Shown: positions 1 through 64,000 of the stretch, in pieces
Layout of the letters: every line of letters begins with the position of its first letter
How positions within the stretch are numbered: the stretch's first letter is position 1
DNA from: Candidatus Danuiimicrobium aquiferis
GTDB lineage: Bacteria; Omnitrophota; Omnitrophia; Omnitrophales; Danuiimicrobiaceae
Assembly: GCA_001804285.1 (NCBI GenBank)
Contig: MHFR01000048.1
Coordinates: 43,622-107,621 of the forward strand
Length of the DNA: 64,000 nt
Direction of reading: 5' to 3'
Position numbers and translations under genes: made by a program
The notes under the pieces: model-generated
The model's input: only the letters and a program-made list of their open reading frames with translations
Told to the model about the DNA's origin: nothing
The model's database searches: none

Positions 1-1
1 T

Positions 2-1252
2 GGATTTAAAGAAAAGCCGGATGAAATATTGCCGCGCATTATTCCCGATAATCTGGATGAACTCGAGTATCTCTTAGTTTCTAAAATTTACCGGATGACA
101 CTTGCCGAAACGCCGAAAATCGGCGTGATTGCGCCTGAGCGGGAAATGAGCGTTGATCCGCAAATGCAGGCGTTGATGCAGCAAATGGGCCAGGCAGTTC
201 CGCCGGCACAAAAAATTGATGAATACCGCTTGATCCCGATGGCGCTTGAATATGAGGGTTATCAAACGGAACGGATTGATTTGAAAGAAAAAAGCACCAT
301 CCCCGACGATATTCGGACCTTGGTGGTTTTGGAACCGACCGACTTAACTGATGATCAGCGGTTTCAAATTAATAAATTTCTTGTTCAGGGCGGGTCGCTC
401 TTCTTAGCGGCGCAAAATTATTTCTTTGAATATGCGCCAGCCGGGCGCGGTTCGATTCAAGTTGTTCCGCAAGCGAAAAATCCCGGCGTCGGGTCGCTCC
501 TCGAACCTTGGGGGCTTGGCATTGAAGATCAATTTCTCATGGATGAGAAGCAGGAAATTTTGAGTATTTCCAGCGGCCAGCAAATGGGCCCTTTTCAGCT
601 TTCGATTCCGCTCAAACTTCCGGTGCATGTCCGTATCGACCCGGAAGGGATGAATCATGATTTATCCATTACGTCCCGGCTTCCGTCACTTCTCTATTTG
701 TGGGGTTCGGCGCTGAAAGTGGATGCGAAAAAATTAGCGGAACTGAAGTTGACCGACAAAATTCTTTTAAGTTCAAGTAGGGATTCATGGATGGTTCCGT
801 CCCAGACGACGCCGCTTTCTCCTTTTCTGATGCGGCCGACGGCATCGTATAAAAAAGGCCCGTTCCCGCTTGCCGTGTTTGTCGAAGGGCAATTTCCGAA
901 TGCATATGCGGCAGAACGGCCGAATGAAATCTTAACGCCGAAACCGGGGAAATTGATTTTAGTGGGCGCGACCACTATGTTCCAGGAACAATTACTCAGG
1001 AAGGGCGGGCATTTGAATTTCATTTTAAATTCAATGGATGCAGTCAGCTTAGGCGAAGATTTAATGCAGATCCGTTCGAAGCAACCGATTGACCGGTCGA
1101 TTAAACGGGTTTCCGCCGCCGGTAAAGTTTGGTGGAAATTCTTTGCATCCCTTTTAATTCCGATTTTGATTACGATCATCGGAGGCATGCGCATTTTCTT
1201 AAGAAAACAAATTAAAGATAATTATTTGAAACTAGTGAGAGTTGTGTCATGA
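2..1252 (+). CDS. GldG-like ABC-transporter auxiliary (gliding-motility-associated) protein, 5'-truncated at window edge
   Basis: ORF open from window start in this frame. C-terminal hydrophobic TM helix FFASLLIPILITIIGGM. Followed by an overlapping DUF4340-like gene (stop/start overlap ATGA at 1249-1252), the usual GldG neighbourhood. Family assignment by gestalt only. Confidence 0.45.
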   Translation, partial: GFKEKPDEILPRIIPDNLDELEYLLVSKIYRMTLAETPKIGVIAPEREMSVDPQMQALMQQMGQAVPPAQKIDEYRLIPMALEYEGYQTERIDLKEKSTIPDDIRTLVVLEPTDLTDDQRFQINKFLVQGGSLFLAAQNYFFEYAPAGRGSIQVVPQAKNPGVGSLLEPWGLGIEDQFLMDEKQEILSISSGQQMGPFQLSIPLKLPVHVRIDPEGMNHDLSITSRLPSLLYLWGSALKVDAKKLAELKLTDKILLSSSRDSWMVPSQTTPLSPFLMRPTASYKKGPFPLAVFVEGQFPNAYAAERPNEILTPKPGKLILVGATTMFQEQLLRKGGHLNFILNSMDAVSLGEDLMQIRSKQPIDRSIKRVSAAGKVWWKFFASLLIPILITIIGGMRIFLRKQIKDNYLKLVRVVS

Positions 1253-2835
1253 GCAAAAGGCAAATTTTTATTTTACTTGGGATTTTAGTTGTTTTTGGCG
1301 TTGCCATTTTTGTTAAAAAGCTTCATAAGCCTGTGGAATATCAAACTGAAGCGGGAAGCTCCCTGGTAATTCAGTTTGATGAAAATGTGGTTGACCGGAT
1401 TGTAATGAAGAAAATAAAGCAACAAGATGCGAAAGTGGAAGAAGCAAAAACCGAAGTTCCTACGGAGAAAAAAGCGGAAGTGGACACGAAAACTGGCGAC
1501 GCCGCAAAAACCGAAAAAGGAAAAGAAGCGAAGTCTGCGACTCCATCGGCGGAAAGCGAAAAACCAAAAGAAGTAGTTGAACAAGTGGAATTAATCAAAA
1601 CGGATGGGCAGTGGAAGATTCCCGGCAAATGGGATTCGAAAGCTGACGCAGAAAGGATTAAACGTTTGTTCAAGAGCCTTTCGGAGCTCAAAGGGGAAGA
1701 GCGTGGTAGCTCGGAAGATCTTTATGGTGACTTTGGCATCAAGGACGAGCAGGCGCTTCATGTCGTTCTTTATTCGGGGAGTAACGAAGCGCTGCACCTT
1801 CTGTTTGGCCAGAAAAAAGCCGGTTTTCAGGACTTTTTTGTCCGAAAGACAGGCTCAAATTCTGTTTATCTCGCGAGCGGAAGTCTTCTTTCGGATTTGG
1901 GGATCTATGGTGAAATAAAAGATGCGGAACTGAAGGCGGATTCGTGGCTTGATTTGAAATTGCTTGGACTTAAACCGGAATCGATTAAGAAAATCGAAAT
2001 TAAAGAAAAAGGAAAAGGAAAAGATTGGCGTGAAATCGGAGTGAATTTGCCGTTTGAAAAAGACGAAGCAAAAATAAAAGATTATTTTGCGCGGGTGGCC
2101 AATTTAAGAGCAACGGGCGTTGAAGATCCCGGCGGACTAAAAGAAAAGGTCTTTGGATTCGAAGCACCGGAAGTCGAAGCGAAAATTACAGACATGGAAA
2201 ATAAAACCATTACGATTACGGTTGGTGCGGCAAAAAAAGAATCATCAAGCGACAGTTATCTCCAGGTTTCCGGCACCCCTCAAGTTTATACCGCTTCCCG
2301 GTATGCACTTGAAACATTTAGTGTAAATGAGGCGACTTTAGTCAAAGCGAATCCGCTCGGCATCGATAAAGCGAACTTGGAATCACTTGTGGTTCACACA
2401 GCTTCTAAAGAATATGTGCTCTCGCCGAAAAAAGATTCCTGGCCCAAGTTAGATGAGTATATTTCAAAGCTGGCTTCGTTTAGCGTGAGCGGCACGGATG
2501 CTTCTATAGCGACAGCCGTACTTCCTGATTGGATTGAGATCAAGGCAGAAGGCGGTGAGCCTCTTAAAATTTCCTGTGAAACACTCGTCAAAGATGCAAA
2601 AGACGTGCTTTGCAAAAATGAGAAGAAAAAACTTTCGTTTAAAATCAGCGATGTTACCTATAAAGATTTGTTTGAAGATTTAACCCGCCTTGAAAAACCA
2701 AAGCCCGAGACTCCGGCGCCAACGGCGACGGAAGTCAAAAAAGAGGAAGTTCCCGCAGTAGCGGCAGCCCCGGTTGTAAAGCCGGAAGAGCCGAAAGCAG
2801 ATCAGAAAAAAGCAGAAAAAAAGAAAAAGAAATAA
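1249..2835 (+). CDS. DUF4340-like membrane-anchored protein with K/E-rich low-complexity regions
   Basis: N-terminal TM helix (ILLGILVVFGVAIFV). Lysine/glutamate-rich linker segments. Typical partner directly downstream of GldG-type genes. Confidence 0.45.
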   Translation: MSKRQIFILLGILVVFGVAIFVKKLHKPVEYQTEAGSSLVIQFDENVVDRIVMKKIKQQDAKVEEAKTEVPTEKKAEVDTKTGDAAKTEKGKEAKSATPSAESEKPKEVVEQVELIKTDGQWKIPGKWDSKADAERIKRLFKSLSELKGEERGSSEDLYGDFGIKDEQALHVVLYSGSNEALHLLFGQKKAGFQDFFVRKTGSNSVYLASGSLLSDLGIYGEIKDAELKADSWLDLKLLGLKPESIKKIEIKEKGKGKDWREIGVNLPFEKDEAKIKDYFARVANLRATGVEDPGGLKEKVFGFEAPEVEAKITDMENKTITITVGAAKKESSSDSYLQVSGTPQVYTASRYALETFSVNEATLVKANPLGIDKANLESLVVHTASKEYVLSPKKDSWPKLDEYISKLASFSVSGTDASIATAVLPDWIEIKAEGGEPLKISCETLVKDAKDVLCKNEKKKLSFKISDVTYKDLFEDLTRLEKPKPETPAPTATEVKKEEVPAVAAAPVVKPEEPKADQKKAEKKKKK

Positions 2836-2890
2836 ATTTTCAAAATTTTTAAAACAGGGACAAACATTGCTTATGCTTGTCCCCGTTTTA

Positions 2891-4108
2891 TTAGGAAATA
2901 TATTCCCGGATAAGTTTCTGGTGAGGGACCGGAAACGAGAGGAGAACTAAGGTTTTTTGATCGACCCAGCGGGCAGATTGAAGGTTCTTTGCTTTTTCCC
3001 TCACCCTCTCCCTTAGGGAGAGGGTGAGGGGTAAATCCATTCTCCTATATTCCCGCTTTTCCGCCCAACAGGACGGCGGATTCGCCAGTTCTCGCCAAAC
3101 AGCGCAGCGAGTCCGACGCGTATTTTGGTGGATGTTAGGTGGACGCGGGGATGACATATGAACCACAACCGGCTCAATCCATAATGTTCGGTGAGTTAAT
3201 TGATGACGAAGTACTGGCAGTTTCTTTTCGATTTCAACTTGCATTCCGTAAGCCAATTTAAATTCCTGTTGAATCGCGTCTTCGGCTGACTCACCTTTTT
3301 GCCGGATGACACTCGGAAGTTCCCACAATCCGCCCCAAATGCCGTGGTTTGGTCGCTTGCGGACGAGGAGTCGTCCGCCGTTTTGAAGAATCGCCGCCGC
3401 CATTTTTATTTCTTTAATTGCCACATTTCGAGATTTTACCGGGACGTTTAATTCTTTCCCGCATTGATAGGCTTTGCACAATTGACGGACGGGACAAATG
3501 GCGCACCGGGGATTTTCCGGGACACAAATGATAGCGCCTAACTCCATTAACGCCTGGTTGAAATCCCCCGGTTTTTTTTGAGGAACGATTTTTTCGGCAA
3601 TGGTAAACATTATTTTAATGGTGTCAGGTTTTGAAATATCTTTTCGAATATAAAAAATTCTTGAAAAGACACGCGCTACGTTTCCGTCAACCAGGGGCAC
3701 GGGTTTTTGAAATGCGATGCTTGCGATTGCGCCGGCTGTGTACCGGCCGATTCCGGGTAGTTGCCGAAGTAATGCGGGATCGGATGGAATATGGCCGCCA
3801 AATTGATTCACAATCATTTTCGCGGCCTTGTGGAGATTCCGGGCTCGCGAATAATAGCCAAGCCCCTCCCAGAGTTTTAATACACGGTCAACCGGCGCGC
3901 GGGCGAGTACCCGGATATTTGAAAACGCTTTCAGCCAGCGGTCGTAGTAGGGAAGGACCGTTTTGATTTGAGTTTGCTGGAGCATGATTTCAACGACAAA
4001 GATGCGGTACGGGTCGACGTTCGGAATCCGCCACGGCAGCCGGCGCTTATTTTTTCCGAACCAGCGTAAAAGCTTAAATTGAAATGACTTATAATTAAAG
4101 CGTTTCAT
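2891..4108 (-). CDS. mutY: A/G-specific adenine DNA glycosylase MutY
   Basis: HhH-GPD motifs (LPGIGRYTAGAIASIAF, VDGNVARV) and a 4Cys FeS loop (CxxxxxxCxxCxxxxxC: CVPENPRCAICPVRQLC). N-terminus LLRWFGKNKRRLPWR matches the MutY start, so the start is placed at M of MKRFNYKS (4108) rather than the longer track ORF. C-terminal ~55 codons read through a palindromic repeat (2998-3031). Confidence 0.85.
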   Translation of the reverse strand: MKRFNYKSFQFKLLRWFGKNKRRLPWRIPNVDPYRIFVVEIMLQQTQIKTVLPYYDRWLKAFSNIRVLARAPVDRVLKLWEGLGYYSRARNLHKAAKMIVNQFGGHIPSDPALLRQLPGIGRYTAGAIASIAFQKPVPLVDGNVARVFSRIFYIRKDISKPDTIKIMFTIAEKIVPQKKPGDFNQALMELGAIICVPENPRCAICPVRQLCKAYQCGKELNVPVKSRNVAIKEIKMAAAILQNGGRLLVRKRPNHGIWGGLWELPSVIRQKGESAEDAIQQEFKLAYGMQVEIEKKLPVLRHQLTHRTLWIEPVVVHMSSPRPPNIHQNTRRTRCAVWRELANPPSCWAEKREYRRMDLPLTLSLRERVREKAKNLQSARWVDQKTLVLLSFPVPHQKLIREYIS

Positions 4109-4230
4109 GTGTCCGAGTTTAACATGTCCGATATTATAATTGATAGAGCAATTGACCTTCGATTCTTGGGCCATTATAATCAAACCATTAGAATCATTCA
4201 GCTCAATTTATAAAAAATCGGAGAAAAAGA

Positions 4231-4788
4231 ATGGCAAAATTAGATGAACTGAAAGCCCAACTCTTACCCTTTGTTAAACAGCATGCACATATTAAACTTT
4301 CCCAGCCGATTCAATTAGCTTCGGGGAAAATGAGCAATACCTATTTTGACGGGCGACAGGTCACTTTACATCCGGAAGGGATGTCTTTATTCGCCCGTTC
4401 GATTCTCGAAGTCGCATTGCTCAGCGAAATTCACGCGGTCGGGGGTCCGTCTATCGGCGCGGATCCGATTGCGACGGCGGTATCACTTTTCGCCTGGCTT
4501 GACCGGAAGATTACGCTTCCCGCATTCTTAGTCCGGAAAGAACCGAAAAAGCACGGACTTCAGCGACAAATCGAGGGGCCCGAATTAAAACCGGGAATGA
4601 GGGTGTTGGTGGTTGAAGATGTCATCACGTCCGGCAAGTCGGTTTTACAGGCGATTTCAGCGATTGAAACACTTGGGGCCATAGTGGCGCAGGTGGTGTG
4701 TCTTGTGGACCGGAATGAAGGCGGCCGGGAAGCGCTTTCCAAATATGTGTATCAGCCGATTTTTACGAGAGATGAGGTTGAGAAATAA
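4231..4788 (+). CDS. pyrE: orotate phosphoribosyltransferase (short form)
   Basis: PRPP-binding motif VLVVEDVITSGKS. Conserved QVVCLVDRNEGG. Length ~185 aa. Confidence 0.8.
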   Translation: MAKLDELKAQLLPFVKQHAHIKLSQPIQLASGKMSNTYFDGRQVTLHPEGMSLFARSILEVALLSEIHAVGGPSIGADPIATAVSLFAWLDRKITLPAFLVRKEPKKHGLQRQIEGPELKPGMRVLVVEDVITSGKSVLQAISAIETLGAIVAQVVCLVDRNEGGREALSKYVYQPIFTRDEVEK

Positions 4789-4893
4789 TATGTATTTTCA
4801 AGCAAAACAAAATACCCGGGGCTCAGCACGGACTTTCATTGAAAACAATCAAATGTTTTCTTATCGGCAGTCAGTGCAGCCCTTGAGCTTTCC

Positions 4894-5334
4894 ATGAATC
4901 TCTTTAATGGAGCTCAATGGGCAGACAGCGGCTGTCGCCGAACTCGCCGCGGGTATTTTGTTCTGCTTGCTGCATCTACAATTTTGTGTTTAATGATTAA
5001 TTATCCGATTTCTGCTGCTTCGGAGATTACGAAAAAAGTGGATGGGCGGGTAATCCGTGTGAATGCGCCTGCGAATATGTTTGCAATTGAATATGAACAT
5101 CCGGCGACAGGCGAGCATATTGAACAGGAATTTTTGATCGATGAGCACACACGCCTTAAGAACGTAAAGAGCCTGGAAAAATTAAAAAAAGCCGCCATCA
5201 TCACTGTCGACTATCGTGTGGTTGACGGGAAGGCGAAAGCGTTTTATGTCGATCTTGTGCTGACCCAAGTTCAGTATGTGAAGCCCGAAGAATTGGCTGC
5301 CTTGATTCTTAAAATAAAACCGGAAAAAAAGTAA
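4894..5334 (+). CDS. small secreted hypothetical protein
   Basis: Signal-peptide-like N-terminus (RRTRRGYFVLLAASTILCLMINYPISAASE). No recognisable domain. Confidence 0.35.
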   Translation: MNLFNGAQWADSGCRRTRRGYFVLLAASTILCLMINYPISAASEITKKVDGRVIRVNAPANMFAIEYEHPATGEHIEQEFLIDEHTRLKNVKSLEKLKKAAIITVDYRVVDGKAKAFYVDLVLTQVQYVKPEELAALILKIKPEKK

Positions 5335-5383
5335 AAATTTTCAATTCAGACAGAATCGATTAAAATTTGGCGAAATCAATCAT

Positions 5384-6469
5384 ATGAAAAGGAGTAGAGT
5401 CGCTTTAAGTATGTTGCTGATGAGTTTGACTTTCGCTTCATGGGGTTGGACCGAGTTTCCCCCTGTGAGTCATCGCAGGGAATCGCTTCTTCAGGATGCT
5501 CTCGAGCATCGGGGAAAAGGTGAGTATGATTTAGCGATTGAGAACTATCAAAAATTGAGCAAAGAAAATCCCAACGATGCAAAACTGATACGCGAGCTTG
5601 GGGTTCTTTATTTTGAAACAAATAACTATCAGGAAGCGTTAAATTCGTTCGGAAGAAGCCTCGAATTGAATCCCAACGATGCCGAAACGGAATATAATTT
5701 GGGACAAACGTATTTGGGAATGAATGATTTATCGCGTGCGCGTTCGCATTTTGAACGGGCCTGTGAATTAAAACCCGAACATTTGGGAGCGACCTACGGA
5801 CTTGGTTTGGTATTGGATGCGACGGGCGATCCGGCTGCTGCGCAAATGTTCCGGAAGGTGATTGCGAAGGATCCGCAAATGGCAGACGCGCATTTTCATT
5901 TGGGATCGATTTATTACGGGACGAATAGATATCTTGAGGCGGAAAATGAGTTTCAACAAGCCGTCACACTTCAGCCGGCAAATATATCCGCATATTACAA
6001 TCTTGGTCTTGCCCGGATTCAACAGGAAAAATGGGAATCCGCGCGTGAAGCGTTCAAACAAATGCTCGAAGATTCGGCCATGAGGCCAAAAGCGTTATAT
6101 CAAATTGCATTTTCTTATGAAGCTCAAGGGTTTAATGAAGAAGCGGCTCAATATTACGAGGAAGTGATTCTGCTGGATCCATCGGATTTGGATGCGCAGG
6201 AACATTTGCAGGCGCTTCGGGAACATCGTTCTCTTCCGCGGGATGCCGTGAATGAAGAATCAGCGGATTTTTCTGATGGCTGGCAGGGCGGAGCGCCAAA
6301 CCAACGCACCTATGATGCAATGTTTCCAGATCCTTCCTATGAAGCGGGTTACGGGCAACAGGAATCCGGAATGGGTGGGATTAACGATGCCAAAGGGGCG
6401 CTGCTTCAGTCCGGAATTTCGATGTTGACACAAATGTTAAGTTCAAAAATGGGAAGCAAGGATGAATAG
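5384..6469 (+). CDS. tetratricopeptide-repeat protein with signal peptide
   Basis: Signal peptide MKRSRVALSMLLMSLTFASW. Multiple TPR units (xAxxYxxLGxxYxxxxxYxxAxxxF) repeated about 7 times. Confidence 0.7.
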   Translation: MKRSRVALSMLLMSLTFASWGWTEFPPVSHRRESLLQDALEHRGKGEYDLAIENYQKLSKENPNDAKLIRELGVLYFETNNYQEALNSFGRSLELNPNDAETEYNLGQTYLGMNDLSRARSHFERACELKPEHLGATYGLGLVLDATGDPAAAQMFRKVIAKDPQMADAHFHLGSIYYGTNRYLEAENEFQQAVTLQPANISAYYNLGLARIQQEKWESAREAFKQMLEDSAMRPKALYQIAFSYEAQGFNEEAAQYYEEVILLDPSDLDAQEHLQALREHRSLPRDAVNEESADFSDGWQGGAPNQRTYDAMFPDPSYEAGYGQQESGMGGINDAKGALLQSGISMLTQMLSSKMGSKDE

Positions 6470-6493
6470 AATGCAAGCGAACAGGAACACAAT

Positions 6494-7192
6494 ATGACCA
6501 TTAAAACCATCTTCTTCGATGCCGGTGGAACACTTTTTAAACCGTATCCGTCTGTCGGCGGGCTTTATGCGAAAATGGCTGCACCTTTCGGAAAAGAATT
6601 TGATCCTGATATCTTGGAAAAAAAGTTTCAAGCTGCCTGGCAAAAACGCGGAGGCCTGGCGTCTCTCGGATCGGAAACAAGCGAGGAAAAAGAACGCCAT
6701 TGGTGGGTGACGCTCGTGGAAGAAGTGTTTGAGCCGTTTGGCGGGATGCCGCATTTCGAGCAGTTTTTTGAAAAGCTCTATCAGGCGTTTGAAGAAAAAG
6801 AGTCGTGGGAAATTTTTCCAGAAGTGCTTGAGACGTTAAAAGAACTTCGTTCGAAAAAGTTGACACTTGGTATTGTTTCAAATTGGGATTTAAGGCTTCA
6901 CAAGGTGCTTAAGAGTTTGGATTTAATACAGTATTTTGATTTTATTGTCGGTTCAAGCTATGTCGGCGCGACCAAACCCCACCGGAAAATATTCGAGGAG
7001 GCGCTTTCAAAATCCGCAAGCAAACCGCATGAAGTGATTCATGTCGGAGACAGTTATCCGGAAGATATTATGGGCGCCGAGCCCCTTGGTATTCGGGCTT
7101 ATCTGATTGAACGGAACGGATCGGCCCTCAAAAATCCGGAAGTCAGAACAATCCGCTCGCTCAAAGAACTTTGTAAGCTGATTGAAGAATAG
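6494..7192 (+). CDS. HAD-superfamily hydrolase (subfamily IA-like)
   Basis: Motif I FFDAGGTL. Motif III/IV region (IVSNWD; HVGDSYPEDIMGA). Confidence 0.75.
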   Translation: MTIKTIFFDAGGTLFKPYPSVGGLYAKMAAPFGKEFDPDILEKKFQAAWQKRGGLASLGSETSEEKERHWWVTLVEEVFEPFGGMPHFEQFFEKLYQAFEEKESWEIFPEVLETLKELRSKKLTLGIVSNWDLRLHKVLKSLDLIQYFDFIVGSSYVGATKPHRKIFEEALSKSASKPHEVIHVGDSYPEDIMGAEPLGIRAYLIERNGSALKNPEVRTIRSLKELCKLIEE

Positions 7193-7405
7193 CGAACCAC
7201 CCAAATAATCATTTAGCCGATTCCCGATTTCCCCCCGAATGTTCCTTTTTTGATATTGTCATCTCCGTGGAAACGGGGATCTATCAGAATCTAAAAACTG
7301 CACGGATAGATTCCCGCCTAAAGCTTGCGGGAATGACACTAAGAAAAGGGGACACTCACGAATGTGGATGCCCTCTTTTTTGTGTGCGCCCGGCAGGGCG
7401 ATATG
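7193..7405. repeat. inserted repeat block: double-hairpin MITE core (7265-7338, minus orientation) plus a degenerate terminator-like hairpin (7346-7383)
   Basis: Contains GATCCCCGTTTCCACGG and GATTCCCGCCTAAAGCTTGCGGGAATGACA. Also AAAAGGGGACA...TGCCCTCTTTTTT. Flanked by diverged direct copies of the HAD 3' end (7130-7192 and 7406-7471). Confidence 0.6.
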
Positions 7406-7496
7406 GTGAAAAATCTTGCTACGAAAAAGATCCGATCGCTCAAAGAATTATGCAAGTTGATTGAGGATTAATGTGATGCTGTTCCGCTCGTGACAA

Positions 7497-8294
7497 TTAC
7501 TCTACAATGCTTTCGCCGCCGTCGATTCGGATCGTGTTTCCAGTCATCCAGCCTGTTTCTTCGCGGGAAAAAAGCGAGATAACTTTTGCAATATCTTCCG
7601 GAACGGTAGACCTTCCGCCCGGGTTTTTCCGAAGGGAGATTTCAAGCATTTTTTCATAACCGGGAATTTTTCGAAGCGCCGGTGTGTCCGTAACGCCGGC
7701 AAGAATGGCATTGGCCGTAATTCCGAGAGGCGCAAGTTCAAGCGCAAGCTGGCGGATATGGGATTCAAGAGCGGCTTTTGCGGCCGATACGGCTCCGTAA
7801 CTTTTCCAAACCCGGCTGCTTCCGGCACTCGTCATCGCGAAAATCCGCCCGCCTTTCGACATTAACTTTTTCGCAACTAATTTTTGCACCCAATAAACAA
7901 GACTATTTGCCATCACGTCGATCGTGGTATCCATTCTTCCTTTTGGCATTTCCTCCGCCGGATTTTCAGAAATGAAAGGTTTTAGAGATCCAAACGCAAG
8001 GGAATGCAATAAGACTTGGATGGTTGAACCGGGTATTGCTTCAAACTTTTTTTCGATGGCGGTTACGATTTCAACCATGTTGGATTCTTCGGCAGCGTTG
8101 CAATTGAAGAAAACCGCTTCGACATTTTGGCTTTGAATTTGGCGGATCACTTCTTCGGCATGCGCAATGGTTGCTTTGAGATCGAGGTGAACGCCAAAGA
8201 TATTCATACCGTCTTTGGCAAGCTGAATGGCTGTGGCTGCGCCAAATCCGCTGGATGCTCCGAGAATCAGTGCCCAACGATTTATTTTTTCCAT
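7497..8294 (-). CDS. short-chain dehydrogenase/reductase (SDR) family oxidoreductase
   Basis: N-terminal Rossmann motif ALILGASSGFGAATA. Catalytic YxxxK (SYGAVSAAK). Lies immediately downstream of etfBA. Confidence 0.7.
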   Translation of the reverse strand: MEKINRWALILGASSGFGAATAIQLAKDGMNIFGVHLDLKATIAHAEEVIRQIQSQNVEAVFFNCNAAEESNMVEIVTAIEKKFEAIPGSTIQVLLHSLAFGSLKPFISENPAEEMPKGRMDTTIDVMANSLVYWVQKLVAKKLMSKGGRIFAMTSAGSSRVWKSYGAVSAAKAALESHIRQLALELAPLGITANAILAGVTDTPALRKIPGYEKMLEISLRKNPGGRSTVPEDIAKVISLFSREETGWMTGNTIRIDGGESIVE

Positions 8295-8320
8295 AGTGGT
8301 TATTTAAAATTATTGGGTTT

Positions 8321-9355
8321 TTATTTTTTTGTGAGTAATTCGGTTACTTTTGTCATGACTTGAAACGCATCGGCTACATAAAGAACATCTGCTTTCCCTT
8401 GCGCCCATCCGCAATTTGGATCCAAATTGACTGCGCGACGTTCATTGATAAACCGCCAGCCGACCGTATGAGGTTCTTCTCCGTGACAACACGCGGCCAA
8501 CCCTTTCGGATGGCGCGGTGTCGAACCGGTTTGCCCCACTTGGTTCAGATGGCTTAAAAACGGCAACACTTCTTCGCCTTCGCTTCCCTGATCGACAAGC
8601 GATTTACTGCTTCCGAGGGAAGCGTTTGAAGAATTCAGAAAATCAAGAATGATCCGTTCAGCGTCTTTGATATGGATTTGGCCGTCGGCTTGTTTTTTTG
8701 TCCAACCGGCGCCTGCCACAAAAAGAAGAGCGGCGTCGGGCCGAATGGTTTGCGCGGTTGTTTGCGGTGCTTGAAGGCCGACTACTTTTGTTTTCTTTTT
8801 CGACTCGTCAAGCTTCATATCAATTTTTTGAAGTGTGGCAGAACCCGTTTGTGCCTGAAAAGCCGGGTAAATTCCGGAATCGACGAGAAGCAGCCAAGGC
8901 CGTTGTGTACGGCTCATCGAAGCAACCATGCGCTGACGGTAATACCAGCGCTGAATTTCTAATTTTCCGCTTCCCGTTTCAAATCCGCTCACGTGCGTAT
9001 CAATGAGGCCTTTTAACCGGTAAGCGACGCCTGGCATTGCCCGGCAAAAGCGGGAAGTGGAGGATGCGAGAACAATCGTTGCGTTTGCGGTGCGGATTAA
9101 AATTTCAAGGGCGGCAACGTCGCTTGCGTAACGGGAGCTGCCAAAATCCGCGCCCTCAACGGCATAGAATTTTGAAGCGCCGCAATTTGAAACAGCGTTT
9201 ACGGCTGATTGGACATTTTCGCCGATGAGGCCCGCGACAAATGTTGCGCCGGCAAGTTTTTTCGCGAGGTCAGAAGCCGCGGTTAATGTTTCCATGCTTG
9301 CTTTTGATAGACTGCCGTTTGATTCTGTATGTGCTATATAAAGGATTGTTTCCAT
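8321..9355 (-). CDS. etfA: electron transfer flavoprotein alpha subunit
   Basis: C-terminal FAD-binding region (LLFVAGAGW...; QVGQTG; IAVGISGA-like PKGLAACCHGEEPHTVGW; ADVLYVADAF). Confidence 0.85.
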   Translation of the reverse strand: METILYIAHTESNGSLSKASMETLTAASDLAKKLAGATFVAGLIGENVQSAVNAVSNCGASKFYAVEGADFGSSRYASDVAALEILIRTANATIVLASSTSRFCRAMPGVAYRLKGLIDTHVSGFETGSGKLEIQRWYYRQRMVASMSRTQRPWLLLVDSGIYPAFQAQTGSATLQKIDMKLDESKKKTKVVGLQAPQTTAQTIRPDAALLFVAGAGWTKKQADGQIHIKDAERIILDFLNSSNASLGSSKSLVDQGSEGEEVLPFLSHLNQVGQTGSTPRHPKGLAACCHGEEPHTVGWRFINERRAVNLDPNCGWAQGKADVLYVADAFQVMTKVTELLTKK

Positions 9356-9403
9356 AATCTGCTTTCACGTTATGGTACCGGAGTTCCGGGTACCGAGGTT
9401 CTT

Positions 9404-10216
9404 TCAACTTTTAATCCACTCGACAATATCCCGGGCAATCTCATCGACCGGAACGTCTTTCACGATTTTTGTTTGCCGTTGCTGCTGAGGCAGTTTTACG
9501 CTTGCGAAGGTAACGCCTTCGGCGCCAACTTTGGCCGCTTGCGCTTTCTGAAGCGCCGGCATGATGGTCCTCATATTCACCATTCCGATTTGCGGATTAT
9601 TCGGCGGTTCGGGCAGATTTCCCGTCGCCCAGCCGATAGCAATTGGAAGCGCGGAACAAACCGAAACTTGATATTGTCCGGCTTCAACACGTTCGAGAAT
9701 TTTAAACGAGCCGTCATTTTGAACCGTGAATTCGTCTACGGCGAGAAATTGATCGGTAATTCCCAAATGTTCGCCGATCAATTGGATGGTTGCACCGGCA
9801 TCGCGGGATGCGGAAGAACATCCGCCAAAAACCAGCAAGCGGGATTTGTCGAGGCCCGGAATTTTTTCGATTGCCCCGGCAAGGGTTTGTGCTACTTCCG
9901 CGGAGTCGGTAAATCCGCTTGAGGATCCGTCAATCGCGACGAGTTCAAATGCGGCTTTTTGCGCCATGGTCATCATTAATTGTTGAAGTTTTGCTTTCGG
10001 TCCGAGACTGACAAGCCAAACCTTACTGTCCCCACCGGTTTTTTTTGCCAAGTTGGCAGCTTCGTAAAGCGCGTGAGCGGCCCACGGATCGAGGACGGCC
10101 GGAAGCATCATTTCATTTTTGAGGGCCGGGCCCGTCGGGCTTTGAATCGGTTCAAGAGTTTGAAGCGGGTCCGGAACCAGACTTCCGCAGACGACGATAT
10201 GAAATCCTTGTGCCAT
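9404..10216 (-). CDS. etfB: electron transfer flavoprotein beta subunit
   Basis: EtfB-like sequence (GFHIVVCGSLVPDP...; VDEFTVQNDGSFKILER). Start placed at MAQGFHIV (10216). The longer track ORF extends into a MITE (10263-10382). Confidence 0.8.
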   Translation of the reverse strand: MAQGFHIVVCGSLVPDPLQTLEPIQSPTGPALKNEMMLPAVLDPWAAHALYEAANLAKKTGGDSKVWLVSLGPKAKLQQLMMTMAQKAAFELVAIDGSSSGFTDSAEVAQTLAGAIEKIPGLDKSRLLVFGGCSSASRDAGATIQLIGEHLGITDQFLAVDEFTVQNDGSFKILERVEAGQYQVSVCSALPIAIGWATGNLPEPPNNPQIGMVNMRTIMPALQKAQAAKVGAEGVTFASVKLPQQQRQTKIVKDVPVDEIARDIVEWIKS

Positions 10217-10262
10217 TGTCATATTCTCCTTATGAATGATGTTATGTAATTCTTGTTTTTTG

Positions 10263-10382
10263 TCATTGCGAAGCGGCAAACCGTAGAGGATATCGCTTCC
10301 GCCGAAGGCGGATCCGCCTCTGGCGGAGAAGCAATCTAAGGACCGGGATTGCTTCTCCCGCCTTTGGCGGGATCACAATGAT
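10263..10382. repeat. MITE with GTCATTGCGA...TCACAATGA(C) inverted termini
   Basis: GTCATTGCGAAGCGG...GGGATCACAATGAT. A second copy lies at 20328-20437 and a partial copy at 52966-52975. Confidence 0.6.
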
Positions 10383-10508
10383 GTGTGAGAGTGTAATTAT
10401 ATTCATGAAATCAAATTTGGCCAGCTTCTTTTATGGTGAATTTGGGGTGAGGCTTATTATTTTTAATGTTAAGCATATAAAGCTGATAGACGACATATTA
10501 TTCAGAGT

Positions 10509-10656
10509 GTCTGTTTACCGTTTTGAAGTAATTATCTACCTGTTTTTCTGTCATTCCCGCGAAAGCGGGAATCCAGAATCTATGGATGCCCGCTGAAAAC
10601 ATGCGGGCATGACACAAGTGGGCGTATCCGCCACTTCAAAATGCTAAACAAATATT
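10509..10656. mobile_element. composite MITE: TIR framework (TGTTTACCGTTTTGAAGT ... CACTTCAAAATGCTAAACAAATA) carrying a double-hairpin core (10549-10613)
   Basis: Core GTCATTCCCGCGAAAGCGGGAATCC...GGATGCCCGCTGAAAACATGCGGGCATGACA. Same TIR framework as the elements at 18596, 19002, 19803 and 50636. Confidence 0.6.
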
Positions 10657-10733
10657 ATTCGTATAGGATTTAGCTGCAGGCACAATCAATTTTATATAAA
10701 AGTGATCATGGTTTAAAAAAGGGTTCCCTTTTT

Positions 10734-12572
10734 ATGGAATATCGCGTTGTTTTATATGAGTTGAATAAATGGTTAAATGACGAAGATGTCCTGAGAACCA
10801 TCGAAAGCGTCGGCGTTCCCAGCCGTAAAGAAGTTCTTAACCTGATCAAGCGCAATCGAGTGCTTTATATTAAAAGTCTTGAAGAATCAAAAGCCAGGGC
10901 GCTTGCCGATTTTTTTAAAGGCCGAGGAATTGATTGTGATCTTGAGCCGATGGAGCTCGACGATACGGTTCGAAATTGGATTTTAGAAGAAGGGAAGAAA
11001 TGGCTCAAACGGAGCTTTGTTTATCCTCATCATTTAGTGAGTATTTGGCGGAATTATGGATTAGAAGCGGCCGGTTCGGTTCTCCCGCCCGTTAAGGCAA
11101 AAGATCCTAAATCTCTCATTAAAACAATTCTCACCATCGGGGCGGTACTGATTGGGCTTGGCATTATTTTATTCATTGCTTCGAATTGGCAACGTTTTCC
11201 CAACAGCATGAAAATTATAGGCTCGACTGTTTCGACCCTTGCATTTCTTCACGCCGGTTATTATGTGAGAGAGAAATCGTTTGGTCCGAAGCATTTGACG
11301 AATGCGCTTTTTCTTATTTCCATTTTTAGCATTGGCAGCACGATTGCTTTAATTTCACAGATTTACCACGTTGAAGCCGATTCTTATATATTGCCGCTTA
11401 TCTGGGGATTCTTAGCCTTGCCGGTTTTCTTTTTCTTGGATTATTTTCCGGCTATTTATATCGCAAGTGGTTTATGGCTTTTAGCGAATGTTTTATATCA
11501 ATCTCTGATCGGGACGGCGCCCTGGTTTTATCCTTTATTGCTGCTTGGTTTTTTATTGCCTTATAGCGCTCGAAAAAAAGACGAAAACTTTTTTAATGTC
11601 AATTTGGTTTTTTTGATGGTGGCATTATCGATGACGACTATTGTCAAGGATTTCGTTGCAAGCTCAATTTGGGTTTTATCCCTAACGTATCTTCTTAAGC
11701 GGAAGAAAACAGAATTATATGAATATCTGGTAATGGCGGGGTTTTTTATTTGGAATATTAACTTCGTTCAAAATTTCGGACGGTTCCCGAACCTGCTCTA
11801 TCTGGTTATTCTTTTCTATTTTGTGAAGCGTGCCTTGAGTTTGCGGTCAAACGAAATGATGATTGTTTCCATTTTTAATGGGTTGTACTGGCTGTCGAGT
11901 TTTTATTGGCAGGCGGAGCGACGATTTAATCTTACTCCGCCGGATGGTTCGGATATTATTCTATATTTGATGAGCGTCGGAATGATTTTTTATGGAGCCG
12001 GGAAAAGAATACTTTCGAAAAGTGAGTGGAAAACGCTCGCGAATTTTTTATGTTACGGGGGGCTTGTTTTGGTGGCGTTGATGGTCTATGTTATGTCTTT
12101 CCGTTTTTATTCGTCGAGGGACAATTTCTTCCAATCCATTCCGTATCTGTTTAGTACGTTGTGTTTTACGGTTCTTAGTGTTTATTTAGCGCTTCCTTCT
12201 CTCGTGAAGGATTTCCAGACAGATCCCAGGAAAAAAGACGAAATTGGAATTTACGCGTTTACGGCAGGCGGGTTAATTTTGACGGTTCTTGTTCCGCCTT
12301 ACGCGGGCATTCATGTTGTTTTGTTTAATTTAATTCTTTTTTTTATGGCATTTATGTTTATGACAAAGGGACACCGGGAACAACGGATTGCATTTTACAA
12401 TTGGGGAATTGCGCTTTTTATTGTTTTGATTATTTCACGTTATACGGATACGTTGTGGGCGTTTTTATCCCGTTCAATATTTTTTATTTTAGGGGGTGTC
12501 TTTTTAATTTGTTGGGCGATCTTTATTGACCGGGAAAAGAAACGTATGGGAAAGGCGCAATCGGATGATTAA
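10734..12572 (+). CDS. polytopic membrane protein (DUF2157/DUF4401-like) with ~110-aa N-terminal soluble domain
   Basis: About 14 predicted TM helices after a soluble N-terminus. A GDYXXLXY-type gene lies directly downstream, a conserved pairing. Confidence 0.5.
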   Translation: MEYRVVLYELNKWLNDEDVLRTIESVGVPSRKEVLNLIKRNRVLYIKSLEESKARALADFFKGRGIDCDLEPMELDDTVRNWILEEGKKWLKRSFVYPHHLVSIWRNYGLEAAGSVLPPVKAKDPKSLIKTILTIGAVLIGLGIILFIASNWQRFPNSMKIIGSTVSTLAFLHAGYYVREKSFGPKHLTNALFLISIFSIGSTIALISQIYHVEADSYILPLIWGFLALPVFFFLDYFPAIYIASGLWLLANVLYQSLIGTAPWFYPLLLLGFLLPYSARKKDENFFNVNLVFLMVALSMTTIVKDFVASSIWVLSLTYLLKRKKTELYEYLVMAGFFIWNINFVQNFGRFPNLLYLVILFYFVKRALSLRSNEMMIVSIFNGLYWLSSFYWQAERRFNLTPPDGSDIILYLMSVGMIFYGAGKRILSKSEWKTLANFLCYGGLVLVALMVYVMSFRFYSSRDNFFQSIPYLFSTLCFTVLSVYLALPSLVKDFQTDPRKKDEIGIYAFTAGGLILTVLVPPYAGIHVVLFNLILFFMAFMFMTKGHREQRIAFYNWGIALFIVLIISRYTDTLWAFLSRSIFFILGGVFLICWAIFIDREKKRMGKAQSDD

Positions 12573-13089
12573 ATTCAGTTTGAAACAAGGCCTTTGGCTG
12601 ACGACCCTGATTTGGGTATTAACCGTTGGCGGGGTGTGGGCTTCGCATGAATATGAACTCAGCCACGGCCGGGAAATCGTTTTAAAAACGATCCCGGTTG
12701 ATCCGATAGATTTTTTCCGGGGAGAGTATGTTAACTTGCGTTACGATATTTCTTCATTGGACCGGAAATTGATGCCTATGTTTTACGGGCAATCTTTTCC
12801 AAGAATGAGCCGGGACGCAAAAATTTATGCCAAACTTATTGAGAAAGATGGCGTATGGAATTCCGAGGGGTTTGTGTTTGAACGCCCTAAAGACGGAGTT
12901 TATTTACGGGGAAGAGTTTCTCTCTATGGCACGCCGCAGCTTAGGGTTAACTATGGGATCGAAAGTTATTTTGTCCCCGAAGGTGAAGCAAAAAAATATG
13001 AGGCTGCTCAAAATCAGAAACGTTTATATGCGGTGATTAATGTTACCTCTAAAGGCGTTGGCAAATTAAAACACCTCGAAATCCGCTGA
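12565..13089 (+). CDS. GDYXXLXY-domain protein
   Basis: N-terminal TM helix (LWLTTLIWVLTVGGVWA). Motif RGEYVNLRYDI (GDYxxLxY with D>E). Overlaps the upstream membrane-protein gene. Confidence 0.55.
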   Translation: MIKFSLKQGLWLTTLIWVLTVGGVWASHEYELSHGREIVLKTIPVDPIDFFRGEYVNLRYDISSLDRKLMPMFYGQSFPRMSRDAKIYAKLIEKDGVWNSEGFVFERPKDGVYLRGRVSLYGTPQLRVNYGIESYFVPEGEAKKYEAAQNQKRLYAVINVTSKGVGKLKHLEIR

Positions 13090-13112
13090 AAAAACTGCCA
13101 GAATTAATAATC

Positions 13113-13138
13113 AATTCTCTGCAGAATGTAATCCGCCG
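13113..13138. repeat. 26-bp direct repeat, copy 1 (AATTCTCTGCAGAATGTAATCCGCCG)
   Basis: Identical to 14260-14285, which is the last 8 codons plus stop of the ETF-QO gene. The two copies bracket the PD40 gene. Confidence 0.8.
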
Positions 13139-13175
13139 AAGCGCCGGCGCTTCGCCAGCCAATTTTTCGAGAGGC

Positions 13176-14222
13176 TTAGGTTTTTCTCGCGGGGATCCAA
13201 ACCGGATATTTATCGCTTTTCGGATGGGTTGTTACTTTGAACACCGACGTTCCGTCGGCTTTCATCACCAAAATATCGTCAAGACTATTTTTCGGATCTG
13301 GCGCCTGGTAAAATGCGGAAAAAACAACAAATTGTCCGTCCGGAGAAAACGAGGGAAGAAATTCCGCCCACTCGGAATGTTTTCCGCTTTGGCTTAAATC
13401 GACGACGGATTTCCCGTCGCGGTCGACTTTCAAAATATGCCAAATCCCGTTGCCCCAATTTTCACCCTTTGAACTCGTTGCCCGTTCAAAAACAATCCAT
13501 TGATCATCAGGGCTCCACTCGGGATCATAATTTCCTGCCGGAAAGACGGGCGTTGAAACGCCGGGACCGCCATCGTAGACGGTCCTGATATTTTTTCCTT
13601 GAGAATCCATGATTTTGATGACGAACCGGGGTGTCTTTTGATCGAGATACGCGAAAACGATTTCCTTCCCCGAATGCGACCATGCGGGATCCCCTTCGAT
13701 TGCGGCCGGTGTGTCCGTCAATGGCGTTAACTGTGTACCGTCCCGTTTGATTTTATAAATGTCGCTTTGTTCTTTGCCCTTTCGCTTCATGAGGAACACG
13801 ATCCACTCGCCGTCGGGGGAAAAGCTGTCACCCTCAGCGTGGTTTTTCGAATCCGTCAAACGTTGTTCAAGTTTGTTTTTTGTGTCAATGATCCACAGAG
13901 ATCGTTTATCCTCATCGCCCAAACCTTTGGGGGCCGTTGTGTCTTCTGCAGCCCTCGAGGCGACGATATATTGAGTCGTTTGATCAACACCAAGGATGAA
14001 ATGATGATATTTCGAATAGGTGATTCTGGTGGCGCCGCTTCCGTCGGTATTGATTGCGTAGATTTCAGACCGCCGGTCTTTGGTGTCGCGATTTGATGTT
14101 ATCAAGATATGCGCATTTTTGGGGATGGGCGTAATTTTAGCTTTTTTCGGTTGTTCGCCGTAAAGTGTTTTACCGGAGAGCAAGAAAAGCATCAAAAATA
14201 TGACAGATAGTTTTTTCATCAT
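13176..14222 (-). CDS. periplasmic PD40/WD40-like beta-propeller repeat protein (TolB-like)
   Basis: Signal peptide MMKKLSVIFLMLFLLSG. Repeated PD40 motifs (SFSPDGEWIVF, EWSPDDQWIVF, SFSPDGQFVVFSA). Confidence 0.6.
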   Translation of the reverse strand: MMKKLSVIFLMLFLLSGKTLYGEQPKKAKITPIPKNAHILITSNRDTKDRRSEIYAINTDGSGATRITYSKYHHFILGVDQTTQYIVASRAAEDTTAPKGLGDEDKRSLWIIDTKNKLEQRLTDSKNHAEGDSFSPDGEWIVFLMKRKGKEQSDIYKIKRDGTQLTPLTDTPAAIEGDPAWSHSGKEIVFAYLDQKTPRFVIKIMDSQGKNIRTVYDGGPGVSTPVFPAGNYDPEWSPDDQWIVFERATSSKGENWGNGIWHILKVDRDGKSVVDLSQSGKHSEWAEFLPSFSPDGQFVVFSAFYQAPDPKNSLDDILVMKADGTSVFKVTTHPKSDKYPVWIPARKT

Positions 14223-14257
14223 GATTCCTTTCTGACTTTATATTGTCAACGCTAATG

Positions 14258-16123
14258 CTAATTCTCTGCAGAATGTAATCCGCCGGAACCGGCACGGAAG
14301 TTGACGTTGGTGCGTTCCGGGTCAGTGTCATGGGGTTTTGCGCAAGTCCACATGCACGCGCCGCAGTGAATACATTTCTCGCGGTCGAATTGAGGCACCT
14401 GACCGTCTTCGCCGGGCGTGATGGCTTGGCCGGAGCAAATCTCAATACAGACTTTTGTTTTGCAGTCTTTGCACAGTTTTGTGTTAAGAAATGTGACATG
14501 GTCCGCAAAACCGCCCGCTGCCTGAACCTTGCCGCCCATGAGGAGTGCATCCTGATGCGAAACAAGCAATTTCCCGTCATATTGGATTTTGGGCCAGCCC
14601 GCTTTTTCCATTAAGGCGCTGTTGAGATATGTACCGGCACGAACGGTTTCCTCACGGGTTTTCGAGATTTCTTCGGGGCTGATAAGCCCTTTGTAATAGT
14701 CTTCAAGAGACGGAAAATGTTCATACAGGCGTTTTGATTTTCCGGAGAGATTCAATTTCCCACCGGTGAATCCGGAAATCGCCATTCCGATAAATCCTTT
14801 GACGAAGCCGTCATCAAATCCGTCCCGCGATTTTTCAGCCACTTTGGCTTCTTCTTCAATCCAGCTTGAGCGTCGCCGGTTCTCATACGCTTCCTGCAAA
14901 TTTTCTTTTGAGAAGGGTTTACCCGCCTTACAAAGTTCAATCACACCTTCCGCGAGTTGAATGCCCGTCATCCACGCTTCATCAACCCCGGAACCCGTTA
15001 AGACATTCGTGCTTCCGGAACCTTCGCCGATTCGGGCATATCCATCGCCCACGAGGAATGGTTCGCCGCGTTTTCCGGATTCCTGAAGCGATTTCGCGCC
15101 CCACGATTTCATGGTGCCGCCTTTTACATAACGCCAAATGTAGGGATGCATGAGCCAATATTGTAAATACCGGTAACTTGTCCGCGTGGGAGTGTTCATC
15201 CACGATGGAATAAACACGCCGACGGAAGCGAGGCGGTTCGGATACACATAGAAGAACCCGAAAATTTCCGGTTCTGGATATCCGAAAGTGTGAAATACGG
15301 TTCCCGGTTTGAGCGGGCAATCCTCGGGTAGTTCAATCACCATTTTCATTCCGACGGCCCATTCGCGCTGGTGATGATCTTTCGGCAATCCAAAATGTTG
15401 ATCGAGTTGTTGGCCGACGGCGCCGACGGGCCCGTCTCCCACGACCGTCAGATCGGCACGGATATCCATGCCGGGCATATAGCCTGCGTCCGGATTTCCG
15501 GCCTTGTCCGTTCCCTGATCCACTAACCGGATTCCGGAAACTTTTCCCCCGTCAAAAAATGCCGATTTAGCGGGCATTCCCGGCCAAACTTGAACGGCCC
15601 CGGAGGCCATGAGCTGCGAACCAACCCACGTATTGAATTGGCCGATTGAGAATACAAAACCGCCGTGTTTATTCATGAACGGAGGAATAAAGGGAACTTC
15701 AAATCCGTGTTTTTTGTAAAAAGGATTGATGCATTTTGTGGCGTTGATCAAGAAATCTGCGATCTTCAGGAGAGGAGACCTTCGGCTTTTTCCAATCGGG
15801 TCGAGCAAATAAATAAGTTTTTCGGAGGTCACGGGTGCGGCCATCGGAATTTGAGAAAGTTCTTCTGTGGTAAACGACTCACGGATTCCGCGTGCTTTCG
15901 TGACAACACCGGACGCGCCGAAACCGATATCGTCGGCGCGTTCATAGCAAATGACTTGTAACGGCATTCCCGGCATGGCTTTGCTTTGAAGGATGGGTTG
16001 AAGCGCCGGGTCCTGGAGTGCTTTTGAAAGGGTGGTGAGGAATCCGCCGGTTGCTGGGCCGAATCCGACACAGACGATATCGACGTTCATGCTTTGCCGT
16101 TCAATAGATGGCTCTGACTTCAT
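14258..16123 (-). CDS. electron-transfer-flavoprotein:quinone oxidoreductase (FixC-FixX-like fusion)
   Basis: FAD GxGxxG (VDIVCVGFGPATGG). C-terminal 4Fe-4S ferredoxin motif CIHCGACMWTC. Start may be the internal MNVDIV (16090). Confidence 0.85.
   Translation of the reverse strand: MKSEPSIERQSMNVDIVCVGFGPATGGFLTTLSKALQDPALQPILQSKAMPGMPLQVICYERADDIGFGASGVVTKARGIRESFTTEELSQIPMAAPVTSEKLIYLLDPIGKSRRSPLLKIADFLINATKCINPFYKKHGFEVPFIPPFMNKHGGFVFSIGQFNTWVGSQLMASGAVQVWPGMPAKSAFFDGGKVSGIRLVDQGTDKAGNPDAGYMPGMDIRADLTVVGDGPVGAVGQQLDQHFGLPKDHHQREWAVGMKMVIELPEDCPLKPGTVFHTFGYPEPEIFGFFYVYPNRLASVGVFIPSWMNTPTRTSYRYLQYWLMHPYIWRYVKGGTMKSWGAKSLQESGKRGEPFLVGDGYARIGEGSGSTNVLTGSGVDEAWMTGIQLAEGVIELCKAGKPFSKENLQEAYENRRRSSWIEEEAKVAEKSRDGFDDGFVKGFIGMAISGFTGGKLNLSGKSKRLYEHFPSLEDYYKGLISPEEISKTREETVRAGTYLNSALMEKAGWPKIQYDGKLLVSHQDALLMGGKVQAAGGFADHVTFLNTKLCKDCKTKVCIEICSGQAITPGEDGQVPQFDREKCIHCGACMWTCAKPHDTDPERTNVNFRAGSGGLHSAEN
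14260..14285. repeat. 26-bp direct repeat, copy 2 (3' end of ETF-QO gene)
   Basis: Identical to 13113-13138. Confidence 0.8.
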
Positions 16124-16135
16124 TTTTTTTCTCTT

Positions 16136-16300
16136 TTGTTATGCGCGCATAAGTGCACAAGTGCACAGGGGCGCAAGGAAAATCGCGACAAAAAAGGGGA
16201 CAGGCAATTGCTTAATATGAGTCATATGCCTGTCCCCTTTTTTGTTTCTTCATTGTTTCAACTTGTGCACTTGTGTTCTTGTGAGCCTGTGCGCTTATTC
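16136..16300. promoter_or_regulatory. intergenic composite: inverted GTGCACAAGTGCACA-type repeats flanking a terminator-like hairpin (16192-16246)
   Basis: Left GCGCATAAGTGCACAAGTGCACAGGGGCGC. Right CAACTTGTGCACTTGTGTTCTTGTGAGCCTGTGCGC. Centre AAAAAAGGGGACAGGCA-N21-TGCCTGTCCCCTTTTTT. Confidence 0.5.
16192..16246 (-). terminator. intrinsic-terminator-like hairpin downstream of acyl-CoA dehydrogenase gene (repeat family D)
   Basis: 11-bp GC-rich stem GGGGACAGGCA/TGCCTGTCCCC. T-tracts on both sides. Confidence 0.55.
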
Positions 16301-16313
16301 AATAACGACTTAA

Positions 16314-18401
16314 TTACGCCGGATAGTCCAAGGCTTCGGGAATCATCACCTGGCTGACGGCAAGCGCTGCGCGTTCCTTCGCCAAGCGATATCCTTTAAT
16401 GGATATGTCAACTTTTTCGCGAAGCTTTGAAAATGTCGAAATTTCTTCGTTTGTCAAATTCGGGTTGTAACCATAAACCAATTCCGCACAAATTCTTGCC
16501 GCTTCTTCACTGGCCCGTGCTGATTGAACTCTCGCCAAATCGGAAAAGAAAGTGACGAGCCCCGCCAAGCCTTCGGCGACAACCGGATTTTCAGGCCCTT
16601 TTGCTTTTAGTTCAAGCACGTCTATGATTTGACAATAGGAAGCAAGCAGCCAGCAAAGCGCATCTGCAAGCGGGAAAGTGACGCCTTGGCGCTGACCGTG
16701 GTAAACAGTTTTACCGTTCCAGTCTTTAGCGGTTTCGAGGTGTTTGAATGCCCAATACCAAACTTCCATTCCCGCGGCAAGCGCTCCGGCTCCGAGATCC
16801 GGATTCGCACCGTTGATTTTTTCAAGGTCCTTAATCCAGTTTTGAAGTTGCTGGAGAAACAGTGGGCTCGTCATGGTCACCGAAAGTTGCCGGCGTTGAA
16901 CGGCTTCCGGCCCTTCATAGGTGGCCTCAAGTTGCGAATCCATCCATTTTTGGCCGAGAAATCCGGGGCAATCTTCGGTGATGCCGTATCCGCCCATTAA
17001 ACTGACGGCTTCGCGCATAACGGTTGCGCCATAGCCTGTGTTCCAAAGTTTGCAGGCCGGGCAGAGAACGTTTGCGAGAGAATCTTGGACAACGAATTGA
17101 ACAAGCGGATCATTTCCCAATTCCTGGAATCGTTTTGCATCGCGTTTGTTCTCCGCAAGCTGTAACATTTTTAAATATTCGAGCGCATCTTCCTGCGGTT
17201 TTTTAAGCGCTTTCATTTGTGCGCGTGCTCCGGCAATTCCTTGTGCTTTGAAAATTTCTTCTTTCTTCGTTTCAACCGGATCGAATTCATCAAAGAGCCG
17301 TGCGGCTGTGAAACCGAGAGAAGCGCTTGCTTCGCCGGTTGCCCATATATCAACAAGACGTTGCACGGCATCTTCTTTCTGCTGAAGCCCCAAATCAAAA
17401 CGAGGAGTTCCAGCTGAAATTGAAGAGCCTCCCCGGAAACGGTTTCTTTGGTATCGAATCACAGGTTCAACCGCGGAAAGCAGTTTTGCAGAAGTCATAA
17501 TGCCGACCGTGACGCGCGTTCTGCGAAAGACAGCTTCAATGACTTCTGAATGTGAAAAGTTAGGAATAATCACGCCGTCTTTAACGGTGTATCCGCCGAT
17601 GATGCGGTTAGCGGGAACTTTGAGGCTGAAAATCGGATCATGGGTTGAAGAAAGCTGATGAACTAACTTGAGCGTTGGTGCGCCGCGATCATAAACGCCT
17701 GGATCTCCTTCTTCAAGAATGATCATGCAGCTTGTTTTAATTTTCGGATCATCCGTATCGACGGCGGCCGTGACAAAATTTGCAAAACCCATATTGGTGA
17801 TAAATCGTCCGCGTTTTTCGACGTGGAGAATCGGCTCTTTTCCTTCTTTCCATTCTGCAATGCGGACTTTTCCGGAAACAACTCCGGTATCGACGCCAAC
17901 GAACGGAAGCGGTTCGGTCAACGCAAAAGCGCCGCGCCAAGGTTTTTTATTTTTGTCGGAAGGGACGCAGAGGCTCATGTAGTGTTTCTTCTGTTCCGGC
18001 GTGCTTTTTTCGTGAATCGGCGAAAGGGCCAGATTTCCGGCCAAACTGCCGGTGGCAGCGCCCGCATCGACCCAGGAGAGTTCAAAAGCGACAAGCGCAA
18101 GTGCCATATTTTTCGGGCCTTCGATGAATCCGCCTTCATCCGGATCCATAAAAACGGAAGTGATACCGGCTTCATCCAGCGTAGTTAAAAGCTTGGCTTT
18201 TTCCGGCGTCCAATCATGCGTATTCCGGGCCCCGTCAGCTACTAAGCGTGCTACAATTCCGCGCGCGACTGAACGGGCGGATTGGACGACCATTTGAAGG
18301 TCGTAGCGATCCCGAAACCGCCACATAATTTGCCGGACGTCATCGCCGGGTAACGTGCTGAGTAAAGCTGTTGTGTTTTTTTCAGAACTTGCTGTGCTCA
18401 T
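16314..18401 (-). CDS. large acyl-CoA dehydrogenase family protein
   Basis: ACAD-type N- and middle-domain sequence. Length ~695 aa with C-terminal extension. In an operon with ETF-QO. Confidence 0.75.
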   Translation of the reverse strand: MSTASSEKNTTALLSTLPGDDVRQIMWRFRDRYDLQMVVQSARSVARGIVARLVADGARNTHDWTPEKAKLLTTLDEAGITSVFMDPDEGGFIEGPKNMALALVAFELSWVDAGAATGSLAGNLALSPIHEKSTPEQKKHYMSLCVPSDKNKKPWRGAFALTEPLPFVGVDTGVVSGKVRIAEWKEGKEPILHVEKRGRFITNMGFANFVTAAVDTDDPKIKTSCMIILEEGDPGVYDRGAPTLKLVHQLSSTHDPIFSLKVPANRIIGGYTVKDGVIIPNFSHSEVIEAVFRRTRVTVGIMTSAKLLSAVEPVIRYQRNRFRGGSSISAGTPRFDLGLQQKEDAVQRLVDIWATGEASASLGFTAARLFDEFDPVETKKEEIFKAQGIAGARAQMKALKKPQEDALEYLKMLQLAENKRDAKRFQELGNDPLVQFVVQDSLANVLCPACKLWNTGYGATVMREAVSLMGGYGITEDCPGFLGQKWMDSQLEATYEGPEAVQRRQLSVTMTSPLFLQQLQNWIKDLEKINGANPDLGAGALAAGMEVWYWAFKHLETAKDWNGKTVYHGQRQGVTFPLADALCWLLASYCQIIDVLELKAKGPENPVVAEGLAGLVTFFSDLARVQSARASEEAARICAELVYGYNPNLTNEEISTFSKLREKVDISIKGYRLAKERAALAVSQVMIPEALDYPA

Positions 18402-18595
18402 GAAAATAGCCCCTTTTTAATAGGATTAACAGTTTAAAAATTACGCTTTTAATGATGGTATCTATATGAAAACCAGGCCTTTATGGCCCGCATATATTAA
18501 TGATGAATGCTTTGCGATGCAAGCGAAAAGCCACACCGGGCATATGTTTTTCCGTGACGGGCGGATAAGCTAAGATTATAATAACAAAAATTTTT

Positions 18596-18702
18596 GTATC
18601 TGTTTAGCGTTCTGAAGTTGACTTTCCTCCCTCACCCCTGCCCTCTCCCTCGGGGAGAGGGCAGGGGTGAGGGGGATTTGTTAATCTCTTCAAAATTTTA
18701 GA
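18596..18702. mobile_element. MITE: TIR framework (GTATCTGTTTAGCGTTCTGAAGTTGAC ... CTCTTCAAAATTTTAG) with palindromic core CCCTCACCCCTGCCCTCTCCC-TCGG-GGAGAGGGCAGGGGTGAGGGGG
   Basis: Near-perfect 25-bp palindrome arms. Related copies at 2998, 19803, 27246, 29117 and 50636. Confidence 0.7.
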
Positions 18703-18739
18703 TGTATTTCCTATTTTTAAATTGAAGGAAAATGAATAG

Positions 18740-18949
18740 GTGAATATGAGCGCGACGAATTTAATAGCGGGAATTATCTTTGGGGGAATAGGATTTGTCG
18801 CTTTTATTTATGGAAAAAAGCAAGCCAGTTGGAAACCGCTTGCGATCGGCATCGCTTTAATGGCCTATCCTTATTTTGTTTCCAATACCATTGCGCTTTA
18901 CGCGATCGGAGGGCTTCTCACCCTTTCGTTATTCTTTTTTCATGATTAA
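18740..18949 (+). CDS. small two-TM membrane protein (69 aa), hypothetical
   Basis: Two hydrophobic helices (LIAGIIFGGIGFVAFIY; NTIALYAIGGLLTLSLFFF). Flanked on both sides by MITEs. GTG at 18740 or ATG at 18746. Confidence 0.35.
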   Translation: MNMSATNLIAGIIFGGIGFVAFIYGKKQASWKPLAIGIALMAYPYFVSNTIALYAIGGLLTLSLFFFHD

Positions 18950-19001
18950 ATTCTACTTGAAAAGAATGCCCGGCTCTGGGAAACTTAACCTTTCATTCTG
19001 T

Positions 19002-19156
19002 GTCTATTTAGCGTTTTGAAGTGGTGAACACGCCAGTTCGTGTCATGCCCGCATGCTTTAAGCGGGCATCCATAGTTGCTGGATTCCCGCTTTCGCGGGA
19101 ATGACAAAAAAGCGGACGACCTTTTATAGATAATCACTTCAAAGCGCTAAACAAAT
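19002..19156. mobile_element. composite MITE: TIRs TCTATTTAGCGTTTTGAAGTG ... CACTTCAAAGCGCTAAACAAATA with double-hairpin core (19042-19106)
   Basis: Core GTCATGCCCGCATGCTTTAAGCGGGCATCC...GGATTCCCGCTTTCGCGGGAATGACA. Confidence 0.7.
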
Positions 19157-19191
19157 ACTTCATTCTTAAATCGTCTCGGGAATAAGGATAT

Positions 19192-19785
19192 ATGGCAAAC
19201 AATAAACTGGTTTTAGATCTTGAAACGCAGAGGACGTTTGATGAAGTGGGGCGGGAAAACCTTCACAAGCTAAAGGTTTCGGTTGTCGGTGTGTATGATT
19301 ACGGGACGGATCGCTATCAAATTTATGGGGAATCCGAAATTCCCGAACTTGAAAAACGGATGCAGGCGGCGGAGCTGATCATCGGGTTTAATATTAAACG
19401 GTTTGACATGGTGGTGCTGCAACCGTATCTTTTTGCATCGGCTGAGCGATTTCCGGTGCTGGATTTAATGGAAGAAATCGAAAAAGTTCGCGGACATCGC
19501 GTGAGCCTGCAAAGCGTTGCGCAAGCGACACTTGGAGTAGGGAAAAGCGGGCATGGAATGGATGCGGTTCATTATTGGCGCGAAGGGAAAATGGAAGAAT
19601 TAAAGAAATATTGCTTAGATGATGTTAAGATTACAAAGGAAGTATACGAATACGGTTGTGCAAATCAGCGGATTTATTTTGTGTCAAACCGGGACTGGAA
19701 AAAATATGAAGTTCCGATTGCCTGGGGATCGGTTCCTGAGCCGGTAAAAGAAATAAAATCAGATTTCCCGAGCAGTTTATTTTAA
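19192..19785 (+). CDS. RNase H-like / DnaQ-like 3'-5' exonuclease domain protein
   Basis: N-terminal acidic motif LVLDLETQ. Later IGFNIKRFD and YCLDDVKITKEVYEY (Y..D motif), consistent with a DEDDy-type exonuclease fold. Weakly supported. Confidence 0.45.
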   Translation: MANNKLVLDLETQRTFDEVGRENLHKLKVSVVGVYDYGTDRYQIYGESEIPELEKRMQAAELIIGFNIKRFDMVVLQPYLFASAERFPVLDLMEEIEKVRGHRVSLQSVAQATLGVGKSGHGMDAVHYWREGKMEELKKYCLDDVKITKEVYEYGCANQRIYFVSNRDWKKYEVPIAWGSVPEPVKEIKSDFPSSLF

Positions 19786-19802
19786 TGGAAAACATGAACC
19801 AG

Positions 19803-19917
19803 CTATTTAGCGTTCTGAAGTTAGCTATTGTCCCTCACCCTAACCCTCTCCCTAAGGGAGAGGGAAAATTCAAAGCGGGGGGTGAGGGGGATTAGTTAAC
19901 CGCTTCAAAACGCTACA
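19803..19917. mobile_element. MITE, TIR framework with palindromic core (interrupted)
   Basis: TATTTAGCGTTCTGAAGTTAGC...CCCTCACCCTAACCCTCTCCCTAAGGGAGAGGG...GGGGTGAGGGGGATTAGTTAACCGCTTCAAAACGCTA. Confidence 0.7.
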
Positions 19918-19945
19918 TGAACTGTTCCCAACTCTATAAAAAAAT

Positions 19946-20320
19946 ATGCATAAACCGATTTGTTTAATCTATTTGAATGAACTGGAATTTAAAGCAAACC
20001 TTAAAACTTGGGCGGAAGAGTTCGGGATCGAATGTTATTTCGTGATGCAAGGAGAGCAGCTTTATCAGCTCGTCAAAAATTGGGCGCCGTTCATGATTTT
20101 AGTTGATTTAACAGCGGCGGACACAGAGTGGCTTTATAAACACATTGCGATGATTCAATTATTCAAGCCCGGATTCCCGATGCTTGCGATTGTGCCCGAA
20201 CACCAAGAGCGTCCCCGTCAGCGGGCGGAAGGTTACGGCTGTAAATTTGTTTTAACGAGAGCGGAATTTGTAAAGAAGGCTCCGAAATTGATTGAGAAAA
20301 TTTTAAATAAACAGATGTAG
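19946..20320 (+). CDS. hypothetical protein, possibly degenerate CheY-like receiver fold
   Basis: Alpha/beta pattern with MILVDL...; no clear conserved Asp pair. Weak. Confidence 0.35.
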   Translation: MHKPICLIYLNELEFKANLKTWAEEFGIECYFVMQGEQLYQLVKNWAPFMILVDLTAADTEWLYKHIAMIQLFKPGFPMLAIVPEHQERPRQRAEGYGCKFVLTRAEFVKKAPKLIEKILNKQM

Positions 20321-20327
20321 AAATATT

Positions 20328-20437
20328 GTCATTGCGAGGAGGCCTTGGGCCGACTTGCCCGCCACATATCATGGCGGGCGGGCAATCTCTGAACACAGAT
20401 TGCTTCTCTGCCACAGTTCTTGGCGGATCGCAATGAC
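20328..20437. repeat. MITE (GTCATTGCGAGG...GATCGCAATGAC)
   Basis: Inverted termini. Internal GGCGGGCGGGCAA hairpin. Related to 10263-10382. Confidence 0.6.
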
Positions 20438-20453
20438 GGAGATGGTGAAATCG

Positions 20454-21629
20454 ATGAAATTGCCGATTTATTTAGATTATCAAGCGACAACGCCGATGGA
20501 TCCGAGGGTTCTGGAAGCGATGCTCCCTTATTACAAGGAATATTTCGGAAACGCCGCCAGCCGTCACCATCCTTTTGGTTTAAAAGCGAAACAGGCGGTT
20601 GAAGATGCGCGCGCAAAAATTGCTTCTTTCATCAATGCCGAAGATCCGGAGGAAATTATTTTTACAAGCGGCGCGACGGAATCAAATAATTTTGCGATTC
20701 GTGGCATTGCTGAGATGTATCGCGAAAAAGGAAATCACATGATTACGGTTGCGACCGAACATAAATCCGTTCTTTCGGTTTGTCAACATTTGGAAGAAAA
20801 AGGTTTCAAAGTGACTTATCTTCCGGTCGATCGCGAAGGATTGATAAACCTTTGCGAATTAAAAACGGCCATCACCGGAAACACCATTTTGATTTCTGTG
20901 ATGCACGCCAACAATGAAATCGGTGTGATTCAGCCGATTGCGGAGATCGGAGAAATGGCGAAAGCGGCCGGCATATTTTTTCACTGCGATGCGGTTCAAA
21001 GTGCCGGAAAAATCCCCTTTGATGTTCGGGCAGCAGGCATTCATCTTGCGAGTATTTCGGCGCATAAAATGTATGGGCCGAAAGGAATCGGTGCGCTGTA
21101 TGTGCGAAAACAAAATCCGCGCGTCCGGCTTGCGCCGCTCGTTTACGGCGGCGGGCAGGAAATGAATTTGCGCGGCGGGACATTAAATGTTCCGGCCATC
21201 GTAGGTTTCGGTGAAGCGGTTCGGATTGCGAAAACGGAAATGGCTGAAGAAGCAAAACGGGTTCTTGGTTTGCGAACCGAACTTCATTCGATGATTTGCA
21301 AAGGGCTCGATTGTGTTGATCTTCACGGAAGCCTTGAGAAAAGGCTCCCCGGCAATCTCAATGTGAGTTTTGAATTTATTGAAGGAGAATTATTATTTAA
21401 GTTGATTAACCAGGAACTTGCCGTGTCTTCCGGGTCCGCATGTTCTTCGACAAGCCTTGAGCCGTCTTATGTCTTGAAGGCATTGGGCGTGCGCGAAAGT
21501 TTGATTCATACATCCGTCCGCTTTAGTCTGGGCCGCTTTACGACTTCAGAAGAAATTGATTACGCGGCGAATAAAATTGTAAGTGTGGTGCAAGAGTTGC
21601 GGGAGAAATCGCCGTTTTATAAGAAATGA
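20454..21629 (+). CDS. iscS: cysteine desulfurase (IscS/NifS family)
   Basis: MKLPIYLDYQATTP start. PLP-lysine motif SAHKMYGPKGIGALY. Active-site loop SSGSACSS. Start chosen downstream of the MITE at 20328-20437. Confidence 0.85.
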   Translation: MKLPIYLDYQATTPMDPRVLEAMLPYYKEYFGNAASRHHPFGLKAKQAVEDARAKIASFINAEDPEEIIFTSGATESNNFAIRGIAEMYREKGNHMITVATEHKSVLSVCQHLEEKGFKVTYLPVDREGLINLCELKTAITGNTILISVMHANNEIGVIQPIAEIGEMAKAAGIFFHCDAVQSAGKIPFDVRAAGIHLASISAHKMYGPKGIGALYVRKQNPRVRLAPLVYGGGQEMNLRGGTLNVPAIVGFGEAVRIAKTEMAEEAKRVLGLRTELHSMICKGLDCVDLHGSLEKRLPGNLNVSFEFIEGELLFKLINQELAVSSGSACSSTSLEPSYVLKALGVRESLIHTSVRFSLGRFTTSEEIDYAANKIVSVVQELREKSPFYKK

Positions 21630-21639
21630 TTAAAAAAAA

Positions 21640-21750
21640 TGACCAATGGCCAAGCACGCAATGACCAAGAAAGTTTCCAATGTTTCAAATCCACATTGGA
21701 ATTTAATTTTTTAGGATTTATTTGCGGCATTGGTGTTTGGCCATTGAGAC
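21640..21750. repeat. MITE-like repeat (family F; TTGGAATTTAATTTTTTMGGATTTATTTG core)
   Basis: Shares ~50 bp with 49601-49709. Inverted ends TGACCAATGGCCAAGC / GTTTGGCCATTGAGAC. Confidence 0.5.
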
Positions 21751-21771
21751 TTTTGAACTGGAGGAACTAAC

Positions 21772-22095
21772 GTGATCCAAATAACACCCAGTGCAGTCAC
21801 AGAAATTAAAAAGCTGCTTGCTGAACAAAATCAGCCGAACATGGGTCTTAGAGTCGCTGTTTTTTCAGGCGGTTGTTCCGGCATGTCGTATCGGTTGGTG
21901 TTTGATGAAAAACAGGAGCATGATCAAATCCAGGATTTTGACGGCTTGAAGGTGTTTATTGATGAGCAGTCGAACACTTTGCTCGAAGGAACTTCAATTG
22001 ACTTTGTCGATAGCGCGGAAGAACGGGGGTTCAAGTTTTCAAATCCCAATATTCCGAAAGAGCCCGATTGCGGCGGCTGTCGCGGATGTCATTAA
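21772..22095 (+). CDS. HesB/IscA-family iron-sulfur cluster insertion protein
   Basis: GGCSGMSY motif and C-terminal CGGCRGCH cysteines. GTG start with GGAGGA RBS 7 nt upstream. Confidence 0.6.
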   Translation: MIQITPSAVTEIKKLLAEQNQPNMGLRVAVFSGGCSGMSYRLVFDEKQEHDQIQDFDGLKVFIDEQSNTLLEGTSIDFVDSAEERGFKFSNPNIPKEPDCGGCRGCH

Positions 22096-22234
22096 ATTAA
22101 TTGAGCCCTTGGAAGTTCTTTAATCTTGACCAAGGGCTCATCCCAGAAGCCAGCAAAGCTGGCGACGCGGGAACTCCTTAATTTTATAAAGGGGAAAGGG
22201 GTGAGAACACCCCGACCCCTCATTTAATTCAATC

Positions 22235-22684
22235 ATGCAAATGATTCGCATCAGGTTCAAATCCAAGTTAGCGGCGTTTGCCGTTTTTTGTTTTCTCGTC
22301 TACGGGCTTTACTATTATCTCTGGGGCCGTTATACATTTTTGGTGACGGCCTACTGTAATTGTCCTATTTGTATTAATGTTCCCGAGTTTTACGACGGAA
22401 AATTTGCAAGCGGGAAAAAAATTTATTGGGGCGGAATCGCCGCTGACAAAAAATATAAATTCGGGACCCAAATGGAATTAGTCCCGTTTTTTCCGCAGGA
22501 TTCACTTGCGATTTTCTCTATTCTTCGGGGGCGTCGGAACTTTATTGTCGAAGACTGCGGCGGAAAAATCCGGAACCGGCATATAGACCTTTTTATCCCA
22601 GACAAATTCGGCGGCCATCAGGAGGCGAAAGAGTGGGGTGCCCGCTGGATGCGCGTCAAGGTCAACGGAAAGTGGGCGGAGTGA
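22235..22684 (+). CDS. 3D-domain (MltA/RlpA-like) protein with N-terminal membrane anchor
   Basis: VTAYCNCPIC...GGIAAD...FIVEDCGGKIRNRHIDLF matches the 3D domain signature (three conserved Asp). Confidence 0.55.
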   Translation: MQMIRIRFKSKLAAFAVFCFLVYGLYYYLWGRYTFLVTAYCNCPICINVPEFYDGKFASGKKIYWGGIAADKKYKFGTQMELVPFFPQDSLAIFSILRGRRNFIVEDCGGKIRNRHIDLFIPDKFGGHQEAKEWGARWMRVKVNGKWAE

Positions 22685-22785
22685 CGTTAGGGAATCTTGT
22701 AGCGATTCCGGATAAGAACCGAAAGAGGTAAAAGCCGTCAAATTTCATGCGAAAGGGTGCATACCACTTCATCCAGTACTTTTAT

Positions 22786-22853
22786 GTCATCCCGAGAGAA
22801 GTCGAGGGGTCAAGATCCCTCGGCTCATTCACTTGTCACACCCGCTCGGAATG
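22786..22853. repeat. MITE variant (GTCATCCCGAGAGAAGTCGAGGGG...CTCGGAATGAC)
   Basis: Inverted termini. Internal GAGGGGTCAAGATCCCTC hairpin. Confidence 0.55.
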
Positions 22854-22965
22854 ACTGGATGAAATAATAATTGTCGCGTAAAATTATTGTTTCTTTTTGG
22901 TTCCTTTATGAGGTAAGATAATTTTCAGCGGGACGCGAAATTGCGCGCCGCGAAAGGAAAAGAGA

Positions 22966-23301
22966 ATGAAAACAAGCCTCAAAACAAAAGAAAAAACCGC
23001 ATTAGCCGAGTTTGTTTCCAAGGTCAAGCGATCGTTGGGCAAAGATTTAGTCAGCCTTCATTTATTTGGATCAAAAGCGCGGAGCGCGTCTCAAAAAGGT
23101 TCTGATGTGGACGTGTTGGTGGTTGTTTCTCGTTTTTCGGCTGATATTAAGAATGCCGTTATTGACATTGCATTTGACGTCAATTTGAAATTTGACGTTT
23201 ACATATCTCCCCGTGTCGTTCCCGCACGCATTTTTTCAGCTCGGGTATGGCGGATCACTCCTTTCGTTCAAAATATCCGGCGTGAAAGCATTCCTTTATG
23301 A
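22966..23301 (+). CDS. nucleotidyltransferase-domain protein (MNT-type antitoxin-like)
   Basis: hG[GS]x9-13Dh[DE]h motif: LHLFGSKARSASQKGSDVDVLVV. Confidence 0.7.
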   Translation: MKTSLKTKEKTALAEFVSKVKRSLGKDLVSLHLFGSKARSASQKGSDVDVLVVVSRFSADIKNAVIDIAFDVNLKFDVYISPRVVPARIFSARVWRITPFVQNIRRESIPL

Positions 23302-23696
23302 CAGACGAAGTTTGTTCTTTGATTCAATTCCGGTTTAAGCGGGCAAGAACGGCTTTTCGGGATGGTGTATCTCTCATGCGGCGGAAATCTTTTGAAAGCG
23401 CAGTGAACCGTTTTTATTACGGCGCTTTTTATGCTGCGCGGGCGCTTCTTGCGACGAAGGGATTGGATGCTTCCAAACATAGCGGTGTTATTTCTTTGTT
23501 CCATCAACATTTTGTCAAAAGCGGTTTGTTTGACAAAGAAATTGCGCGCGCTCTTTCCAGAAGTTTTGAACGCCGGATCGATAGCGATTACGGAGATTTC
23601 TTGGTTGTCAACGGTTCCGAGGCGCTTCAAGTTCAGAAAGAAGTGGAGCAGTTCATTTCAGCATGCAGAAGTTTTTATAGGCAACAAGCAAAGTAA
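23298..23696 (+). CDS. HEPN-domain protein (toxin-like partner of MNT)
   Basis: 4-bp overlap with upstream MNT gene. HEPN-like helical sequence with R(x)4-6H-like region (FERRIDSDYGDF). Confidence 0.65.
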   Translation: MTDEVCSLIQFRFKRARTAFRDGVSLMRRKSFESAVNRFYYGAFYAARALLATKGLDASKHSGVISLFHQHFVKSGLFDKEIARALSRSFERRIDSDYGDFLVVNGSEALQVQKEVEQFISACRSFYRQQAK

Positions 23697-24059
23697 CAAA
23701 GAATAAAACCCCTCATTTTTGATCGCGTTTTTCCTTTTCAAACAGATCATCTACTCCTTCTACGGTCAATCGATCGAGTTCTTTTTTAATATTCCATTTG
23801 TCATTCGTCATTTCCCGCCGTAGATATGTCGGCGCGCGCCTCTGCGAAGCGTTTATTCTGCTACAGCGGAGCGGGGGATCCGCCCCGTTGTTTGACGGAG
23901 GCCTTTGACATTTCTTTCTCCTTATTTCGCTTTTTAAACTCCGGAAATAAGCTGAATTATTTTCGCCTCTGGTTTGCAAACCATATGAGGGGGGGGTAGA
24001 CTTCAGGCAGTGATGTTAATTATTCTGAAAAAAATTCCATTTCCGGGGAGGAACTAAAA

Positions 24060-26288
24060 ATGAAAGCATTTTCTTTTGGGGTAAAATTTTTTGTTTTAGT
24101 CGTGTTATTAAATTTTTTTTCTCCATTTCTAATTTTGGCGGAAGATCCGCTGCCCGCGCCGCAGCTTCTTCCGGGTTGGCCGATCTCGACCGGTGAAGAA
24201 GTTCGGCAGACCCCTACGCTGGCCGATTTGGATGGAGATGGCCAAGTGGATATTGTAGCGGCATCTTTTGACGGAAAAGTTTATGTATGGAATATGGCAG
24301 GGCAAGCTCTCCCGGGGTGGCCGAAAGACCGCGGCTCCCAAAACCCTCCTTCTTTCATCAATTGGGGTTCTTCTCCGGCAGTGGTTGATATGGATGGAGA
24401 CGGCAGTTTGGAAGTTGTGGTTGGCAGTTATGAAGGTAAAGTATATGCATGGAAAAAAGACGGGTCAGACGTTTCGGGATGGCCAAAAGACACAGGCGAA
24501 GAAATTGTTGCGTCACCTGCTGTTGGCGATATTGATCCGAATTATCCAGGCCTCGAAACGGTTATCGCTACGAGTGCGGGGGCATATCCAAACTTTACAG
24601 CCAAAATTTATGTTTGGCATGCAGATGGAACAGAGGTAACCGGCTTCCCCAAGGTATACGAAAATATGTGGGGAGAATCGACGCCTGCCATCGCGGACTT
24701 GGATCCAAATTATTTTGGTTTTGAGATTATCCTGCCCCTATCGGATGCTCAAACCGGAGGCTCACAAGTGCATGTTTTACATCAAGATGGTACAGAGATG
24801 ACGGGTTGGCCAATCGGAATTAGCTATTCCGAACGGACTCCGGTCGTTGCGGATTTTGATGGGGATGGTGATTTAGAAGTCATTACTGGCGCAGGCTCGA
24901 CCGGCGGACAAATCTATGCATGGCACCACGATGGATCTGTTCTGAATGGCTGGCCCAAGCAGATGCCAAAGGCAGTTGTAGCTTCTCTATCAGCAGGTGA
25001 TATTGACCCTTTGTTTCCGGGGCAGGAAATCGTTGCTGGTTTGATGGCCAAAAATATTTACAACTTAGACGGTACGATAAAGACGATAGTTCCAAACATA
25101 TATGTATATCATTGCGATGGGACCATCGTTTCGGGTTGGCCCCAAGCCACGGGAAAATATATATATTCATCGCCAGCAGTTGGCGATATTGACGGTGACG
25201 GGAATTTGGACATTTTGTTTGGTTCAGATGATAAAAATCTTTATGCGTTTCATGGGGATGGAACGGCAGTCCAAGGATTTCCACTTCAAACTCAAGGACT
25301 GATCCATGCAAGCCCTGTGATTGCCGATTTGAATCACGACGGCAAGCTGGAAATTGTAACTGGTTCACGAGATAAAAATATTTACGCATGGACCATGCCG
25401 TTTCAATCTCTTCTTGATGAAAGTCCGTGGCCGACGTTTCACCATGATGCACAGCGAACGGGCCTTTATACGCCAACGAATCACAAACCTGAAATTACAA
25501 TCACGCCTGCTTCTGTATCAGGATCTGAAGGTGAAGAAATTACATTTCAAGTTTCGGCAACGGATCCTGATGGTGATCAGGTTAACATTTCTTTGGACGA
25601 GAACACGAAACCGAAAGGCGCATCTTTTGAAGCTGATCCTCAAAATCCGGGGAATTATCAATTTTCCTGGACACCGATTTATCATCAGGCCGGAACGTAT
25701 TCGGTCAAAATTACAGCTTCAGACGGAAAAGACACAGCGGTTAAAGATGTTTTCATTACCGTTGAGCCCGGGCCGGTGCCGCAACTTTTAAAGGCGAGCT
25801 CTGGAAAAACACATGGAACTGCCGGAAAATTTTACATTGATAGCAATACAGGGCCGTCGGAACTTGTGTTAACCGAACCTCGGCTAGGCGGTCCGACAGA
25901 AGTCATTCTCACGTTTGATAAAGCTATTGACCCTGATACGGTTAGAGTGGAGCTTTCGAGCGGTAGCGTAACTTCCAAGACGGCCATTGACGCTGGATTA
26001 ATTCTCGGGATGAAAGATGTGGCGAATAATCAATGTCTCAATATTAATATCAGAGATTTTGCAGGGAATTTAATCGGCCATGCAAAAATTAAAGCGCTTC
26101 TCGGCGACGTGAACGGTGACGGCCGCGTCAACAATTTCGATATCCTCGCTCTGCGAGCAAAGTTGAATGCTGTCGTAACGGAGGGAACCTTCAAATATGA
26201 TATCAATCCCACTGGAAGGATTGACAATTTCGATGTCCTTTTAATGCGGGGGAATATTGATTCCGATGCAAATTTGCAGAATTGTTAG
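24060..26288 (+). CDS. secreted FG-GAP/VCBS beta-propeller repeat protein with Ig-like domain and C-terminal dockerin-like repeats
   Basis: Signal peptide. At least 8 repeats of DxDGDGxxDIvxxsxDGKVYAWxxDGSxxxGWP. Cadherin/Ig-like segment (PEITITPASVSGSEGEEITFQVSATDPDGD). Two dockerin-type Ca-binding loops (DVNGDGRVNNFDIL; DINPTGRIDNFDVL). Confidence 0.7.
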   Translation: MKAFSFGVKFFVLVVLLNFFSPFLILAEDPLPAPQLLPGWPISTGEEVRQTPTLADLDGDGQVDIVAASFDGKVYVWNMAGQALPGWPKDRGSQNPPSFINWGSSPAVVDMDGDGSLEVVVGSYEGKVYAWKKDGSDVSGWPKDTGEEIVASPAVGDIDPNYPGLETVIATSAGAYPNFTAKIYVWHADGTEVTGFPKVYENMWGESTPAIADLDPNYFGFEIILPLSDAQTGGSQVHVLHQDGTEMTGWPIGISYSERTPVVADFDGDGDLEVITGAGSTGGQIYAWHHDGSVLNGWPKQMPKAVVASLSAGDIDPLFPGQEIVAGLMAKNIYNLDGTIKTIVPNIYVYHCDGTIVSGWPQATGKYIYSSPAVGDIDGDGNLDILFGSDDKNLYAFHGDGTAVQGFPLQTQGLIHASPVIADLNHDGKLEIVTGSRDKNIYAWTMPFQSLLDESPWPTFHHDAQRTGLYTPTNHKPEITITPASVSGSEGEEITFQVSATDPDGDQVNISLDENTKPKGASFEADPQNPGNYQFSWTPIYHQAGTYSVKITASDGKDTAVKDVFITVEPGPVPQLLKASSGKTHGTAGKFYIDSNTGPSELVLTEPRLGGPTEVILTFDKAIDPDTVRVELSSGSVTSKTAIDAGLILGMKDVANNQCLNINIRDFAGNLIGHAKIKALLGDVNGDGRVNNFDILALRAKLNAVVTEGTFKYDINPTGRIDNFDVLLMRGNIDSDANLQNC

Positions 26289-26323
26289 CAATTGAAAAGA
26301 GACAAGGGAAAAGAGCTCTAGTA

Positions 26324-26345
26324 GGGAACAGGCATGCCTGTCCCC
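26324..26345. terminator. bidirectional terminator-like hairpin between convergent genes (GGGAACAGGCATGCCTGTCCCC; repeat family D)
   Basis: Perfect 11-bp palindrome stem between the 24060..26288(+) and 26345..27202(-) genes. Confidence 0.55.
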
Positions 26346-27202
26346 TACAGGACAAATTTTATTAATTCCTGGACTGATTGGCATACATAGTCCGCGCCGG
26401 CGGATTTTAAATTTGTTTCCATTTCTTTTAGCGAAGTTGAGGCAATCAGAAATCCGCACGATTTAATGTTTATTTGTTTCTTAGCTGCTTCGGCTGCCAG
26501 AATATCGTCCGGTAAATCGCCGACATAAAGATAACGTAAATTTTTCCCGAAAATTTTTGCAACCCTCAGCAATCCAAAGGGATCCGGTTTTTTCCGGCCC
26601 GGCGGTGTCTCATCTGTAGTCGTCATCGCATCGATGAATGAATCAATTTGAAACCTTCGAAGCGCGAAATTGGCTTCCTCCCGGTTCCGGCCTGTGACAA
26701 TTCCGATTTTAAGGCCTTTTTGCTTCATTTTCCTGAAGTAAATTTTGGGAATCAGCAGTTTTTCGTTCCACACGTATTCGTTTAAATAATAATGTTGGAA
26801 GATTTTTGAAATTTGGGGGAGGAGGGGCAATTCATGAATTGCCCTTACGGTTTTTGTGAGCATCGTTTCAATTCCTTTTACGCCGAGCGGCCGATCCCTC
26901 ACCGAATTTACAAATTCGGAAATATTCTTTTCCTTAATCAATTCGCGAACCGCATGCCTTGCCGGTTTTAGCGACAACGCATAAAGCAGAAGTCCGTAGC
27001 AGGTGTCCCAATCGTCGTTGAAGCCACCAAGCGACTTAAATTGTTCGACGTCAAGCCGCGTGAATAAGGGTTTGCGCGACGGTGAGAAGCGAAGGACTGT
27101 TTTAAGATATTCATCCACGGTTTTCCGGATGCAGTCGGTGTAAGACGCGCGTGTATCGACGAGGACATTGTCGATATCAAAAATAATAGCGTTGTAAGGC
27201 AT
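26345..27202 (-). CDS. HAD-like hydrolase with large cap domain
   Basis: Motif I AIIFDIDNVLVD. Motif III IGIVTGRNREE. Motif IV YVGDLPDDILAA. Start set at MPYNAIIF (27202). Upstream track extension overlaps a palindromic repeat (27246-27320). Confidence 0.65.
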   Translation of the reverse strand: MPYNAIIFDIDNVLVDTRASYTDCIRKTVDEYLKTVLRFSPSRKPLFTRLDVEQFKSLGGFNDDWDTCYGLLLYALSLKPARHAVRELIKEKNISEFVNSVRDRPLGVKGIETMLTKTVRAIHELPLLPQISKIFQHYYLNEYVWNEKLLIPKIYFRKMKQKGLKIGIVTGRNREEANFALRRFQIDSFIDAMTTTDETPPGRKKPDPFGLLRVAKIFGKNLRYLYVGDLPDDILAAEAAKKQINIKSCGFLIASTSLKEMETNLKSAGADYVCQSVQELIKFVL

Positions 27203-27245
27203 AGATTTTAGCACTTTGTTCAACAAATTCGTACCGACTTCCATT

Positions 27246-27320
27246 CCCCTCACCCTAACCCTCTCCCGCGGGGAGCGGGCAGGAGTGAGGGGGATCTGTT
27301 GATCACTTCAAAATCAGAAA
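27246..27320. repeat. half MITE (palindromic core + right TIR CACTTCAAAATCAG)
   Basis: CCCTCACCCTAACCCTCTCCCGCGGGGAGCGGGCAGGAGTGAGGGGGATCTGTTGATCACTTCAAAA. Confidence 0.6.
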
Positions 27321-27433
27321 TGATTACATTCATATTTCGACTGATAAAACAGAAACTTAACTTTTTAACCGCTTAGATCTCGCAAACTATTTAATTGCAA
27401 CAAGTTAGAGTAATTAAAAAGTTTAACTTAGCC

Positions 27434-27462
27434 TTGTATTCTTATTATCTGTCGGGTATAAT
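27434..27462 (+). promoter_or_regulatory. candidate sigma-70-like promoter for the giant gene (TTGTAT-N17-TATAAT)
   Basis: Seen in an AT-rich region ~190 nt upstream of ATG 27654. Only meaningful if the host uses canonical -35/-10 promoters. Confidence 0.3.
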
Positions 27463-27611
27463 TAAACATCCTACCGATAAGGAGTACAGAGTTCATTAAA
27501 TTATAGAGTTTTCGAGCCAAGGGGAAAACATTCCCGTTTCATATTTAAAGTTTTGAAAGTAGTTTAGCAAAAAATTTATCAGTTTTTTAGGAGGTAAATA
27601 ACCGCCGATCT

Positions 27612-27650
27612 ATGTTTATTTCTTTTGGAAACATGGCGGTTAAACGGTAA
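27612..27650 (+). other. 12-codon uORF (MFISFGNMAVKR) ending 3 nt before the giant-gene ATG
   Basis: ATG 27612 and TAA 27648-27650, same phase as the giant ORF. Its stop overlaps the only SD-like purine tract (TAAAGG) of the giant gene. Confidence 0.3.
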
Positions 27651-27653
27651 AGG

Positions 27654-30600
27654 ATGCATTTTGGGATTAAACAAAAAAACAAATCATTTAATCTAAGCGT
27701 AAAACGAGCCACTCTCTCTATTTTTTCATCCCGTTTTCTTCGTTCAATTGCCCTTGTTGTGTTGATTTGTTTTGTGACGACGAATATCACATGGGCAGAT
27801 GTGAGCGTTGGCGCATCGATCACCACCCTTCAAAATGAAATCCAATCGCTTGCCCTCAAGCCCTTTGCGATTCCCCGGGAAGCCGGACGGATCGAAGAAT
27901 TGTTTCTTCCTGACGGAATGTCCCCGGAAACACCGCTGATCGTCTATTTGCAGGATGCTCATACCAACTTGGGCGCGCAAGAGAATATCCAAAAAATTGT
28001 GCAGGAATTAGCGCCGAAACTCAAAATTGACACGGTCCTTGTCGAAGGCGGTACGGGCGAAATCGATTTGTCGGAATTGAAATCCTATCCGGATGAAAAA
28101 ATTAAAACCAACGTTACGCAGTTCTGGATGAAAGAAGCGGTTCTGAACGGAATCGAGCGCGCTGCGATATTAAGCAAAGCCAATTTCCGCCTCATTGGAA
28201 TTGAAGACAAGAATCTTTATGAAGAAGCCGGAAAGCACTTTGTAACGGCCAAGCAGGAATCGCAGGCATTTCTTGCCGAACTTGAGCCACGCTTGAAATT
28301 GATCAACGAAAAACGGAAAGCAAAATTCAATCAAGATTTGATGGTGTTCGATGATTTGACAAATATGTTCGAAAAGAAGCAGGAGCTCATGCCTCTTGTG
28401 AGCGTGATTGCCAATGAAGCCAGGAACCGCCATCTTGACCGCTGGAAATACGCGCAAGTTGAGAAGTTTATCAGTTTGATGCTGTTTGAAATTCGCGGTG
28501 GCAATCAGCAGCAACTTCTCAGAGCGAAAAAAGATTTAGACGCAAAACAATTTTTCAAAGAGCTTGAAGCTTTAAAACAAGAAGTCAAAGAATCGCTGTT
28601 TCAGAATGACGAAGAACGCGCGATTGACGCAGAGGCGCAGGGACTAAAGTTATTGCGCGATTTGGTGTCGCTCGAAGCCACGCCGGAGCAATATCAAAAT
28701 TTTCTGAAGGACCGCGAAAAGATTGAAAGATTGATTGAAAATAATTTTGGAATTCTGTCATCCCCGCATGCAGTAGGCGGGGATCCATGGATTCCCGCTT
28801 CCGCGGGAATGACAAAACCTCAAACGAATTCATCACTCGCCCTTGAATCCGCCATCGAATTTTACGAATCCGCAATTAAACGCGACGACATCTTATTTCA
28901 AAACCTGCAGGCGGCTCTATCAAAGCAATCTTCCAAACACATTTTTCTCGTCACCGGCGGATTTCATACGCCCGGCATTGTTGAAAAGTTGAAAAGCGCG
29001 AAGCTTTCGTACGTGCTCATTTCGCCGCAAGTGAGCGAAGAAGACAACGCCAGGCAATATTTAGAACGTGTCGCTGGCAAGCGCGCCGATTTGGAGGAAT
29101 TTAAATCAAAATACGGCCCTCACCCTAACCCTCTCCCTGAGGGAGAGGGCAGTCCAAATTTCTACAGGCAGTCCTCGCAGCGAAGCGGAGAGGGGAAGTT
29201 TAAGGGGACGGGTGAGGGGGAAACGTATGCCGTGCCCTCGGTCAGCCGGGCTGAAGTTGGAATCATCCGCGAATCCTTTGATTGGGCGGCAGAGCGATCT
29301 GGGGAGATCGACAATAGTCACTGGTCACCAGTCAATAGTGCCCCTTTTTCTACGAATGTCATCCCCGCAAAAGCGGGGATCCAGCGGGATTCCCGCCTCC
29401 GCGGGAATGACACAATATTCCGCTCCGAAGCGCGAAGTACGCAGAATCATGATCAGTACGATACCCCGGCCTATAGTCTTAATTCCGGTTTTGATTCAGA
29501 TGATACTGATGAAATTCAACGAATTTTGAGCGAGTTTCGCCGCATTTCCGGCATTTCTCGGAAAACGGTCCAACAATTTGCGAAGGAAGCTATTCAATCT
29601 GCAGGCAGCAAAGAGTTGCGGAGACTTCGCTTTGAATCAACGCCTCGCGAAAGATCAATATATTACTGGACTCTTTTGATTCTTGGCTGCATCACCGTCG
29701 GTTTAGGTGCCGCTTCAGCAGGTTGGGCGTGGTCCGCGGCCATCTTGCGGGATATGGGACAGAAGGATCATGTTTCATTTTGGACATCCGTTATTCCCAT
29801 GGCGATTGGGCTTGGGATTTTCATTGTCGGAGTCATTGTTTTAATTGCGCTTAACAGACCGTACCCGCTTAATGAAAAAAGTGTCTATGAACTCGCGTTG
29901 CGGTTTAAGTATCTTGATGGCGAAACATTTCGAAAACCATCCGATTCGGCAAACCTTCTCGCCCGTTCCGAAGTGCGTGGCGAAAGTGAAGCAAAAAAAC
30001 CGATTATTGATGTTCGCCGCCTTGAAGATCAGCACCATCGGCGATTTCAGGAACTCGTCGGGCTGTATCAAAAAATAAAACCCCAATCTGTAGCGGCTGA
30101 GATCAGGCTGTTTATTTTTGGCGCGATTTCTTTCATCAGTATGATAGTCGGTTTTTTTATGATGAGTAGTATCGAAAACCCCCGAGACCTTGTCACAATG
30201 ATAATGCCGTCTATCGCCATATCTCTTACGGCGCTTATGCCCACCATTTATTTTATGTGGAAAGCTAAAAAATTGGGGACACTTTTAAATAACATTCTGG
30301 GCAATTTCAGCGGCATGGAACTGACGAAAGAGGAACGCTCACAAAAACCGAAAAAATTAGAGCAGTTTTCTTTGAGATGGGGCGAGCGGTTTGATTTCGA
30401 GAGAAAACGGGGCAAACAATATCAGACGCCCAAATTGATTGAAGGCGGGCGGATGTTTGAAGAGGAAGGAGAATTTTTTTCATTGGATCAGAGGACGATC
30501 AATGATTTGGGTGTCGAATCGCTTTTGGAAAAACAGGATAGGACAAAGACAGGATTCGGACAGTCGCGGCTCGAATGGCTCATTAAACATCCGCTTCTAA

Positions 30601-33600
30601 CGCCGGGAAAAATCCGGGAACGGCAGGCGTCTATCGGTGAATTTATCCAAAATGAATCATTCCGGAAGATTATGGAAGAAAAATTTACACAATTGGGAGA
30701 AAAAATTCGAGACCGTGCCTTTTGGAGTTTTGACGTGCCGGATTTTCGCTACCGGCCGAATAAATGGATGGCGCTCGGGTTGACATTATGCAAATTTCTG
30801 CTGATTCCGGCGGGTATTTTATTGGCCGGCTATTCGTGGAAAATGCTTCCCGTTCCCTTTGTTTTGTTTTTAATGATTCGCAGCGCGTATCTGAATGAAA
30901 AAGTCATTCGAAGAGAATGGAAGGCGGTCGGAAAGTTTATCAATGAAATATTACCCGAACTTCGGCAAGCCGAATCGCCGTTACTTCAGAAAATTTACTC
31001 CGTGCTAAAGGATGCCGTCGATCCGCATGGCTCGGCCGGCATCGCTTCTTTTATCAACCGTCCCGGCATGTTGAATGGCGCGTGGGCGTATTTAAACAAA
31101 AGAAAAGAGTTACAGAGTGTCCTCGGCGCGATTGGCGAGCTTGAGAGCTTGTATTCCCAAGGGCAGGCGGCCGTTGACAATTTGGGATATCATGATTTTC
31201 CCGAAATATTGGATCGTGATACTTCCGTTTCTGGGCCAGAACAAGGCCGGCCGGTATTAAAGTTTGAAACGGAAAAATTGCATCATCCGGCCATTCCGTT
31301 TGAGAAATCCGTCGGAAATCCGGTCCGGTTCGCTTCGGATCATTCCTTTATGATTTTAACCGGCGCGAACATGGGCGGAAAATCGACCTTTCTCAAAACA
31401 TTGGCGCTTGCGATCATTCTCGCGCAAACGGGCGGGCCGATCCGCGGGTTCAACATGAAACTGACACCGGTCAAACTCATGACGCTTTTTGATGTCAGAG
31501 ATGACATTGCGGCAGGAAAGTCCAAATATGACGCACAGACAGACCGGCTCAAAGAAATGACTGATTTAGCGGCGTCAGATCCGAGAGTGATGTTATTTTT
31601 TGATGAAATGTTAAACGGAACCAACCCGGAAGATCATCTTGTGATCGAAGAAGGCACGATCCTCTACTTGGTGAAGCTCGGGATTTTCGGCATGTTAGCC
31701 ACGCATGATTTGGAAGTGACGGAACTCGAAACAGTCGAAAAGCAACCCGGCGTTTTCAATATGCATTTTGACGAAAAATTGGATGCCGACAGGAAGCCGC
31801 AAGCGGATTATGAGTTAAGCCAGGGACCCGTTGAAGGTTCAAACGCGATTTCCATTCTTGAAAGAAAAGGATATCCTCCGGAAATTATTGACGAAGCCAA
31901 ACGCCGCGCTCTGGTGAGACTGGAGAAAAAAGCAAAAGGGCAAGCACGGGCCGAAGTGCGCCACCTTGAAAATAGTGGCAAGGCGATTATTAATCGAGGC
32001 GCACGAGAGTCCTCGATACTTTCCAAGGGGCTTGTATCGAGGGCCGAAGTTCGTAACCTTGAGAATACAGAAGTCAGAAGTCAGAAGTCAGATATGTCAT
32101 TCCCGCAGGCTTCTGGCGGGAATCTGCGTTTGCTCGCCAGAGGCGAATTTGTCTTTGGCAGAGATTCCCGACAACAGATTTCGGGAATGACACCAGAATA
32201 TCGTTCCGAAGCCCGTGCGGATTCGGATTCCGACACGCCGGCTTATGTGTTGGATCCCGGTTTCGATCCAGAACAATATCCAGACGAAGTTCATACAATT
32301 CAACGAGCATTAACTAAAATTCGCCAAATCACAAACAAAAGCCAGGCAGAAGTTCAAACGGAAGCGAATAAACATATTCGCTTTAGCAATAATTATCCAT
32401 ACGCGCTATTGTGGCATAGCGAACCGGGATTATTTAACTTTGCCAGGGCAAAATGGAAATTTTTTCTGCTTGCCGGATTATGCCTCGCTTGTTTGCCATC
32501 TGCTGTGGCAATGTTTATATATTGGATTGCTCGACCTTTCAGTACCATACAGGAAGGAAGTGAATTTCATCACTCAAAATTCATTTTGTATTTTGGGCTT
32601 TTTCTTACTTTTGCGGGATATTATTTTTTACAAACATTTTTTGCTGCGCTGCCCGTGACGGAAGCGAATGTTTTCGCCATTTTTCGCGGAATCGATTTCA
32701 TCACGAAAGATGAATATCGGGATTTGACGTTAACTCTAAAGTCGTCGAACCCTTCTGCTGAAACTAGGGCTGAAGCGCGCGCGGAACCTGATTATGACAC
32801 GCCGGGATATAATTTAAGGCCGGGATTCGATGGCGACCAAATCAATACGCTTCAAGGCGCGTTAACCACAGTTCGGAAAGTAACGAAAAAGAGCAAGGAC
32901 GAAGTTCAGCGGGCCGCGAACAAATATCTCTGGCCATATCGCTTCCGTTTTTTCTCTTACTATGATGAAACGGGATTGTTCGACATCGCTCGTTTTAGAA
33001 ATCCGCCGGGAAAGATTCCCAATTATCTGCGTGCCTTTTTGAGTCCATCCGGACTTTTTTCCTTATTAGCCGCTTTGATTTTTGCGCTTGTTTTTGCCAT
33101 TCCTGTTGCTTTAGCGCAACGCTCTTTTATGAGAATGGTCCATGATGTCATGACAACGCTTACTTTCCCGCTCGGAATACAAATAGATGACGCGGCCGAA
33201 AGATTGCCTGCCTATACGCGCATGATTACCAATCCCTATTGGTGGGGAATTGTCTTTTTTATGGCCAATATATGGGCGGCAGCAACAGTGCTGAAATTGT
33301 TACGGGTCACGGAAGCGAACATTTATACCATTTTGTACCGTGTCGGATTCCTCACGAAAGACGAATATGAAGATTTGCTGAAAACTCTGGAATCGTCGCA
33401 ACCTCTTGGTCAAGAAACGCTTTCCGGGTCACGTTCTGCGGACAAACGGAAAATCGGGAGAAGGTCGCCCATTGAAGCGGCTTCCAATTATCTTTTGATG
33501 GGATTCGCCGAAGCGCGGCATCTTGCGCGCCTCCACCAACAAGCCATGCGCCTATCCGCTGCCGGGAGATATGTGCCCGCAAGAAACTTGCGTTTAAAAA

Positions 33601-36600
33601 CGATGATTTGGCGGGGAATTGTTATTAAGGGCGGAAAATGGATTGATATTTTTCAGTTGGTCAAAGAGTTCATGCGGGGATGGTTCGATATTTTTGATCT
33701 GCCCAAGAAGTTAATTAATCAACAAAGCATTCAGTTTCTTTCCTATGAATATTTAGGCGAAAGATATCATCGAGAAATGTTTCTTGATAGCGAAGAAGGA
33801 AATGCTCTCTACGGATTATTGGATGAAATGAAAAATGATCCGAAACGGTTTCCGGGAATTGATTGGTCGAAACATTCGGCCATTTATGGACATTGGGAAG
33901 TGTCGAGTTACCGGTATGAACGTTCCGAAGTTCGTAACCTTGCGCCGGAAAAGGGGACAGGCATATCCCTCAAAAGCGAACGATTGCCTGTCCCCTTTTC
34001 TGTTTTGACTTATGCTCCTGTGCTCTCGGCGGCGAAGTCCGCCGCCCGTTCCGAAACCCGCGCAGGAGCGGAAAAAGATCCGATCGGGCTGAGGAAAATA
34101 GAACAGATTGCCAGGGGATATAAAGATATCAGACGTTCGCGGCGAATGATTTATCCGAACATTATTCTTGATCGATGGCAATTGCCACCCGCTTTTGAAC
34201 CATACCAGGACGCCGTTCTCAACAGAAGAGCTCCCGAGTTTGAGGCGGGGATGGGCGTTGCTTTGATTGTGCCAGGTGAAGATATTAAAGCGGCGCTTCG
34301 AAAGAAGAAAGAACCAGAGGAACGGGTACAAGCGTTAATACGCCTCATCGAAACGATGGTAATTAAGGGGATCATGAAAGCGTGGCACGCGCGTGTTTTG
34401 AAATTCGGGTTAAAAGATGAAAAAAATCAATGGTCCGAAAAAGCGTTAAACAAGCCAGAAATCTTGCAAGTCGTGTTACAGGAATTGAGCGGTGAAAAAC
34501 TGGAAATTCTGAAACAATGCGTTGATATTTGGTTCAAGCGAATTCGAGAAGGACCGGAAGGGCGGTTGGGTAGCGGCTTGGTGTTGATTCAGAAAGACGC
34601 AGAACTTCTTTATGATTACCTCCGCAACGTTCATGCGCCTCATCAAAATTTGACGGGCTATCACAATATCGCAGGAAGCATTGTCGAATCTATTTTTCGG
34701 GGTGATATAGCGGCTAAAGTTCATTCTCTGGATGAATATGTTAAACAGTCCTGGGCGATGGAATTAACGGACGCGCTGCATACGTTAGAAACGCCAGCCA
34801 ATGCTTCGATTGCGGAAGCGGCCGTTGAACGAGTGACTCAAATTGCAGAACAATCGAAGAACAACCGGATCATCACGCTCGCCGGAAGTTTGGAAGATGC
34901 TTTAGCAGATGAAGAGCGGAAAAACAAATTGATTGCCAGAATCAAAACCATTTTGATAGATGAAAAATTAAAAGTGCTGGACTTTGCATTTTCCCGCCTG
35001 GAAGAAGCTGAAAAGCGCTTGCATGAAATGGAAGAATTCCAGCGTGAGCATCGGCACATGTTCACTATGCAAACCGACTATTATGCATTTGCGGATATTG
35101 CGGAAGGATATACGCGGCGCGTTGAAGAAATGTTCGGCCAAACGCCTAAGGATTATTCCGGACGCCGCATGAAGATGTTGATGAAAAATTTTGAAGAGAT
35201 GGAATTCCGGAACTTGGGAAGAAGCCAGCGTCAGGGTGGGGGACTACCTTTTACGACAGGTCTTCAGGTTGCAAAATTGTTGTGGGCGAGAGAGCGAAAG
35301 CCCGTTCGTGTATTGCGGGCTTTTAATCGCCTGATCAATAAGCAAGAATTGTTGGAAGCCGTAAAAGGTGTGAAAACCAGATCGAATGGTACCGCGAGGC
35401 CAGAAGAAGCAAAATCGCCGAAAGCGTATGTCGAGTTTCTGGGAGAGCACCGGATGAGTGCGATTGCTTTAGAGCTGGTGTATTACGGAATCGGAGAGGT
35501 GGCGCAGCAGCTCAGAGAAGATCTCGGGACCCACGCACAGGATGTCCTTGCTTATTTGAATAAAATGGAAATGCCTGCATTTCAGGGTGAGGGGGAATGG
35601 AAGGAAAAGTTGCATAAGCAAACAGCTGCCATTTTGAAGGCGTTGCGAGACATCGAGGGCATATTTGAAAAAGATGATGCAGAAAAAGATATATCTAAAA
35701 AACTATCGATTAACAAACGGGCTTCGATTGTATTCGAGCACGCGGCCAGGCTTCACCAAGAAATGGATCCAAGCTGGTTTCCGAATGATCGCACGATTGA
35801 TTTACTTCTACTTTACTGGACGAATACGTTTAAGGTGGGCGGAGCGGACCGTATTCACGAAGCGCTCGGCTCTATTTTGGAAAACGATTTATTCTATGAT
35901 TTCGAAGACGGAAAACGGAAACAAAAATCACCGGATGAAATTCTCAAGTTACTTGACACAAACCGCGCCCTTTCCCAATTGGCAACATTTGAGAGGAGGC
36001 AGCTTAAAAGCGTGCTATTTGAATTGGGCTTGATTAATCCCGAAGACGTGTATCCCGCCATGTTTAAATATGTGATGGAAAAAATCGGAACTGCAAAACC
36101 GCGCATGGTTGTTTTTTACGACCGGCATCTTCCGCTTGAAAACTCTTCCCCCATTATTGAAAGGATCGTCAAATCCGGGAAATATTCTTCCGATGATATT
36201 ATTTTTGTTCCATGGCCGGAATATACGACACCGCTTGGAGAGACGGTTGCTATTGCTGACGGGCTGATGGACTTGATGCGGCAAATGGCAAATCCGGAAC
36301 GGGGCAAACAGGTGCTTCCGGTTAAAAAATATTCGGTACGAGATCAACAATGGTTTGGAGAATTTGTGATCCGGGAAATTGCCGGAAAAATTTTCGAGCC
36401 GGAGGAACAAACAGCCCTTTTTCAGCAACAACAAAGGATCGGGACGAAATCATGGGGAGATATCGGGCCAATGCTCAAGAGTAGGCTGGGGAGTTTAGTC
36501 ATGAAGCCGTTATTGGCGGAAGCGGAAAAAAGAATCAAAGCAATTCATAGACCTGCGACTCAAGAAACGGGGGAAGGGGACGAGGAGACTCGAAGGTATG

Positions 36601-39600
36601 AGAGAGCTCTTTGGGATCGGTCTGGCGCTGTGACGAGGGAGACGAAACGGTTGATCGAAAAATTTTATGGTATGTTAAATGACGTGATGAACCGGATCGA
36701 TATCGGGAAACAGGCGGGCATTGAAGATGTTGAATTTCCGCCGAGCGAAGAACAATTCATTTATGCGCTGTTCCTCTATATGATGAAAAAAAGTTATCCG
36801 GACATGTTGTTTGTTTCTGTTCACCGTGATGTCATAATCAAAAAATCCGAAGATATTCAGTGGACGCTCGAAGAACTCCAGCAAGGTTTCCGATTGGTTA
36901 CGACCGACAAGGCAAAAGAAATTCATCAAGGACTCGAAATTCCGCAATTGTCGTGGAGAAAAAGATCACGGCAGGCGCATATTCATTTGGCGGTGGAGCA
37001 ACTTGTTTCTGCCAGGCGTGTCAATGCAGAAGTTCCTATTGTTTTTGTTGAGCTCAAACAGGATGCGCAAAAAATAGAATCAGTGCCGCAAGAAACATTG
37101 GCAAAGGCAATTTTGGGTTTATATGCTTTGAGCCTGTCGAATTTTGCTTCCTATTTTACTATTAGAGATGTTGTCCCTTCCCGAAGTGGTGTTTTGGGTG
37201 ACCCATATCGGATAGCGGATTATTTGTTAAGACCGGAGCCGGAAACAGAGGCGCAAATTGAACAAGGGGCAAAGGCTCTTGGGGAAAATTATTTCGATCG
37301 TGTTCTAACAAAAATGAAAGGGCAAGCCCGGGCCGAAGCGCGGAGTGATTTGAAGAGGCGGTCATTTGCCGAGGTTTTGTGGAATTATTTGTGGATGCCG
37401 AAGGAGGCCATTCAACTTGCAAAGTTGCATGCTGAAGCAAGAAAACTGGCACATGCGGGAAAATTTGATCAAGCCCGGGAACTTCGGATCAAGATATTTA
37501 TTTGGAGAGAAGTTGTTCTCGAAAAAGATCGTTGGTTAGGACCGGATCAATTTCGTGAAGCGATGTTTGGAGATTCTTCAATCGATTCTTTATTCATGAA
37601 TTTTGTTCAACATAAAATGCATCATGATGCGCCGACCCACTCAGATCAGATTGAAACGGTTGTCGATTTACTTTGGGAGGTTGAAAGCGATCACGTACAT
37701 TTTCCGGGATTCAGGGTGATTGTAGATGTCCGGAAAGGCCCGCAGGGGGTTGCGTGCCGTTATGATGAAAAGAAGCGATCAGAAGCGAGAAACGGAGAAG
37801 TCGCGAAGGAAATCCCTGAGGAGTTGGATTTTTACATTAAAGAGTTTTTATCGATTTTGCCGGAAAATAAACGTCCGAATATTAAAAAATTCAAAGCCGC
37901 AAATCAAGTGATCCGGACGAACTTGAACGATCCGGTACGTATTAAATATAAATTGCCGGTTACCATTGTTTTTAGACCCGAGTTTTTTATCCGCGGATTG
38001 CCGCCCGATTTACAACCCCGGGGGATGCCGTGGCAATTGGTATATACCAATCACGATTTGGCGGATGAGGCTTTTGAGTCTTTATTGGTTATCCACGGGA
38101 ATAAGGAAATTGAGGAGGTCAATCTTTCACAGGGCCCTGTGGATTATTTCATTTCTTCAAGCGAAAAGGCTTACCGGCATAAACGCCGGTCGATTTTGAG
38201 TTTTACACCGCTTGAAGGAAGAACCATGGATGACGTAAACCAGGGCACCAGTTATTTAGACGGTGCGTTTTCGGCGATTGTTGCAAAACCAATCAAAAGC
38301 AAAGGGGAATTAACAGAAAAACAACTTCAGAAAAAAACAGATGAACAGAAAAGAAAAATCATTGAGTTGTGGACGAAGTCGCTGGTAAATATTGGGATTT
38401 TGGGACAGGTATACATTGCGTCAACCGGAAACTTGATGCAGGCGGAAGAAATGGATTTGATTATCCAGTATGCATATGACATGGAATCTCTCGAGGAAGC
38501 AGAACAGAGACAGATGGCGCGTGGACAGCCATCCGGGGCAGTGGATTATCAGCCGGTATTTGGCCGAAGAGATTTACCTCCCGCGGTCGGAGTTTCCGAT
38601 GTAAATTTAGGAATTCCAAAGAAGAAATGGAAAATTCAAGGAATTGGCCCCGTGAATGCGATTCTTGCGCTGATCAAACATCCTGTGATTCAAAAAAAAT
38701 ATTTCGGGGGACAAGAACCGCCGCAAGTCAATGTCGGATTCTTTGGCTTTGGTCGTGTGGCCGCTCAAATGGCGAGTGTGGTGATATACGATTATGCGAA
38801 TATAACCCCCATTCAATTTAGCGGAATTATTGATGAAGCCCGGCAAATTTATTCGAAATGGGGAGAACTTCCCGTGCCCGTTCTTCAGGAATTGATTCGA
38901 CGGGTGAATCAGCGAGCAGATAGTCCGTTGCAAAAGTTGGCGCGCAGATTCCGGCGTTATGGTGTGCGAGAGCTTTCCAGCAATTCGGTACAACAAAAAG
39001 TATTGTCGGAAAATATTGATGTGCTTGTGCTTGCTTCGCCGCCGCAAACATTTGGAGAGAAAGAGGCCGAACGTTTTGAGGGGAAAATAGTTATCGAAGC
39101 CAACCAAAATGTGGCGACGAAAAAAGCCATTCAGATATTGAATCAACGAGGGATTAAATTTGTACCTTATTCGACGGTCAATATCGGAGAATCCTACGCT
39201 GCGCGCCATGAATTTGCGAATCCCTTTATGAAAGCCCCACGTTACGATAAAGAGTTTTATGTACTTAACGGAATCGTCGGGCATACATTCGCCAATATTT
39301 GGATGGGACTCGAATCGTTTGAGAAAAACCGTCTAAATCAGTGGAAAACGCTGATTCTATGGATTGTATCAGCTGCGCTGATTGGAACTGCCAGCGGATG
39401 GCTGGGAGGAATCCTTTTATCGATTCCCTTGATTGGAATTTCTGTCGGTTTTTCCCTTGGAACGATTGCTGGACTGATTGCGGCTTATATATTCGAGCCG
39501 CAAGCCGCGAAATCCATGGTTCAAACCGTGGGTGAACTCAATGAACGGATGAATCGTGAAATCGATGCGCTTGTTGTCGAAATGTATCACTTAACGCCGG

Positions 39601-42600
39601 AACTACATGATTTCAAACAAGACGAACAGAATAAAACCCAGTTGAGGGCTATTTGCAATAGACTTTTATCGAGGATTAAAGAGAAGAAATTAAGCGCGGA
39701 GCAAAAGAGGCAGTATTATCGCATTTTGGGGAAGATATACTTGCTAATGAGCCAAAAGGGAAGAAATGAGACTTATATGCCTTATGTTGTGGCATTAAAA
39801 ATTGCTGTGTTTCAGGAAGTTAATGCCGTGATTATCTCAAAAAGTTACGATTTAAAAAAATTGAAAGAACATCTTCGGTATCCCCAAAAATCAGATGCGA
39901 TTCAAAAACGAGTTGCGGCATTCGTAATCGGACAAGCGCGGCATGAGCCGAAGGATATTCCCGAAATCGTTGAGGCGTTGGGGGATCAGCTGATTAAAAG
40001 CGATGATTATCATGTCAGAGCAGAATGCGCGAAAGCTCTTGGATTAATCCGGCATTCAAAGGGGAAATCTTATTTGTTCATGTCGTTTTTTAGCACGAAG
40101 GAAACAGATTCAAGCGTGAAGGAATGGGTGGAATGGGCACTTGCCAGATATAATGTTAATTGGGAAGCGAATGCCGAGGCATATTATGAGAAAGAGCTTT
40201 TACCGATCCAGAGAAGAATTGAACAATTTGAAAGAATAACGGATTTGCGGAAAAGCACCCAACCCCGGCCGGCTTTTTGGGAACAAATCAAAGAAGGGCT
40301 GCAGTCTTTTCAGTCTTTATATAGAAAAGCCGGGCAGACTTATTTTGAATATGCACAAATGAAGCGGATGGAAGGGGATGATGAAACGGCTCTTAAACAT
40401 TATAAAGAAGCGATCAATTTGCTCGGCAAAGCGGGGTGGGAGGGCAATGCATTTCCATTTATTGTTCAACAGGAAATCGCTGAAATCTATTGGACGTTAA
40501 ATCAACCGGCGAAAATGCGTGAAGCACTTTTAAAGATGATTTTACCCGGCGCAGCATTTGAATTGGTCAAAGGCAAGGAGATAAAAGAGCAACGAAACAT
40601 TCAAGATTTCTTGATGCCGATTGAAATATACCAGCGATTGGCGTTTGAGCGGTTTTTCATCTGGAATGGATTTAAACCGGAAACGGCAGAAGTGATGGCG
40701 GCCGCGCTGAATCATTATATTGAGAGGAAATATAATGAACTCATACACGATTTTGGTTATGTCGGCAAAATGGACGAAGTCGATGCCAGGGAGCAACTGA
40801 TTCGAAAAGATATTGAAATTCTTGAAGAAATTAATAAAAAAATTATCCCAAAACTTTACATCGAAGATGAAAAAGCAGGAAAAATTCCATTTCTCAAATT
40901 AATGATTCTGGTGACAACCAATATGTATTATCAGCGCTTTCCCAAACTCATGCAATGGATTGTTCAAACTTTGAGCGAAGAAAAAATTCCACCGGAAATT
41001 CAAAAGCCGACCAATCCGGAAGCAAAATTCCTTCAGGATCTTTTTGTGGAAATTGGGCTTATCCAGGGTTCGAACGAGGGGGCGGCCGGCGGACGTAGCG
41101 AAATCCGTTCAAAAGGGGAAGAGTATCTTAATAGGCATGCGTTGATCAATGAATTTGGGACATTCAAAAGAGCGAATTTAGAAAAAGAATTTATGCCATT
41201 CCTGAATCAGCTGAAGTCGCAAGACTCCGTGCTGATTGAACGTGGATTCGAGAACATCAAACAACATTTAAATGCGGAGCTTAAACGGGCGAAGCAGCTT
41301 AGCAGACAGGATGAAGCGAAACGAGTGCGTTCGTTTGTGGCCGGAAGACTCGTTGCGATGATCCCGAGAATGAAGGAAAGATACATTCCGAATGTAGTCG
41401 AACTCTATGAAATACTTTTAGGGTCGATGACTTATTCCGTTTCCAGGTATCTTGGGTCGGGCGTCGCGCGTGACCCGGAAACGCAGATCCGTATCCGTCT
41501 TTTAAAGATTCTGCAGAAAGGCTCTGAAACCGGCACGCGGCCAAATATTGCAATCAGTATTCTTAAAAGTGAAACATTCGCAGGCAGTCGCGGTTTATTA
41601 AAGACTGAACCGGAAAAAGAATATTTGAAAATTGTTGATCAAACTATTTTAAAACGGATCGCGAAGGCATTCCGCGCGGGAGATGCGAGGCAACGTTTGT
41701 CGCTACTTCAGGACCTGCTCGAAGGAGTGCGCGCGTCGAAAGGTTTCGCAATCGAAGTTTCAAATCAGTCTTTATCCTCGCTTTTGGTCGGGGTTCTTGG
41801 CCGTTTCCGTTTTTCAGTTGAGGAATCAATCATCATGAATGAAATTAAAAAGACCGTGGAAAACCAGGCAGCTTCTCCGCTCATCCGGCAAGTTCGTAGG
41901 GCGATGGTTTTCGGGATGCTCAATCCGCCTGTCTATCAAAATCTTGACGATATATATTTTTATGATTCCGACCGGGCCATCTATCACGCGGCTATTCTTT
42001 TGGAGCATGGATTGATTCCGTTGATTCATTTGCCTGTTTTTGCATCGGGCATACAAGACAAAAATGATTTGCATAAAGAGCAGAAATATTCCGAACAAAT
42101 TTTTTCCGGGATTAAACGGCTAAGAAAAGAAAATCCAAAAGCGCTTTTGGCGGTGGGTGGAATTAAAAATTTTCAAGCCGCAATGAGAGCTGTCGAAAAC
42201 GGAGTGAATGTATTATTTGTTTCAAAATCACTGTCTTCGAGGCAGATTAAAAAATTAAAGTGGTATGCGGAAAAAATTCATCCGGAAAATCCGGATATTT
42301 TGGTCCTTTCAGGTGTTGAACGGGGTAAGAAAATGACACGGGGGCTAAATCGGCAAACAGGCGGCGGATTTCTGGCGCTCGATAAGCCTGAGGAAGCTGC
42401 GGTAAACGAAGATGAGATTCAGCGGCTGAAAAGGCTTCAAGAAAAACGCCCGCAAAATGTCTTCGGTTTTTATTGGTTGTTTTTAAACCGAGCGGTTGAA
42501 GAAGCTATGAAAACACCGGCCGATTTTATAGTGGTAGATGCGGAATTTTCTTTAGGGACTCAAGCCGAGATCACTGCGCAATGGCTCGAAAATTTGAAGA

Positions 42601-45600
42601 ATGAAACGATCCAACAGAGAATACGCCAGCGCCGACTGGATAAAAGAACGGTTTCTGGAAAACCGGAAGGACGGGCCGAGGTTCGTAACCTTGAAAGTAA
42701 TTCCAATCGGTTATCAACAGGGACGAACGAAAGTACTTTTAAACTTCCGAAGAGAAGTTTAAAACGTGCCGAAGCTCGGTCCCCGATAGCTGATTTGGCG
42801 AAAAAAGGTCAAGTAGCGAACATGTTTTCCGAGGAAGATCCGTCTGTGGTTTATTTGGCGGCGAAAAAAATGAAAGATGCGGCGGGAACCGTTCTTGCCC
42901 ACCGGATGAGTGCGATCGATAAAGACTTGGTTGGGCCAGTTTTTGGATTGGTGATCGAAACGGATGAGGGGCAATCCTTTCTGATTCAACGGTTGGCTGA
43001 AGGAACTTTTGACGAGAACATTCAAACCAGAGAATGGATTGCGGTTCATACGGTTCAGGAAACCCGCGCCGGACCGGAAACAGACGATCAAAGTTGGACG
43101 ATTATTTCAGAGCAGCCTCAGTATCTTACCACACCGGAAGCCATTCAAAATATCCGCTTAGGCGAACATGTTCAAATTGCTTATCAGCAAAAAACAGAAA
43201 AAAATCAGGCAGCAATTATTTTAACCGCACCCAATTCAACAGATCGCCGGAAACTAACCATTTATTCAGTTGAGATTCTTCCGGAAGGAATTCAAGCGGT
43301 AGACTCGACGGCTGATGACGCGGAGGCTATAGATCCTTATTTATATGATTTTCAAGATCAAGAACCGGGGAGCGCTGTTGTAGAAGAGAGAGCGCCGAAG
43401 CGAACGGTTCCTGATTTTTCTGATACCTTAGCGCCAAAAGCCAAAAAGGCGCCTCGTTCTTTTGCTTCGGCTAAGAAAAGAATTTTCCGCGCGTTGAAAC
43501 GAATTCCGTTTTTATTCTTTGTTTTTCTGATTGGCGGAAGCGTTGTCCTTTCTTATTTTTATATTCACAGCCTTGAAACAGAAACGATGCGAGGCGTTAC
43601 ATATCAGCATCTTCCTTTTGTTGCAAGCCAGATTGAATGGAAAGATTTAACTCGCGAAAGATATTTATCCAATAATCCGAATTCAACGGTAGATGATGTG
43701 TTGACGTCCGAACTTGCCGAGCCCATACGAATGCTTGCCCAATATAATCAGCAACGGTGGCTTCAGATTTACCGGATTGAAATTGCGAATGCAAAAGTTC
43801 CCGTATCTCAGCCGGCGCAAACCGGAAACAATTTTCGTGTCGGGGCAACTCCTGTTTCCAACGAAACAAAACCAGCCCTTCAAATCGGTGTTTTTCATGA
43901 CCGGACATTGGGGGAACCCAACCCGCCATTTCCGCAGGAAACGATTGTCTCCCTTGATCCGTTAGATCGTAAAGCACTGCATCAGTTTAAAGTGGCGGTG
44001 TATGGGAAGCCGGCCGCGCAATACAACTTGGATTTTGCTCGTCAGCAAAAAGATGCCATTACCTATTGGACATATTTTTATTTATTTGCCGGTGTCATTA
44101 TTTTTGCCGCGGGATTGGTCAGTGAATTTGTATTCCGCAAAAGCCGAATTATCAGGCGTGAAAATATTCGCGCGGACCGACGAGAGAGAAACGCACGCGA
44201 ATTCCGGCAAGCCGAAGGTCATTCGGGGCGAACAGAAGGCGGTGAACGAGGAAGGGCCGAAGTGCGTGCCGCGAAAAACGTTTTTAGATTAAAGGTAGTT
44301 GTGGTCCCGGGGCTTAGCCGGTACCGTGAAATTGAAGGCCATCAGGTTTTTACAAAGCCTTTGGCGGATATGACGGATGAGATGAGGCGGAAACTCAACG
44401 AATGGTTTAAGCCGTTTATGGGAGAAGGCTTTTATCAATTTGTGACAACAACCGGAATGCCGGATTTTATATTTTTGACGAAAGTACAAATTGTGTCGGG
44501 AAATGTGATCAAGCAAACGTTGGAAGATGAGTCCGGCGCCGAGCCGGCGGAGGCTGACCAAAGCTATCAACTCATCACGTTTATTCCGCTAACACCTTTT
44601 GCTGTCCAGCAAACCGGTTTATTTAAAACATTGGTTCGCGAATATATGAAACAAGCCAATATAAAAGAGCCTATTTATTTTTTACGGAGCCATGTTTATC
44701 GGACAACCACTCCTGAAGTGAATATAGAACAAAAGGAAGAATCAAGAGAAATTACCATTACGCGTTCAGGGCATTCAAGCCTTGTGATTGAAGAAATGGG
44801 GCGTGCCGAAGGTCGCAACCTTGCACCGGAAAAGGGAACAGGCATATTACTCAAAAGAGAACAATTGCCTGTCCCCTTTTCCGGTAAATCCGAGCTGCGC
44901 CACATTGAAAATAGTTCCGAGTTTTCAGTTCCGAGTTTCAGGTTAGGACGAATGGATCAACTCGAAACTCAATTCAGGGCCGAAGCCCGTAACGAAATTG
45001 CTGCGGAACTCAATCCGGGATTGGAAGCAGTTTTTATCCGGGCGCCGAAGAACGTGCTGGCAGGTATTGTAAAAGAGCTTTATCCAACCGATGATGCACG
45101 CCGGACCGGATTCCTGAATTTAATCCAAAATCCGGAAGCGGATCACGATCGCTGGCTCCCCGTAGGCCATCGATTACTTCTCGGCTGGTGGAGAGAAGCG
45201 CCTTATGCGGGGACGATGGTTTTGACATTTGATTTGCGAAAATTAAATGCCGCGCAAATTCGGGAATTCAAGCGTAAACGCGAAGGAAAGCACGCACTTG
45301 AAGGTGATTTCTGGCTTTACATTAATCGGGTTATCAGACGGATAACTGGCCAATCGATTGAGTTAGGCGGGGTTGAATCTGACGATAAGACGCTTTCTCC
45401 TGAAGAATTGCTTTTGCGATTGAAAATTCTTGAGCCAACCTGGACTTCCGGGAATATTGACGCACTGATTCACGTCGGAAATTTTTTCCGGGCAAAAGGA
45501 GATTTGGGACGTGCAGAGTTTTTTCTCAGAAAAGCAGCGGAGCTTCTTCCGGAAAACGAAGATTCGTTTTGGCGGGATCAACAGGCGAAAAAAATAATTA

Positions 45601-48600
45601 ATATTCTCACGGCTGCTTATGAAAATGTGGCAACAGAATATATTAAAATCGGGGATCGCGACAGTTTGCAAAAAGCCAGAACGCTTTTGGATTTTGTCTT
45701 CTATGGATTACTTAATCAATATCCTTTAAAGGATTCAGTTGCCCGCGTGGCCGGTCGTTATAATCAGCTCGTCGGTATTTTATATCACAGAGATTTAAGA
45801 GATGCAGGGGATGCGTTAAAGAAAGAAATCAGTTTGCTTAGGCAATATCGGGTGGCATCGCGGGTACCCGAACAGGCAAAATATGTGTTTGGAACAACCT
45901 TGAAATTAATTCGGGCATACTGGGGAGAATCGCCGTCGACATGGGGTCTTCGCACTTATCAAAATAGACACGAAGGAGCGATGCGTAGGCGTGACGATGC
46001 GATCGAATGGATGAAAATAGCGGAAACATTAACGGGAGATCCCGAATTTAGGGCTCATATGACGGATGCGCAAATCCGGGATTTTGAAAAAATGAAAACA
46101 TATTATGGCGGTTTGCAAGGGGAGTTCAGCTGGATCACAAATGGTGACTATGGCACTCCCGGACATATGATGCTGGAATTCCGGGGTGCAATGCATCATC
46201 AGGATATTCAAGCGATTCAGCGGCGTTCACCTTTAGTGTTAAAGCATATTGAGTATTGCAGGAATAATAGAACAAACAGGAGATTACAGCCCCAAGAGCG
46301 GCTGATCATGCGCGAAATTCGTTCGTTTGAGAAACGGCATGAGTGGGATGATGTTAACCGTTCAGAAGACGAAACGCGGAGGTCGGAAGCGCGCGAGGAA
46401 TCTGCCGAGAAACGCGAACTTCCCGAAGAAATACAAGCGGCGGTTGAATTAATTCGTCAGGCAATGGAATCATTCCAAGCCGGAACAAAAGAACGGGAGC
46501 GAATGAAATGGGCTTATCAGTATTTTACGGAATTATTTCAAAAAGGAAAACTCCGGATTGAAATTATCGAAGGCTATGAGACATTTGCAAGTAAAGGCAG
46601 TACGGATCATGACCCAATGGTGATCAAGGTCGGGGCGCAAAATCTCGCAAGCCCCGAAATTACGGCGCGGGCGCTTATTGTTGGATTTTATTTGCTGTAT
46701 TTAAAGCCGGAAAATAAAACGGAACCGGTCTTTAAAAAGACGGTAATTGGAAAAGCAAAGTGGTTAACGGAAAAGACGGATTTTCATTTTCCTAAAACGC
46801 CGGCAGAAAAAAGCGAAGAAGGGGCGTTGCGGGCAATTGGGCCTCAAACGGTAAAAGAGTTGGGTGAACTTAAAGATCATTTGGCGTCGATCCGGTCGGA
46901 GTCCGCAAAAGAAGCGGCGCGTGATGCAAGGAATGTTCAAGTTGATCCTGTGATGGTTCAGGCCTTGCAACAGTTTGCGAATGAGAGCAAAGGCAATCTT
47001 ACGGAGGCGTGGCGGCTTTATGCCGAAATTCTGAATGAACATCTTGAACACCGGCAATCGGAAAAACTGGTTCAGTTTTTGACGCAATTTTTAAATACGT
47101 TTTTAATTGTGGTTGCCAAAAGGAGTACATTCCAGGACCTATTCTTAGAAGTCCCCGAATCATTTGCTGAAACGCTCATTGATTATTTTAATTCTCCCGC
47201 GCCGGGGCAGGGAGGGATTGATGATTACCGTGCATTACTTCTGGAATCAATTCGGTCCATTAATCCGGACGCATTGGACCGTTTCATCGGTAACAAAGCG
47301 CTTTTGTTTGGGATTGCAAAGATGATTGAATCGGCCGAGGTCAGTGTGAAAATTGCCCGCGGAAAAATATCATCGTCCCGGATTTCGGCAACTGCGGCCG
47401 CAGGCCGGCAAACATTAAGAGAATTAGCGGCCCAAGCGGGCGGAAATTTACTCCCGTTACTCGAAGGGGCGAGAGTGATTACGGATACAGGTCGTTTGCT
47501 TCCAGGTCCGGAACCGAGTGGTGCCGGTGCTGATGGTGTGCTGGCTCCGGGGACTGTCCGGCCCGTAAAAGATCATCTTCCCGTAAACGCGGAATATAAG
47601 GGTTTTCAGGCAGCGCTTCGAAATGCGCTTAAAGCGGCTTTAAAGAAAAAACCAATTCCGTCGTTTGTTGAATTTGCAGAACGCGAAGTCCCAAGGCTCC
47701 TTGAAAATATGCATCACGCATTTGAGCAAAGAGAGAACAAGATTCGCGGAGGGCTGGACGAGCTTTCTGAGTGGCTGAAATTCTTGCATAATCAGGTTGC
47801 GGGTGGCGGCCCCCTGAATGGGGATTGGGCAACTTTTATTTCTAAAACCGAGGGAGCAGAATTTCAAGGGGCCGGAAAAGATTTGGGAAAAGAAAAATTA
47901 TCCGAACTTTATACCGTTATTTTCCTTGCGCAAACGATTTATGCCTATTTGCATGCCGGCCGGTATCAAACGACTGCTGCCGATGCTCGCAATGAAATTA
48001 ATAATCGTTTAAAAGCGCTGGCTGAGAGCGAAGGGCCTCCTGTTTTTAGCGCGGTTCAGCAGTGGTTTACGCGTTTTGAGCATGACGTTCAAACGGCCGA
48101 AACGCAAGCGGCAACACAGGCATCGATTATTCAAGCAAGACGGGACGATTATGAAGCGCGGACAACCAAAGTGCGAAGGCCGAAAGAAGGGGCAGGGGCG
48201 GCGGCTCACGTGGAATCAAACGCTATTCCGGTGGCGGAAGAACCGCAGGCCATTGCTCAGGAGCCGACGTTTAAAGGATTTCAGCAACGGTTGGTCCATG
48301 CGAAACTGAATGCGACGATATTAAATGCGGACCGCGAAAAAGCAATGGCGACTTTGGTTTTCTTGGTTGCGGGTGAGGAGAAAAAAGGGCTTGAAGCCAT
48401 GCCGGCATATCTGGCAAGGACAAAAGACAATTATGACAAGGGACGGAGAACTTTGTTGATGCAGCTTCACCCGGATCGGTTAAGAAGAAAACCTACGGCG
48501 GTAGAACAGAAAATATATCAATTTTTTGATCAATACAAAGATTTTCCGGGAACCGGACAAGGATTTAAAACGGGCGGGGATTTCGGGACGCAGTTGGTTG

Positions 48601-49532
48601 ACATTCAGAAATTGTTGACGGACGAAGAAGCTGCAGCAAAAGACGTAGCGGCCACCCGGGAGCGGGAACTGGCGGAAAAAATGGCGGGCCTTCCGGACCG
48701 GGTTGCGGCGCTTGAAGTTTTAGCGAAGAAAATAGAGGCTCAAGTGGCACAGTTTGGATCGCAGATTGAGACTTTCGGAAAATACGTGGCTCAAGCAACG
48801 GACATGCTTCAGCGCATGGAAGCGATGCAAACAAAGTTAGATCAATCGCAAAAACGGCGGGCAGAGGTGAGAACGGACATTCCGGTGGAAATCCATTCCG
48901 CTACGCGTTCTACGATGTCGGCTAATGTTGCGCAACAGCCCAAACGCATGATTGTGATGCTTGATTCGCTTAAATCCCCGGAATTTCGGAAAACATTTAT
49001 CCAGATGTTGGAGCAGACGAAAGCGGATCGATCGCTCGAGGTTGCGGTGGTGGCGTCATATGAAAATGAACTTTTAATTGAGCCGTATATTTTTGATTGG
49101 TTCGGGGATGCGAAATTTTTTACGAAGTATCAACAAGTCCAGCTTTATTCCGTGAACCGGTTGCTTCAGGGGCAAGATTCTCAGATTTCTCCGGAACGGA
49201 TGCGTCAGATGTTCGGCGTTCAAATGGAGGACAGCCGTTTCATCAGCCAGTTGATTGATCAAAAGAAGAAAGAGGCTCAAGCAAATGCGTTATCAACGCG
49301 CGTGGTTGTCATTGGAAACGCACAAATTTTCGAAAAAATTAAACGGCGTGATACGCCAAAACTTCTTGATGCGCCGGAGGCTTTAAAAGCAGCGCTGTTG
49401 TTATTTGATCTCGACGGTGCGATTGACTGGGTGAAAATGGCTCCTCAAGGTTATATTGATCCGACAACGACGATGATGCAGTCGCTTGAGAGTGCGATCG
49501 CCGGACAGATAAGGATCGGGACGGCAGCGTAA
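27654..49532 (+). CDS. giant (7,292 aa) membrane-anchored multi-domain protein: TraB/GumN-like domain, TM bundles, MutS core+ATPase, GDH-like NAD-binding domain, HEAT/TPR-like repeats; multiple in-frame repeat-element insertions
   Basis: Uninterrupted 21,879-nt ORF; chance ORFs of this length do not occur at this GC. N-terminal signal anchor (IALVVLICFVTT). MutS Walker A TGANMGGKST, Walker B LFFDEMLNGT and ATHD. Several TM clusters. Terminator-like repeat directly after the stop. Confidence 0.8.
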   Translation: MHFGIKQKNKSFNLSVKRATLSIFSSRFLRSIALVVLICFVTTNITWADVSVGASITTLQNEIQSLALKPFAIPREAGRIEELFLPDGMSPETPLIVYLQDAHTNLGAQENIQKIVQELAPKLKIDTVLVEGGTGEIDLSELKSYPDEKIKTNVTQFWMKEAVLNGIERAAILSKANFRLIGIEDKNLYEEAGKHFVTAKQESQAFLAELEPRLKLINEKRKAKFNQDLMVFDDLTNMFEKKQELMPLVSVIANEARNRHLDRWKYAQVEKFISLMLFEIRGGNQQQLLRAKKDLDAKQFFKELEALKQEVKESLFQNDEERAIDAEAQGLKLLRDLVSLEATPEQYQNFLKDREKIERLIENNFGILSSPHAVGGDPWIPASAGMTKPQTNSSLALESAIEFYESAIKRDDILFQNLQAALSKQSSKHIFLVTGGFHTPGIVEKLKSAKLSYVLISPQVSEEDNARQYLERVAGKRADLEEFKSKYGPHPNPLPEGEGSPNFYRQSSQRSGEGKFKGTGEGETYAVPSVSRAEVGIIRESFDWAAERSGEIDNSHWSPVNSAPFSTNVIPAKAGIQRDSRLRGNDTIFRSEARSTQNHDQYDTPAYSLNSGFDSDDTDEIQRILSEFRRISGISRKTVQQFAKEAIQSAGSKELRRLRFESTPRERSIYYWTLLILGCITVGLGAASAGWAWSAAILRDMGQKDHVSFWTSVIPMAIGLGIFIVGVIVLIALNRPYPLNEKSVYELALRFKYLDGETFRKPSDSANLLARSEVRGESEAKKPIIDVRRLEDQHHRRFQELVGLYQKIKPQSVAAEIRLFIFGAISFISMIVGFFMMSSIENPRDLVTMIMPSIAISLTALMPTIYFMWKAKKLGTLLNNILGNFSGMELTKEERSQKPKKLEQFSLRWGERFDFERKRGKQYQTPKLIEGGRMFEEEGEFFSLDQRTINDLGVESLLEKQDRTKTGFGQSRLEWLIKHPLLTPGKIRERQASIGEFIQNESFRKIMEEKFTQLGEKIRDRAFWSFDVPDFRYRPNKWMALGLTLCKFLLIPAGILLAGYSWKMLPVPFVLFLMIRSAYLNEKVIRREWKAVGKFINEILPELRQAESPLLQKIYSVLKDAVDPHGSAGIASFINRPGMLNGAWAYLNKRKELQSVLGAIGELESLYSQGQAAVDNLGYHDFPEILDRDTSVSGPEQGRPVLKFETEKLHHPAIPFEKSVGNPVRFASDHSFMILTGANMGGKSTFLKTLALAIILAQTGGPIRGFNMKLTPVKLMTLFDVRDDIAAGKSKYDAQTDRLKEMTDLAASDPRVMLFFDEMLNGTNPEDHLVIEEGTILYLVKLGIFGMLATHDLEVTELETVEKQPGVFNMHFDEKLDADRKPQADYELSQGPVEGSNAISILERKGYPPEIIDEAKRRALVRLEKKAKGQARAEVRHLENSGKAIINRGARESSILSKGLVSRAEVRNLENTEVRSQKSDMSFPQASGGNLRLLARGEFVFGRDSRQQISGMTPEYRSEARADSDSDTPAYVLDPGFDPEQYPDEVHTIQRALTKIRQITNKSQAEVQTEANKHIRFSNNYPYALLWHSEPGLFNFARAKWKFFLLAGLCLACLPSAVAMFIYWIARPFSTIQEGSEFHHSKFILYFGLFLTFAGYYFLQTFFAALPVTEANVFAIFRGIDFITKDEYRDLTLTLKSSNPSAETRAEARAEPDYDTPGYNLRPGFDGDQINTLQGALTTVRKVTKKSKDEVQRAANKYLWPYRFRFFSYYDETGLFDIARFRNPPGKIPNYLRAFLSPSGLFSLLAALIFALVFAIPVALAQRSFMRMVHDVMTTLTFPLGIQIDDAAERLPAYTRMITNPYWWGIVFFMANIWAAATVLKLLRVTEANIYTILYRVGFLTKDEYEDLLKTLESSQPLGQETLSGSRSADKRKIGRRSPIEAASNYLLMGFAEARHLARLHQQAMRLSAAGRYVPARNLRLKTMIWRGIVIKGGKWIDIFQLVKEFMRGWFDIFDLPKKLINQQSIQFLSYEYLGERYHREMFLDSEEGNALYGLLDEMKNDPKRFPGIDWSKHSAIYGHWEVSSYRYERSEVRNLAPEKGTGISLKSERLPVPFSVLTYAPVLSAAKSAARSETRAGAEKDPIGLRKIEQIARGYKDIRRSRRMIYPNIILDRWQLPPAFEPYQDAVLNRRAPEFEAGMGVALIVPGEDIKAALRKKKEPEERVQALIRLIETMVIKGIMKAWHARVLKFGLKDEKNQWSEKALNKPEILQVVLQELSGEKLEILKQCVDIWFKRIREGPEGRLGSGLVLIQKDAELLYDYLRNVHAPHQNLTGYHNIAGSIVESIFRGDIAAKVHSLDEYVKQSWAMELTDALHTLETPANASIAEAAVERVTQIAEQSKNNRIITLAGSLEDALADEERKNKLIARIKTILIDEKLKVLDFAFSRLEEAEKRLHEMEEFQREHRHMFTMQTDYYAFADIAEGYTRRVEEMFGQTPKDYSGRRMKMLMKNFEEMEFRNLGRSQRQGGGLPFTTGLQVAKLLWARERKPVRVLRAFNRLINKQELLEAVKGVKTRSNGTARPEEAKSPKAYVEFLGEHRMSAIALELVYYGIGEVAQQLREDLGTHAQDVLAYLNKMEMPAFQGEGEWKEKLHKQTAAILKALRDIEGIFEKDDAEKDISKKLSINKRASIVFEHAARLHQEMDPSWFPNDRTIDLLLLYWTNTFKVGGADRIHEALGSILENDLFYDFEDGKRKQKSPDEILKLLDTNRALSQLATFERRQLKSVLFELGLINPEDVYPAMFKYVMEKIGTAKPRMVVFYDRHLPLENSSPIIERIVKSGKYSSDDIIFVPWPEYTTPLGETVAIADGLMDLMRQMANPERGKQVLPVKKYSVRDQQWFGEFVIREIAGKIFEPEEQTALFQQQQRIGTKSWGDIGPMLKSRLGSLVMKPLLAEAEKRIKAIHRPATQETGEGDEETRRYERALWDRSGAVTRETKRLIEKFYGMLNDVMNRIDIGKQAGIEDVEFPPSEEQFIYALFLYMMKKSYPDMLFVSVHRDVIIKKSEDIQWTLEELQQGFRLVTTDKAKEIHQGLEIPQLSWRKRSRQAHIHLAVEQLVSARRVNAEVPIVFVELKQDAQKIESVPQETLAKAILGLYALSLSNFASYFTIRDVVPSRSGVLGDPYRIADYLLRPEPETEAQIEQGAKALGENYFDRVLTKMKGQARAEARSDLKRRSFAEVLWNYLWMPKEAIQLAKLHAEARKLAHAGKFDQARELRIKIFIWREVVLEKDRWLGPDQFREAMFGDSSIDSLFMNFVQHKMHHDAPTHSDQIETVVDLLWEVESDHVHFPGFRVIVDVRKGPQGVACRYDEKKRSEARNGEVAKEIPEELDFYIKEFLSILPENKRPNIKKFKAANQVIRTNLNDPVRIKYKLPVTIVFRPEFFIRGLPPDLQPRGMPWQLVYTNHDLADEAFESLLVIHGNKEIEEVNLSQGPVDYFISSSEKAYRHKRRSILSFTPLEGRTMDDVNQGTSYLDGAFSAIVAKPIKSKGELTEKQLQKKTDEQKRKIIELWTKSLVNIGILGQVYIASTGNLMQAEEMDLIIQYAYDMESLEEAEQRQMARGQPSGAVDYQPVFGRRDLPPAVGVSDVNLGIPKKKWKIQGIGPVNAILALIKHPVIQKKYFGGQEPPQVNVGFFGFGRVAAQMASVVIYDYANITPIQFSGIIDEARQIYSKWGELPVPVLQELIRRVNQRADSPLQKLARRFRRYGVRELSSNSVQQKVLSENIDVLVLASPPQTFGEKEAERFEGKIVIEANQNVATKKAIQILNQRGIKFVPYSTVNIGESYAARHEFANPFMKAPRYDKEFYVLNGIVGHTFANIWMGLESFEKNRLNQWKTLILWIVSAALIGTASGWLGGILLSIPLIGISVGFSLGTIAGLIAAYIFEPQAAKSMVQTVGELNERMNREIDALVVEMYHLTPELHDFKQDEQNKTQLRAICNRLLSRIKEKKLSAEQKRQYYRILGKIYLLMSQKGRNETYMPYVVALKIAVFQEVNAVIISKSYDLKKLKEHLRYPQKSDAIQKRVAAFVIGQARHEPKDIPEIVEALGDQLIKSDDYHVRAECAKALGLIRHSKGKSYLFMSFFSTKETDSSVKEWVEWALARYNVNWEANAEAYYEKELLPIQRRIEQFERITDLRKSTQPRPAFWEQIKEGLQSFQSLYRKAGQTYFEYAQMKRMEGDDETALKHYKEAINLLGKAGWEGNAFPFIVQQEIAEIYWTLNQPAKMREALLKMILPGAAFELVKGKEIKEQRNIQDFLMPIEIYQRLAFERFFIWNGFKPETAEVMAAALNHYIERKYNELIHDFGYVGKMDEVDAREQLIRKDIEILEEINKKIIPKLYIEDEKAGKIPFLKLMILVTTNMYYQRFPKLMQWIVQTLSEEKIPPEIQKPTNPEAKFLQDLFVEIGLIQGSNEGAAGGRSEIRSKGEEYLNRHALINEFGTFKRANLEKEFMPFLNQLKSQDSVLIERGFENIKQHLNAELKRAKQLSRQDEAKRVRSFVAGRLVAMIPRMKERYIPNVVELYEILLGSMTYSVSRYLGSGVARDPETQIRIRLLKILQKGSETGTRPNIAISILKSETFAGSRGLLKTEPEKEYLKIVDQTILKRIAKAFRAGDARQRLSLLQDLLEGVRASKGFAIEVSNQSLSSLLVGVLGRFRFSVEESIIMNEIKKTVENQAASPLIRQVRRAMVFGMLNPPVYQNLDDIYFYDSDRAIYHAAILLEHGLIPLIHLPVFASGIQDKNDLHKEQKYSEQIFSGIKRLRKENPKALLAVGGIKNFQAAMRAVENGVNVLFVSKSLSSRQIKKLKWYAEKIHPENPDILVLSGVERGKKMTRGLNRQTGGGFLALDKPEEAAVNEDEIQRLKRLQEKRPQNVFGFYWLFLNRAVEEAMKTPADFIVVDAEFSLGTQAEITAQWLENLKNETIQQRIRQRRLDKRTVSGKPEGRAEVRNLESNSNRLSTGTNESTFKLPKRSLKRAEARSPIADLAKKGQVANMFSEEDPSVVYLAAKKMKDAAGTVLAHRMSAIDKDLVGPVFGLVIETDEGQSFLIQRLAEGTFDENIQTREWIAVHTVQETRAGPETDDQSWTIISEQPQYLTTPEAIQNIRLGEHVQIAYQQKTEKNQAAIILTAPNSTDRRKLTIYSVEILPEGIQAVDSTADDAEAIDPYLYDFQDQEPGSAVVEERAPKRTVPDFSDTLAPKAKKAPRSFASAKKRIFRALKRIPFLFFVFLIGGSVVLSYFYIHSLETETMRGVTYQHLPFVASQIEWKDLTRERYLSNNPNSTVDDVLTSELAEPIRMLAQYNQQRWLQIYRIEIANAKVPVSQPAQTGNNFRVGATPVSNETKPALQIGVFHDRTLGEPNPPFPQETIVSLDPLDRKALHQFKVAVYGKPAAQYNLDFARQQKDAITYWTYFYLFAGVIIFAAGLVSEFVFRKSRIIRRENIRADRRERNAREFRQAEGHSGRTEGGERGRAEVRAAKNVFRLKVVVVPGLSRYREIEGHQVFTKPLADMTDEMRRKLNEWFKPFMGEGFYQFVTTTGMPDFIFLTKVQIVSGNVIKQTLEDESGAEPAEADQSYQLITFIPLTPFAVQQTGLFKTLVREYMKQANIKEPIYFLRSHVYRTTTPEVNIEQKEESREITITRSGHSSLVIEEMGRAEGRNLAPEKGTGILLKREQLPVPFSGKSELRHIENSSEFSVPSFRLGRMDQLETQFRAEARNEIAAELNPGLEAVFIRAPKNVLAGIVKELYPTDDARRTGFLNLIQNPEADHDRWLPVGHRLLLGWWREAPYAGTMVLTFDLRKLNAAQIREFKRKREGKHALEGDFWLYINRVIRRITGQSIELGGVESDDKTLSPEELLLRLKILEPTWTSGNIDALIHVGNFFRAKGDLGRAEFFLRKAAELLPENEDSFWRDQQAKKIINILTAAYENVATEYIKIGDRDSLQKARTLLDFVFYGLLNQYPLKDSVARVAGRYNQLVGILYHRDLRDAGDALKKEISLLRQYRVASRVPEQAKYVFGTTLKLIRAYWGESPSTWGLRTYQNRHEGAMRRRDDAIEWMKIAETLTGDPEFRAHMTDAQIRDFEKMKTYYGGLQGEFSWITNGDYGTPGHMMLEFRGAMHHQDIQAIQRRSPLVLKHIEYCRNNRTNRRLQPQERLIMREIRSFEKRHEWDDVNRSEDETRRSEAREESAEKRELPEEIQAAVELIRQAMESFQAGTKERERMKWAYQYFTELFQKGKLRIEIIEGYETFASKGSTDHDPMVIKVGAQNLASPEITARALIVGFYLLYLKPENKTEPVFKKTVIGKAKWLTEKTDFHFPKTPAEKSEEGALRAIGPQTVKELGELKDHLASIRSESAKEAARDARNVQVDPVMVQALQQFANESKGNLTEAWRLYAEILNEHLEHRQSEKLVQFLTQFLNTFLIVVAKRSTFQDLFLEVPESFAETLIDYFNSPAPGQGGIDDYRALLLESIRSINPDALDRFIGNKALLFGIAKMIESAEVSVKIARGKISSSRISATAAAGRQTLRELAAQAGGNLLPLLEGARVITDTGRLLPGPEPSGAGADGVLAPGTVRPVKDHLPVNAEYKGFQAALRNALKAALKKKPIPSFVEFAEREVPRLLENMHHAFEQRENKIRGGLDELSEWLKFLHNQVAGGGPLNGDWATFISKTEGAEFQGAGKDLGKEKLSELYTVIFLAQTIYAYLHAGRYQTTAADARNEINNRLKALAESEGPPVFSAVQQWFTRFEHDVQTAETQAATQASIIQARRDDYEARTTKVRRPKEGAGAAAHVESNAIPVAEEPQAIAQEPTFKGFQQRLVHAKLNATILNADREKAMATLVFLVAGEEKKGLEAMPAYLARTKDNYDKGRRTLLMQLHPDRLRRKPTAVEQKIYQFFDQYKDFPGTGQGFKTGGDFGTQLVDIQKLLTDEEAAAKDVAATRERELAEKMAGLPDRVAALEVLAKKIEAQVAQFGSQIETFGKYVAQATDMLQRMEAMQTKLDQSQKRRAEVRTDIPVEIHSATRSTMSANVAQQPKRMIVMLDSLKSPEFRKTFIQMLEQTKADRSLEVAVVASYENELLIEPYIFDWFGDAKFFTKYQQVQLYSVNRLLQGQDSQISPERMRQMFGVQMEDSRFISQLIDQKKKEAQANALSTRVVVIGNAQIFEKIKRRDTPKLLDAPEALKAALLLFDLDGAIDWVKMAPQGYIDPTTTMMQSLESAIAGQIRIGTAA
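27744..29063 (+). other. TraB/GumN/TIKI-like domain within giant protein (approximate bounds)
   Basis: C-terminal family motif HIFLVTGGFHTPGIVEKLKSAKLSYVLI (cf. FVAVGAGHL.G..G....L...GY.V). N-terminal PLIVYLQDAHTNLG. A MITE (28757-28814) sits inside. Confidence 0.4.
28757..28814. repeat. double-hairpin MITE core inside giant ORF, in frame (SSPHAVGGDPWIPASAGMT)
   Basis: GTCATCCCCGCATGCAGTAGGCGGGGATCCATGGATTCCCGCTTCCGCGGGAATGACA. Confidence 0.75.
29117..29221. repeat. palindromic-core repeat inside giant ORF, in frame (HPNPLPEGEGS...GTGEGE), with internal insertion
   Basis: CCCTCACCCTAACCCTCTCCCTGAGGGAGAGGGCAG ...(59 nt)... GGGTGAGGGGG. Confidence 0.7.
29316..29340. repeat. short repeat AGTCACTGGTCACCAGTCAATAGTG in giant ORF (SHWSPVNS)
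   Basis: Related to the intergenic repeat at 55761-55832 (GGTCACTGGACACCAGACACCAG...CTGGTGACTAGTGAC). Confidence 0.45.
29358..29412. repeat. double-hairpin MITE core inside giant ORF, in frame (VIPAKAGIQRDSRLRGND)
   Basis: GTCATCCCCGCAAAAGCGGGGATCCAGCGGGATTCCCGCCTCCGCGGGAATGACA. Confidence 0.75.
30472..31925 (+). other. MutS domain III (core/lever) + domain V (ABC-type ATPase) segment of giant protein, with TM hairpin in place of clamp domain IV
   Basis: LDQRTINDLGV...TKTGFGQSRLEWLIKHPLL...IRERQASIGEF matches MutS domain III. HPAIPFEK...ILTGANMGGKSTFLKTLALAIILAQTGGPI...LFDVRDDIAAGKS...MLFFDEMLNGTNPED...MLATHDLEVTEL...VFNMHFDE matches MutS domain V motif by motif. Confidence 0.8.
32097..32192. 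repeat. double-hairpin MITE variant inside giant ORF, in frame (MSFPQASGGNLRLLARGEFVFGRDSRQQISGMT)
   Basis: GTCATTCCCGCAGGCTTCTGGCGGGAATC...GATTCCCGACAACAGATTTCGGGAATGACA. Confidence 0.7.
33950..33999 (+). repeat. terminator-like hairpin (family D) inside giant ORF, in frame (EKGTGISLKSERLPVPFS)
   Basis: AAAAGGGGACAGGCA-N19-TGCCTGTCCCCTTTTCTGTTTTG. Preceded by the RSEVRNLAP motif. Confidence 0.7.
38590..39230 (+). other. Glu/Leu/Phe/Val-dehydrogenase-like NAD(P)-binding domain (degenerate) within giant protein
   Basis: KIQGIGPVNAIL...VGFFGFGRVAAQMA (GxGxxG/A) and DVLVLAS...KIVIEANQNVATKKAIQILNQRGIKFVPYSTVNIGESY. Compare the GDH signature KIVVEAANGPTT.EA..IL..RGI.VPD...N.GGV..SYFEW. Confidence 0.5.
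44830..44880 (+). repeat. second terminator-like hairpin (family D) inside giant ORF, in frame (EKGTGILLKREQLPVPFSG)
   Basis: AAAAGGGAACAGGCA-N20-TGCCTGTCCCCTTTTCC. Preceded by RAEGRNLAP. Confidence 0.7.
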
Positions 49533-49536
49533 CAAC

Positions 49537-49590
49537 AAAAAGAGGCAGGCAGCTGGGCGTATAGATACATGAATTGCCCGCCCCTTTTTA
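49537..49590 (+). terminator. diverged family-D hairpin immediately after giant-gene stop; likely its intrinsic terminator
   Basis: AAAAAGAGGCAGGCA-N23-TGCCCGCCCCTTTTTAT, starting 5 nt after TAA (49530-49532). Confidence 0.5.
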
Positions 49591-49600
49591 TTGAAAATTT

Positions 49601-49709
49601 CAATGTCCAAGTACCCAATGACGCAGGGAATTTCCAATTCCCAAATCACAATTGGAATTTAATTTTTTCGGGATTTATTTGGTCATTGCGTCCTTGGTCA
49701 TTGGACATT
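49601..49709. repeat. MITE-like repeat (family F) with AATGTCCAA...TTGGACATT inverted termini
   Basis: Shares an internal block with 21640-21750. Confidence 0.5.
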
Positions 49710-49767
49710 TATTACGCATCTTTTCTTTCTTGTTTCTACCAGTCCTTTATGCTTTAATAATTTCCAC

Positions 49768-50614
49768 TATGAACACCACGCCTTCTAATAAAATCCACTT
49801 TGGCCACAGCCCCGACCCTGACGATGCATTTATGTTTTATGCGATTGCAAACCAAAAAATCGATACCGCCGGATTTGAAATTGAACATGTTGTCGAAGAT
49901 ATTGAGTCGCTCAATCATCGCGCGATTCGCGGCGAACTTGAAGCCACCGCGGTTTCAGTCCACGCGTATGGACATGTCTCGGATCAATACGCGATTATGC
50001 GCTCTGGCGCGAGTGTCGGTGAAGGATACGGTCCCGTCGTCGTTTCTGCTAACCCTTTATCAATAAAAGATTTAGAAACCAAGACAATCGCTGTCCCCGG
50101 GATGCTCACGACTGCGTATTTGGTTTTGAAATTATGCCTGCATGATTTCCGGACGGTTGTGGTTCCTTTCGATCAAATTATGGATCATGTCTTTGAAGAA
50201 AAAGCGGATGCGGGTGTGATCATTCATGAAGGACAATTAACGTACGAAGACCGGCATCTTTATAAGGTTCTTGATTTGGGGGCGTGGTGGTTTTCGGAAA
50301 CAAAACTTCCGCTTCCTCTTGGGATTGACGTGATTCGTAAAGATCTCGGGTTTGATAAAATGAAAGCGCTTGCACGCGTTTTTCGGGAAAGCATTATTTA
50401 TTCTCTCGAACACCGGAAGGAAGCGCTTGAATATGCGCTTCCGTTCGGCCGCGGAATTTCGCGAACGGATGAAGACCGGTTTGTCGCGATGTATGTGAAT
50501 GATTTTACACGCGATATCGGTGAAAGAGGCGAAGCTGCGATCCGAGAACTTTTAAACCGTGGCGTAAAAACCGGAGTACTTGCAAAAAAAGTGGCGCCGG
50601 AATTTGTTGGATAA
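49768..50614 (+). CDS. MqnA/MqnD-family protein, most like 1,4-dihydroxy-6-naphthoate synthase (futalosine pathway)
   Basis: N-terminus KIHFGHSPDPDDAFMFYAIANQKID resembles the MqnD start (LGFSPCPNDTFIFYAL). Start set after the family-F repeat; the track ORF extends into the repeat. Confidence 0.55.
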
Positions 50615-50635
50615 GAGTTGAATGACAAATCAAAT

Positions 50636-50726
50636 GTATCTGTTTAGCGTTTTGAGGTTGACTATCGCCCCTCACCCTAACCCTCTCCCTCGGGGAGAGG
50701 GCAGGGGTGAGGGGACGCATTTGTTA
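50636..50726. mobile_element. MITE, TIR framework with palindromic core, between convergent genes
   Basis: GTATCTGTTTAGCGTTTTGAGGTTGAC...CCCCTCACCCTAACCCTCTCCCTCGGGGAGAGGGCAGGGGTGAGGGG... Confidence 0.7.
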
Positions 50727-50746
50727 TTACTTAGTTCGTCATTTCC

Positions 50747-51172
50747 TTACGGCACCGCTCCCGCGCAATCAACCGTATACTGATAATCGTTCCGCTCGCA
50801 TTCTTCGATGAACCTTACGCCGGCTTCAAAAATTCCGGTATCTAAATTTAATTTCCGCCAGGCGATTTCTGCGAGTAACCGGTTATCGGTGATTTTCAGC
50901 AGGGCATTGTAAGGAATGAGCTTTTTCAGTTTGTTTGCGTTGACCTGAAGAATGATTTGCGAATTTCTTTCAAGCGGCGCAAGCGTTGTAATTTTAATTC
51001 CGCCTTTTCCCAAATCTTTAATTTTTGCGGTTAGAAAAATTCCGGCAGTTTTCGAAAATTTGCTAAGGTCATAAATTTTAATTAATTCGCTAAAAGGAAT
51101 GCGTTTATGCCGTCTTCGTTCGGAGCCGAGGATTTTTCGGGTCACATTTCTTATTTCAGCTGTTTGAATCAT
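50747..51172 (-). CDS. PilZ-domain protein (putative c-di-GMP receptor)
   Basis: RRHKRIP (RxxxR) followed by DLGKGGI (D/NxSxGG-like). Confidence 0.5.
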   Translation of the reverse strand: MIQTAEIRNVTRKILGSERRRHKRIPFSELIKIYDLSKFSKTAGIFLTAKIKDLGKGGIKITTLAPLERNSQIILQVNANKLKKLIPYNALLKITDNRLLAEIAWRKLNLDTGIFEAGVRFIEECERNDYQYTVDCAGAVP

Positions 51173-51329
51173 TTGTCATATTTTATAGGACGAAAGCAAT
51201 TAAAAATCAAATCGTTCCACTATTTTTCTAAATTTTTAATTCCTTGCCATGTCTGACGAACGCTGTGATATTTGTTTATCGGCTGACGGGTCGGGAAACT
51301 GAATGCGGGGTGGGAGGTAATGCTGCCTT

Positions 51330-51590
51330 GTCATTCCCGCATGCTTCCCTCGGCAAAGCGAAGGCCAACCCTGTATTTCCAGGGTAGGCGGGAATCTGTT
51401 AAGCATGGATCCCCGACACCCAAGAAAAACTGGGGCCGGCCCTTTCTTTTCCAAGGGAAGCTTTCGGGGATCAAATTCGCGCGTTCAACTTTACATTTTG
51501 TCATTCCCGCATGCCTTAGGCGGGAATCGATGTTCATAGATCCCCGACAAAAGCTTTCGGGGATTAAATTCGCACATCGACTTACGTTCC
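51330..51590. repeat. two tandem copies of a ~125-165-bp double-hairpin MITE (51330-51495; 51500-51590)
   Basis: Each copy: GTCATTCCCGCATGC...GGCGGGAATC...GATCCCCGACA...TTTCGGGGAT(C/T)AAATTCGC. Confidence 0.7.
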
Positions 51591-51604
51591 GTAAGATCGA
51601 GTGC

Positions 51605-52738
51605 TCATTTAACTTCAAGTACTTTCCGGTATCGGGTCAAATTCCGGCAGCCGGTTTTGGTGACGGCGACCATGTCTTCGATTCGAACACCCCCAGTGCC
51701 CGGATAATAAAGGCCGGGTTCGACTGTGACAATATGTCCTTCGCGAAGAATATGATCGAGCACTGAAATCCGGGGCGATTCGTGGACGTCTAAGCCGATT
51801 CCGTGGCCTGTGCTGTGAAAAAATCCTTGCATCTTTCCGTTGATTTGCCCGGAAGGGAAACCCATTTTGTTAAAATAGTCCGTTACAGTTCGATGAATGA
51901 CTTTTGCATTGATGCCTTCTCGGATTAATTTGCATGCCAGAGTTTGAGCTTCTTTAACGGCGGCGTACATTTTTCTGATTTTTGGAGACGCTTTTCCTCT
52001 CACAAATGTGCGGGTCATGTCTGCGTGATATTTTGATTCATTGGATTGCGGGAAGACGTCGATGATGATCGGTTGGTGAGCGAGCAAAGGGCCTTTTCCG
52101 CGGTGATGAGGTTCTGTGGTCTGATTTCCGCAAGAGACAATGGTATGAGATGCCGAGCAACCCAATTCTAAAAGGGTGATGTCGATGATTTGTCTCAGTT
52201 TTTCTGACGTCAGCCGCTTTCCTTGATAAACAAGGTATTTTCCCCTGATGTTTGATTTTCTGAGTACGATTTCTGCTTTTCGAACGGCTTTTTCTGTTTT
52301 TCTTTGAGTGTTGGCAATCCATTTGATTTCCCGAGGCGTTTTGATTGCCCGTTCCTCGAAAAAAGGATCATCCTTTGGGCGGATCAAATATCCTTTTTTC
52401 CGAAGCCGGTCTGCAGAAGCAACCGGAAAATCCGAAGGGACGAGAAGATGGGAAACATGGTTCTCTGTTAAAATAAAATGAATGATTTCCGTCATGCTCG
52501 GATGATGATTTCCCGCGGCTTTCAGCTTGTTGCGGATTTCGGTACTTGAAATGATTTTGTGGACGCGCGCTTCTTTCCGCGCGCGGTCGATTTCGAGATC
52601 ATTCATGATCAGAATCTTCTTGCGGTCGATTTGAATGAAAGTGAATGGATCCGGCGCCAGAAAATGCGTTGCGTAATAAAGATTTGCGTTTTCTTCGCTT
52701 GATGCAATGATGAGTTTGGCTTCCTTTAATTTGCTCAT
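51605..52738 (-). CDS. M24-family metallopeptidase (Xaa-Pro aminopeptidase/prolidase-like)
   Basis: HSTGHGIGLDVHE. VEPGLYYPGTGGVRIEDMV. Start set at MSKLKEAKLII (52738). Confidence 0.8.
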   Translation of the reverse strand: MSKLKEAKLIIASSEENANLYYATHFLAPDPFTFIQIDRKKILIMNDLEIDRARKEARVHKIISSTEIRNKLKAAGNHHPSMTEIIHFILTENHVSHLLVPSDFPVASADRLRKKGYLIRPKDDPFFEERAIKTPREIKWIANTQRKTEKAVRKAEIVLRKSNIRGKYLVYQGKRLTSEKLRQIIDITLLELGCSASHTIVSCGNQTTEPHHRGKGPLLAHQPIIIDVFPQSNESKYHADMTRTFVRGKASPKIRKMYAAVKEAQTLACKLIREGINAKVIHRTVTDYFNKMGFPSGQINGKMQGFFHSTGHGIGLDVHESPRISVLDHILREGHIVTVEPGLYYPGTGGVRIEDMVAVTKTGCRNLTRYRKVLEVK

Positions 52739-53106
52739 AAACTCCCTTAGTGTATGGCCGTAGTATACCGTTTCTGAATCGAGAAAACGAGGGAAAACCG
52801 CAATGACCAAATCCCCCGCCAAAAAACTTGGCGGGCAGGCAATGACGCAAAGAAATTCCAAGTAATCAATTCCCAATATTTGAGATTTGAAATTTGAGAC
52901 TTCCTTGGCAATTGTCCGCCACTAAAGCGTTGGCGGAACCGACCACTTTTTTTGGCGGAGGATTTGGTCATTGCGATTTAAATGAGTTATTCCGTAAAAT
53001 TCATTGACGCTTTTCGGCAAAATGTTTATCATACGCAAGCCTTCCCAAGAGGAAGCTTTACAGCAAACAGGATTTTATCTTATAAAATTTAATCCCAAGG
53101 AATGAA

Positions 53107-53937
53107 ATGCAAGCATTACAAACGGAAGAATTGTGTCGGATAGCCAATGAAATGCGGAAGGATATCATCCGCATGCTTGCCGAGGCCGCATCCGGTCATC
53201 CGGGCGGATCTCTTTCGGTGACTGATATTCTTGCGGCACTTTATTTCAAAACCGCCCGCCACGATCCAAACAACCCCAATTGGCCCGACCGTGACAGAAT
53301 CATTTTAAGCAAAGGGCATGCCGCTCCGGCGCTTTATTCCGCATTGGCCAGGTCAGGATATTTCCCGGTTGATCAATTGATGACGTTAAGGAAATTAAAC
53401 AGCCCGCTTCAAGGACATCCCGACAGGCGAAGGCTTGCGGGGATTGAAATTTCAACAGGTTCTCTTGGACAGGGACTTTCCGTCGGGATTGGCATGGCTC
53501 TTGCGCGCCGGCTTGATCAGAAAAATTATTGGACGTATGTGATTACGAGTGACGGGGAAATGAATGAAGGGCAAACATGGGAAGCCGCGAGTTTTGCCTC
53601 CTTCCATAAAATGGATCATTTGATTGCGATTATGGATTACAACAAATTTCAGTTGGATGGCGCCGTCAAAGAAGTTCTTGATATGGAGCCGATGGTGGAC
53701 AAATGGAAATCTTTCGGCTGGTATACTTTCGAAATTGACGGCCACAACATGGAAGGAATTGTGAAGACGATTGAGTTGGCGAAGACGATTAAAAATGCAC
53801 CGGTGATGATTATCGCACATACGATTAAAGGGAAAGGTGTCTCGTTTATGGAAGGGAACAATCATTTCCATGGTGTTGCGCCGACAAAAGAAGAAGCCGA
53901 GAGGGCGTTAAAAGAGTTGGATAGTCATAAATTTTAG
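53107..53937 (+). CDS. transketolase, N-terminal (TPP-binding) subunit
   Basis: GHPGGSLSVTDILAALYF. GDGEMNEGQTWEA. Split-transketolase organisation. Confidence 0.85.
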   Translation: MQALQTEELCRIANEMRKDIIRMLAEAASGHPGGSLSVTDILAALYFKTARHDPNNPNWPDRDRIILSKGHAAPALYSALARSGYFPVDQLMTLRKLNSPLQGHPDRRRLAGIEISTGSLGQGLSVGIGMALARRLDQKNYWTYVITSDGEMNEGQTWEAASFASFHKMDHLIAIMDYNKFQLDGAVKEVLDMEPMVDKWKSFGWYTFEIDGHNMEGIVKTIELAKTIKNAPVMIIAHTIKGKGVSFMEGNNHFHGVAPTKEEAERALKELDSHKF

Positions 53938-54016
53938 ATCCGCCACAAAGCGTGGCGGATTCAATTCGGCCGCACAACTTGCGAATGGTAAATCTGCCGC
54001 AAGTTGTGGCCTCATT
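53938..54016. repeat. ~80-bp insertion with two hairpins (CCGCCACAAAGCGTGGCGG; GGCCGCACAACTTGCG...CGCAAGTTGTGGCC), flanked by diverged copies of the transketolase-N 3' end
   Basis: Copy 1 at 53890-53937 (EEAERALKELDSHKF*). Copy 2 at 54017-54064 (EEALRALRELEEKKF*). Confidence 0.6.
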
Positions 54017-54085
54017 GAAGAAGCCTTAAGGGCGTTAAGAGAGTTGGAAGAAAAAAAGTTTTAAACGAACGCGGAGAACGAATTC

Positions 54086-55039
54086 ATGCGTGAAAGAAAA
54101 ATGGGACTTGCGACGCGCGATGCGTACGGGAAAACGCTCGTTGAGCTTGGAAGGAAGAACCGCGATATTTTTGTGATGGACGCGGACCTTGCGAAATCCA
54201 CGAAAACGGATTTTTTTGCGAAAGAATTTCCGGACCGTTTTATAAATGTCGGCATTGCCGAAGCGAATTTAGTCGGAATTGCTGCCGGGCTTGCTGCTTG
54301 CGGAAAAATCCCGTTTATTTCGAGTTTTGCGTGTTTTCTCATTTGCAAAGGCTACGAGCAATTCCGGATGTCCGTTGCGTTTTCGGAATTGAATGTGAAA
54401 GTGGTTGTGTCACACGGCGGAATCAGCGTCGGTGAAGACGGAGCAAGTCAGCAATCCACAGAAGATTTCGCGTTGATGCTGAGCCTTCCTAAATTTGTGG
54501 TGATGAATCCTTCGGATGAAGTTTCTGCCAGAGCGCTTGTCGAACAAGCTGCGAAATATCAAGGTCCTGTGTTTATGCGGACCGGCCGGCCCAAGTATCC
54601 GGTTATCTATCATGAAGGAACGCAATTTGAAATCGGAAAAGGAATGTTACTTCGCGAAGGGGCCGACCTGACGATTGTCGCGACGGGAATCCTTGTTTTT
54701 GAAGCACTGATGGCATCCGATATTTTGGCGGAACGCGGAATTTCCGCTTCGGTCATTGATATTCACACCCTGAAACCGATTGACCGCGAGTTGCTTCGCC
54801 AGCAGGCGGAAAAAACCGGTGCGATGGTTTGTTGCGAAGAGCATTCGATTTATGGGGGATTGGGTAGCGTCGTGGCTTCCGTGATGGCGGAGGAATGTCC
54901 GGTGCCGATCGCGTATGTTGCGGTTCAGGATACATTTGCTGAATCAGGCCGGCCGGATGAACTCATCCAAAAGTACGGATTGACTGCGGCGAACATTGTT
55001 CAAACTGCCGAAAAAGTCCTTTCAAGAAAGCACAAATAA
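54086..55039 (+). CDS. transketolase, C-terminal (pyrimidine-binding) subunit
   Basis: Typical Tkt-C sequence (FINVGIAEANLVGIAAGLA; VVVSHGGISVGEDGASQQS). Confidence 0.85.
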   Translation: MRERKMGLATRDAYGKTLVELGRKNRDIFVMDADLAKSTKTDFFAKEFPDRFINVGIAEANLVGIAAGLAACGKIPFISSFACFLICKGYEQFRMSVAFSELNVKVVVSHGGISVGEDGASQQSTEDFALMLSLPKFVVMNPSDEVSARALVEQAAKYQGPVFMRTGRPKYPVIYHEGTQFEIGKGMLLREGADLTIVATGILVFEALMASDILAERGISASVIDIHTLKPIDRELLRQQAEKTGAMVCCEEHSIYGGLGSVVASVMAEECPVPIAYVAVQDTFAESGRPDELIQKYGLTAANIVQTAEKVLSRKHK

Positions 55040-55103
55040 TTTTTTTGTCGCTGCCCATTTTAATTTGCCAGCTTGACTCAATTCGCGCATCCCGATATCA
55101 TCT

Positions 55104-55748
55104 TTGTCCATGAAAACCTCATTATTCGTTAAGCAAATTCAAGTCGGGCCGATGGCAAATTTCGTTTATTTGGTTGGAGACATAAAAAATCACGAGACGT
55201 TTGTGGTTGATCCAGGATGGGAAGTAGAGAAAATTATTCAAGCGGCGAAAAAAGACGGATTCAAAATCATCGGAGCTTTGATGACGCATACTCATTTTGA
55301 TCATGCGGATGGTTTAAAAGAGCTTCTTCGGAAGACGGACGGGACGGCTTATATTCATGAGAAAGAAGCGGACTTTTTAACCGATGAAAAGCTCAAGCTC
55401 AAAAAAACGAAAGACGGCGATAAAATTCAAATCGGCGAAGTTGAAATTCAAGTGATTCACACGCCGGGGCACACACCGGGTTCTCAATGTTTTCTCGTTG
55501 ACGGAAATCTATTTTCAGGCGATACGTTATTTATCCAAGCGTGCGGCCGTTGTGATTTACCAGCGAGTAATCCGGAAGACATGTTTTACAGTTTGAAGCG
55601 GCTTTCCGGGTTGGATGATTCAACCGTTGTGTATCCCGGCCACGATTATGCGGATGAAACACAGTCGACAATCGGCAAAGAGAAAAGGAATAATCCGTAT
55701 ATGCAGATTCAGAACCTGGATGATTTCTTGCCGTTCCGGATGGGGTAG
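55104..55748 (+). CDS. MBL-fold metallo-hydrolase (glyoxalase-II-like)
   Basis: THTHFDHADG zinc motif. GHTPGS. Confidence 0.75.
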   Translation: MSMKTSLFVKQIQVGPMANFVYLVGDIKNHETFVVDPGWEVEKIIQAAKKDGFKIIGALMTHTHFDHADGLKELLRKTDGTAYIHEKEADFLTDEKLKLKKTKDGDKIQIGEVEIQVIHTPGHTPGSQCFLVDGNLFSGDTLFIQACGRCDLPASNPEDMFYSLKRLSGLDDSTVVYPGHDYADETQSTIGKEKRNNPYMQIQNLDDFLPFRMG

Positions 55749-55760
55749 GGAGGGAAAAAC

Positions 55761-55832
55761 GGTCACTGGACACCAGACACCAGTTACCGGTTAAGGACTT
55801 TACTGGTGACTAGTGACAAGTGTCTAGTGACT
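55761..55832. repeat. intergenic inverted-repeat element (GGTCACTGGACACCAGACACCAG...CTGGTGACTAGTGACAAGTGTCTAGTGAC)
   Basis: Inverted repeats of GTCACTGG/CCAGTGAC type. Short relative inside the giant ORF at 29316-29340. Confidence 0.5.
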
Positions 55833-55858
55833 TCTAATCGTTTAAGGAGTTTGTAAGA

Positions 55859-56362
55859 ATGACCAATAAAGGAAAGAAAAATTTCCCCAACAAGAAAAAA
55901 ATAGCGCGCGAGCTGCTTGAAAAAGGATACCAATTTCAAATCAGCGGGGACATCAATCACGCAATCGAGTATTACCGGAAATCGATTCTGGCTTTGCCGA
56001 CAGCTGAAGCGCACACATTTTTAGGATGGGCTTATAGTTTCCAAGGGCATTATGATGAAGCCATCCGGGAATGTCAAAAAGCCATTAAATTGGATCCGGA
56101 ATTCGGAAATCCCTATAATGATATCGGCGCTTATTTATTAGATAAAGGATGTTTAGACGAAGCAATTCCGTGGCTTGAAAAAGCGATCAACGCAAAACGC
56201 TATGACAGCTATTTTTATCCGCATTATAATTTAGGCAGAATTTATGAACAAAAAGGGATTTGGTCCCAAGCGGTCACGAATTATAAACGCGCGATTGAGC
56301 TGAAAACGGATTATCTTCTTGCGCGGAAAGCCTATAATCGGATTCTCGCACTACTGAATTAA
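55859..56362 (+). CDS. TPR-repeat protein
   Basis: Four to five TPR-like units (AIEYYRKSI, AIRECQKAIKLDP, NYKRAIELK). Confidence 0.6.
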   Translation: MTNKGKKNFPNKKKIARELLEKGYQFQISGDINHAIEYYRKSILALPTAEAHTFLGWAYSFQGHYDEAIRECQKAIKLDPEFGNPYNDIGAYLLDKGCLDEAIPWLEKAINAKRYDSYFYPHYNLGRIYEQKGIWSQAVTNYKRAIELKTDYLLARKAYNRILALLN

Positions 56363-56406
56363 GGCCGTTGTTCTCCGCCCTGGATTTGCGTTAAAGGATA
56401 AGCGAT

Positions 56407-57609
56407 TTGAATACAATGATTCTTGCTTTGGGTTTGTTTTCTTTTTTTCTCGGCAGCGCTTTTTTATTCGGAGTTTCACGGTTGATTAGCCTTGTTCCCG
56501 GGCAGATCCAAACCTTCTCGATTTTCATCATCCCGTCATTTCAAATTATTTCAAGCATCGGTTTCTTCTTCCGCCGGACATGGGGGCTTCAGTTAACCGT
56601 TTTCCTCCTTTGTTTTTATTTGTTTTTAGGTATTTTTATTTTAAGACAAAATATTTCAGCGGTGGATTTCTTGCCGCTCGCAACACTGATTGAATATATC
56701 CCCAGCAGCCTTCTTCGAGTTAATCTTCATTTCATGACGTGGATTTGCCTGATGTTTATCCCGCTTTTCATGCTTTCAGTCTTAAGCCTCAAACAATTCC
56801 AGGCTTGTTTTGAGTCAAAACGGGTGACTTGTGCCACTCCCTTCCCTCTTGTGTTAGCGGCGGGATTTATCTTTTCATACGGATGCTTAGCCAATTCTTC
56901 GCTTACCGAATTTATCACCGGCGGATCGCGCACTATTTTGGGAATAGCTATTTCTCCTTTGCAGGCAAAAGGATTGCGTTTTCTTGAATTAAATCTTCCG
57001 ATTTTTATCGCCATGGGGTTGGTTGAACAGAAACGGTTAAAAGGATGGATTCTGGCGTGGATTTTTTTCGGATATTATTGTTTGCCATTCTTTGGGATGA
57101 ACCGATGGGAAGCGCTCAAACAATTCAATTTTGTATTTTGGTTGATTTTATGGATTGCCTCGCTTGGGATCATTTCTTTTTACGCCTGCTTGTATTGGGG
57201 CAAAAAAGTGGTGAGTAAGAACTTGTCTCAAGAGGCTGCAAGTCCCAAAAAAAATATCAGCATTTTACGGATTGCGCTTGTTTCGAGCGCCGTTTTATTC
57301 ATTATTTTTTGGGTCCTTAAAAATGTTTTTTTGTTGCCCCCCAAAAATATTCCGGAAGTTTTAGCGCCTTCTGAAATTTCACAGTCTGCCGAAATTCCAA
57401 AACCGGACCGCGCGGTTAACTTTCGCCTCGAAGGAATATTTGTTGACCAGCACTTGAAATATGCTGTGATTTCCGGAAAAATTGTTAAAATCGGGGACTC
57501 AATGGGCGGGTTTTTAATTGAGGAAATAGAAAAATCCCGCGTGTTGCTATCCACTCCAGAGGAGCGATTCTGGCTGTCAGCATCGGATCAAACTTTTGAA
57601 GAGCGCTGA
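56407..57609 (+). CDS. polytopic membrane protein, hypothetical; C-terminal segment faintly GspB/PilP-like
   Basis: About 9 TM helices. C-terminus FRLEGIFVDQHLKYAVISGKIVKIGDSMGGFLIEEI. Confidence 0.45.
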   Translation: MNTMILALGLFSFFLGSAFLFGVSRLISLVPGQIQTFSIFIIPSFQIISSIGFFFRRTWGLQLTVFLLCFYLFLGIFILRQNISAVDFLPLATLIEYIPSSLLRVNLHFMTWICLMFIPLFMLSVLSLKQFQACFESKRVTCATPFPLVLAAGFIFSYGCLANSSLTEFITGGSRTILGIAISPLQAKGLRFLELNLPIFIAMGLVEQKRLKGWILAWIFFGYYCLPFFGMNRWEALKQFNFVFWLILWIASLGIISFYACLYWGKKVVSKNLSQEAASPKKNISILRIALVSSAVLFIIFWVLKNVFLLPPKNIPEVLAPSEISQSAEIPKPDRAVNFRLEGIFVDQHLKYAVISGKIVKIGDSMGGFLIEEIEKSRVLLSTPEERFWLSASDQTFEER

Positions 57610-57885
57610 TGCCGATTCATAAGACCTTGTATTTGAAGACACTCTTCGCTATTTTCGGCACTTAAATGGATATAACTTATTTTATATCAATCACTTAGAG
57701 TTATTTTATAAATTTAGTTAGATACCTTGAAATAAGGCAATAGAGCGGGTACTATTTAAAGTAAGGGGATGGGGTAGTTAGTGACTCGGGTTAGTATCAG
57801 CAATCAAAAAACCGTTGGCTTTTAAGAAAAGGAGTGGTTCTTTTTCTCTTGTTTAAAAAATCTATTCTAGAGATTCAATTTTCTT

Positions 57886-60800
57886 ATGGCACAAAAAGAA
57901 CTATTTAATGTTTTATTAATTGAAGATAACCCGCAAGATGCGCGGCTTCTGTCGGAGTTATTGCAACACGACGATTCCGTTTTTCCGCCATTTCATTTGG
58001 AGTGTGTGAACCGGCTCGCGACCGCAATCGACCGGCTGAAAACAGGGGCAACCTTCGATATCATTTTAGTAGATTTTACTCTTCCGGATAGTCATGGAAT
58101 CGAAACCTTCTCGAAAATAGTTGAATATGCACCTTCTCTTCCCATTGTCGTTGTGACCGGATTAAATGATAAGATGATTGCGCTCGAAGCAATGCGACAA
58201 GGCGCGCAGGACTATTTGGTGAAAGGGGAAATGGACGGAAAGTATCTTGCGCGAGTGATGCGTTATGCCATTGAACGAAAAGAGCTTGAGCAGAAAATTG
58301 TCCGGCACGAAAAGAATTTTCGAAAGATGGCCAATACCGCGCCTGCGATGTTGTGGATTTCGGGTTGGGATGGGAATTTTACGTTTTTTAATCAGCAATG
58401 GCTTGATTTTACGGGGAGAATATTGGATCAGGATTCCGGCGTTGGGTGGTTTGAATGTATCCATGCCGAAGATAGCAAATCAATTCAGGAAGCGTATTGG
58501 GCGGCTTTTCATGAACGAGCCGGTTTGAGAGCCGAGTTCAGGCTTAGACGGTTTGATGGAATATATTGCTGGATGCTTGCGACCGGTGCGCCGAGTTTTT
58601 CCGAAGACGGTGCTTTTACCGGCTTTATCGGATCTTGTATTGATATTACGGAATTGAAACAATCCGAAAAAGAATTAAAGTATCGCCTTGAGTTTGAGAA
58701 ATTGATCGCATCCATCTCCACGCATTTTATTAATTTAAAGTCAGATGAAATCGAAAAAGGGCTTAATCTCGCACTTCAAATCATAGGCGAATTTACCGGA
58801 GTTGATCGGAGTTATATTTTTCAATTTTCGGAAAACAGAGAAACAATGACTAATACCCAAGAATGGTGCCGTGCCGGAATTGAGCCTCAAATTCAAAATC
58901 TGCAATCGATATCCACGAAATTGTATGAATGGTTTATGGATCAGATTTGTAATTTTAAGAGTATCTATGTGCCAAAAGTTGAAGAACTGCCGGCGGAAGC
59001 AGGAGAGCTTAAAAAAGAACTCGAGCGGGAAAATGTTTGTTCGATGATTTGTGCCCCGCTTGTGCGTTCCGGGGCTGTCGTCGGGTTTTTGGGATTTGAT
59101 GCTGTCCGGCATCCGTCGACATGGACAGACGACGTTATTTCTCTTTTGAGAATTGTCGGAGAAATGTTTGTTAATGCGCTTGAGCGCAAGCGGAACGAAG
59201 AAGCTTTGCGGCAAGGCGAGGAGCGCCTTCGGATGTTTATTGAACACGCTCCGGCAGCGATAGCGATGTTTGACCGCGAAATGAAATATATGGTGGTGAG
59301 CCATCGGTGGGTGAGTGATTTTAATATTGACAGCGAAGATTTAATCGGGCGAAGCTTCTATGAGGTTTTTCCTGAAATTCCGGAACGGTGGAAAGAAATT
59401 CATCAGCGCTGTCTTTTGGGTGCGGTTGAAAAATGCGAGGAAGATATTTTTGAGCATGCAAACGGAACAGCGGATTGGCTTGAGTGGGAAATGCATCCTT
59501 GGCGGAGTGCGACTGGTGAAATCGGTGGAGTGGTGATGTTTACGGAAGTGATTACAAAACGCAAACAAACAGAAGCAGTCATTGTGGAAAGCGAAAGGCG
59601 TCTTCGCAGTTACTTTAATTTGTCACTCATCGGGATTGCGATTATTTCTCCCATGAAAGGCTGGGTGGAAGTCAATGACAAGCTTTGCGAGATTTTAGGT
59701 TATTCACATGATGAGTTAAAAAAAATGACATGGGTTGAATTGACCTATCCGGAAGATCTTGTTGAAGATTTAAAACAATTTGAGCTTCTTTTATCGGGAA
59801 GAATTGATAGCTATTCGATCGAGAAAAGATTTGTTCGAAAAGACGATAAAGTGGTTTATGCCAAGACAGATGTTCAGTGCGTGCGGAAGGCGGACGGATC
59901 CGTTAATTATTTTATTGCTGTCGTGGAAGATATTACCGCCAAAGTGGAAGTGGAGCAAGAATATGTGAAAACGGAGGAAAAATATCGCAGTCTTTACAAT
60001 TCCAGCCGTGACGGAATTCTTTTTGTGGATATGGCCGGGAAAATTCTTGAATCGAATCCCGCATTTCTCAATATGATCGGTTATTCCGCTGAAGAGCTTA
60101 AAAAAATACATTATCAAAAATTAACACCGGCAAGCTGGCGAGATCTCGAAGATAATATTATGAAGAATCAGATTTTAAAGAGAGGATACTCGGATATTTA
60201 TGAAAGAGAATATATCCGGAAAGAGGGATCTGTATTTCCGGCAACCATTAATTCCTGGATGGCAAGGGACAAAGAAGGGAACCCATTCGGAATTTGGTTT
60301 ACGGTGAGGGATGTTTCTGAAAGGAAAAAAGTTCAAGAGCAGCTGCGGCATCTCGTCTATCACGACGTTTTAACCGATCTTCCGAACAGGACTTTGTTCA
60401 TTGACCGTGTAGATCGCGCGATTGTTGCTGCGCGTTATAATCAGAAGCTGGTCAGCGTTTTATTTTTAGGGGTGGATCATTTCAAGAAAATCAATGATAC
60501 GCTCGGGCATGCCGTTGGAGACCGGTTGCTTCAAGCCGTATCGGGAAGATTGAGAGGCTATTTGCAGGAAACGGAAACGGTGACGCGAATCGGCGGCGAC
60601 GAATTCTCGATTTTACTTCCGAGCGTGGACCGGCTTGAGGATGCGATTAAAATTGCGGAAAAGCTTTTGCGTGCCATGCAGATTCCGTTCCTGATCCGCG
60701 GACATGAATTGTATTTGAGTTGCAGTATCGGCCTTAGTTTTTATCCGAATGACGGCGAAAAACCAGATTTATTACTTCGGAATGCCGATTCTGCGATGGA

Positions 60801-61644
60801 GCGTGCGAAAACCTTGGGAAGAAATAATTATCAACTTTATTCTGCCCTGATGAACGCAAAGGCGCTCGAACGGCTCGCGCTTGAAAATGGGCTTCGCCAT
60901 GCGCTCGAAAGAAAAGAATTTTGTGTTCATTACCAGCCGCAGGTGGATATTCAAACGGGAAAAATTATTGGGATGGAAGCGTTGATCCGCTGGCAGCATC
61001 CGGACCTCGGGCTTCTTTCGCCGGCAGAATTTCTTAATTTAGCGGAAGAGACGGGTTTGATTGTTGACATGGATGAATGGGTTTTGAAAGAAGCGTGCAA
61101 TCAGAATCGCCAGTGGCAAATAGCGGGTTTCACCCCGGTCCGGGTTTCGGTCAATTTAACGGCCCGTCAATTTCAACAAAAAGATATTTTTAAATCCATC
61201 GAGGGTATTTTGCAGGCGACAGGGTTGCCGGCTGAATTTCTTGAGCTTGAGTTAACGGAAGGATCGATCATGCAAAATCTCGAAGAAACGACGCAGATTT
61301 TGCAGAAATTAAGTGACCTTGGCGTCAAAATTTCAATCGATGATTTTGGGACAGGGTATTCTTCCTTGAGCCATCTCAGAAAGTTTCCGATTAACTCCTT
61401 AAAAATTGATCAATCGTTTGTTCGTGATATTCCCGTTAATTTGGAAGATACAGCCATCGTCAAAGCGATTATTTCCATGGCCCATAGCTTAAATTTGGAA
61501 GTGGTAGCGGAAAGTGTCGAAACGGAAGCGCAGCTTGATTTCCTGCGAACGGAAAATTGCGATAAAATGCAAGGTTTCCTATATAGCAAACCAATTTCTG
61601 CCGATAAGTTTACAGAGTTATTAATATCAGAAAAAAACGGATAA
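57886..61644 (+). CDS. hybrid c-di-GMP signalling protein: receiver-PAS-GAF-PAS-PAS-PAS-GGDEF-EAL
   Basis: Receiver domain (LLIEDNPQDARLL; DIILVDFTLPD; K-site VVVTG). GGDEF active site RIGGDEF. EAL motif EALIRW plus DDFGTGYSS. Confidence 0.9.
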   Translation: MAQKELFNVLLIEDNPQDARLLSELLQHDDSVFPPFHLECVNRLATAIDRLKTGATFDIILVDFTLPDSHGIETFSKIVEYAPSLPIVVVTGLNDKMIALEAMRQGAQDYLVKGEMDGKYLARVMRYAIERKELEQKIVRHEKNFRKMANTAPAMLWISGWDGNFTFFNQQWLDFTGRILDQDSGVGWFECIHAEDSKSIQEAYWAAFHERAGLRAEFRLRRFDGIYCWMLATGAPSFSEDGAFTGFIGSCIDITELKQSEKELKYRLEFEKLIASISTHFINLKSDEIEKGLNLALQIIGEFTGVDRSYIFQFSENRETMTNTQEWCRAGIEPQIQNLQSISTKLYEWFMDQICNFKSIYVPKVEELPAEAGELKKELERENVCSMICAPLVRSGAVVGFLGFDAVRHPSTWTDDVISLLRIVGEMFVNALERKRNEEALRQGEERLRMFIEHAPAAIAMFDREMKYMVVSHRWVSDFNIDSEDLIGRSFYEVFPEIPERWKEIHQRCLLGAVEKCEEDIFEHANGTADWLEWEMHPWRSATGEIGGVVMFTEVITKRKQTEAVIVESERRLRSYFNLSLIGIAIISPMKGWVEVNDKLCEILGYSHDELKKMTWVELTYPEDLVEDLKQFELLLSGRIDSYSIEKRFVRKDDKVVYAKTDVQCVRKADGSVNYFIAVVEDITAKVEVEQEYVKTEEKYRSLYNSSRDGILFVDMAGKILESNPAFLNMIGYSAEELKKIHYQKLTPASWRDLEDNIMKNQILKRGYSDIYEREYIRKEGSVFPATINSWMARDKEGNPFGIWFTVRDVSERKKVQEQLRHLVYHDVLTDLPNRTLFIDRVDRAIVAARYNQKLVSVLFLGVDHFKKINDTLGHAVGDRLLQAVSGRLRGYLQETETVTRIGGDEFSILLPSVDRLEDAIKIAEKLLRAMQIPFLIRGHELYLSCSIGLSFYPNDGEKPDLLLRNADSAMERAKTLGRNNYQLYSALMNAKALERLALENGLRHALERKEFCVHYQPQVDIQTGKIIGMEALIRWQHPDLGLLSPAEFLNLAEETGLIVDMDEWVLKEACNQNRQWQIAGFTPVRVSVNLTARQFQQKDIFKSIEGILQATGLPAEFLELELTEGSIMQNLEETTQILQKLSDLGVKISIDDFGTGYSSLSHLRKFPINSLKIDQSFVRDIPVNLEDTAIVKAIISMAHSLNLEVVAESVETEAQLDFLRTENCDKMQGFLYSKPISADKFTELLISEKNG

Positions 61645-61662
61645 AGAACAAGGATATCTGAT

Positions 61663-62583
61663 ATGCTTCTTTCGAGGAAGAGAAAAATTGATCATCAAGC
61701 CATCAAGACTGTGGTCATTAGCCGCGATGAAAGACTGCTTCAGTGGATGCGTAAAATTGCCGCGGAACATGATCAGGTTTTTATCGATTTTGAGTATATT
61801 TCCAATTTTGATTTTGGATTAGAACTCATTACCACTAAAAAAATGGATCTTGTTTTATTTGATTTATCTTCTTTTGAAGCCAACAAGATGGACTTAATGA
61901 TGAAGATCCTTGATCAGGCCGAAAATGTTCCCGTGATTGTCCTCGCTCAAATCAACGATGAAGCATGCGCCCTGGAAGCCATCGAAAAAGGGGCGCAGGA
62001 TTATTTGACGAAAGAACTGCTTGATCCGAATCAAGTTTTTCGTGCGATTCGCTGTGCGGTTCTCCGGCATGATATGATTCGAGAACTTCGTGTTTTGTCC
62101 ATGACGGATGAATTAACCGGTGTTCAGAACCGGAGAGGTTTTCATCATTTGGCGGAACAACAGATGAAGCTTGCGATAAGAGCAAAGCGCGGGCTTGTTT
62201 TGATTTTCGCGGATGTGGACAGGATGAAATGGATTAATGATGCTTACGGTCATCAAGCGGGAGATATGGCGCTTGCCGAAGCGACGGAAGTTTTACGGAA
62301 AACATTCCGCGGCTCGGACATTATCGGCCGGATCGGCGGAGATGAATTTGCCGTGCTTGCGATTGAGGCGCATAAAGAGAATGTTCCGATCCTGATGAGC
62401 CGTTTGAAATATACGCTTGAAGAACACAATCGCCAAAAAAAGCATAATTATGAGTTATCGCTCAGCATTGGGGCTGCATGGTATGACCCGACGGTGTCTC
62501 ATGTTTCTTTTGAAGATATGATGGCGCGTGCGGATGAGGCGATGTATGCGCACAAACTTGCCAAAATGCAATCGTATATATAA
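61663..62583 (+). CDS. response-regulator-like (degenerate receiver) GGDEF diguanylate cyclase
   Basis: DLVLFDL receiver-like aspartate. RIGGDEF with upstream RxGF (NRRGF). Confidence 0.8.
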   Translation: MLLSRKRKIDHQAIKTVVISRDERLLQWMRKIAAEHDQVFIDFEYISNFDFGLELITTKKMDLVLFDLSSFEANKMDLMMKILDQAENVPVIVLAQINDEACALEAIEKGAQDYLTKELLDPNQVFRAIRCAVLRHDMIRELRVLSMTDELTGVQNRRGFHHLAEQQMKLAIRAKRGLVLIFADVDRMKWINDAYGHQAGDMALAEATEVLRKTFRGSDIIGRIGGDEFAVLAIEAHKENVPILMSRLKYTLEEHNRQKKHNYELSLSIGAAWYDPTVSHVSFEDMMARADEAMYAHKLAKMQSYI

Positions 62584-62680
62584 TGCTTCATCAATTTTCC
62601 TTTCCCGAAGAAGCGGTTAGGGAGCCGGACAGATTGATCAGATAAGATCATCCAATCAAGAAAGATTATCAGGAGGAGTT

Positions 62681-64000
62681 ATGGATTTTCGGACGGAGAA
62701 AGATTCGATGGGGGAAGTTAAAGTTCCGAAAGATAAATATTATGGGGCGCAGTCTGAGCGTTCGCTTACGCATTTTAAGATTGGCGAAGAAAAATTCCCA
62801 AGGGTGTTTATTCATTCGTATGCAATTTTAAAAAAGGCGTGTGCCTTGGTGAACGCGGAGCTTAAAATCCTTCCGTCCGAAAAAAAAGATTTAATCGCGA
62901 GAGCATGCGATGAAGTTATTAGCGGAAAATGGGACGATCATTTTCCGCTATCCGTTTGGCAGACCGGAAGCGGGACTCAAACGAATATGAATGTGAATGA
63001 AGTCATTGCCAACCGCGCCATTGAACTCGCCGGAGGTGTGTTGGGAAGCAAGCAGCCGGTACATCCGAATGATGATGTCAACCTATCTCAATCCTCCAAT
63101 GACACGTTTCCGTCCGTGATGCATATTTCTGCGGTGATCGAGATACAAGAGCGGTTGATTCCGGCATTGAAAAAATTATGGGGAACATTTGAAAAAAAAG
63201 GGGATGCGTTTAAATCGATTGTCAAAGTTGGGCGGACGCATTTAATGGATGCGGTTCCTTTAACCATCGGGCAGGAATTTTCAGGGTATGTAACACAGTT
63301 GAAAAATGGGATTGCGAGGATTAACGGGTGTTTTCCGCGTTTATATGAATTGGCATTGGGAGGTACGGCTGTCGGGACAGGGCTTAATGCGCCGAAAGGT
63401 TTTTCAGAAAAAGCCGCGAAGAAAATTTCTGAATTGACAGGGTTTCCTTTTGTGTCGTCGCCCAATAAATTTGAATCGATAGCAAGCCATGACGCCATGG
63501 TTGAATTAAGCGGTGTATTAAAAACAATAGCCGCATCATTGTTTAAAATTGCAAATGACATCCGGTTGTCGGCATCCGGTCCTCGATGCGGAATCGGCGA
63601 ACTTAGCATTCCCGAAAATGAGCCGGGCTCGAGTATGATGCCCGGAAAAGTAAATCCCACTCAGTGCGAAGCGATGACGATGGTGGCGATTCAAGTCATG
63701 GGCAATGACGCAGCGGTTGGGTTTGGCGGTGCTTCCGGAAATTTCGAGTTAAATGCGTATAAGCCGCTCATGATTTATAATGTTCTTCAATCTCTTCGGT
63801 TGCTTTCTGATGCGTGCAATAGTTTTAATGATTTTTGTGTGGTCGGCATTGAGCCGAATATTCCTGTCATTCAAAATAATCTCAATCAGTCGTTTATGCT
63901 TGTGACAGCGCTTAATCCGCATATCGGCTATGATAAAGCGGCCCAGATTGCAAAAAAAGCATATCGAGAAAATATGACGCTGAAAGAAGCGGCGGTTAGT
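62681..64000 (+). CDS. fumC: class II fumarate hydratase, 3'-truncated at window end
   Basis: AGGAGG RBS 5 nt upstream of ATG. Signature [18 protein letters not shown]-terminal [21 protein letters not shown]. Confidence 0.85.

Follow-up and report, generated by a model that had tools for sequence, protein, structure and literature searches.

A hydrolase gene tail and its second copy beyond a hairpin-rich insert in Candidatus Danuiimicrobium aquiferis

Phages, islands, ICEs and their integrase-less CIME derivatives insert in the 3′ end of tRNA, tmRNA or protein genes and provide a surrogate 3′ end. Rhs/CDI polymorphic toxin loci undergo C-terminal displacement, and 'orphan' tips remain downstream. 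In homology-facilitated illegitimate recombination (HFIR), one homologous anchor and a second join, non-homologous or with short homology, fix the foreign DNA; illegitimate recombination in its simple one-sided form results in deletion of recipient DNA, not in its duplication. REP/REPIN, BIME, Correia and ERIC elements produce no target duplication or one of a few nucleotides, and diversity-generating retroelements combine a variable repeat at the gene 3′ end with a template repeat downstream. We know of no description of a 20–90-nt duplication limited to a gene tail, and a literature search found none of the tail-stop-hairpin-tail-stop layout considered here.

This layout is seen at the end of a HAD gene in a 64,000-nt stretch of contig MHFR01000048.1 from an uncultured groundwater bacterium of the Omnitrophota; the whole stretch was analysed and is referred to as the window. 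The HAD protein is 100% identical to OGW79743.1 (Omnitrophica bacterium RIFCSPLOWO2_12_FULL_44_17 / Ca. Danuiimicrobium aquiferis). The last 13 to 20 codons of the gene are found a second time beyond a hairpin-rich insert, before the end of a convergent SDR gene, and the HAD/SDR pair is conserved in relatives. The genes neighbouring each other at the locus are TPR, HAD, SDR and ETF. Its features are as follows:

6494..7192, + strand: HAD-IA family hydrolase gene, 232 aa, stop TAG at 7190-7192 (Pfam PF00702/PF13419/PF13242)
7130..7150, + strand: copy A, upstream, diverged part (KNPEVRT); its first 7 nt (AAAAATC) are identical to, and in register with, 7409-7415
7151..7192, + strand: copy A core, the proximal, translated tail IRSLKELCKLIEE plus TAG; 34 of its 42 nt match 7430-7471 with no shift in register
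7193..7256, no strand: A/T-rich spacer right after TAG, unique (single copy in the window)
7257..7338, no strand: REP doublet (REPIN-like) of the family TGTCATYCCCGC...GCGGGRATC, with inverted hairpin units 7257-7285 and 7305-7338
7342..7381, no strand: two-way terminator-like hairpin by folding (A-run, imperfect GC-rich stem, T-run)
7382..7404, no strand: small GC hairpin by folding, overlapping the possible decayed stretch 7379-7408
7409..7429, + strand: copy B, upstream, diverged part (KNLATKK), preceded by ATG GTG at 7403-7408
7430..7471, + strand: copy B core, the distal, untranslated and stranded tail copy IRSLKELCKLIED plus TAA (7469-7471)
7472..7496, no strand: 25-nt spacer from the copy B stop to the convergent SDR stop
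7497..8294, − strand: SDR, a short-chain dehydrogenase / enoyl-ACP-reductase-like gene convergent to HAD (Pfam PF13561/PF00106)

A preliminary description of the locus put the insertion right at the stop codon and a second copy of the final coding stretch beyond it, and this anatomy is confirmed. The repeat was given as about 66 bp at 81% identity; its place stands, and that identity belongs to the 42-nt core only, with 70% (46/66) over 7127-7192 vs 7406-7471 and 45/63 matches between 7130-7192 and 7409-7471. The copies align without a single indel, at a constant offset of 279 nt, and both end with a stop codon. Local alignment gives z scores of 13-17 against shuffles, and A and B are the sole pair of 42-mers in the 64-kb window with at least 34 matches at any offset of 50-600 nt. 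After AAAAATC, the other 14 nt of 7130..7150 match B at chance level. The tail of copy A fits the family motif I-x-S-L-x-E-L, and the 90% protein cluster of this HAD contains A-type tails exclusively. The locus is identical, save one SNP, in nine independently assembled contigs of the species, so the duplication is not an assembly artefact; none of the nine is an excised variant.

As the preliminary description noted, the differences are mostly synonymous. The 13 codons differ at seven nucleotides (C/A, C/T, T/A, T/C, C/T, A/G, A/T), six of them synonymous, which amounts to one conservative amino acid change, and random substitution would give so few amino acid changes with a P of about 5e-4. 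Such differences are those expected between two functional alleles. Gene conversion is rejected as the sole cause of the likeness of B to A, as 10-19% of sites differ, never at codon positions 1/2. Tandem duplication across both gene tails is rejected as well, the sequence 3′ of A being unlike that 3′ of B.

Copy B lies in a reading frame of just 35 open codons. HAD similarity extends over at most 30, with none farther upstream, so B is not part of the longer HAD pseudogene ORF that the preliminary description had raised as a counter-explanation. A related proposal is that B is what is left of a second HAD gene, deleted save its last 13-30 codons and unconnected with the insert; that gene would have been a tandem paralog, or the former resident left behind by a whole-gene replacement. 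This is very unlikely. B does retain an open frame and its own stop, and weak protein-like similarity reaches codon -30 (Y/F, L/V, R/R, N/Q, G/G): 7379-7408 (FVCARQGDMV vs YLIERNGSAL) has an in-register BLOSUM score of 13 vs a null of -10.6 +/- 6.8 (P = 0.002) with nucleotide matches at 12/30, and is possibly a decayed upstream part of the stranded HAD end. However, relatives have only one HAD at this place and similarity is absent past 30 codons. Moreover, amino acid identity between A and B is 12/13 in the terminal helix and 4/17 in the preceding loop, a contrast unseen in real ortholog pairs; helix and loop may have separate histories. The remnant proposal is further disfavoured by four other genes with the same layout, in which the repeat ends at the stop and a hairpin precedes the distal copy.

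Two roles for B at the protein level, as a small independent gene and as a target of read-through or frameshifting, were rejected. B is too short for a small independent gene: its frame of 22-35 codons has no visible ribosome-binding site and lies between the terminator-like hairpin and the end of the convergent gene. Elsewhere, in the SDR and transketolase cases described below, the distal copy has no start codon at all. Read-through or frameshifting into B is contradicted by in-frame stops after A and by offsets of 62, 65, 67, 127, 279 and 1147 nt, which vary in phase; in the SDR case, a TAA within the hairpin loop ends the frame in which the distal copy lies. Bypass of the T4 gene 60 type likewise combines a stop, a hairpin and repeated codons, but bypass here would yield the same protein, the distance from A to B is 279 nt, and frame offsets vary between cases (62, 65 and 67 nt in three SDR loci). 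Diversity-generating retroelements share with this locus a nearby untranslated second copy of the 3′ coding end that is coding-like. Such an element was nevertheless rejected, since the mismatches here are not adenine-specific; there is also no reverse transcriptase nearby, the neighbours are TPR, HAD, SDR and ETF, and the repeat has 42 nt, not 100-150 nt.

The insert is composite, consisting of the unique spacer, one REP doublet and the terminator-like hairpin. The 'repeat insertion' of 213 bp in the preliminary description is correct in that 213 nt lie between the copies, but only the REP doublet at 7257-7338, one third of the insert, recurs in the window. The double-hairpin element and the terminator-like hairpin named in the same description are both present; two thirds of the insert are unique, and the idea of a duplication made by a MITE does not hold. 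Only 7257-7338 has the character of a REP family, a dispersed short GC-rich palindrome in inverted doublets. REP-related units lie at seven other sites of the window (10549-10615, 19040-19109, 28756-28817, 29357-29415, 32095-32193, 51329-51569), and a 30-nt pattern gives three matches vs none expected. For a 66-nt stretch that takes in both remaining hairpins, the folding energy is -27.4 kcal/mol with z -4.2 on the + strand, and -23.2 kcal/mol with z -3.6 on the - strand; a simple terminator consensus scanner did not call the 7342-7381 hairpin. The insert has no ORF of at least 30 codons besides frames through hairpins. Rfam yields no match in the window at the gathering score, none at E up to 1 within 7050-7550, and a chance-level match only in the transketolase region.

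A transposable element (the REP doublet or another MITE) that made a long target-site duplication, with the distal copy then decaying neutrally, would account for direct repeats adjoining an insert that holds a repeated palindromic element, and long variable duplications occur in some IS families, as in the IS1634 group. This origin is nevertheless highly improbable here. Of 13 other repeat copies tested in the window (seven REP sites and six copies of two further families), none has long flanking repeats: flank-to-flank z is below 2 for 12 of them, and at 2989 the flanks match over 10 nt (z 4.5), vs a z of 17 for the HAD insert. The ends of the insert (CGAACCACCC... and ...CGAAAAAG, or ...GATATGGTG) show no inverted repeats; the inverted repeat is internal, at 7257-7338. 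Neutral decay is at odds with seven differences that change one amino acid, and B is nearer than A to the outgroup tail, where a neutral relic should be farther. Inserts of the parallel cases share no ends, one of them is a whole gene (PD40, at ETF-QO), and the ETF-QO stops differ although the repeat is otherwise perfect. Heterogeneous inserts, the lack of shared termini and the other REP copies without long flanking repeats speak against a transposon footprint, and with it against the MITE insertion that the preliminary description implied as the cause of the long duplication. REP/REPIN, BIME, Correia and ERIC elements resemble the insert in being dispersed families with hairpins right after stops and possible roles as terminators or RNA stabilisers; unlike in those, the REP doublet makes up only a third of the insert, and the copies elsewhere in the window lack flanking repeats.

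The tail-stop-hairpin-tail-stop layout also occurs in the window at transketolase-N and ETF-QO genes; four related species have it at the SDR tail, and a further case involves an IscA-like gene. The ETF-QO/PD40 case had been proposed in the preliminary description as the same motif, and this is borne out; transketolase-N is a third case:

53890..54064, + strand: transketolase-N case, beginning with the tail EEAERALKELDSHKF plus TAG at 53890-53937
53938-54016, + strand: transketolase-N double hairpin, 79 nt, -42 kcal/mol, z -6.7
54017-54064, + strand: transketolase-N stranded copy EEALRALRELEEKKF plus TAA, 21 nt upstream of the transketolase-C start
13111..14285, - strand: ETF-QO case, with a 26-nt tail at 14285-14260 and stop TAG at 14260-14258
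14222-13176, - strand: whole PD40 gene, which with a GC palindrome forms the ETF-QO insert; no other gene
13138-13113, - strand: ETF-QO distal copy, the identical 26 nt, with TGA at 13113-13111, 21 nt from the stop of a convergent GDYXXLXY gene

In all five cases (5/5) the similarity of the two copies stops inside the stop codon. The inserts range from 39 nt to 1.1 kb and are heterogeneous, without shared termini, and those of HAD, transketolase and ETF-QO (237, 79 and 1119 nt) are mutually unrelated. The three cases lie in about 81 kb of one genome, and cases are rare elsewhere, which suggests a dedicated mechanism and counts against the import reading favoured below. Off-target CRISPR spacer integration (repeat, spacer, repeat) was rejected: the size of the SDR unit (62-67 nt) fits, but the 79-, 237- and 1119-nt inserts and the conserved hairpin do not. 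P0146, a 95% PD40 variant, lies on a chimeric contig and is uninformative.

Relatives indicate which of the two copies is ancestral. In three uninserted relatives (L018, L097, L099), the HAD and SDR stops are 0, 5 or 9 nt apart, and in the window the copy adjoining the SDR stop is B (25 nt), not A. The ortholog of L014, where TPR and HAD are ordered as in the window, has a tail with 7/8 codons common to B and 3/8 to A, with gene-wide codon sharing of 64/130 (49%); this argument concerns eight codons only and has a P of about 0.03. The ETF-QO ortholog of L020 ends in TGA, as the distal copy does. SDR genes end in TAA in 4/4 distal copies and 6/6 uninterrupted alleles, and the proximal stops are TAG, TAA, TAA and TGA. 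The last five residues of the transketolase distal copy, EEKKF, are closer to 63 homologs, and those of A are closer to three. The proximal transketolase tail, LDSHKF, is found elsewhere in P0249 alone, whose body has the lowest similarity among the close homologs (73%, vs 79% for P0244). The nearest relative of P0249, P0245 (80%), ends in EERKF, which suggests that the gene tail moved between lineages; the argument draws on one homolog, P0249, compared at the protein level. Ancestral features persist in the distal copy and the translated one is derived, a pattern that fits poorly with duplication followed by decay. Stop codons, codon sharing and the LDSHKF tail, all tiny samples, point towards an element-derived proximal copy and a native distal one.

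The reading that we tentatively favour is that B is the resident HAD end, and that A, its TAG and the hairpin flank were acquired from another lineage through recombination. The original HAD 3′ end would be copy B (7430-7471, with a possible start at 7379), in its ancestral place and no longer translated. Between it and the gene body, a block would have arrived that carried a second HAD 3′ end (A, with the new TAG stop) and its own 3′ flank, comprising the spacer, the REP doublet (possibly a later arrival) and the two-way terminator-like hairpin. The source of the block would most probably be a related but different lineage. In fixation, the conserved 3′ coding sequence may have served as the anchor for recombination, with an illegitimate or short-homology join on the far side, so that the gene end would be replaced in function without deletion. 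The similarity of A and B would stop right at the stop codon because coding sequence is conserved across lineages and the flank is not. Survivors would show this layout because genes abut within 0-25 nt and only insertions that spare both genes persist. The anatomy, the ancestral character of B and the recurrence of the layout are directly shown, while the foreign origin of A and the route of recombination are inferred. The foreign origin of A is argued indirectly, since databases hold no donor or empty-site allele of the species and the next HAD is only 62% identical. The contrast in A-B identity between the terminal helix and the loop before it, unlike that of true ortholog pairs, also counts against this reading.

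The route assumed in this reading resembles HFIR and transformation-triggered duplication, in which donor fragments pairing at two places can yield donor-defined junction duplications. In natural transformation, tandem duplication via alternative pairing of partly repeated donor DNA has been demonstrated (PMC3784515). Unlike the present case, published HFIR and transformation cases have recipient DNA deleted or 100-900 kb duplicated. The identical ETF-QO copies (26/26 nt, with stops TAG vs TGA) are hard to obtain by one-sided recombination, and a backward join, a circle or an inter-chromatid event would have to be assumed. Rhs/CDI loci provide a further likeness: a new 3′ end is acquired via recombination in conserved coding sequence, and the old end stays downstream, untranslated and with its own stop. 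They differ in that a new toxin tip and an immunity gene come in, diversification being the point, whereas the incoming tail here encodes a near-identical peptide and the cargo consists of hairpins or a terminator.

The main rival, a serious but doubtful contender, is a duplicative insertion within the genome, with B then retained for a separate function. The tail would have been copied as the hairpin DNA entered, through template switching, a staggered break or a short tandem duplication. A would keep the coding role, and B a nucleotide-level role that the ancestral tail had for the neighbour: in convergent pairs as part of the neighbour's 3′ UTR, antisense to the tail, and in operons as the ribosome-binding region of the next gene. 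In agreement with this, the distal copy of L039 has GGAG, and its stop overlaps the start of the next gene (ATGA), both features lost in the proximal copy. The HAD, SDR and ETF-QO distal copies all lie between the partner's stop and the hairpin, where they would be part of the partner's 3′ UTR. The identity of the ETF-QO copies is as a fresh duplication would give. B is near-unchanged relative to the L014 ortholog and A has five extra synonymous changes, as if B were frozen and A drifting. The SDR distal copies are invariant at codon positions 1/2 in four species, but they differ among species at every third position and are therefore not frozen at the nucleotide level. Such three-periodic constraint is unexpected for a UTR. 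At third positions, SDR copies A and B match at 3.75/7 within genomes and 2.75/7 between them, no sign of pairing co-evolution, and in the co-directional transketolase pair A-B pairing is impossible. Duplication within the genome also leaves unexplained the LDSHKF tail common with a non-sister lineage, and why the ending always falls inside the stop codon and not in the 21-25-nt spacer.

In compact bacterial genomes, neighbours abut or overlap, and new terminators, hairpins and genes must enter without damage. The HAD locus and its four parallels represent one natural solution, with the boundary segment present twice, one copy for the gene and the other with the neighbour, and the layout points to an undescribed route by which DNA is inserted between tightly packed genes that stay unbroken. 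If the proximal tails are imported, gene 3′ ends would be exchanged between lineages as small units, and the resulting mosaic genes would escape ordinary annotation and phylogeny. Functional distal copies, on the other hand, would constitute a new 3′-UTR or leader element with coding-sequence periodicity and no translation. Under either reading, insertions in uncultured lineages could be dated and traced by searching for stranded tails, which make a simple signature.

The resemblance to 3′-end integrative elements is close in several respects. There, too, direct repeats that are the 3′ end of a gene flank the insert and reach the gene end, the copy joined to the body restores the product, the native end is displaced to the far side, and silent sites and stop codons need not agree between the copies. 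Unlike in those elements, integrases are absent here, the ETF-QO insert holding PD40 as its only gene. The inserts are short and consist mainly of noncoding hairpins, and several unrelated genes within about 80 kb each have a different one. If the gene tail served as the attachment site of a tiny integrative cassette, the cassette would consist of a surrogate tail, stop, spacer and hairpin. It would be excised by recombination of A with B and re-integrate at a resident tail of the same or another lineage, and a hairpin-recognising recombinase, of the host or acting in trans, would take both copies repeatedly through the translated state. This proposal is distinctly unlikely. It would explain why the repeats reach the end of the target gene and the proximal copy has a different stop, which is a hallmark of 3′-end integrators, and also why distal copies evolve in a coding-like manner. 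Against this, a recombinase gene is absent in and beside every insert, the SDR unit has just 62-67 nt, each target gene would require a separate specificity, the HAD, transketolase and ETF-QO inserts are unrelated, and none of the nine HAD-locus contigs is excised.

Further points in favour of such a cassette come from SDR, where interrupted and uninterrupted alleles are interspersed among species. The hairpin stem shows a compensatory change (CTGAC/GTCAG to CTGAT/ATCAG), which indicates selection on structure. The left edge of copy B is GGC in 4/4 species (a D-to-G change), and its remainder follows the host. This common edge and the hairpin argue for a single origin of the SDR insertion, against the import reading. 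With a single origin, repeated transfer or exchange with uninterrupted alleles would be needed for B to be coding-like in four species, in which 7/7 variable sites of the distal copies are at third codon positions. Away from the SDR site, the CCTGAC hairpin was not found in the 1.4 Mb searched (7-20 kb per relevant genome), which speaks against the cassette.

A broader version, speculative and rather unlikely, is that Omnitrophota have gene-end cassettes, composed of surrogate last 7-20 codons, a stop and a hairpin or terminator. These would move between lineages and insert in conserved 3′ coding sequence, leaving the resident tail stranded, and excision, transfer or exchange would keep the untranslated copies coding-like. 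If they exist, terminators or whole genes could be placed between abutting genes without truncation.

The SDR proximal tail and spacer group L010 with L098 and L012 with L022, contrary to the species grouping; this and the interspersion of interrupted and uninterrupted alleles are in favour of the import reading. In a breakpoint search upstream of the proximal tail, windows of 24-200 nt were noisy, and the last 24 nt alone group by hairpin type. A scan of metagenome DNA for the pattern of SDR proximal tail plus hairpin identified one locus, belonging to the L012 species.

The HAD-IA hydrolase gene converges on a short-chain dehydrogenase (SDR) gene, and its 3' end is present twice, as a translated proximal tail (copy A, stop TAG) and an untranslated distal tail (copy B, stop TAA) beyond an insert of four parts.

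Genes of the HAD locus and parts of the insert
6494-7192, + strand: HAD-IA hydrolase gene, converging on the SDR gene
7497-8294, - strand: SDR gene, convergent with the HAD gene
First part: unique spacer, 64 nt
7257-7338: REP doublet (two inverted palindromic hairpin units), of a family with at least 7 other sites in the window
7342-7381: hairpin, A-run before and T-run after, stable on both strands (z -4.2, -3.6)
Last part: small GC hairpin

The copies are offset by 279 nt in exact register, without indels, and each finishes with a stop codon. The preliminary description gave 81% identity over about 66 bp; the duplication is indeed real and in register, but that value belongs to the 42-nt core (7151-7192 against 7430-7471, 34/42), identity being 46/66 over the strings first compared and 45/63 counted from the common AAAAATC. 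Alignment z-scores are 13-17, and no other pair of 42-mers in the window, at offsets of 50-600 nt, reaches 34 matches. The 13 terminal codons differ at 7 nt with one conservative residue change (E to D), and so few residue changes from that many substitutions have P ~5e-4 if substitutions are random. Upstream of the core a weak protein-like likeness continues in register for ten further codons (YLIERNGSAL and FVCARQGDMV; P = 0.002), with none beyond. Contigs of an uncultured Omnitrophota bacterium, sampled from groundwater at Rifle, match the window, and OGW79743.1 (Omnitrophica bacterium RIFCSPLOWO2_12_FULL_44_17; Ca. Danuiimicrobium aquiferis in UniRef) is 100% identical to the HAD protein. 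Nine independently assembled contigs agree, with a single SNP across the same 1-kb stretch, which rules out an assembly artefact; the nine show no population variation in the structure. That copy B is a paralog remnant, part of a longer pseudogene as the preliminary description had considered, is very unlikely: its reading frame stays open for no more than 35 codons, and searching the HAD/SDR intergenic region in translation gives no additional HAD similarity.

The same description implied a MITE as the cause of the duplication; the anatomy and recurrence it proposed hold, the causation does not. Flanks were compared for 13 further repeat copies of the window, seven at REP sites and six from two other families: long flanking direct repeats occur at 0/13, and z is <2 in 12, the copy at 2989 having a 10-nt match only (z 4.5). 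REP mobility thus did not create the HAD duplication, and the doublet may have entered the insert later. The large hairpin (7342-7381) is not called by a simple terminator scanner, and Rfam gives no match at the insert. Transposon target duplication followed by decay is hardly credible, as decay predicts a faster-changing distal copy and changes blind to codon structure, and HAD shows the opposite. With simple duplication and decay failing, either the proximal copy already differed when it arrived, having come from a functional gene of another lineage, or selection acts on the distal copy itself. Gene conversion from A as the sole cause is excluded by differences at 10-19% of sites, and read-through into B by intervening stops and inconsistent frame offsets.

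Comparison of each gene tail with its downstream 1.2-1.5 kb, for ~35 genes of the window, recovers the layout of tail, stop, hairpin, tail and stop in three: HAD, transketolase-N and ETF-QO. Another 17 kb from this genome contains no additional doubled tails.

Other doubled tails of the window
53890-54064: transketolase-N, ...EEAERALKELDSHKF-TAG, 79-nt double hairpin, ...EEALRALRELEEKKF-TAA
13111-14285, - strand: ETF-QO, 26 identical nt flanking an entire PD40 gene plus a GC palindrome

Transketolase-C starts 21 nt past the distal transketolase-N copy, and the distal ETF-QO stop (TGA; proximal TAG) lies 21 nt from that of the convergent gene. All three doubled-tail genes use TAG, against 8/35 window genes overall. 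Homologs of the PD40 beta-propeller, at 50-63% identity, are scattered among Elusimicrobia, Chloroflexi, CPR bacteria and archaea, which suggests by sequence comparison that it is an acquired accessory gene. A metagenome contig (L105, JGI Ga0103681_1037217) is a chimera, matching the window at 100% only over 212-1037 with unrelated genes either side, and the '95% variant' of PD40 that it yields is therefore spurious.

Elsewhere the layout is rare, with 12 matches in 1.28 Mb around HAD homologs from other species and 2 in a shuffled-pair control. Four related species double the SDR tail (loci L010/L016, L012/L096, L022 and L098).

Doubled SDR tails
L010: 3700-3795
L012: 3840-3935
L022: 5655-5760
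L098: 2215-2345

Their order is ...DGGENIVE-stop, 7-9 nt, a hairpin CCTGAC...GTCAGG (loop TTAATTAA) and GGGENIVE-TAA; the hairpin is conserved in all four, its stem in L022 showing a compensatory change. The distal copy lies 3 (L010), 8 (L022) or 32 nt (L098) from the HAD stop, and ~140 nt in L012, with a REP-like repeat in between. Across the distal copies of the four species 7/7 third codon positions vary and 0/14 first and second positions do, a confinement not expected of a distal junk copy. Another Omnitrophota MAG (L039, about 10940-11015) doubles an IscA-like tail, GESFSV, around a hairpin; there GGAG and an ATGA overlap of stop and next-gene start are kept in the distal copy but lost from the proximal one. 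A rival reading, which we consider possible, though rather unlikely, is a duplication within the genome in which B is functional: it would act as leader of the following gene, as at L039, or as the 3' UTR of the partner gene, running antisense to the gene tail. A hairpin ends every insert, 0-8 nt from the distal copy, except at HAD (~25 nt to the 42-nt core).

Relatives without the insert (L018, L097, L099) have HAD and SDR stops 0, 5 or 9 nt apart, and two others (L019, L021) have a plain hairpin or REP doublet between the stops but no duplication. Wherever a tail is doubled, its distal copy holds the ancestral place beside the neighbour gene. SDR stops are TAA in 4/4 distal copies and 6/6 uninterrupted alleles, and TAG, TAA, TAA and TGA in proximal ones; the L020 ETF-QO ortholog ends in TGA, as does the distal ETF-QO copy. 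The L014 ortholog, with the same TPR-HAD gene order as the window, has 7/8 tail codons in common with copy B and 3/8 with copy A (gene-wide 49%; P about 0.03). For transketolase, homologs fit the last five distal residues (EEKKF, the family consensus) in 63 comparisons vs 3. Copy B is therefore probably the ancestral end, and copy A with its flank the newcomer.

Tails also appear to move between lineages. The translated transketolase tail LDSHKF is found in one other homolog only, P0249, whose body has the lowest similarity among the close homologs (73%; P0244 79%) and whose nearest relative, P0245 (80%), has EERKF; transfer of the gene end best explains three consecutive derived residues common to non-sisters. 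Uninterrupted and interrupted SDR alleles are interspersed among species. In very small samples, SDR proximal tail and spacer pair L010 with L098 and L012 with L022, in conflict with how the species group, and the closest distal pair (L010, L022) mirrors species closeness. An integrative mini-cassette, hairpin-guided and alternating between integrated and excised states, is improbable. The layout parallels elements that integrate at the 3' end of a gene and supply a surrogate end, but contains no recombinase and so falls outside those elements. It also resembles C-terminal displacement at Rhs/CDI loci, with differing cargo and purpose. It belongs neither to MITE target duplications nor to diversity-generating retroelements or an Rfam family, and no description of hairpin or terminator inserts between doubled gene tails was found in the literature.

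Our preferred reading, to which we give a little under an even chance, is that B is the resident HAD gene end and that an incoming block of copy A, TAG stop and hairpin flank was fixed by anchored recombination. Homology-facilitated illegitimate recombination is a related known process. Here the anchor would lie in conserved 3' coding sequence, the other side being an illegitimate or short-homology join; with gene gaps of 0-25 nt, selection would let only events sparing both genes survive. The repeat ends inside the stop codon, which import would explain by homology between lineages stopping where coding stops; in each of the three window cases the two purines completing the stop are the start of the insert. 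Import would account for stops differing even with a perfect repeat, for silent A/B differences and for heterogeneous, hairpin-terminated inserts; hairpins may shield single-stranded fragments at their 3' ends. A demonstrated relative of this route comes from transformation, in which partly repeated donor DNA pairs in alternative ways and produces duplications (PMC3784515). Against import, no donor of copy A was found, the statistics behind it are thin, the identical ETF-QO repeats need a backward join, and true orthologs do not show the A/B match profile (12/13, then 4/17). Moreover, a D-to-G change common at the edge of B indicates a single origin of the SDR hairpin, so that import has to assume either repeated transfer or exchange with uninterrupted alleles. 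The structure is small yet recurrent and clade-enriched, and an evolutionary oddity in that untranslated copies change like coding sequence.

Within the ETF-beta gene region (about 9595-9866), two same-species MAGs differ by 88 nt in length (L101 18347-18618, L102 18347-18530; the rest 99.8-100% identical), for which an indel, a repeat or faulty assembly could be responsible. Another family of dispersed repeats, the second of the window and mostly intergenic, has six copies (18595-18704, 19798-19919, 27244-27322, 29114-29221, 50635-50736 and 2989-3040), each TTTAGCGTTCTGAAGTT... and then a nested palindrome CCCTCACCC..CCCTCTCCC..GGGAGAGGG..GGGTGAGGG. An open reading frame of 7292 codons (27654-49532, + strand), with MutS III/V domains and HEAT/TPR repeats, contains REP-like hairpins, CCCTCACCC...GGGAGAGGG repeats and terminator-like hairpins, all kept in frame (28756-28817, 29114-29221, 29357-29415, 32095-32193, 33921-34000 and 44802-44881) and translating to peptides such as VIPAKAGIQRDSRLRGNDT and PHPNPLPEGEGS.

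Follow-up and report, generated by a model that had tools for sequence, protein, structure and literature searches.

A gene encoding a PD40 propeller has been inserted at the 3′ end of an ETF-QO-like gene in a groundwater Omnitrophota genome, and the last 26 bp of the target have been duplicated in the process. The locus bears a genuine insertion scar of an ordinary kind and gives no indication of being mobile today. The best explanation, to which we give a probability of roughly 0.4, is that a recombinase acting in trans brought about an att-type integration, leaving a relic that resembles CIMEs. As seen now, the site is a single fixed scar of modest significance, and it provides a clean natural example of an operon gaining a gene. 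If the 26-mer were a real attachment site, it would represent a first hotspot of integration in Omnitrophota, for which hardly any mobile-element biology has been described.

The duplicated gene end and the inserted segment

The features discussed here lie within the window, that is, the whole 64-kb stretch of DNA that was analysed.

10734–13089, + strand: DUF2157 (10734–12572) and GDYXXLXY (12565–13089) gene pair, convergent with ETF-QO (domains, gene order)
13089–13124, − strand: hairpin (13095–13124) followed by U6 (13089–13094) (fold of the reconstructed empty site)
13113–13138, − strand: left 26-mer copy, non-coding, with its own in-frame stop TGA at 13111–13113 (repeat search, codon-level match)
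13137–13154, no strand assigned: perfect 9+9 palindrome CGAAGCGCC/GGCGCTTCG closing the insert at its 3′ end (sequence)
13139–14259, − strand: presumed insert, 1121 bp, bounded by the two repeats and lacking terminal inverted repeats (sequence)
13176–14222, − strand: PD40/Tricorn_N-type beta-propeller gene, 348 aa (domain match)
14258–16123, − strand: ETF-QO-like target gene, 621 aa, with ETFQO_UQ-bd and 4Fe-4S domains (domains, relatives)
14260–14285, − strand: right 26-mer copy, functional 3′ end of the ETF-QO-like coding sequence (sequence, repeat search)

The 26-mer AATTCTCTGCAGAATGTAATCCGCCG is present exactly twice in the window (13113–13138 and 14260–14285 as read on the + strand), with no further match at ≤3 mismatches and a chance expectation of 0 (100 shuffles). 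When the flanks of the two copies are aligned, identity breaks off abruptly at both ends. By length, the pair ranks second among the exact direct repeats of the window, and the remaining long ones are all members of multi-copy REP/MITE-like families. The identical direct repeats that the first-pass annotation had described around the PD40 gene are therefore confirmed, and within the window the 26-mer is not the common repeat that the annotation had named as a possible objection.

Read in the direction of the gene, the repeat consists of 1 nt of a Ser codon, the last eight codons (GGLHSAEN) and the first base only of the stop codon. The identity block stops at this base, and each copy is completed by its own in-frame stop, TAG (14258–14260) in the functional copy versus TGA (13111–13113) in the relic. 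Thus, the last eight codons are duplicated as first described, but the whole stop codon is not. The GGLHSxEN C-terminus is conserved across the family. At synonymous positions, the relic carries the codons of the window's own ETF-QO gene and differs from a relative of 77% identity, so it is a duplicate of this lineage's own ETF-QO 3′ end, and the target duplication proposed earlier is upheld. The left copy starts 37 nt beyond the PD40 stop codon and is probably the displaced original end of ETF-QO.

On the − strand from 14259 to 13139, the insert comprises a spacer of 36 nt that includes a ribosome-binding site, then the PD40 open reading frame (ORF) and a 37-nt tail ending in the GC-rich palindrome, the outer 2 nt of which (CG) are shared with the left repeat copy. 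The PD40/Tricorn_N propeller is the sole ORF of this tightly packed segment, which contains no remnant of a larger element. Its GC, GC3 and codon use are host-like, and its hydrophobic N-terminal stretch reads like a signal peptide. Because the spacer between ETF-QO and PD40 yielded no terminator-like site on the gene (−) strand, the two genes are probably co-transcribed. A promoter-like match in the same spacer (TTGACA-17-AATCAT) was discounted; it overlaps the PD40 start codon, and such sites are fewer than chance expects.

Operon context and the original terminator

In most of ~80 genomes, which represent many phyla, ETFβ follows ETF-QO at a distance of 10–340 nt, and this holds without exception for the Omnitrophota or ~70%-identical relatives examined (L018, L095–L099). 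Since the order ACAD–ETF-QO–ETFβ–ETFα is conserved elsewhere, PD40 and the DUF2157/GDYXXLXY pair are lineage-specific insertions, and the interruption of this otherwise conserved operon bears out the earlier claim that the PD40 gene was inserted. That claim overlooked that PD40 is only one part of a 3.9-kb lineage-specific insert separating ETF-QO from ETFβ. Outside the 26-bp repeats, this insert further includes a MITE-like element and the DUF2157/GDYXXLXY pair, and the pair is, judging by gene order, a second lineage-specific insert. No flanking repeats were found around its block, and an Rfam search of 10000–19500 returned nothing above noise.

The left repeat copy is also part of a hairpin. 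Its last 12 nt form the 5′ arm, and the repeat end coincides with the border between stem and loop. The reconstructed empty site folds with −13 kcal/mol (z = −2.3); a consensus terminator scan did not list the hairpin at 13089–13124. Hairpin and U6 run together probably served as the intrinsic terminator of ETF-QO before the insertion, in overlap with the coding end. With such an overlap, a gene fits between coding end and terminator only if the overlapping piece is duplicated, as is seen here, where both the gene end and the hairpin have been preserved.

Origin of the insertion

By att-type integration, a promoterless PD40 gene, 1121 bp long with its spacer, ribosome-binding site and 3′ palindrome, would have entered between the ETF-QO coding end and the terminator, and the last 26 bp of the target would have been duplicated on insertion. 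The right copy has kept the GGLHSAEN C-terminus intact and would have received a new TAG stop, while the left copy would represent the displaced original end with its own TGA and the original hairpin and U-run, which would now end an extended ETF-QO–PD40 transcript. The incoming DNA may have been a small circle, integrated by conservative site-specific recombination through a recombinase provided in trans, or a larger integrated element may have decayed. By either route, the outcome would be a CIME-like islet between att sites, devoid of an integrase and by now fixed in the population.

This reading is favoured because the direct repeat is exact, unique and sharp-ended, because identity extends no further than the first base of the stop codon, in the manner of gene-restoring att sites at gene 3′ ends, and because the family C-terminus is conserved and the relic with its flank folds into the hairpin and U6. 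The repeat length also argues for it, as Furuta et al. required >30 bp to exclude site-specific recombination, and 26 bp falls within the range that they consider typical of it (PMC2853133). In the nearest relative (L094), homology likewise stops at the ETF-QO stop codon, past which lie different genes of a mobile-element kind (ORF6N, AbiGi), and this suggests that the ETF-QO gene end is a recurrent insertion point.

CIMEs are defined as att-flanked elements whose integration and transfer genes have been lost (PMC6323972). Like CIMEs and decayed islets of the Streptococcus ICE/IME families, the present locus carries cargo between direct repeats (attL/attR) duplicating the 3′ end of a conserved gene, has no integrase or transfer genes inside, and leaves the target gene restored (PMC6323972). 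Both repeats represent the same putative attachment sequence of the target gene, matching exactly over 26 bp, with one copy forming the ETF-QO 3′ end. Unlike them, the insert is only 1.1 kb long with one ORF, the host belongs to Omnitrophota, the 26-mer is only a putative att site, and no ICE/IME related to the insert is known to use it.

Several results weigh against att-type integration. The first-pass annotation had read the repeats as a signature of site-specific insertion, either att-like or with a long target-site duplication, and proposed looking for a cognate recombinase. Site-specificity and an att mechanism are not supported by the window: no recombinase, integrase or transposase was found among the 20 ORFs scanned, no second cassette is present, and the 26-mer contains no recombinase-type dyad. 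A site of the Xer/dif type (IMEX, pdif) would span ~28 bp, its two inverted arms of ~11 bp separated by a 6-bp centre; the best dyad of the 26-mer pairs 5 of 6 bp across a 4-nt spacer, so that its arms are weak (5–6 bp). Neither the 26-mer nor the insert ends recur in the window (the latter at ≤3 mismatches), and the insert shows no trace of a larger element. PD40 relatives in two homologue sets (L101–L108) lack flanking repeats, with only chance-level matches of 9–12 bp, and searches of plasmids, phages and IMG/VR with PD40 gave nothing closer than 29% identity. The host-like composition of PD40 also counts against this origin, and the restored stop codon could be due to chance (3/16) plus selection.

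Insertion without any recombinase, by break repair or replication template switching, is a possible alternative that ranks close behind att-type integration and is nearly as likely. A staggered break, or a strand leaving its template after the gene end, would have copied or ligated PD40 and re-entered 26 nt upstream, the 26-bp duplication being a by-product, and selection would have retained only the outcome that spared the ETF-QO C-terminus and the terminator. Such a one-off event is consistent with the failure to find a mobility gene, inverted ends, core sites or a second copy in the window, with the host-like GC, GC3 and codon use of PD40, and with the 2-nt (CG) overlap of insert palindrome and repeat at the distal junction. 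It would belong to the class termed 'insertion with long target duplication' (Nobusato/Furuta/Kobayashi; PMC2853133), in which genes are flanked by duplicated target alone, and in some cases the repeat extends over the 3′ end of the adjacent gene. As in those cases, the insert is bounded only by a unique duplicated target and has no other mobile-element genes, as far as the 64-kb window extends. However, the cases described carry restriction-modification genes, have repeats >30 bp (46 to ~420 bp, often hundreds of bp) and are defined against an empty-site genome, whereas the present insert contains neither restriction nor modification genes, its PD40 cargo has no nuclease, the repeat measures 26 bp, and there is no empty site to compare. 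Furthermore, no donor copy of PD40 was found, every contig carrying it being this locus, and the limits of the duplication coincide precisely with the stop codon and the stem/loop border, a tidier outcome than would be expected of a random break.

It is improbable that the insert is a non-autonomous transposon moved in trans by a transposase making unusually long target duplications, such as that of IS1630. Elements of the IS1630/IS1634 type duplicate 19–26 bp at inverted repeats (PMC2853133), a range that the present repeat fits; the target overlaps a hairpin, and MITE-like elements imply that transposases act in trans somewhere in the genome. Unlike these elements, the insert has neither a transposase, of which the window also yielded none, nor terminal inverted repeats (best match 14/30, equalled by 70/500 shuffles). 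The insert ends are also not multi-copy in the window, as would be expected of an IS or MITE, and only one hairpin arm is duplicated rather than the whole hairpin.

Equally little weight can be given to a multi-step rearrangement, in which the left copy would be all that deletion has left of a recent second ETF-QO copy, or of a tandemly duplicated unit comprising the ETF-QO end and PD40. The identity of the relic to the lineage's own gene end would be accounted for, but at least two events with coincident endpoints would be needed, the relic sits in a functional-looking terminator context, and no other ETF-QO-derived sequence lies near it, as judged from the sharp stop of identity and a short-word search of intergenic regions. 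A chance match or assembly artefact, for which the only ground is that all data come from metagenome assemblies, can be dismissed, since no chance match is expected and the identical structure occurs in >20 contigs that differ in sample and assembler (IDBA scaffolds, megahit k141, Logan, JGI), the k141 assemblies using a k-mer far longer than 26.

Returning to att-type integration, a much bolder version of it is that the ETF-QO 3′ end, and possibly those of other operon-final genes, serve as attachment sites for an undescribed Omnitrophota cassette system. Promoterless single ORFs, each with a ribosome-binding site and a 3′ palindrome, would be added to operon ends by copying ~26 bp from the end of the host gene, sparing both this gene and the terminator that overlaps it; the system would be integron-like in function, with host gene ends replacing attI/attC. 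We regard this as highly speculative. Like integron gene cassettes, the insert is a promoterless single ORF with a 3′ palindrome, positioned for expression from upstream. Unlike them, it has no long imperfect palindrome of the attC type, and its repeat is 26 bp of a host gene rather than a 7-bp core. No integron core site (RYYYAAC...GTTRRRY) matched in 13040–13240 or 14160–14360 on either strand, GTTRRRY and RYYYAAC were absent within 100 nt or more of either boundary, and the 20 ORFs scanned in the window include no integron integrase.

Other copies of the locus and its relatives

Exact-protein look-ups with ETF-QO, PD40 and GDYXXLXY recovered only clonal, filled loci. PD40 is carried by four metagenome-assembled genomes, among them GCA_001804245.1 and GCA_001804155.1. 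The nearest other ETF-QO is 77% identical, and a search for sibling fragments with the C-terminal 140 aa found nothing above this value. The first-pass annotation took the perfect identity of the repeats to suggest a recent event; the sequences by which this might be judged are either clonal or, in the case of the next relative, only 77% identical. The empty site is predicted to have the junction …TAATAATC + 26-mer + GAACCGG… and to read …GAGAATTGATTATTAATTCTGGCAGTTTTTT…, and a circular form would have the junction …GGCGCTT + 26-mer + AGCATTAGCG…. Neither form occurs among the available contigs, all of which are clonal and filled, and a metagenome collection that lacks even the filled allele gave no match to the predicted empty junction or to the 26-mer alone.

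A 95% PD40 fragment (P0024) was considered as a sibling strain and rejected because its contig (L093) is chimeric, a stretch of 826 bp matching the window exactly being bordered by unrelated sequence on both sides. A 99% PD40 variant (P0001) is on record without a contig. Among the PD40 relatives at other loci, one homologue set (L101–L104) is archaeal-looking, as is L119, which was looked at for gene context only.

A PD40 gene between two copies of the ETF-QO gene end

The 26-mer AATTCTCTGCAGAATGTAATCCGCCG is present in two exact copies in the window, at 13113-13138 and 14260-14285, and these bracket a whole PD40 gene, as the first-pass annotation had reported. In the (-) strand direction of its genes, the locus is arranged as follows.

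16314-18401, - strand: ACAD gene
14258-16123, - strand: ETF-QO-like gene, 621 aa, ending in the right repeat copy
Between ETF-QO and PD40, - strand: 36-nt spacer with an AGGA ribosome-binding site
13176-14222, - strand: PD40/Tricorn_N beta-propeller gene
After PD40: 37-nt tail ending in a perfect 9+9 palindrome (13137-13154), whose last two bases lie within the repeat
13113-13138, - strand: left repeat copy, following the 37-nt tail
After the left copy: GATTATT AATTCTGGCAG TTTTTT, adjoining the stop codon of the convergent GDYXXLXY gene

Read on the (-) strand, the repeat is C GGC GGA TTA CAT TCT GCA GAG AAT T: one base from a Ser codon, then the final eight codons of the ETF-QO-like gene (GGLHSAEN), then the first base of a stop codon. 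The claim that the last eight codons plus the stop had been duplicated thus stands for the codons; only the first base of the stop is shared, which is TAG (14258-14260) at the right copy and TGA (13111-13113) at the left. When 180 nt around each copy were aligned, the likeness broke off sharply at both edges of the 26-mer. Only one exact direct repeat of ≥16 nt in the window is longer, and no other long one falls outside the multi-copy REP/MITE-like families. The 26-mer is not a common repeat in the window, with no further copy there at ≤3 mismatches and none expected from shuffled sequence. The identical structure recurs in >20 public contigs, assembled from several samples of groundwater at Rifle, at 100% identity except for one contig with one SNP. 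As more than one sample and more than one assembler (IDBA scaffolds, megahit k141, Logan, JGI) are represented, the repeat is not an assembly artefact.

The left copy and its left flank together reconstruct the gene end as it stood before insertion, …CAT TCT GCA GAG AAT TGA TTATTAATTCTGGCAGTTTTTT, a sequence whose fold is a hairpin (CUGCAGAGAAUU/AAUUCUGGCAG) with U6 just downstream (-13 kcal/mol, z = -2.3). The fold has the shape of an intrinsic terminator with its 5' arm inside the ETF-QO coding end; a simple consensus terminator scan did not list it. The repeat edge coincides exactly with the stem/loop border. Because coding end and terminator overlap, a gene could be inserted between them only with the shared stretch duplicated. 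Selection on the ETF-QO protein would keep the right copy, and selection on the terminator would keep part of the left one; these two pressures would explain why the outcome survived, whatever process made it. The last eight codons are under selection, since almost the whole ETF-QO family has the C-terminus GG[LIMV]HSxEN with a stop directly after it.

The PD40 gene is probably read from the ETF-QO transcript, because no terminator-like site was found on the (-) strand of the spacer and its sole promoter-like match can be discounted; this match overlaps the PD40 start codon, and promoter-like sites in the scan were fewer than chance predicts. The N-terminus of the product reads like a putative signal peptide.

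Relatives and the age of the insertion

In a scan of one genome per species, ACAD, ETF-QO and ETFβ were adjacent in most of the ~80 loci with ETF-QO relatives (56-65% identity, many phyla), with the ETFβ start 10-300 nt past ETF-QO; several Acidobacteriota lacked ETFβ at that place. The same adjacency was seen in two loci of named Omnitrophota (L018 and L099) and in those of a 70% relative (L095-L098), the largest gap among these being 335 nt (L099). In the window the two genes are 3.9 kb apart, separated by PD40, an opposite-strand DUF2157/GDYXXLXY pair and a MITE-like element, which bears out the view of PD40 as an insertion. The PD40 locus is a real, well-defined insertion scar. The 26-bp repeats enclose only PD40 and not the rest of this stretch, so insertion must have happened here at least twice; the DUF2157/GDYXXLXY block is not flanked by repeats. 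Adjoining the ETF operon in L099 (GCA_016930235.1, 1-2984) is a called product of 5843 aa that matches the domains PHP, alanine dehydrogenase and PTA_PTB, another giant or fused gene in Omnitrophota.

The closest ETF-QO relative (L094, 77%) has the same C-terminal peptide in other synonymous codons, GGC GGC CTC CAT TCA GCA GAG AAT, and thus the left copy came from this lineage's own gene after the split from that of L094. Homology between L094 and the window also stops exactly at the ETF-QO stop codon. Past it, where ETFβ is expected, lie ORF6N, a hypothetical gene and AbiGi on the opposite strand (2164-4696), ORF6N and AbiGi being genes of defence or mobile-element type; no copy of the gene end was found in the 2.5 kb downstream, the whole length present. 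On two lineages only, this hints that the ETF-QO 3' junction is a recurrent insertion point.

The empty site suggested as a check was not encountered: all contigs with the exact ETF-QO (18 read), PD40 or GDYXXLXY (24 read) protein were filled, and the population carrying the locus is clonal. No ETF-QO of identity between 77% and 100%, full-length or partial, was found. Two DNA scans of a metagenome collection returned nothing, the filled allele itself included, and hence carry no weight. Perfect identity had been taken to suggest a recent event; zero differences in 26 bp say no more than that neutral divergence since the event is at most a few percent. An apparent 95% PD40 relative proved false, as its source (L093, a JGI 3300009296 contig) is chimeric: an 826-bp piece that matches window 13648-14473 exactly lies between unrelated sequences; one flank, in translation, reads like a GspE/type IV pilus-type ATPase.

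Possible origins of the insert

These data show an insertion in which 26 bp of the lineage's own target were duplicated, with gene end and hairpin preserved. The feature behaves like an att-flanked islet or an insertion that duplicates its target, and differs from integron cassettes, IS/MITEs, Xer modules and the restriction-modification (RM) long-duplication class in the defining features tested. Terminal inverted repeats were absent from the 1121-bp insert (best 14/30, equalled by 70/500 shuffles), no integron core sites (GTTRRRY/RYYYAAC) occurred within 100 nt or more of either boundary, and the 26-mer held no Xer-type 11-6-11 site, its only dyad being 5-of-6 bp. Second copies of the insert ends or of the palindrome were not found in the window, nor was a tRNA gene, and Rfam gave nothing relevant at the locus. 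The suggested check for a cognate recombinase did not turn one up either: 20 ORFs spread over the window gave only housekeeping families in Pfam scans, and no integrase or transposase. The nearest PD40 relatives (59-66% identity; named Elusimicrobia, Anaerolineales, Vogelbacteria, Spirochaetota, Thermoplasmatota and Theionarchaea) sit in unrelated, in some cases archaeal-looking, gene contexts, and had no flanking repeats where tested (L101-L108); plasmid, phage and IMG/VR collections held nothing closer than 29% identity.

Our best guess, at a probability of roughly 40%, is that a recombinase working in trans carried out a conservative, att-type integration, or that a larger integrated element decayed; either would leave a CIME-like islet. 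This is suggested by the site at the 3' end of a conserved gene, by an identity block that extends as far as the stop codon, for which a substitute is provided, by the 26-bp length, typical of att cores, and by the different mobile-looking cargo at the same junction in L094. Furuta et al. demanded repeats of >30 bp to exclude such site-specific cases (PMC2853133).

Nearly as likely, if still tentative, is recombinase-free break repair or template switching of the 'insertion with long target duplication' class, which would fit the complete absence of mobility features, the 2-nt junction overlap and the host-like composition of PD40 (GC 0.47, GC3 0.51 and codon usage, all ordinary for the window); that class, however, is tied to RM cargo and longer repeats (PMC2853133), and a donor copy of PD40 is absent from the data. 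Transposition in trans with an IS1630-like long duplication is improbable for an insert without inverted ends, as is, to the same degree, a history of duplication then deletion, which needs coincident endpoints. Chance or artefact can be dismissed, as shuffles predict no such repeat and the clonal contigs all agree. A cassette system extending operons at gene 3' ends in Omnitrophota is very doubtful, because a second example is absent from the 64-kb window and from L094 (2.5 kb downstream only).

Other repeats in the window

A giant ORF of 7292 aa (27654-49532, +), without a stop codon, contains REP/MITE-like palindromic units that are read through in frame (e.g., LSSPHAVGGDPWIPASAGMTK; 28756-28817, 29116-29162, 32041-32193, 33921-34005 and 44802-44886) and are reminiscent of Rickettsia palindromic elements in coding sequence; the window has such units between genes as well. 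The 72-aa ORF placed by some MAG annotations between ETFβ and DUF2157 (10378-10596, +, within 10280-10733) is probably not a gene and corresponds to translated MITE/REP-like palindromes (…CHSRESGNPESMDAR).

At least five copies, all intergenic (10506-10670, 18595-18704, 18999-19111, 19798-19919 and 50635-50714), form a MITE-like family whose members have terminal inverted repeats of ~22 nt (TGTNTCTGTTTASCGTTYTGAAGT) and GC-rich palindromes inside. Inverted 105-nt arms (10544-10648 and 19007-19111, 88% complementary) stand on either side of the whole 8.4-kb block that runs from DUF2157 to ACAD, and might allow it to invert; by gene order, there is no net inversion at present. A small RNase_H_2/PolB-exonuclease-like gene (19192-19785, +) lies between the direct MITE-like copies at 18999-19111 and 19798-19919 and is a second repeat-bracketed gene, although its repeats, unlike those of PD40, belong to a multi-copy family.

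Follow-up and report, generated by a model that had tools for sequence, protein, structure and literature searches.

A giant Omnitrophota protein with a TIKI-like head domain and cargo units punctuated by a short R-[AS]-E-x-R motif: a possible cellular polyprotein

General features of the giant gene

The 64-kb stretch of DNA analysed here (hereafter the window) carries a single open reading frame of 21,879 nt on the + strand (27654..49532), the strand to which all parts of the gene listed below belong. The ORF starts with an ATG, is comprised of 7292 codons plus a stop codon with zero internal stops, and displays a G+C content of 0.43-0.48 along its length. The exact 7292-aa product has been deposited as OGW79760.1 and OGW96844.1 from two Omnitrophica MAGs obtained from different Rifle samples, and was seen on seven contigs, the longest of 245 kb. 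A fragment from a third MAG covers aa 4851-7292 with one mismatch, and a fragment from an SRA run covers aa 1-1358 with nine mismatches. The copies in two MAGs and these concordant fragments argue against a chimeric assembly, a risk that the initial annotation of the locus had raised. The identical deposited protein is assigned to Omnitrophica bacterium RIFCSPLOWO2_12_FULL_44_17, which places the gene in an uncultured groundwater (Rifle aquifer) bacterium of the Omnitrophota. Scans of the window for tRNAs and Rfam families were empty, and promoter-like or terminator-like sites are not enriched inside the ORF, which therefore gives no sign of internal transcription units.

The protein begins with a hydrophobic helix (aa 23-41; 27720..27776), preceded by a K/R-rich start and followed by 'TWA|DV', which is kept in homologues of its head domain (S1, see below) and corresponds to a signal peptide or signal anchor. 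It ends in '...GTAA', and this C-terminus ('...TAA-COOH'; 49521..49529) fits the [AS][AV] signature that emerged from the statistics of S1-family proteins. Only four Pfam families were found above threshold. The MutS_III and MutS_V matches have an E-value of 2e-22, while ELFV_dehydrog (25.8 bits, gathering cutoff 23.4) and HEAT_2 (29.2 bits, gathering cutoff 27.7) lie just above their cutoffs. At least 13 hydrophobic TM candidates are grouped in 7-8 clusters. These results bear out the initial annotation in its description of one intact 21.9-kb frame combining a signal anchor, TM clusters, a MutS core with ATPase, a GDH-like domain and a HEAT-like solenoid, and also in its statement that the protein is not a repetitive adhesin, as internal repeats are limited to a three-copy TM-hairpin module, a two-copy module and a 38-aa repeat-derived stretch.

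The S1 head domain

The TIKI/TraB-PrgY-GumN/EreA/ChaN hydrolase superfamily includes site-specific endopeptidases, and counts among its members the Wnt protease TIKI, the Ras/Rap1 endopeptidase RRSP and erythromycin esterases. Homologue alignment and a structure model assign a fold of this type to S1 (aa 32-487; 27747..29114), the end of which coincides with the end of a 475-aa homologue. The model (pLDDT 83) displays an alpha/beta fold with a parallel beta-sheet core, as in the superfamily, and places H103, E131, E303, R410 and H438, which are invariant among the 46 homologues aligned, after strands. By residue type, this conserved His/Glu/Arg set fits the published signature of TIKI-family enzymes, '2His/2Glu + basic residue' (PMC6254334). 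S1 differs from superfamily members by a large helical insertion (model helices 142-380), and a Pfam search of the giant protein at E <= 0.1 returned no family of the clan (e.g. TraB_PrgY_gumN). The TraB/GumN-like domain proposed by the initial annotation thus stands at the level of the modelled fold, but not at that of Pfam. As the superfamily also holds esterases and non-enzymes, the fold does not prove protease activity of S1. Relatives of S1 come almost exclusively from Omnitrophota MAGs, and in a rough NJ tree the S1 of the giant falls outside the main RSExR clade.

A short motif punctuates the protein

S1 is followed by a degraded copy of the motif R-[AS]-E-x-R at aa 532, an intact copy at aa 590, and 17 more. 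The 18 intact copies compare with 0.14 expected, and the other five frames of the 64-kb window contain none. In order, sites 1 to 18 are RSEAR at aa 590 (29421..29435), RSEVR at aa 771 (29964..29978), RAEVR at aa 1432 (31947..31961), RAEVR at aa 1463 (32040..32054), RSEAR at aa 1517 (32202..32216), RAEAR at aa 1705 (32766..32780), RSEVR at aa 2090 (33921..33935), RSETR at aa 2132 (34047..34061), RAEAR at aa 3226 (37329..37343), RSEAR at aa 3375 (37776..37790), RSEIR at aa 4481 (41094..41108), RAEVR at aa 5007 (42672..42686), RAEAR at aa 5038 (42765..42779, a 31-aa spacer separating sites 12 and 13), RAEVR at aa 5534 (44253..44267), RAEGR at aa 5717 (44802..44816), RAEAR at aa 5775 (44976..44990), RSEAR at aa 6243 (46380..46394) and RAEVR at aa 7069 (48858..48872). 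This motif, the most informative feature of the protein, was absent from the initial annotation.

Sequences that relax the motif at a single position occur at background level, and no halo of decayed copies surrounds it. In the window gene, the wobble positions of motif codons 1, 4 and 5 vary almost at random, and both CGN and AGR triplets serve for Arg; from this codon diversity it follows that the motif is selected at the protein level. Two signals at the DNA level are left unexplained: the wobble position of codon 2 is a C at 14 of the 18 sites of the window gene, and across species the first Arg prefers CGY (79%, against a background of 41%).

Units located between motif sites

Unit M1 (aa 590-770; 29421..29963), a 'DTPAY..GFD' module with a TM hairpin, is an orphan present in three copies in the giant. 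Copy 2 is unit M2 (aa 1517-1704; 32202..32765), while copy 3 (M3) shares the unit aa 1705-2089 (32766..33920) with the first copy (aa 1926-2068) of the two-copy module, whose second copy forms the unit aa 3226-3374 (37329..37775). A profile of the three-copy module found no match in 1.84 billion representatives nor in GTDB genomes. The orphan unit aa 2132-3225 (34047..37328; 1094 aa) is without Pfam, NCBIfam or PDB match, and a search of 5.8 billion clustered proteins with aa 2140-3225 returned no homologue at E <= 1e-5. The unit aa 3375-4480 (37776..41093) comprises a GDH-like NAD(P)-binding domain (38736-39230), a predicted TM pair (39348-39491) and HEAT repeats (39888-40145). It is followed by the unit aa 4481-5006 (41094..42671), annotation-free in domain searches, and, beyond the spacer, by the unit aa 5038-5533 (42765..44252) with predicted TM helices at aa 5281-5299 and 5472-5490. 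All TM helices after S1 come in pairs with K/R-rich flanks. Beyond S1, the window protein has no similarity to 60 large ORFs of 79 related loci.

The best characterized unit (aa 771-1431; 29964..31946) is a complete membrane MutS-related protein comprised of two TM helices, MutS_III (30516-30695), two further TM helices and a MutS_V ATPase (31350-31907). It aligns end to end with stand-alone membrane MutS-related proteins of about 600 aa (E = 4.5e-30 with P0005), and its resemblance to P0005 and P0008 (Sedimentibacter) extends over their full length, including both TM hairpins, with the Walker A/B, D-E and H-loop residues kept and the ATPase motifs intact. Unlike these proteins, with which it shares only 21-25% identity, the unit is embedded in a chain of 7292 aa. 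Compared with the repair proteins MutS1 and MutS2, only MutS_III and MutS_V are found: the unit has no mismatch-binding domain I, connector II or clamp IV of MutS1, the clamp region being replaced by a TM hairpin, and no C-terminal Smr endonuclease of MutS2. Its NCBIfam scores of 85-103 bits are to be set against cutoffs of 400-640.

Hairpin repeats inside the reading frame

Dispersed palindromic repeats that also occur between genes are found in frame in the ORF, as about 9-10 hairpin modules at six sites. The initial annotation, which had counted at least nine insertions, was right on their presence, and read them only as evidence of selection. These GC-rich repeats sit mostly at linkers. 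Two of them (families D3/D8) are inserted in S1 (aa 365-391; 28746..28826), where a clean gap in the 40%-identical homologue P0058 proves the insertion, and where the structure model has a low-confidence loop (pLDDT < 50). The linker after S1 (aa 488-589; 29115..29420; 'PHPNPLPEGEGS...', 'IPAKAGIQRDSRLRGND') is assigned to repeat families and contains the degraded motif copy, RAEVG. Spacer peptides derived from repeats lie between sites 3, 4 and 5 (aa 1432-1516; 31947..32201; hairpins at 32095-32124 and 32162-32193, fold z = -2.1), between sites 7 and 8 ('NLAPEKGTGISLKSERLPVPFS', family D5; 33921..34046; fold z = -4.2), and between sites 15 and 16, where family D5 occurs a second time (44802..44975).

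In-frame insertion into genes is also seen with Rickettsia palindromic elements and comparable repeats. As with these elements, the window repeats are short dispersed palindromes translated within an ORF that they do not break, one of them forming a surface loop of a folded domain; unlike these elements, most window insertions are located at unit boundaries, beside or between copies of a protein-level motif.

S1-headed giants in other Omnitrophota

The search for relatives of the giant returned S1-headed, motif-bearing giant ORFs from 16 other Omnitrophota species, but a divergent full-length orthologue was not obtained, and a metagenome scan with aa 590-2140 gave no match. The family is defined here by a signal peptide followed by S1, the motif R-S-E-x-R after S1 and at unit boundaries, and a C-terminal [AS][AV]. 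The ORFs of the 16 species contain 3-14 motif copies each, with Ser at position 2 in 116 of 135 instances, and the first copy directly follows S1, lying at aa 527-817 overall and at aa 527-695 in 15 of these species. Motif density is 1.10 per 1000 aa in the S1-headed giants versus 0.046 in ordinary ORFs of the same loci. At locus L007, the Leu at motif position 4 is encoded by all six Leu codons over seven sites, and orthologous small units retain the motif while its variable residue differs.

In these other giants, PGI (486/486 profile positions), glycogen synthase, GDH, PPDK, URO-D, HAD and HEAT lie wholly between adjacent motif sites, with margins of 8-75 aa between enzyme and motif. The linkers are rich in small residues upstream and in acidic residues downstream of the motif. 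Cargo is wholly different among giants with the same head and motif, and the domains are therefore interchangeable passengers rather than co-adapted parts. A sister clade of S1-headed giants has [GA]ARL[AS] (GARLA) in place of R-S-E-x-R; its first copy is likewise located right after S1, and it brackets a complete MurB. At five further loci with S1-headed giants (L020, L021, L035, L040 and L068) no punctuation motif was detectable. Considering the window protein together with its relatives, we conclude that the motif very probably marks the boundaries between units.

A stand-alone S1 paralogue is divergently adjacent to the giant gene in 16/16 of the other motif-bearing loci; in the window none adjoins it, and the upstream genes encode a HAD hydrolase and an FG-GAP/dockerin protein. 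At L006, a Y1 transposase gene adjoins the S1 gene. This locus was rejected as proof of a separate small S1 gene: an RSELR-bearing +1 frame continues from inside the end of the gene, which may therefore represent the fused state in frameshifted or overlapping form. The giant ORF of L007 is split by a hairpin insert with an RSELR copy on either side. A model in which cargo was inserted between a pre-existing head and tail was likewise discarded, since the last unit of the giant has no similarity to the C-terminal extension of the stand-alone S1 paralogues, with which it has only the terminal dipeptide in common.

Proposed organization and alternative explanations

Overall, we consider it probable that the giant is a polyprotein-like array behind an S1 head. 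The chain would start with a Sec-type signal peptide and the S1 head of about 450 aa, with the fold of the TIKI/TraB/EreA/ChaN superfamily and a conserved His/Glu/Arg set that resembles its signature. About 13 cargo units of 150-1100 aa would follow, with R-[S/A]-E-x-R between them; every unit would be a protein or set of domains complete in itself, and TM hairpins would anchor several of them. The family-typical Ala-Ala would close the chain. The motif may be a proteolytic processing site, in which case the product would be released as separate proteins. Short repeat-derived stretches that lie between two copies of the motif would then be lost as spacer peptides, and this would account for the tolerance of hairpin-repeat insertions at these positions. 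By a weaker line of reasoning, the cutting would be done by the S1 head or by a secreted S1 paralogue, which we regard as a conceivable but rather doubtful candidate protease. The signal peptide puts S1 outside the cytoplasm, whereas the cytoplasm is the expected location of the MutS ATPase and Rossmann units, so S1 may not reach most of the motif sites. Since the motif ends in Arg, tryptic data cannot reveal cleavage at it.

The giant might instead remain uncut, as a membrane-anchored multi-enzyme scaffold. The motif would then have a structural or docking role in the linkers, acting as a hinge, forming a salt-bridged cap, or offering a partner such as S1 a place to bind. The composition of the linkers and the HEAT and TPR scaffolding in the giant would suit such a role, and published work treats giants mainly as single surface-associated proteins (bioRxiv 10.1101/2023.11.21.568195; PMC10066038). 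However, the strict Arg-x-Glu-x-Arg spacing, the missing halo of decay and the GARLA swap at the same positions resemble the recognition site of an enzyme, the units are whole stand-alone proteins, and translated hairpin-repeat spacer peptides are tolerated nowhere but between or beside copies of the motif, which makes the uncut scaffold unlikely, even if it keeps the most weight after the polyprotein-like array. A motif devoid of protein function is much less probable. It would be the translated terminus or target of REP/MITE-like hairpin elements, surviving in the ORF only in the stop-free orientation and frame, and the ORF would be a recent fusion of neighbouring genes. Intergenic elements of the window do terminate in TTTAGCGTTCTGAAGTTG, a sequence that agrees with the motif DNA CGTTCCGAAGTT at 11 of 12 positions, direct motif copies bracket the repeat inserts of the window, and the codon-level biases, the transposase gene at L006 and the split ORF at L007 all point the same way. 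Against this, 37 of the 42 short inter-motif segments tested in the 16 other species are not hairpin DNA (mean z = -0.5), synonymous variation at the conserved motif is free in these species, down to the use of all six Leu codons, orthologous small units keep the motif through changes of its variable residue, intergenic termini never encode the fifth-position Arg, and the sister clade has a different motif at the same positions. As a general explanation, a translated MITE-like terminus was therefore rejected, and we regard it as largely refuted.

The initial annotation had suggested a membrane-tethered, nucleotide-driven machine of a new family, in which MutS ATPase, Rossmann domain and solenoids would cooperate. 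An ATPase with intact Walker A/B motifs, a GDH-like domain, HEAT repeats and many TM helices do share one frame, but the MutS part reproduces in full a protein that stands alone elsewhere, the chain consists of self-contained units split by a conserved motif, related giants with the same head and motif carry entirely different cargo, and the class of giant Omnitrophota ORFs had already been described; a concerted machine is thus highly improbable. Still more remote is an assembly chimera, or a decaying pseudogene kept open by luck, as might be feared for mostly orphan sequence with dispersed repeats in a short-read metagenome assembly: the identical product in two MAGs and the concordant third-MAG and SRA fragments speak against it, 7292 stop-free codons are impossible by chance, and the family-typical head and tail are both present with the motif intact 18 times. 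Our results agree with the initial annotation, which had considered the frame to be under selection, and we take the 21.9-kb frame to be, with near certainty, a real gene of the S1-headed, motif-bearing family.

Returning to the polyprotein-like array, we tentatively propose for the family as a whole that S1-headed giants are true cellular polyproteins, i.e. secreted strings of complete enzymes and membrane modules. The protease that cuts them, at R-S-E-x-R or at G-A-R-L-A depending on the clade, would be TIKI-like and would be either their first domain or a secreted paralogue. If so, ultra-small host-dependent bacteria would deliver or co-produce entire sets of enzymes by an expression strategy akin to that of MARTX toxins or viruses, the cleavage map that is missing for the largest known proteins would be at hand, and cleavage, once confirmed, would make these giants one of the few cellular examples of polyprotein expression. 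The head, the boundary motif (in at least 17 species) and the C-terminal dipeptide together provide a rule for cutting giants into units in silico, and yield a biochemical hypothesis that names both a site and a candidate protease. They also suggest how such genes grow, with whole-protein cassettes being added at motif-marked junctions that tolerate mobile hairpin repeats as well.

Comparison with known giants and polyproteins

To our knowledge, the longest predicted proteins, of up to about 147,000 aa, are found in the Omnitrophota. [quoted passage not shown] West-Roberts et al. suspected that such giants are cleaved, and stated that the cleavage points are unknown (bioRxiv 10.1101/2023.11.21.568195). 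According to published work, structural and functional analysis is held back by the missing cleavage-site information. With 21,879 nt, at least 13 predicted TM helices and four Pfam families in an Omnitrophota genome, the window gene falls in the class of Seymour et al. 2023 (over 20 kb; PMC10066038). Like the giants of that class, the Archaeovorins and the 'multi-enzyme metabolic cluster' class (Nielsen & Lui 2026), it is Omnitrophota-encoded and combines an N-terminal signal region, many TM helices, HEAT repeats (HEAT_2 in the window protein, as in the Archaeovorins), unrelated enzyme domains and poor conservation. Its 7292 aa lie below the Archaeovorin size class (over 90 kb / at least 30,000 aa) and, more generally, below the thresholds of at least 10-30 kaa used for Omnitrophota giants. 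The Archaeovorin signature (glycosyltransferases, methyltransferases, glycosyl hydrolases, peptidases, SAM methylases, NUDIX, SecA_DEAD, N-terminal C39 or S8) has no match in the window protein at E <= 0.1, whereas several items of the Archaeovorin cargo list (GT5, GT1, PPDK, PGI, S8 and HAD) do occur in related giants that have the same head and motif. No mention of the S1 head, of punctuation by R-S-E-x-R or of the C-terminal Ala-Ala is made in the Archaeovorin, Nielsen & Lui or Seymour papers. The giant belongs to a previously undescribed sub-family of Omnitrophota giant proteins, the internal grammar of which appears undescribed as well.

In MARTX toxins and viral polyproteins, a protease within the chain cuts at a short recognition motif and so sets the functional units free. 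The giant differs from both in that its candidate protease is TIKI-like instead of a cysteine or 3C-type enzyme, that its cleavage is inferred only, that its units include TM hairpins and housekeeping-type enzymes, and that there is no sequence homology. Its likeness to them (general knowledge; PMC6254334) lies in self-contained units on one chain, short boundary sequences, a protease-like domain on the same chain and secretion signals. With self-contained units delimited by a conserved short motif, the giant is organized as would be expected of a polyprotein processed at such a motif.

Reality and genomic context of the giant reading frame

The reading frame at 27654..49532 (+) starts with ATG, comprises 7292 codons without internal stops and has a G+C content of 43-48%. 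An exact look-up retrieved two deposited proteins, OGW79760.1 and OGW96844.1, whose 7292-aa sequence is identical to the window protein, and which stem from the Rifle aquifer Omnitrophica MAGs RIFCSPLOWO2_12_FULL_44_17 and RIFCSPHIGHO2_02_FULL_45_28. The protein is present on seven contigs (the longest of 245 kb); aa 4851-7292 occur in a third MAG with one mismatch, an SRA-derived fragment covers aa 1-1358 with nine mismatches, and on ENA scaffold_344 (93.8 kb), where the window was placed via a neighbouring housekeeping gene, the gene caller likewise gives a 7292-residue product. The flanking genes are ordinary chromosomal ones: a split transketolase, futalosine-pathway menaquinone synthesis, ETF/acyl-CoA dehydrogenase and c-di-GMP signalling. 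Given these concordant copies and ordinary flanks, the giant ORF is a real and reproducible gene, and the intact frame described in the initial annotation is confirmed.

Upstream of the gene, an AGGAGG is located at 27589-27594, and a 12-codon ORF (ATG 27612 .. TAA 27650; MFISFGNMAVKR) ends 3 nt before the giant's ATG, an arrangement that could serve translational coupling or leader-peptide control. Elsewhere in the window, a perfect 26-nt direct repeat (AATTCTCTGCAGAATGTAATCCGCCG; 13113-13138 and 14260-14285) flanks exactly one gene, the PD40/beta-propeller ORF 13176-14222 (-), and might mark a cassette boundary or stem from a recent duplication. A second direct repeat, of 62 nt and 73% identity (7130-7191 and 7409-7470), takes in the 3' end of ORF 6494-7192 and recurs downstream of it; it may be the relic of a duplicated gene end.

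Modular composition of the window protein

The giant protein is modular: behind a conserved hydrolase-fold head, self-contained units follow one another, with a conserved protein-level motif, R-[AS]-E-x-R, between them. The motif sites, named here by the position of their first Arg, define 19 segments. Pfam, NCBIfam and PDB sequence searches detected MutS_III and MutS_V at aa 955-1418 (E = 2e-22), MutS domains I, II and IV being absent from this region, together with marginal matches to the ELFV_dehydrog NAD-binding domain (aa 3695-3859) and to HEAT repeats (aa 4079-4164); no further domain was found by these searches. A hydrophobicity scan showed an N-terminal helix at aa 23-41, followed by TM helices in pairs, and the only internal repeats are a ~190-aa 'DTPAY + TM hairpin' module, present three times, and two elements present twice, a ~140-aa module and a repeat-derived stretch of 38 aa. 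The unit at aa 771-1431 aligns end to end with stand-alone 'MutS-related proteins' of ~600 aa, in the order two N-terminal TM helices, MutS_III, two TM helices replacing the clamp, and the MutS_V ATPase; the stand-alone proteins begin ~10 residues past RSEVR-771 and end ~20 residues short of RAEVR-1432.

The first segment contains the head domain S1 (aa 32-487), which is 40% identical over its whole length to the 475-aa P0058, the closest full-length homologue found in the protein search; the similarity ends precisely at the start of a repeat-derived linker in the window protein. Modelled with AlphaFold from 12 sequences, S1 reached a mean pLDDT of 83 and a pTM of 0.77. Invariant in 46 S1 domains are H103, E131, E303, R410, G435-G436, H438, P458 and Y469, of which H103, E131 and H438 are placed right after beta-strands in the model. 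The TIKI superfamily, which includes esterases (Ere) as well as site-specific endopeptidases (TIKI, RRSP), has a parallel beta-sheet core, a 2His/2Glu catalytic set and a conserved basic residue (RRSP structure paper, PMC6254334). The 'TraB/GumN-like' domain proposed from the sequence alone is thus correct at the level of the fold, but no Pfam family of the TraB/TIKI clan matches S1.

The boundary motif is a property of the protein

R-[AS]-E-[AVIGT]-R occurs 18 times in the giant's translation, versus 0.14 copies expected from composition, and none of the remaining five frames contains it anywhere in the 64-kb window. Since all one-position relaxations of the motif are at background frequency in the giant, decayed versions form no halo around it. 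At codons 1, 4 and 5 the wobble base is near random, with Arg encoded by both CGN and AGR; a remaining DNA-level bias concerns codon 2, whose wobble base is C in 14 of the 18 sites (background ~0.22).

Scanning GTDB genomes with an S1 alignment yielded 233 S1 relatives, nearly all from Omnitrophota, and 79 loci were fetched from these. In 16 species (loci L013-L015, L024-L026, L029, L030, L037, L046, L047, L049, L051, L054, L060 and L065), a stand-alone S1 paralogue of 700-790 aa with a signal peptide and a C-terminal K-[AS]-[AV] is the divergent neighbour of a giant ORF; no S1 paralogue adjoins the window's giant gene, and its last unit bears no similarity to the C-terminal extension of these paralogues. 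In 13 of these loci the partner giant exceeds 3100 aa and continues beyond the fetched stretch; in the other three it measures 2103-2934 aa. Each giant begins with its own S1 domain and contains R-[SA]-E-x-R between 3 and 14 times; the first copy lies, as in the window protein, directly after S1 (aa 527-817; 15 of 16 within 527-695). Ser occupies position 2 in 116 of the 135 R.E.R instances, position 4 is L, V, T, M, A, S or I with species-specific preferences, and the flanks show small residues before and acidic or small residues after the motif. Motif density per 1000 aa is 2.5 in the window protein and 1.10 in the S1-headed giants, versus 0.046 in ordinary ORFs of the same loci.

Codon choice varies likewise: in L007, all six Leu codons are found among the seven sites with Leu at position 4, and across species the motif Ser wobble and all Arg5 codons match background usage. 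Arg1 is CGY in 79% of cases (background 41%) and AGR in 2% (background 26%). Such codon-level biases, in the window giant and across the 16 species, stand out in a motif that otherwise behaves as a protein-level feature.

The cargo of the window giant is unique. In six other giants, each Pfam domain lies wholly between neighbouring motif sites, and complete enzymes are closely flanked by them: phosphoglucose isomerase between sites 2106 and 2681 (486/486 profile positions, E = 1.5e-222), glycogen synthase (GT5 + GT1) between 2524 and 3054, URO-D between 1799 and 2192, a complete glutamate dehydrogenase between 2127 and 2945, HEAT between 3046 and 3154, and a HAD hydrolase between 1863 and 2154, while PPDK_N + PEP-utilizers end 18-22 residues short of the next site. 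From domain coverage and site counts, we estimate the probability that no motif site would fall inside any listed domain by chance at roughly 5e-5. A ~80-aa unit, 'VIVWxVNARKIGVxIDGKNFFATxRGEL...', is a motif-bracketed cassette in giants of several species (L024, aa 2028-2106; L046, 1433-1511; L060, 2065-2148), which is evidence that small cassettes serve as conserved building blocks alongside the large enzymes.

In a sister clade of S1-headed giants, R-S-E-x-R is missing and [GA]ARL[AS] takes its place, with 10 copies in L073 and L077 versus 0.04-0.13 expected, and further copies in L067, L083, L086 and L032. The first copy directly follows S1 (aa 530-590) in five of these six loci and is at aa 1104 in L083; in L077, a complete MurB is bracketed by this second motif. 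The two motif types fall in different clades of a rough NJ tree of 46 S1 heads, where the window S1 forms a separate branch with L080, and some S1-headed giants have no detectable punctuation motif.

Of the S1-family proteins with available C-termini, 33 of 63 end in AA, SA or SV, including nearly all those of at least 700 aa and giants of 1800-2600 aa, whereas among the remaining ORFs of these loci 7 of 575 end in AA. This dipeptide may be a sorting, PDZ-protease or degradation signal. The window giant ends in ...GTAA (49521-49529 (+)); a family-typical head and a family-typical tail on one frame support a single complete gene.

Hairpin repeats inside and outside the giant gene

GC-rich palindromic repeats of the intergenic DNA are also found in frame within the giant, as ~9-10 hairpin modules at six places. 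The repeat pair at aa 365-391 corresponds to a clean gap in P0058 and to the sole low-confidence internal loop of the S1 model; the pair is therefore an in-frame insertion that is tolerated in a surface loop. The remaining in-ORF repeats are situated at unit boundaries and flanked by direct motif copies (532/590, the former degraded; 1432/1463/1517; 2090/2132; 5007/5038; 5717/5775), and three of the five segments between these copies fold clearly more stably than random gene pieces (z down to -4.2). The intergenic REP/MITE-like elements (18595-18704, 19798-19919, 19007-19111, 10544-10648 (reverse), 27246-27322, 50635-50714, 7306-7348 and 51329-51569) are GC-rich hairpins of the GGATTCCCGC..GCGGGAATGACA and CCCTCACCC..GGGAGAGGG types with flanking termini TTTAGCGTTCTGAAGTTG / CACTTCAAAAYGCTAAA.

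The motif might accordingly be regarded as a mere footprint of hairpin elements, devoid of a protein role, as the intergenic copies terminate in TTTAGCGTTCTGAAGTTG, which resembles motif DNA: in one frame, their left terminus reads stop-R-S-E-V, and 11 of 12 positions agree with the ORF motif DNA. This likeness may reflect a target site, a capture event or chance. However, 37 of 42 short inter-motif segments tested in other species are not hairpin DNA (mean z = -0.5), and some of these segments are orthologous small units in which the motif is retained while its variable residue changes. The motif is thus a protein-level feature of a gene family, on which the hairpin repeats at the window linkers are a lineage-specific overlay.

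Several loci show repeats close to S1 or at junctions. A 'P-L-P-x-G-E-G / GGGED'-type stretch, which is a translated CCCTCACCC..GGGAGAGGG hairpin repeat, follows S1 at the same position in the window (29115-29230), in L008 (Omnitrophica RIFCSPLOWO2_01_FULL_50_24) and in L007, the S1 identity of the other two lineages to the window being 44% and 25%; it is either a recurrent insertion at one site or a conserved RNA/linker feature. In L007 (= L013; 3300-3480, minus strand), ORFs of 2082 and 4922 aa overlap by 34 nt, with the order RSELR, stop-carrying hairpin insert, RSELR in the next frame; they are probably a single ~7000-aa S1-headed giant, split by repeat insertion or sequencing error. In L006 (1338-1856 and 3152-4358), a Y1 transposase gene (IS200/RAYT-type, PF01797) is located immediately upstream of the P0058 gene, whose stop is overlapped in the +1 frame by an RSELR-coding palindrome (CGCTCTGAACTCAGAGCG); as this frame continues without a stop into the next ORFs, a single frameshift may be all that keeps the 'separate' genes from being fused.

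Proposed processing and comparison with known giant proteins

In the reading that we propose, and to which we give slightly less than an even chance, the motif would be a processing site. Taken as such, it would make the giant product a polyprotein; hairpin repeats translated as spacer peptides between two motif copies would just be set free, which would account for their being tolerated. More tentatively, we infer that the protease would be S1 itself or a secreted S1 paralogue. The main weakness of this mechanism is a topology conflict: the signal peptide predicts an extracytoplasmic S1, whereas the TM helices, paired and flanked by K/R-rich stretches, together with the ATPase and Rossmann units, suggest that most of the giant lies in the cytoplasm. 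The same topology paradox was met by West-Roberts et al. A speculative way out, if all cargo were exported, would be delivery into or onto a host cell, by analogy with MARTX effector arrays.

Seymour et al. (PMC10066038) report that giant ORFs of more than 20 kb are common throughout the Omnitrophota classes; these ORFs show little conservation and few annotated domains, and their roles are unknown. The initial annotation, borne out as to the ORF, is therefore partly supported in its interpretation, its view that no described protein family has this architecture being overstated. The 'Archaeovorins' of West-Roberts et al. combine many TM helices, HEAT, GT5/GT1, PPDK and PGI with N-terminal C39 or S8 peptidases; their cleavage is suspected, with cleavage points stated as unknown. 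In the work of Nielsen & Lui, one class is termed 'multi-enzyme metabolic cluster', and the majority of long proteins are noted to be sequence singletons. These three papers make no mention of MutS, of a boundary motif or of a TIKI-like head, and our literature search found no paper joining Omnitrophota and polyprotein. The boundary motif, together with the head and tail signatures, renders the question of whether and where such giants are cleaved directly testable. With the class published, and the motif and head absent from those texts, the window giant belongs, as a small representative, to an already known kind of gene; its internal organisation appears new.
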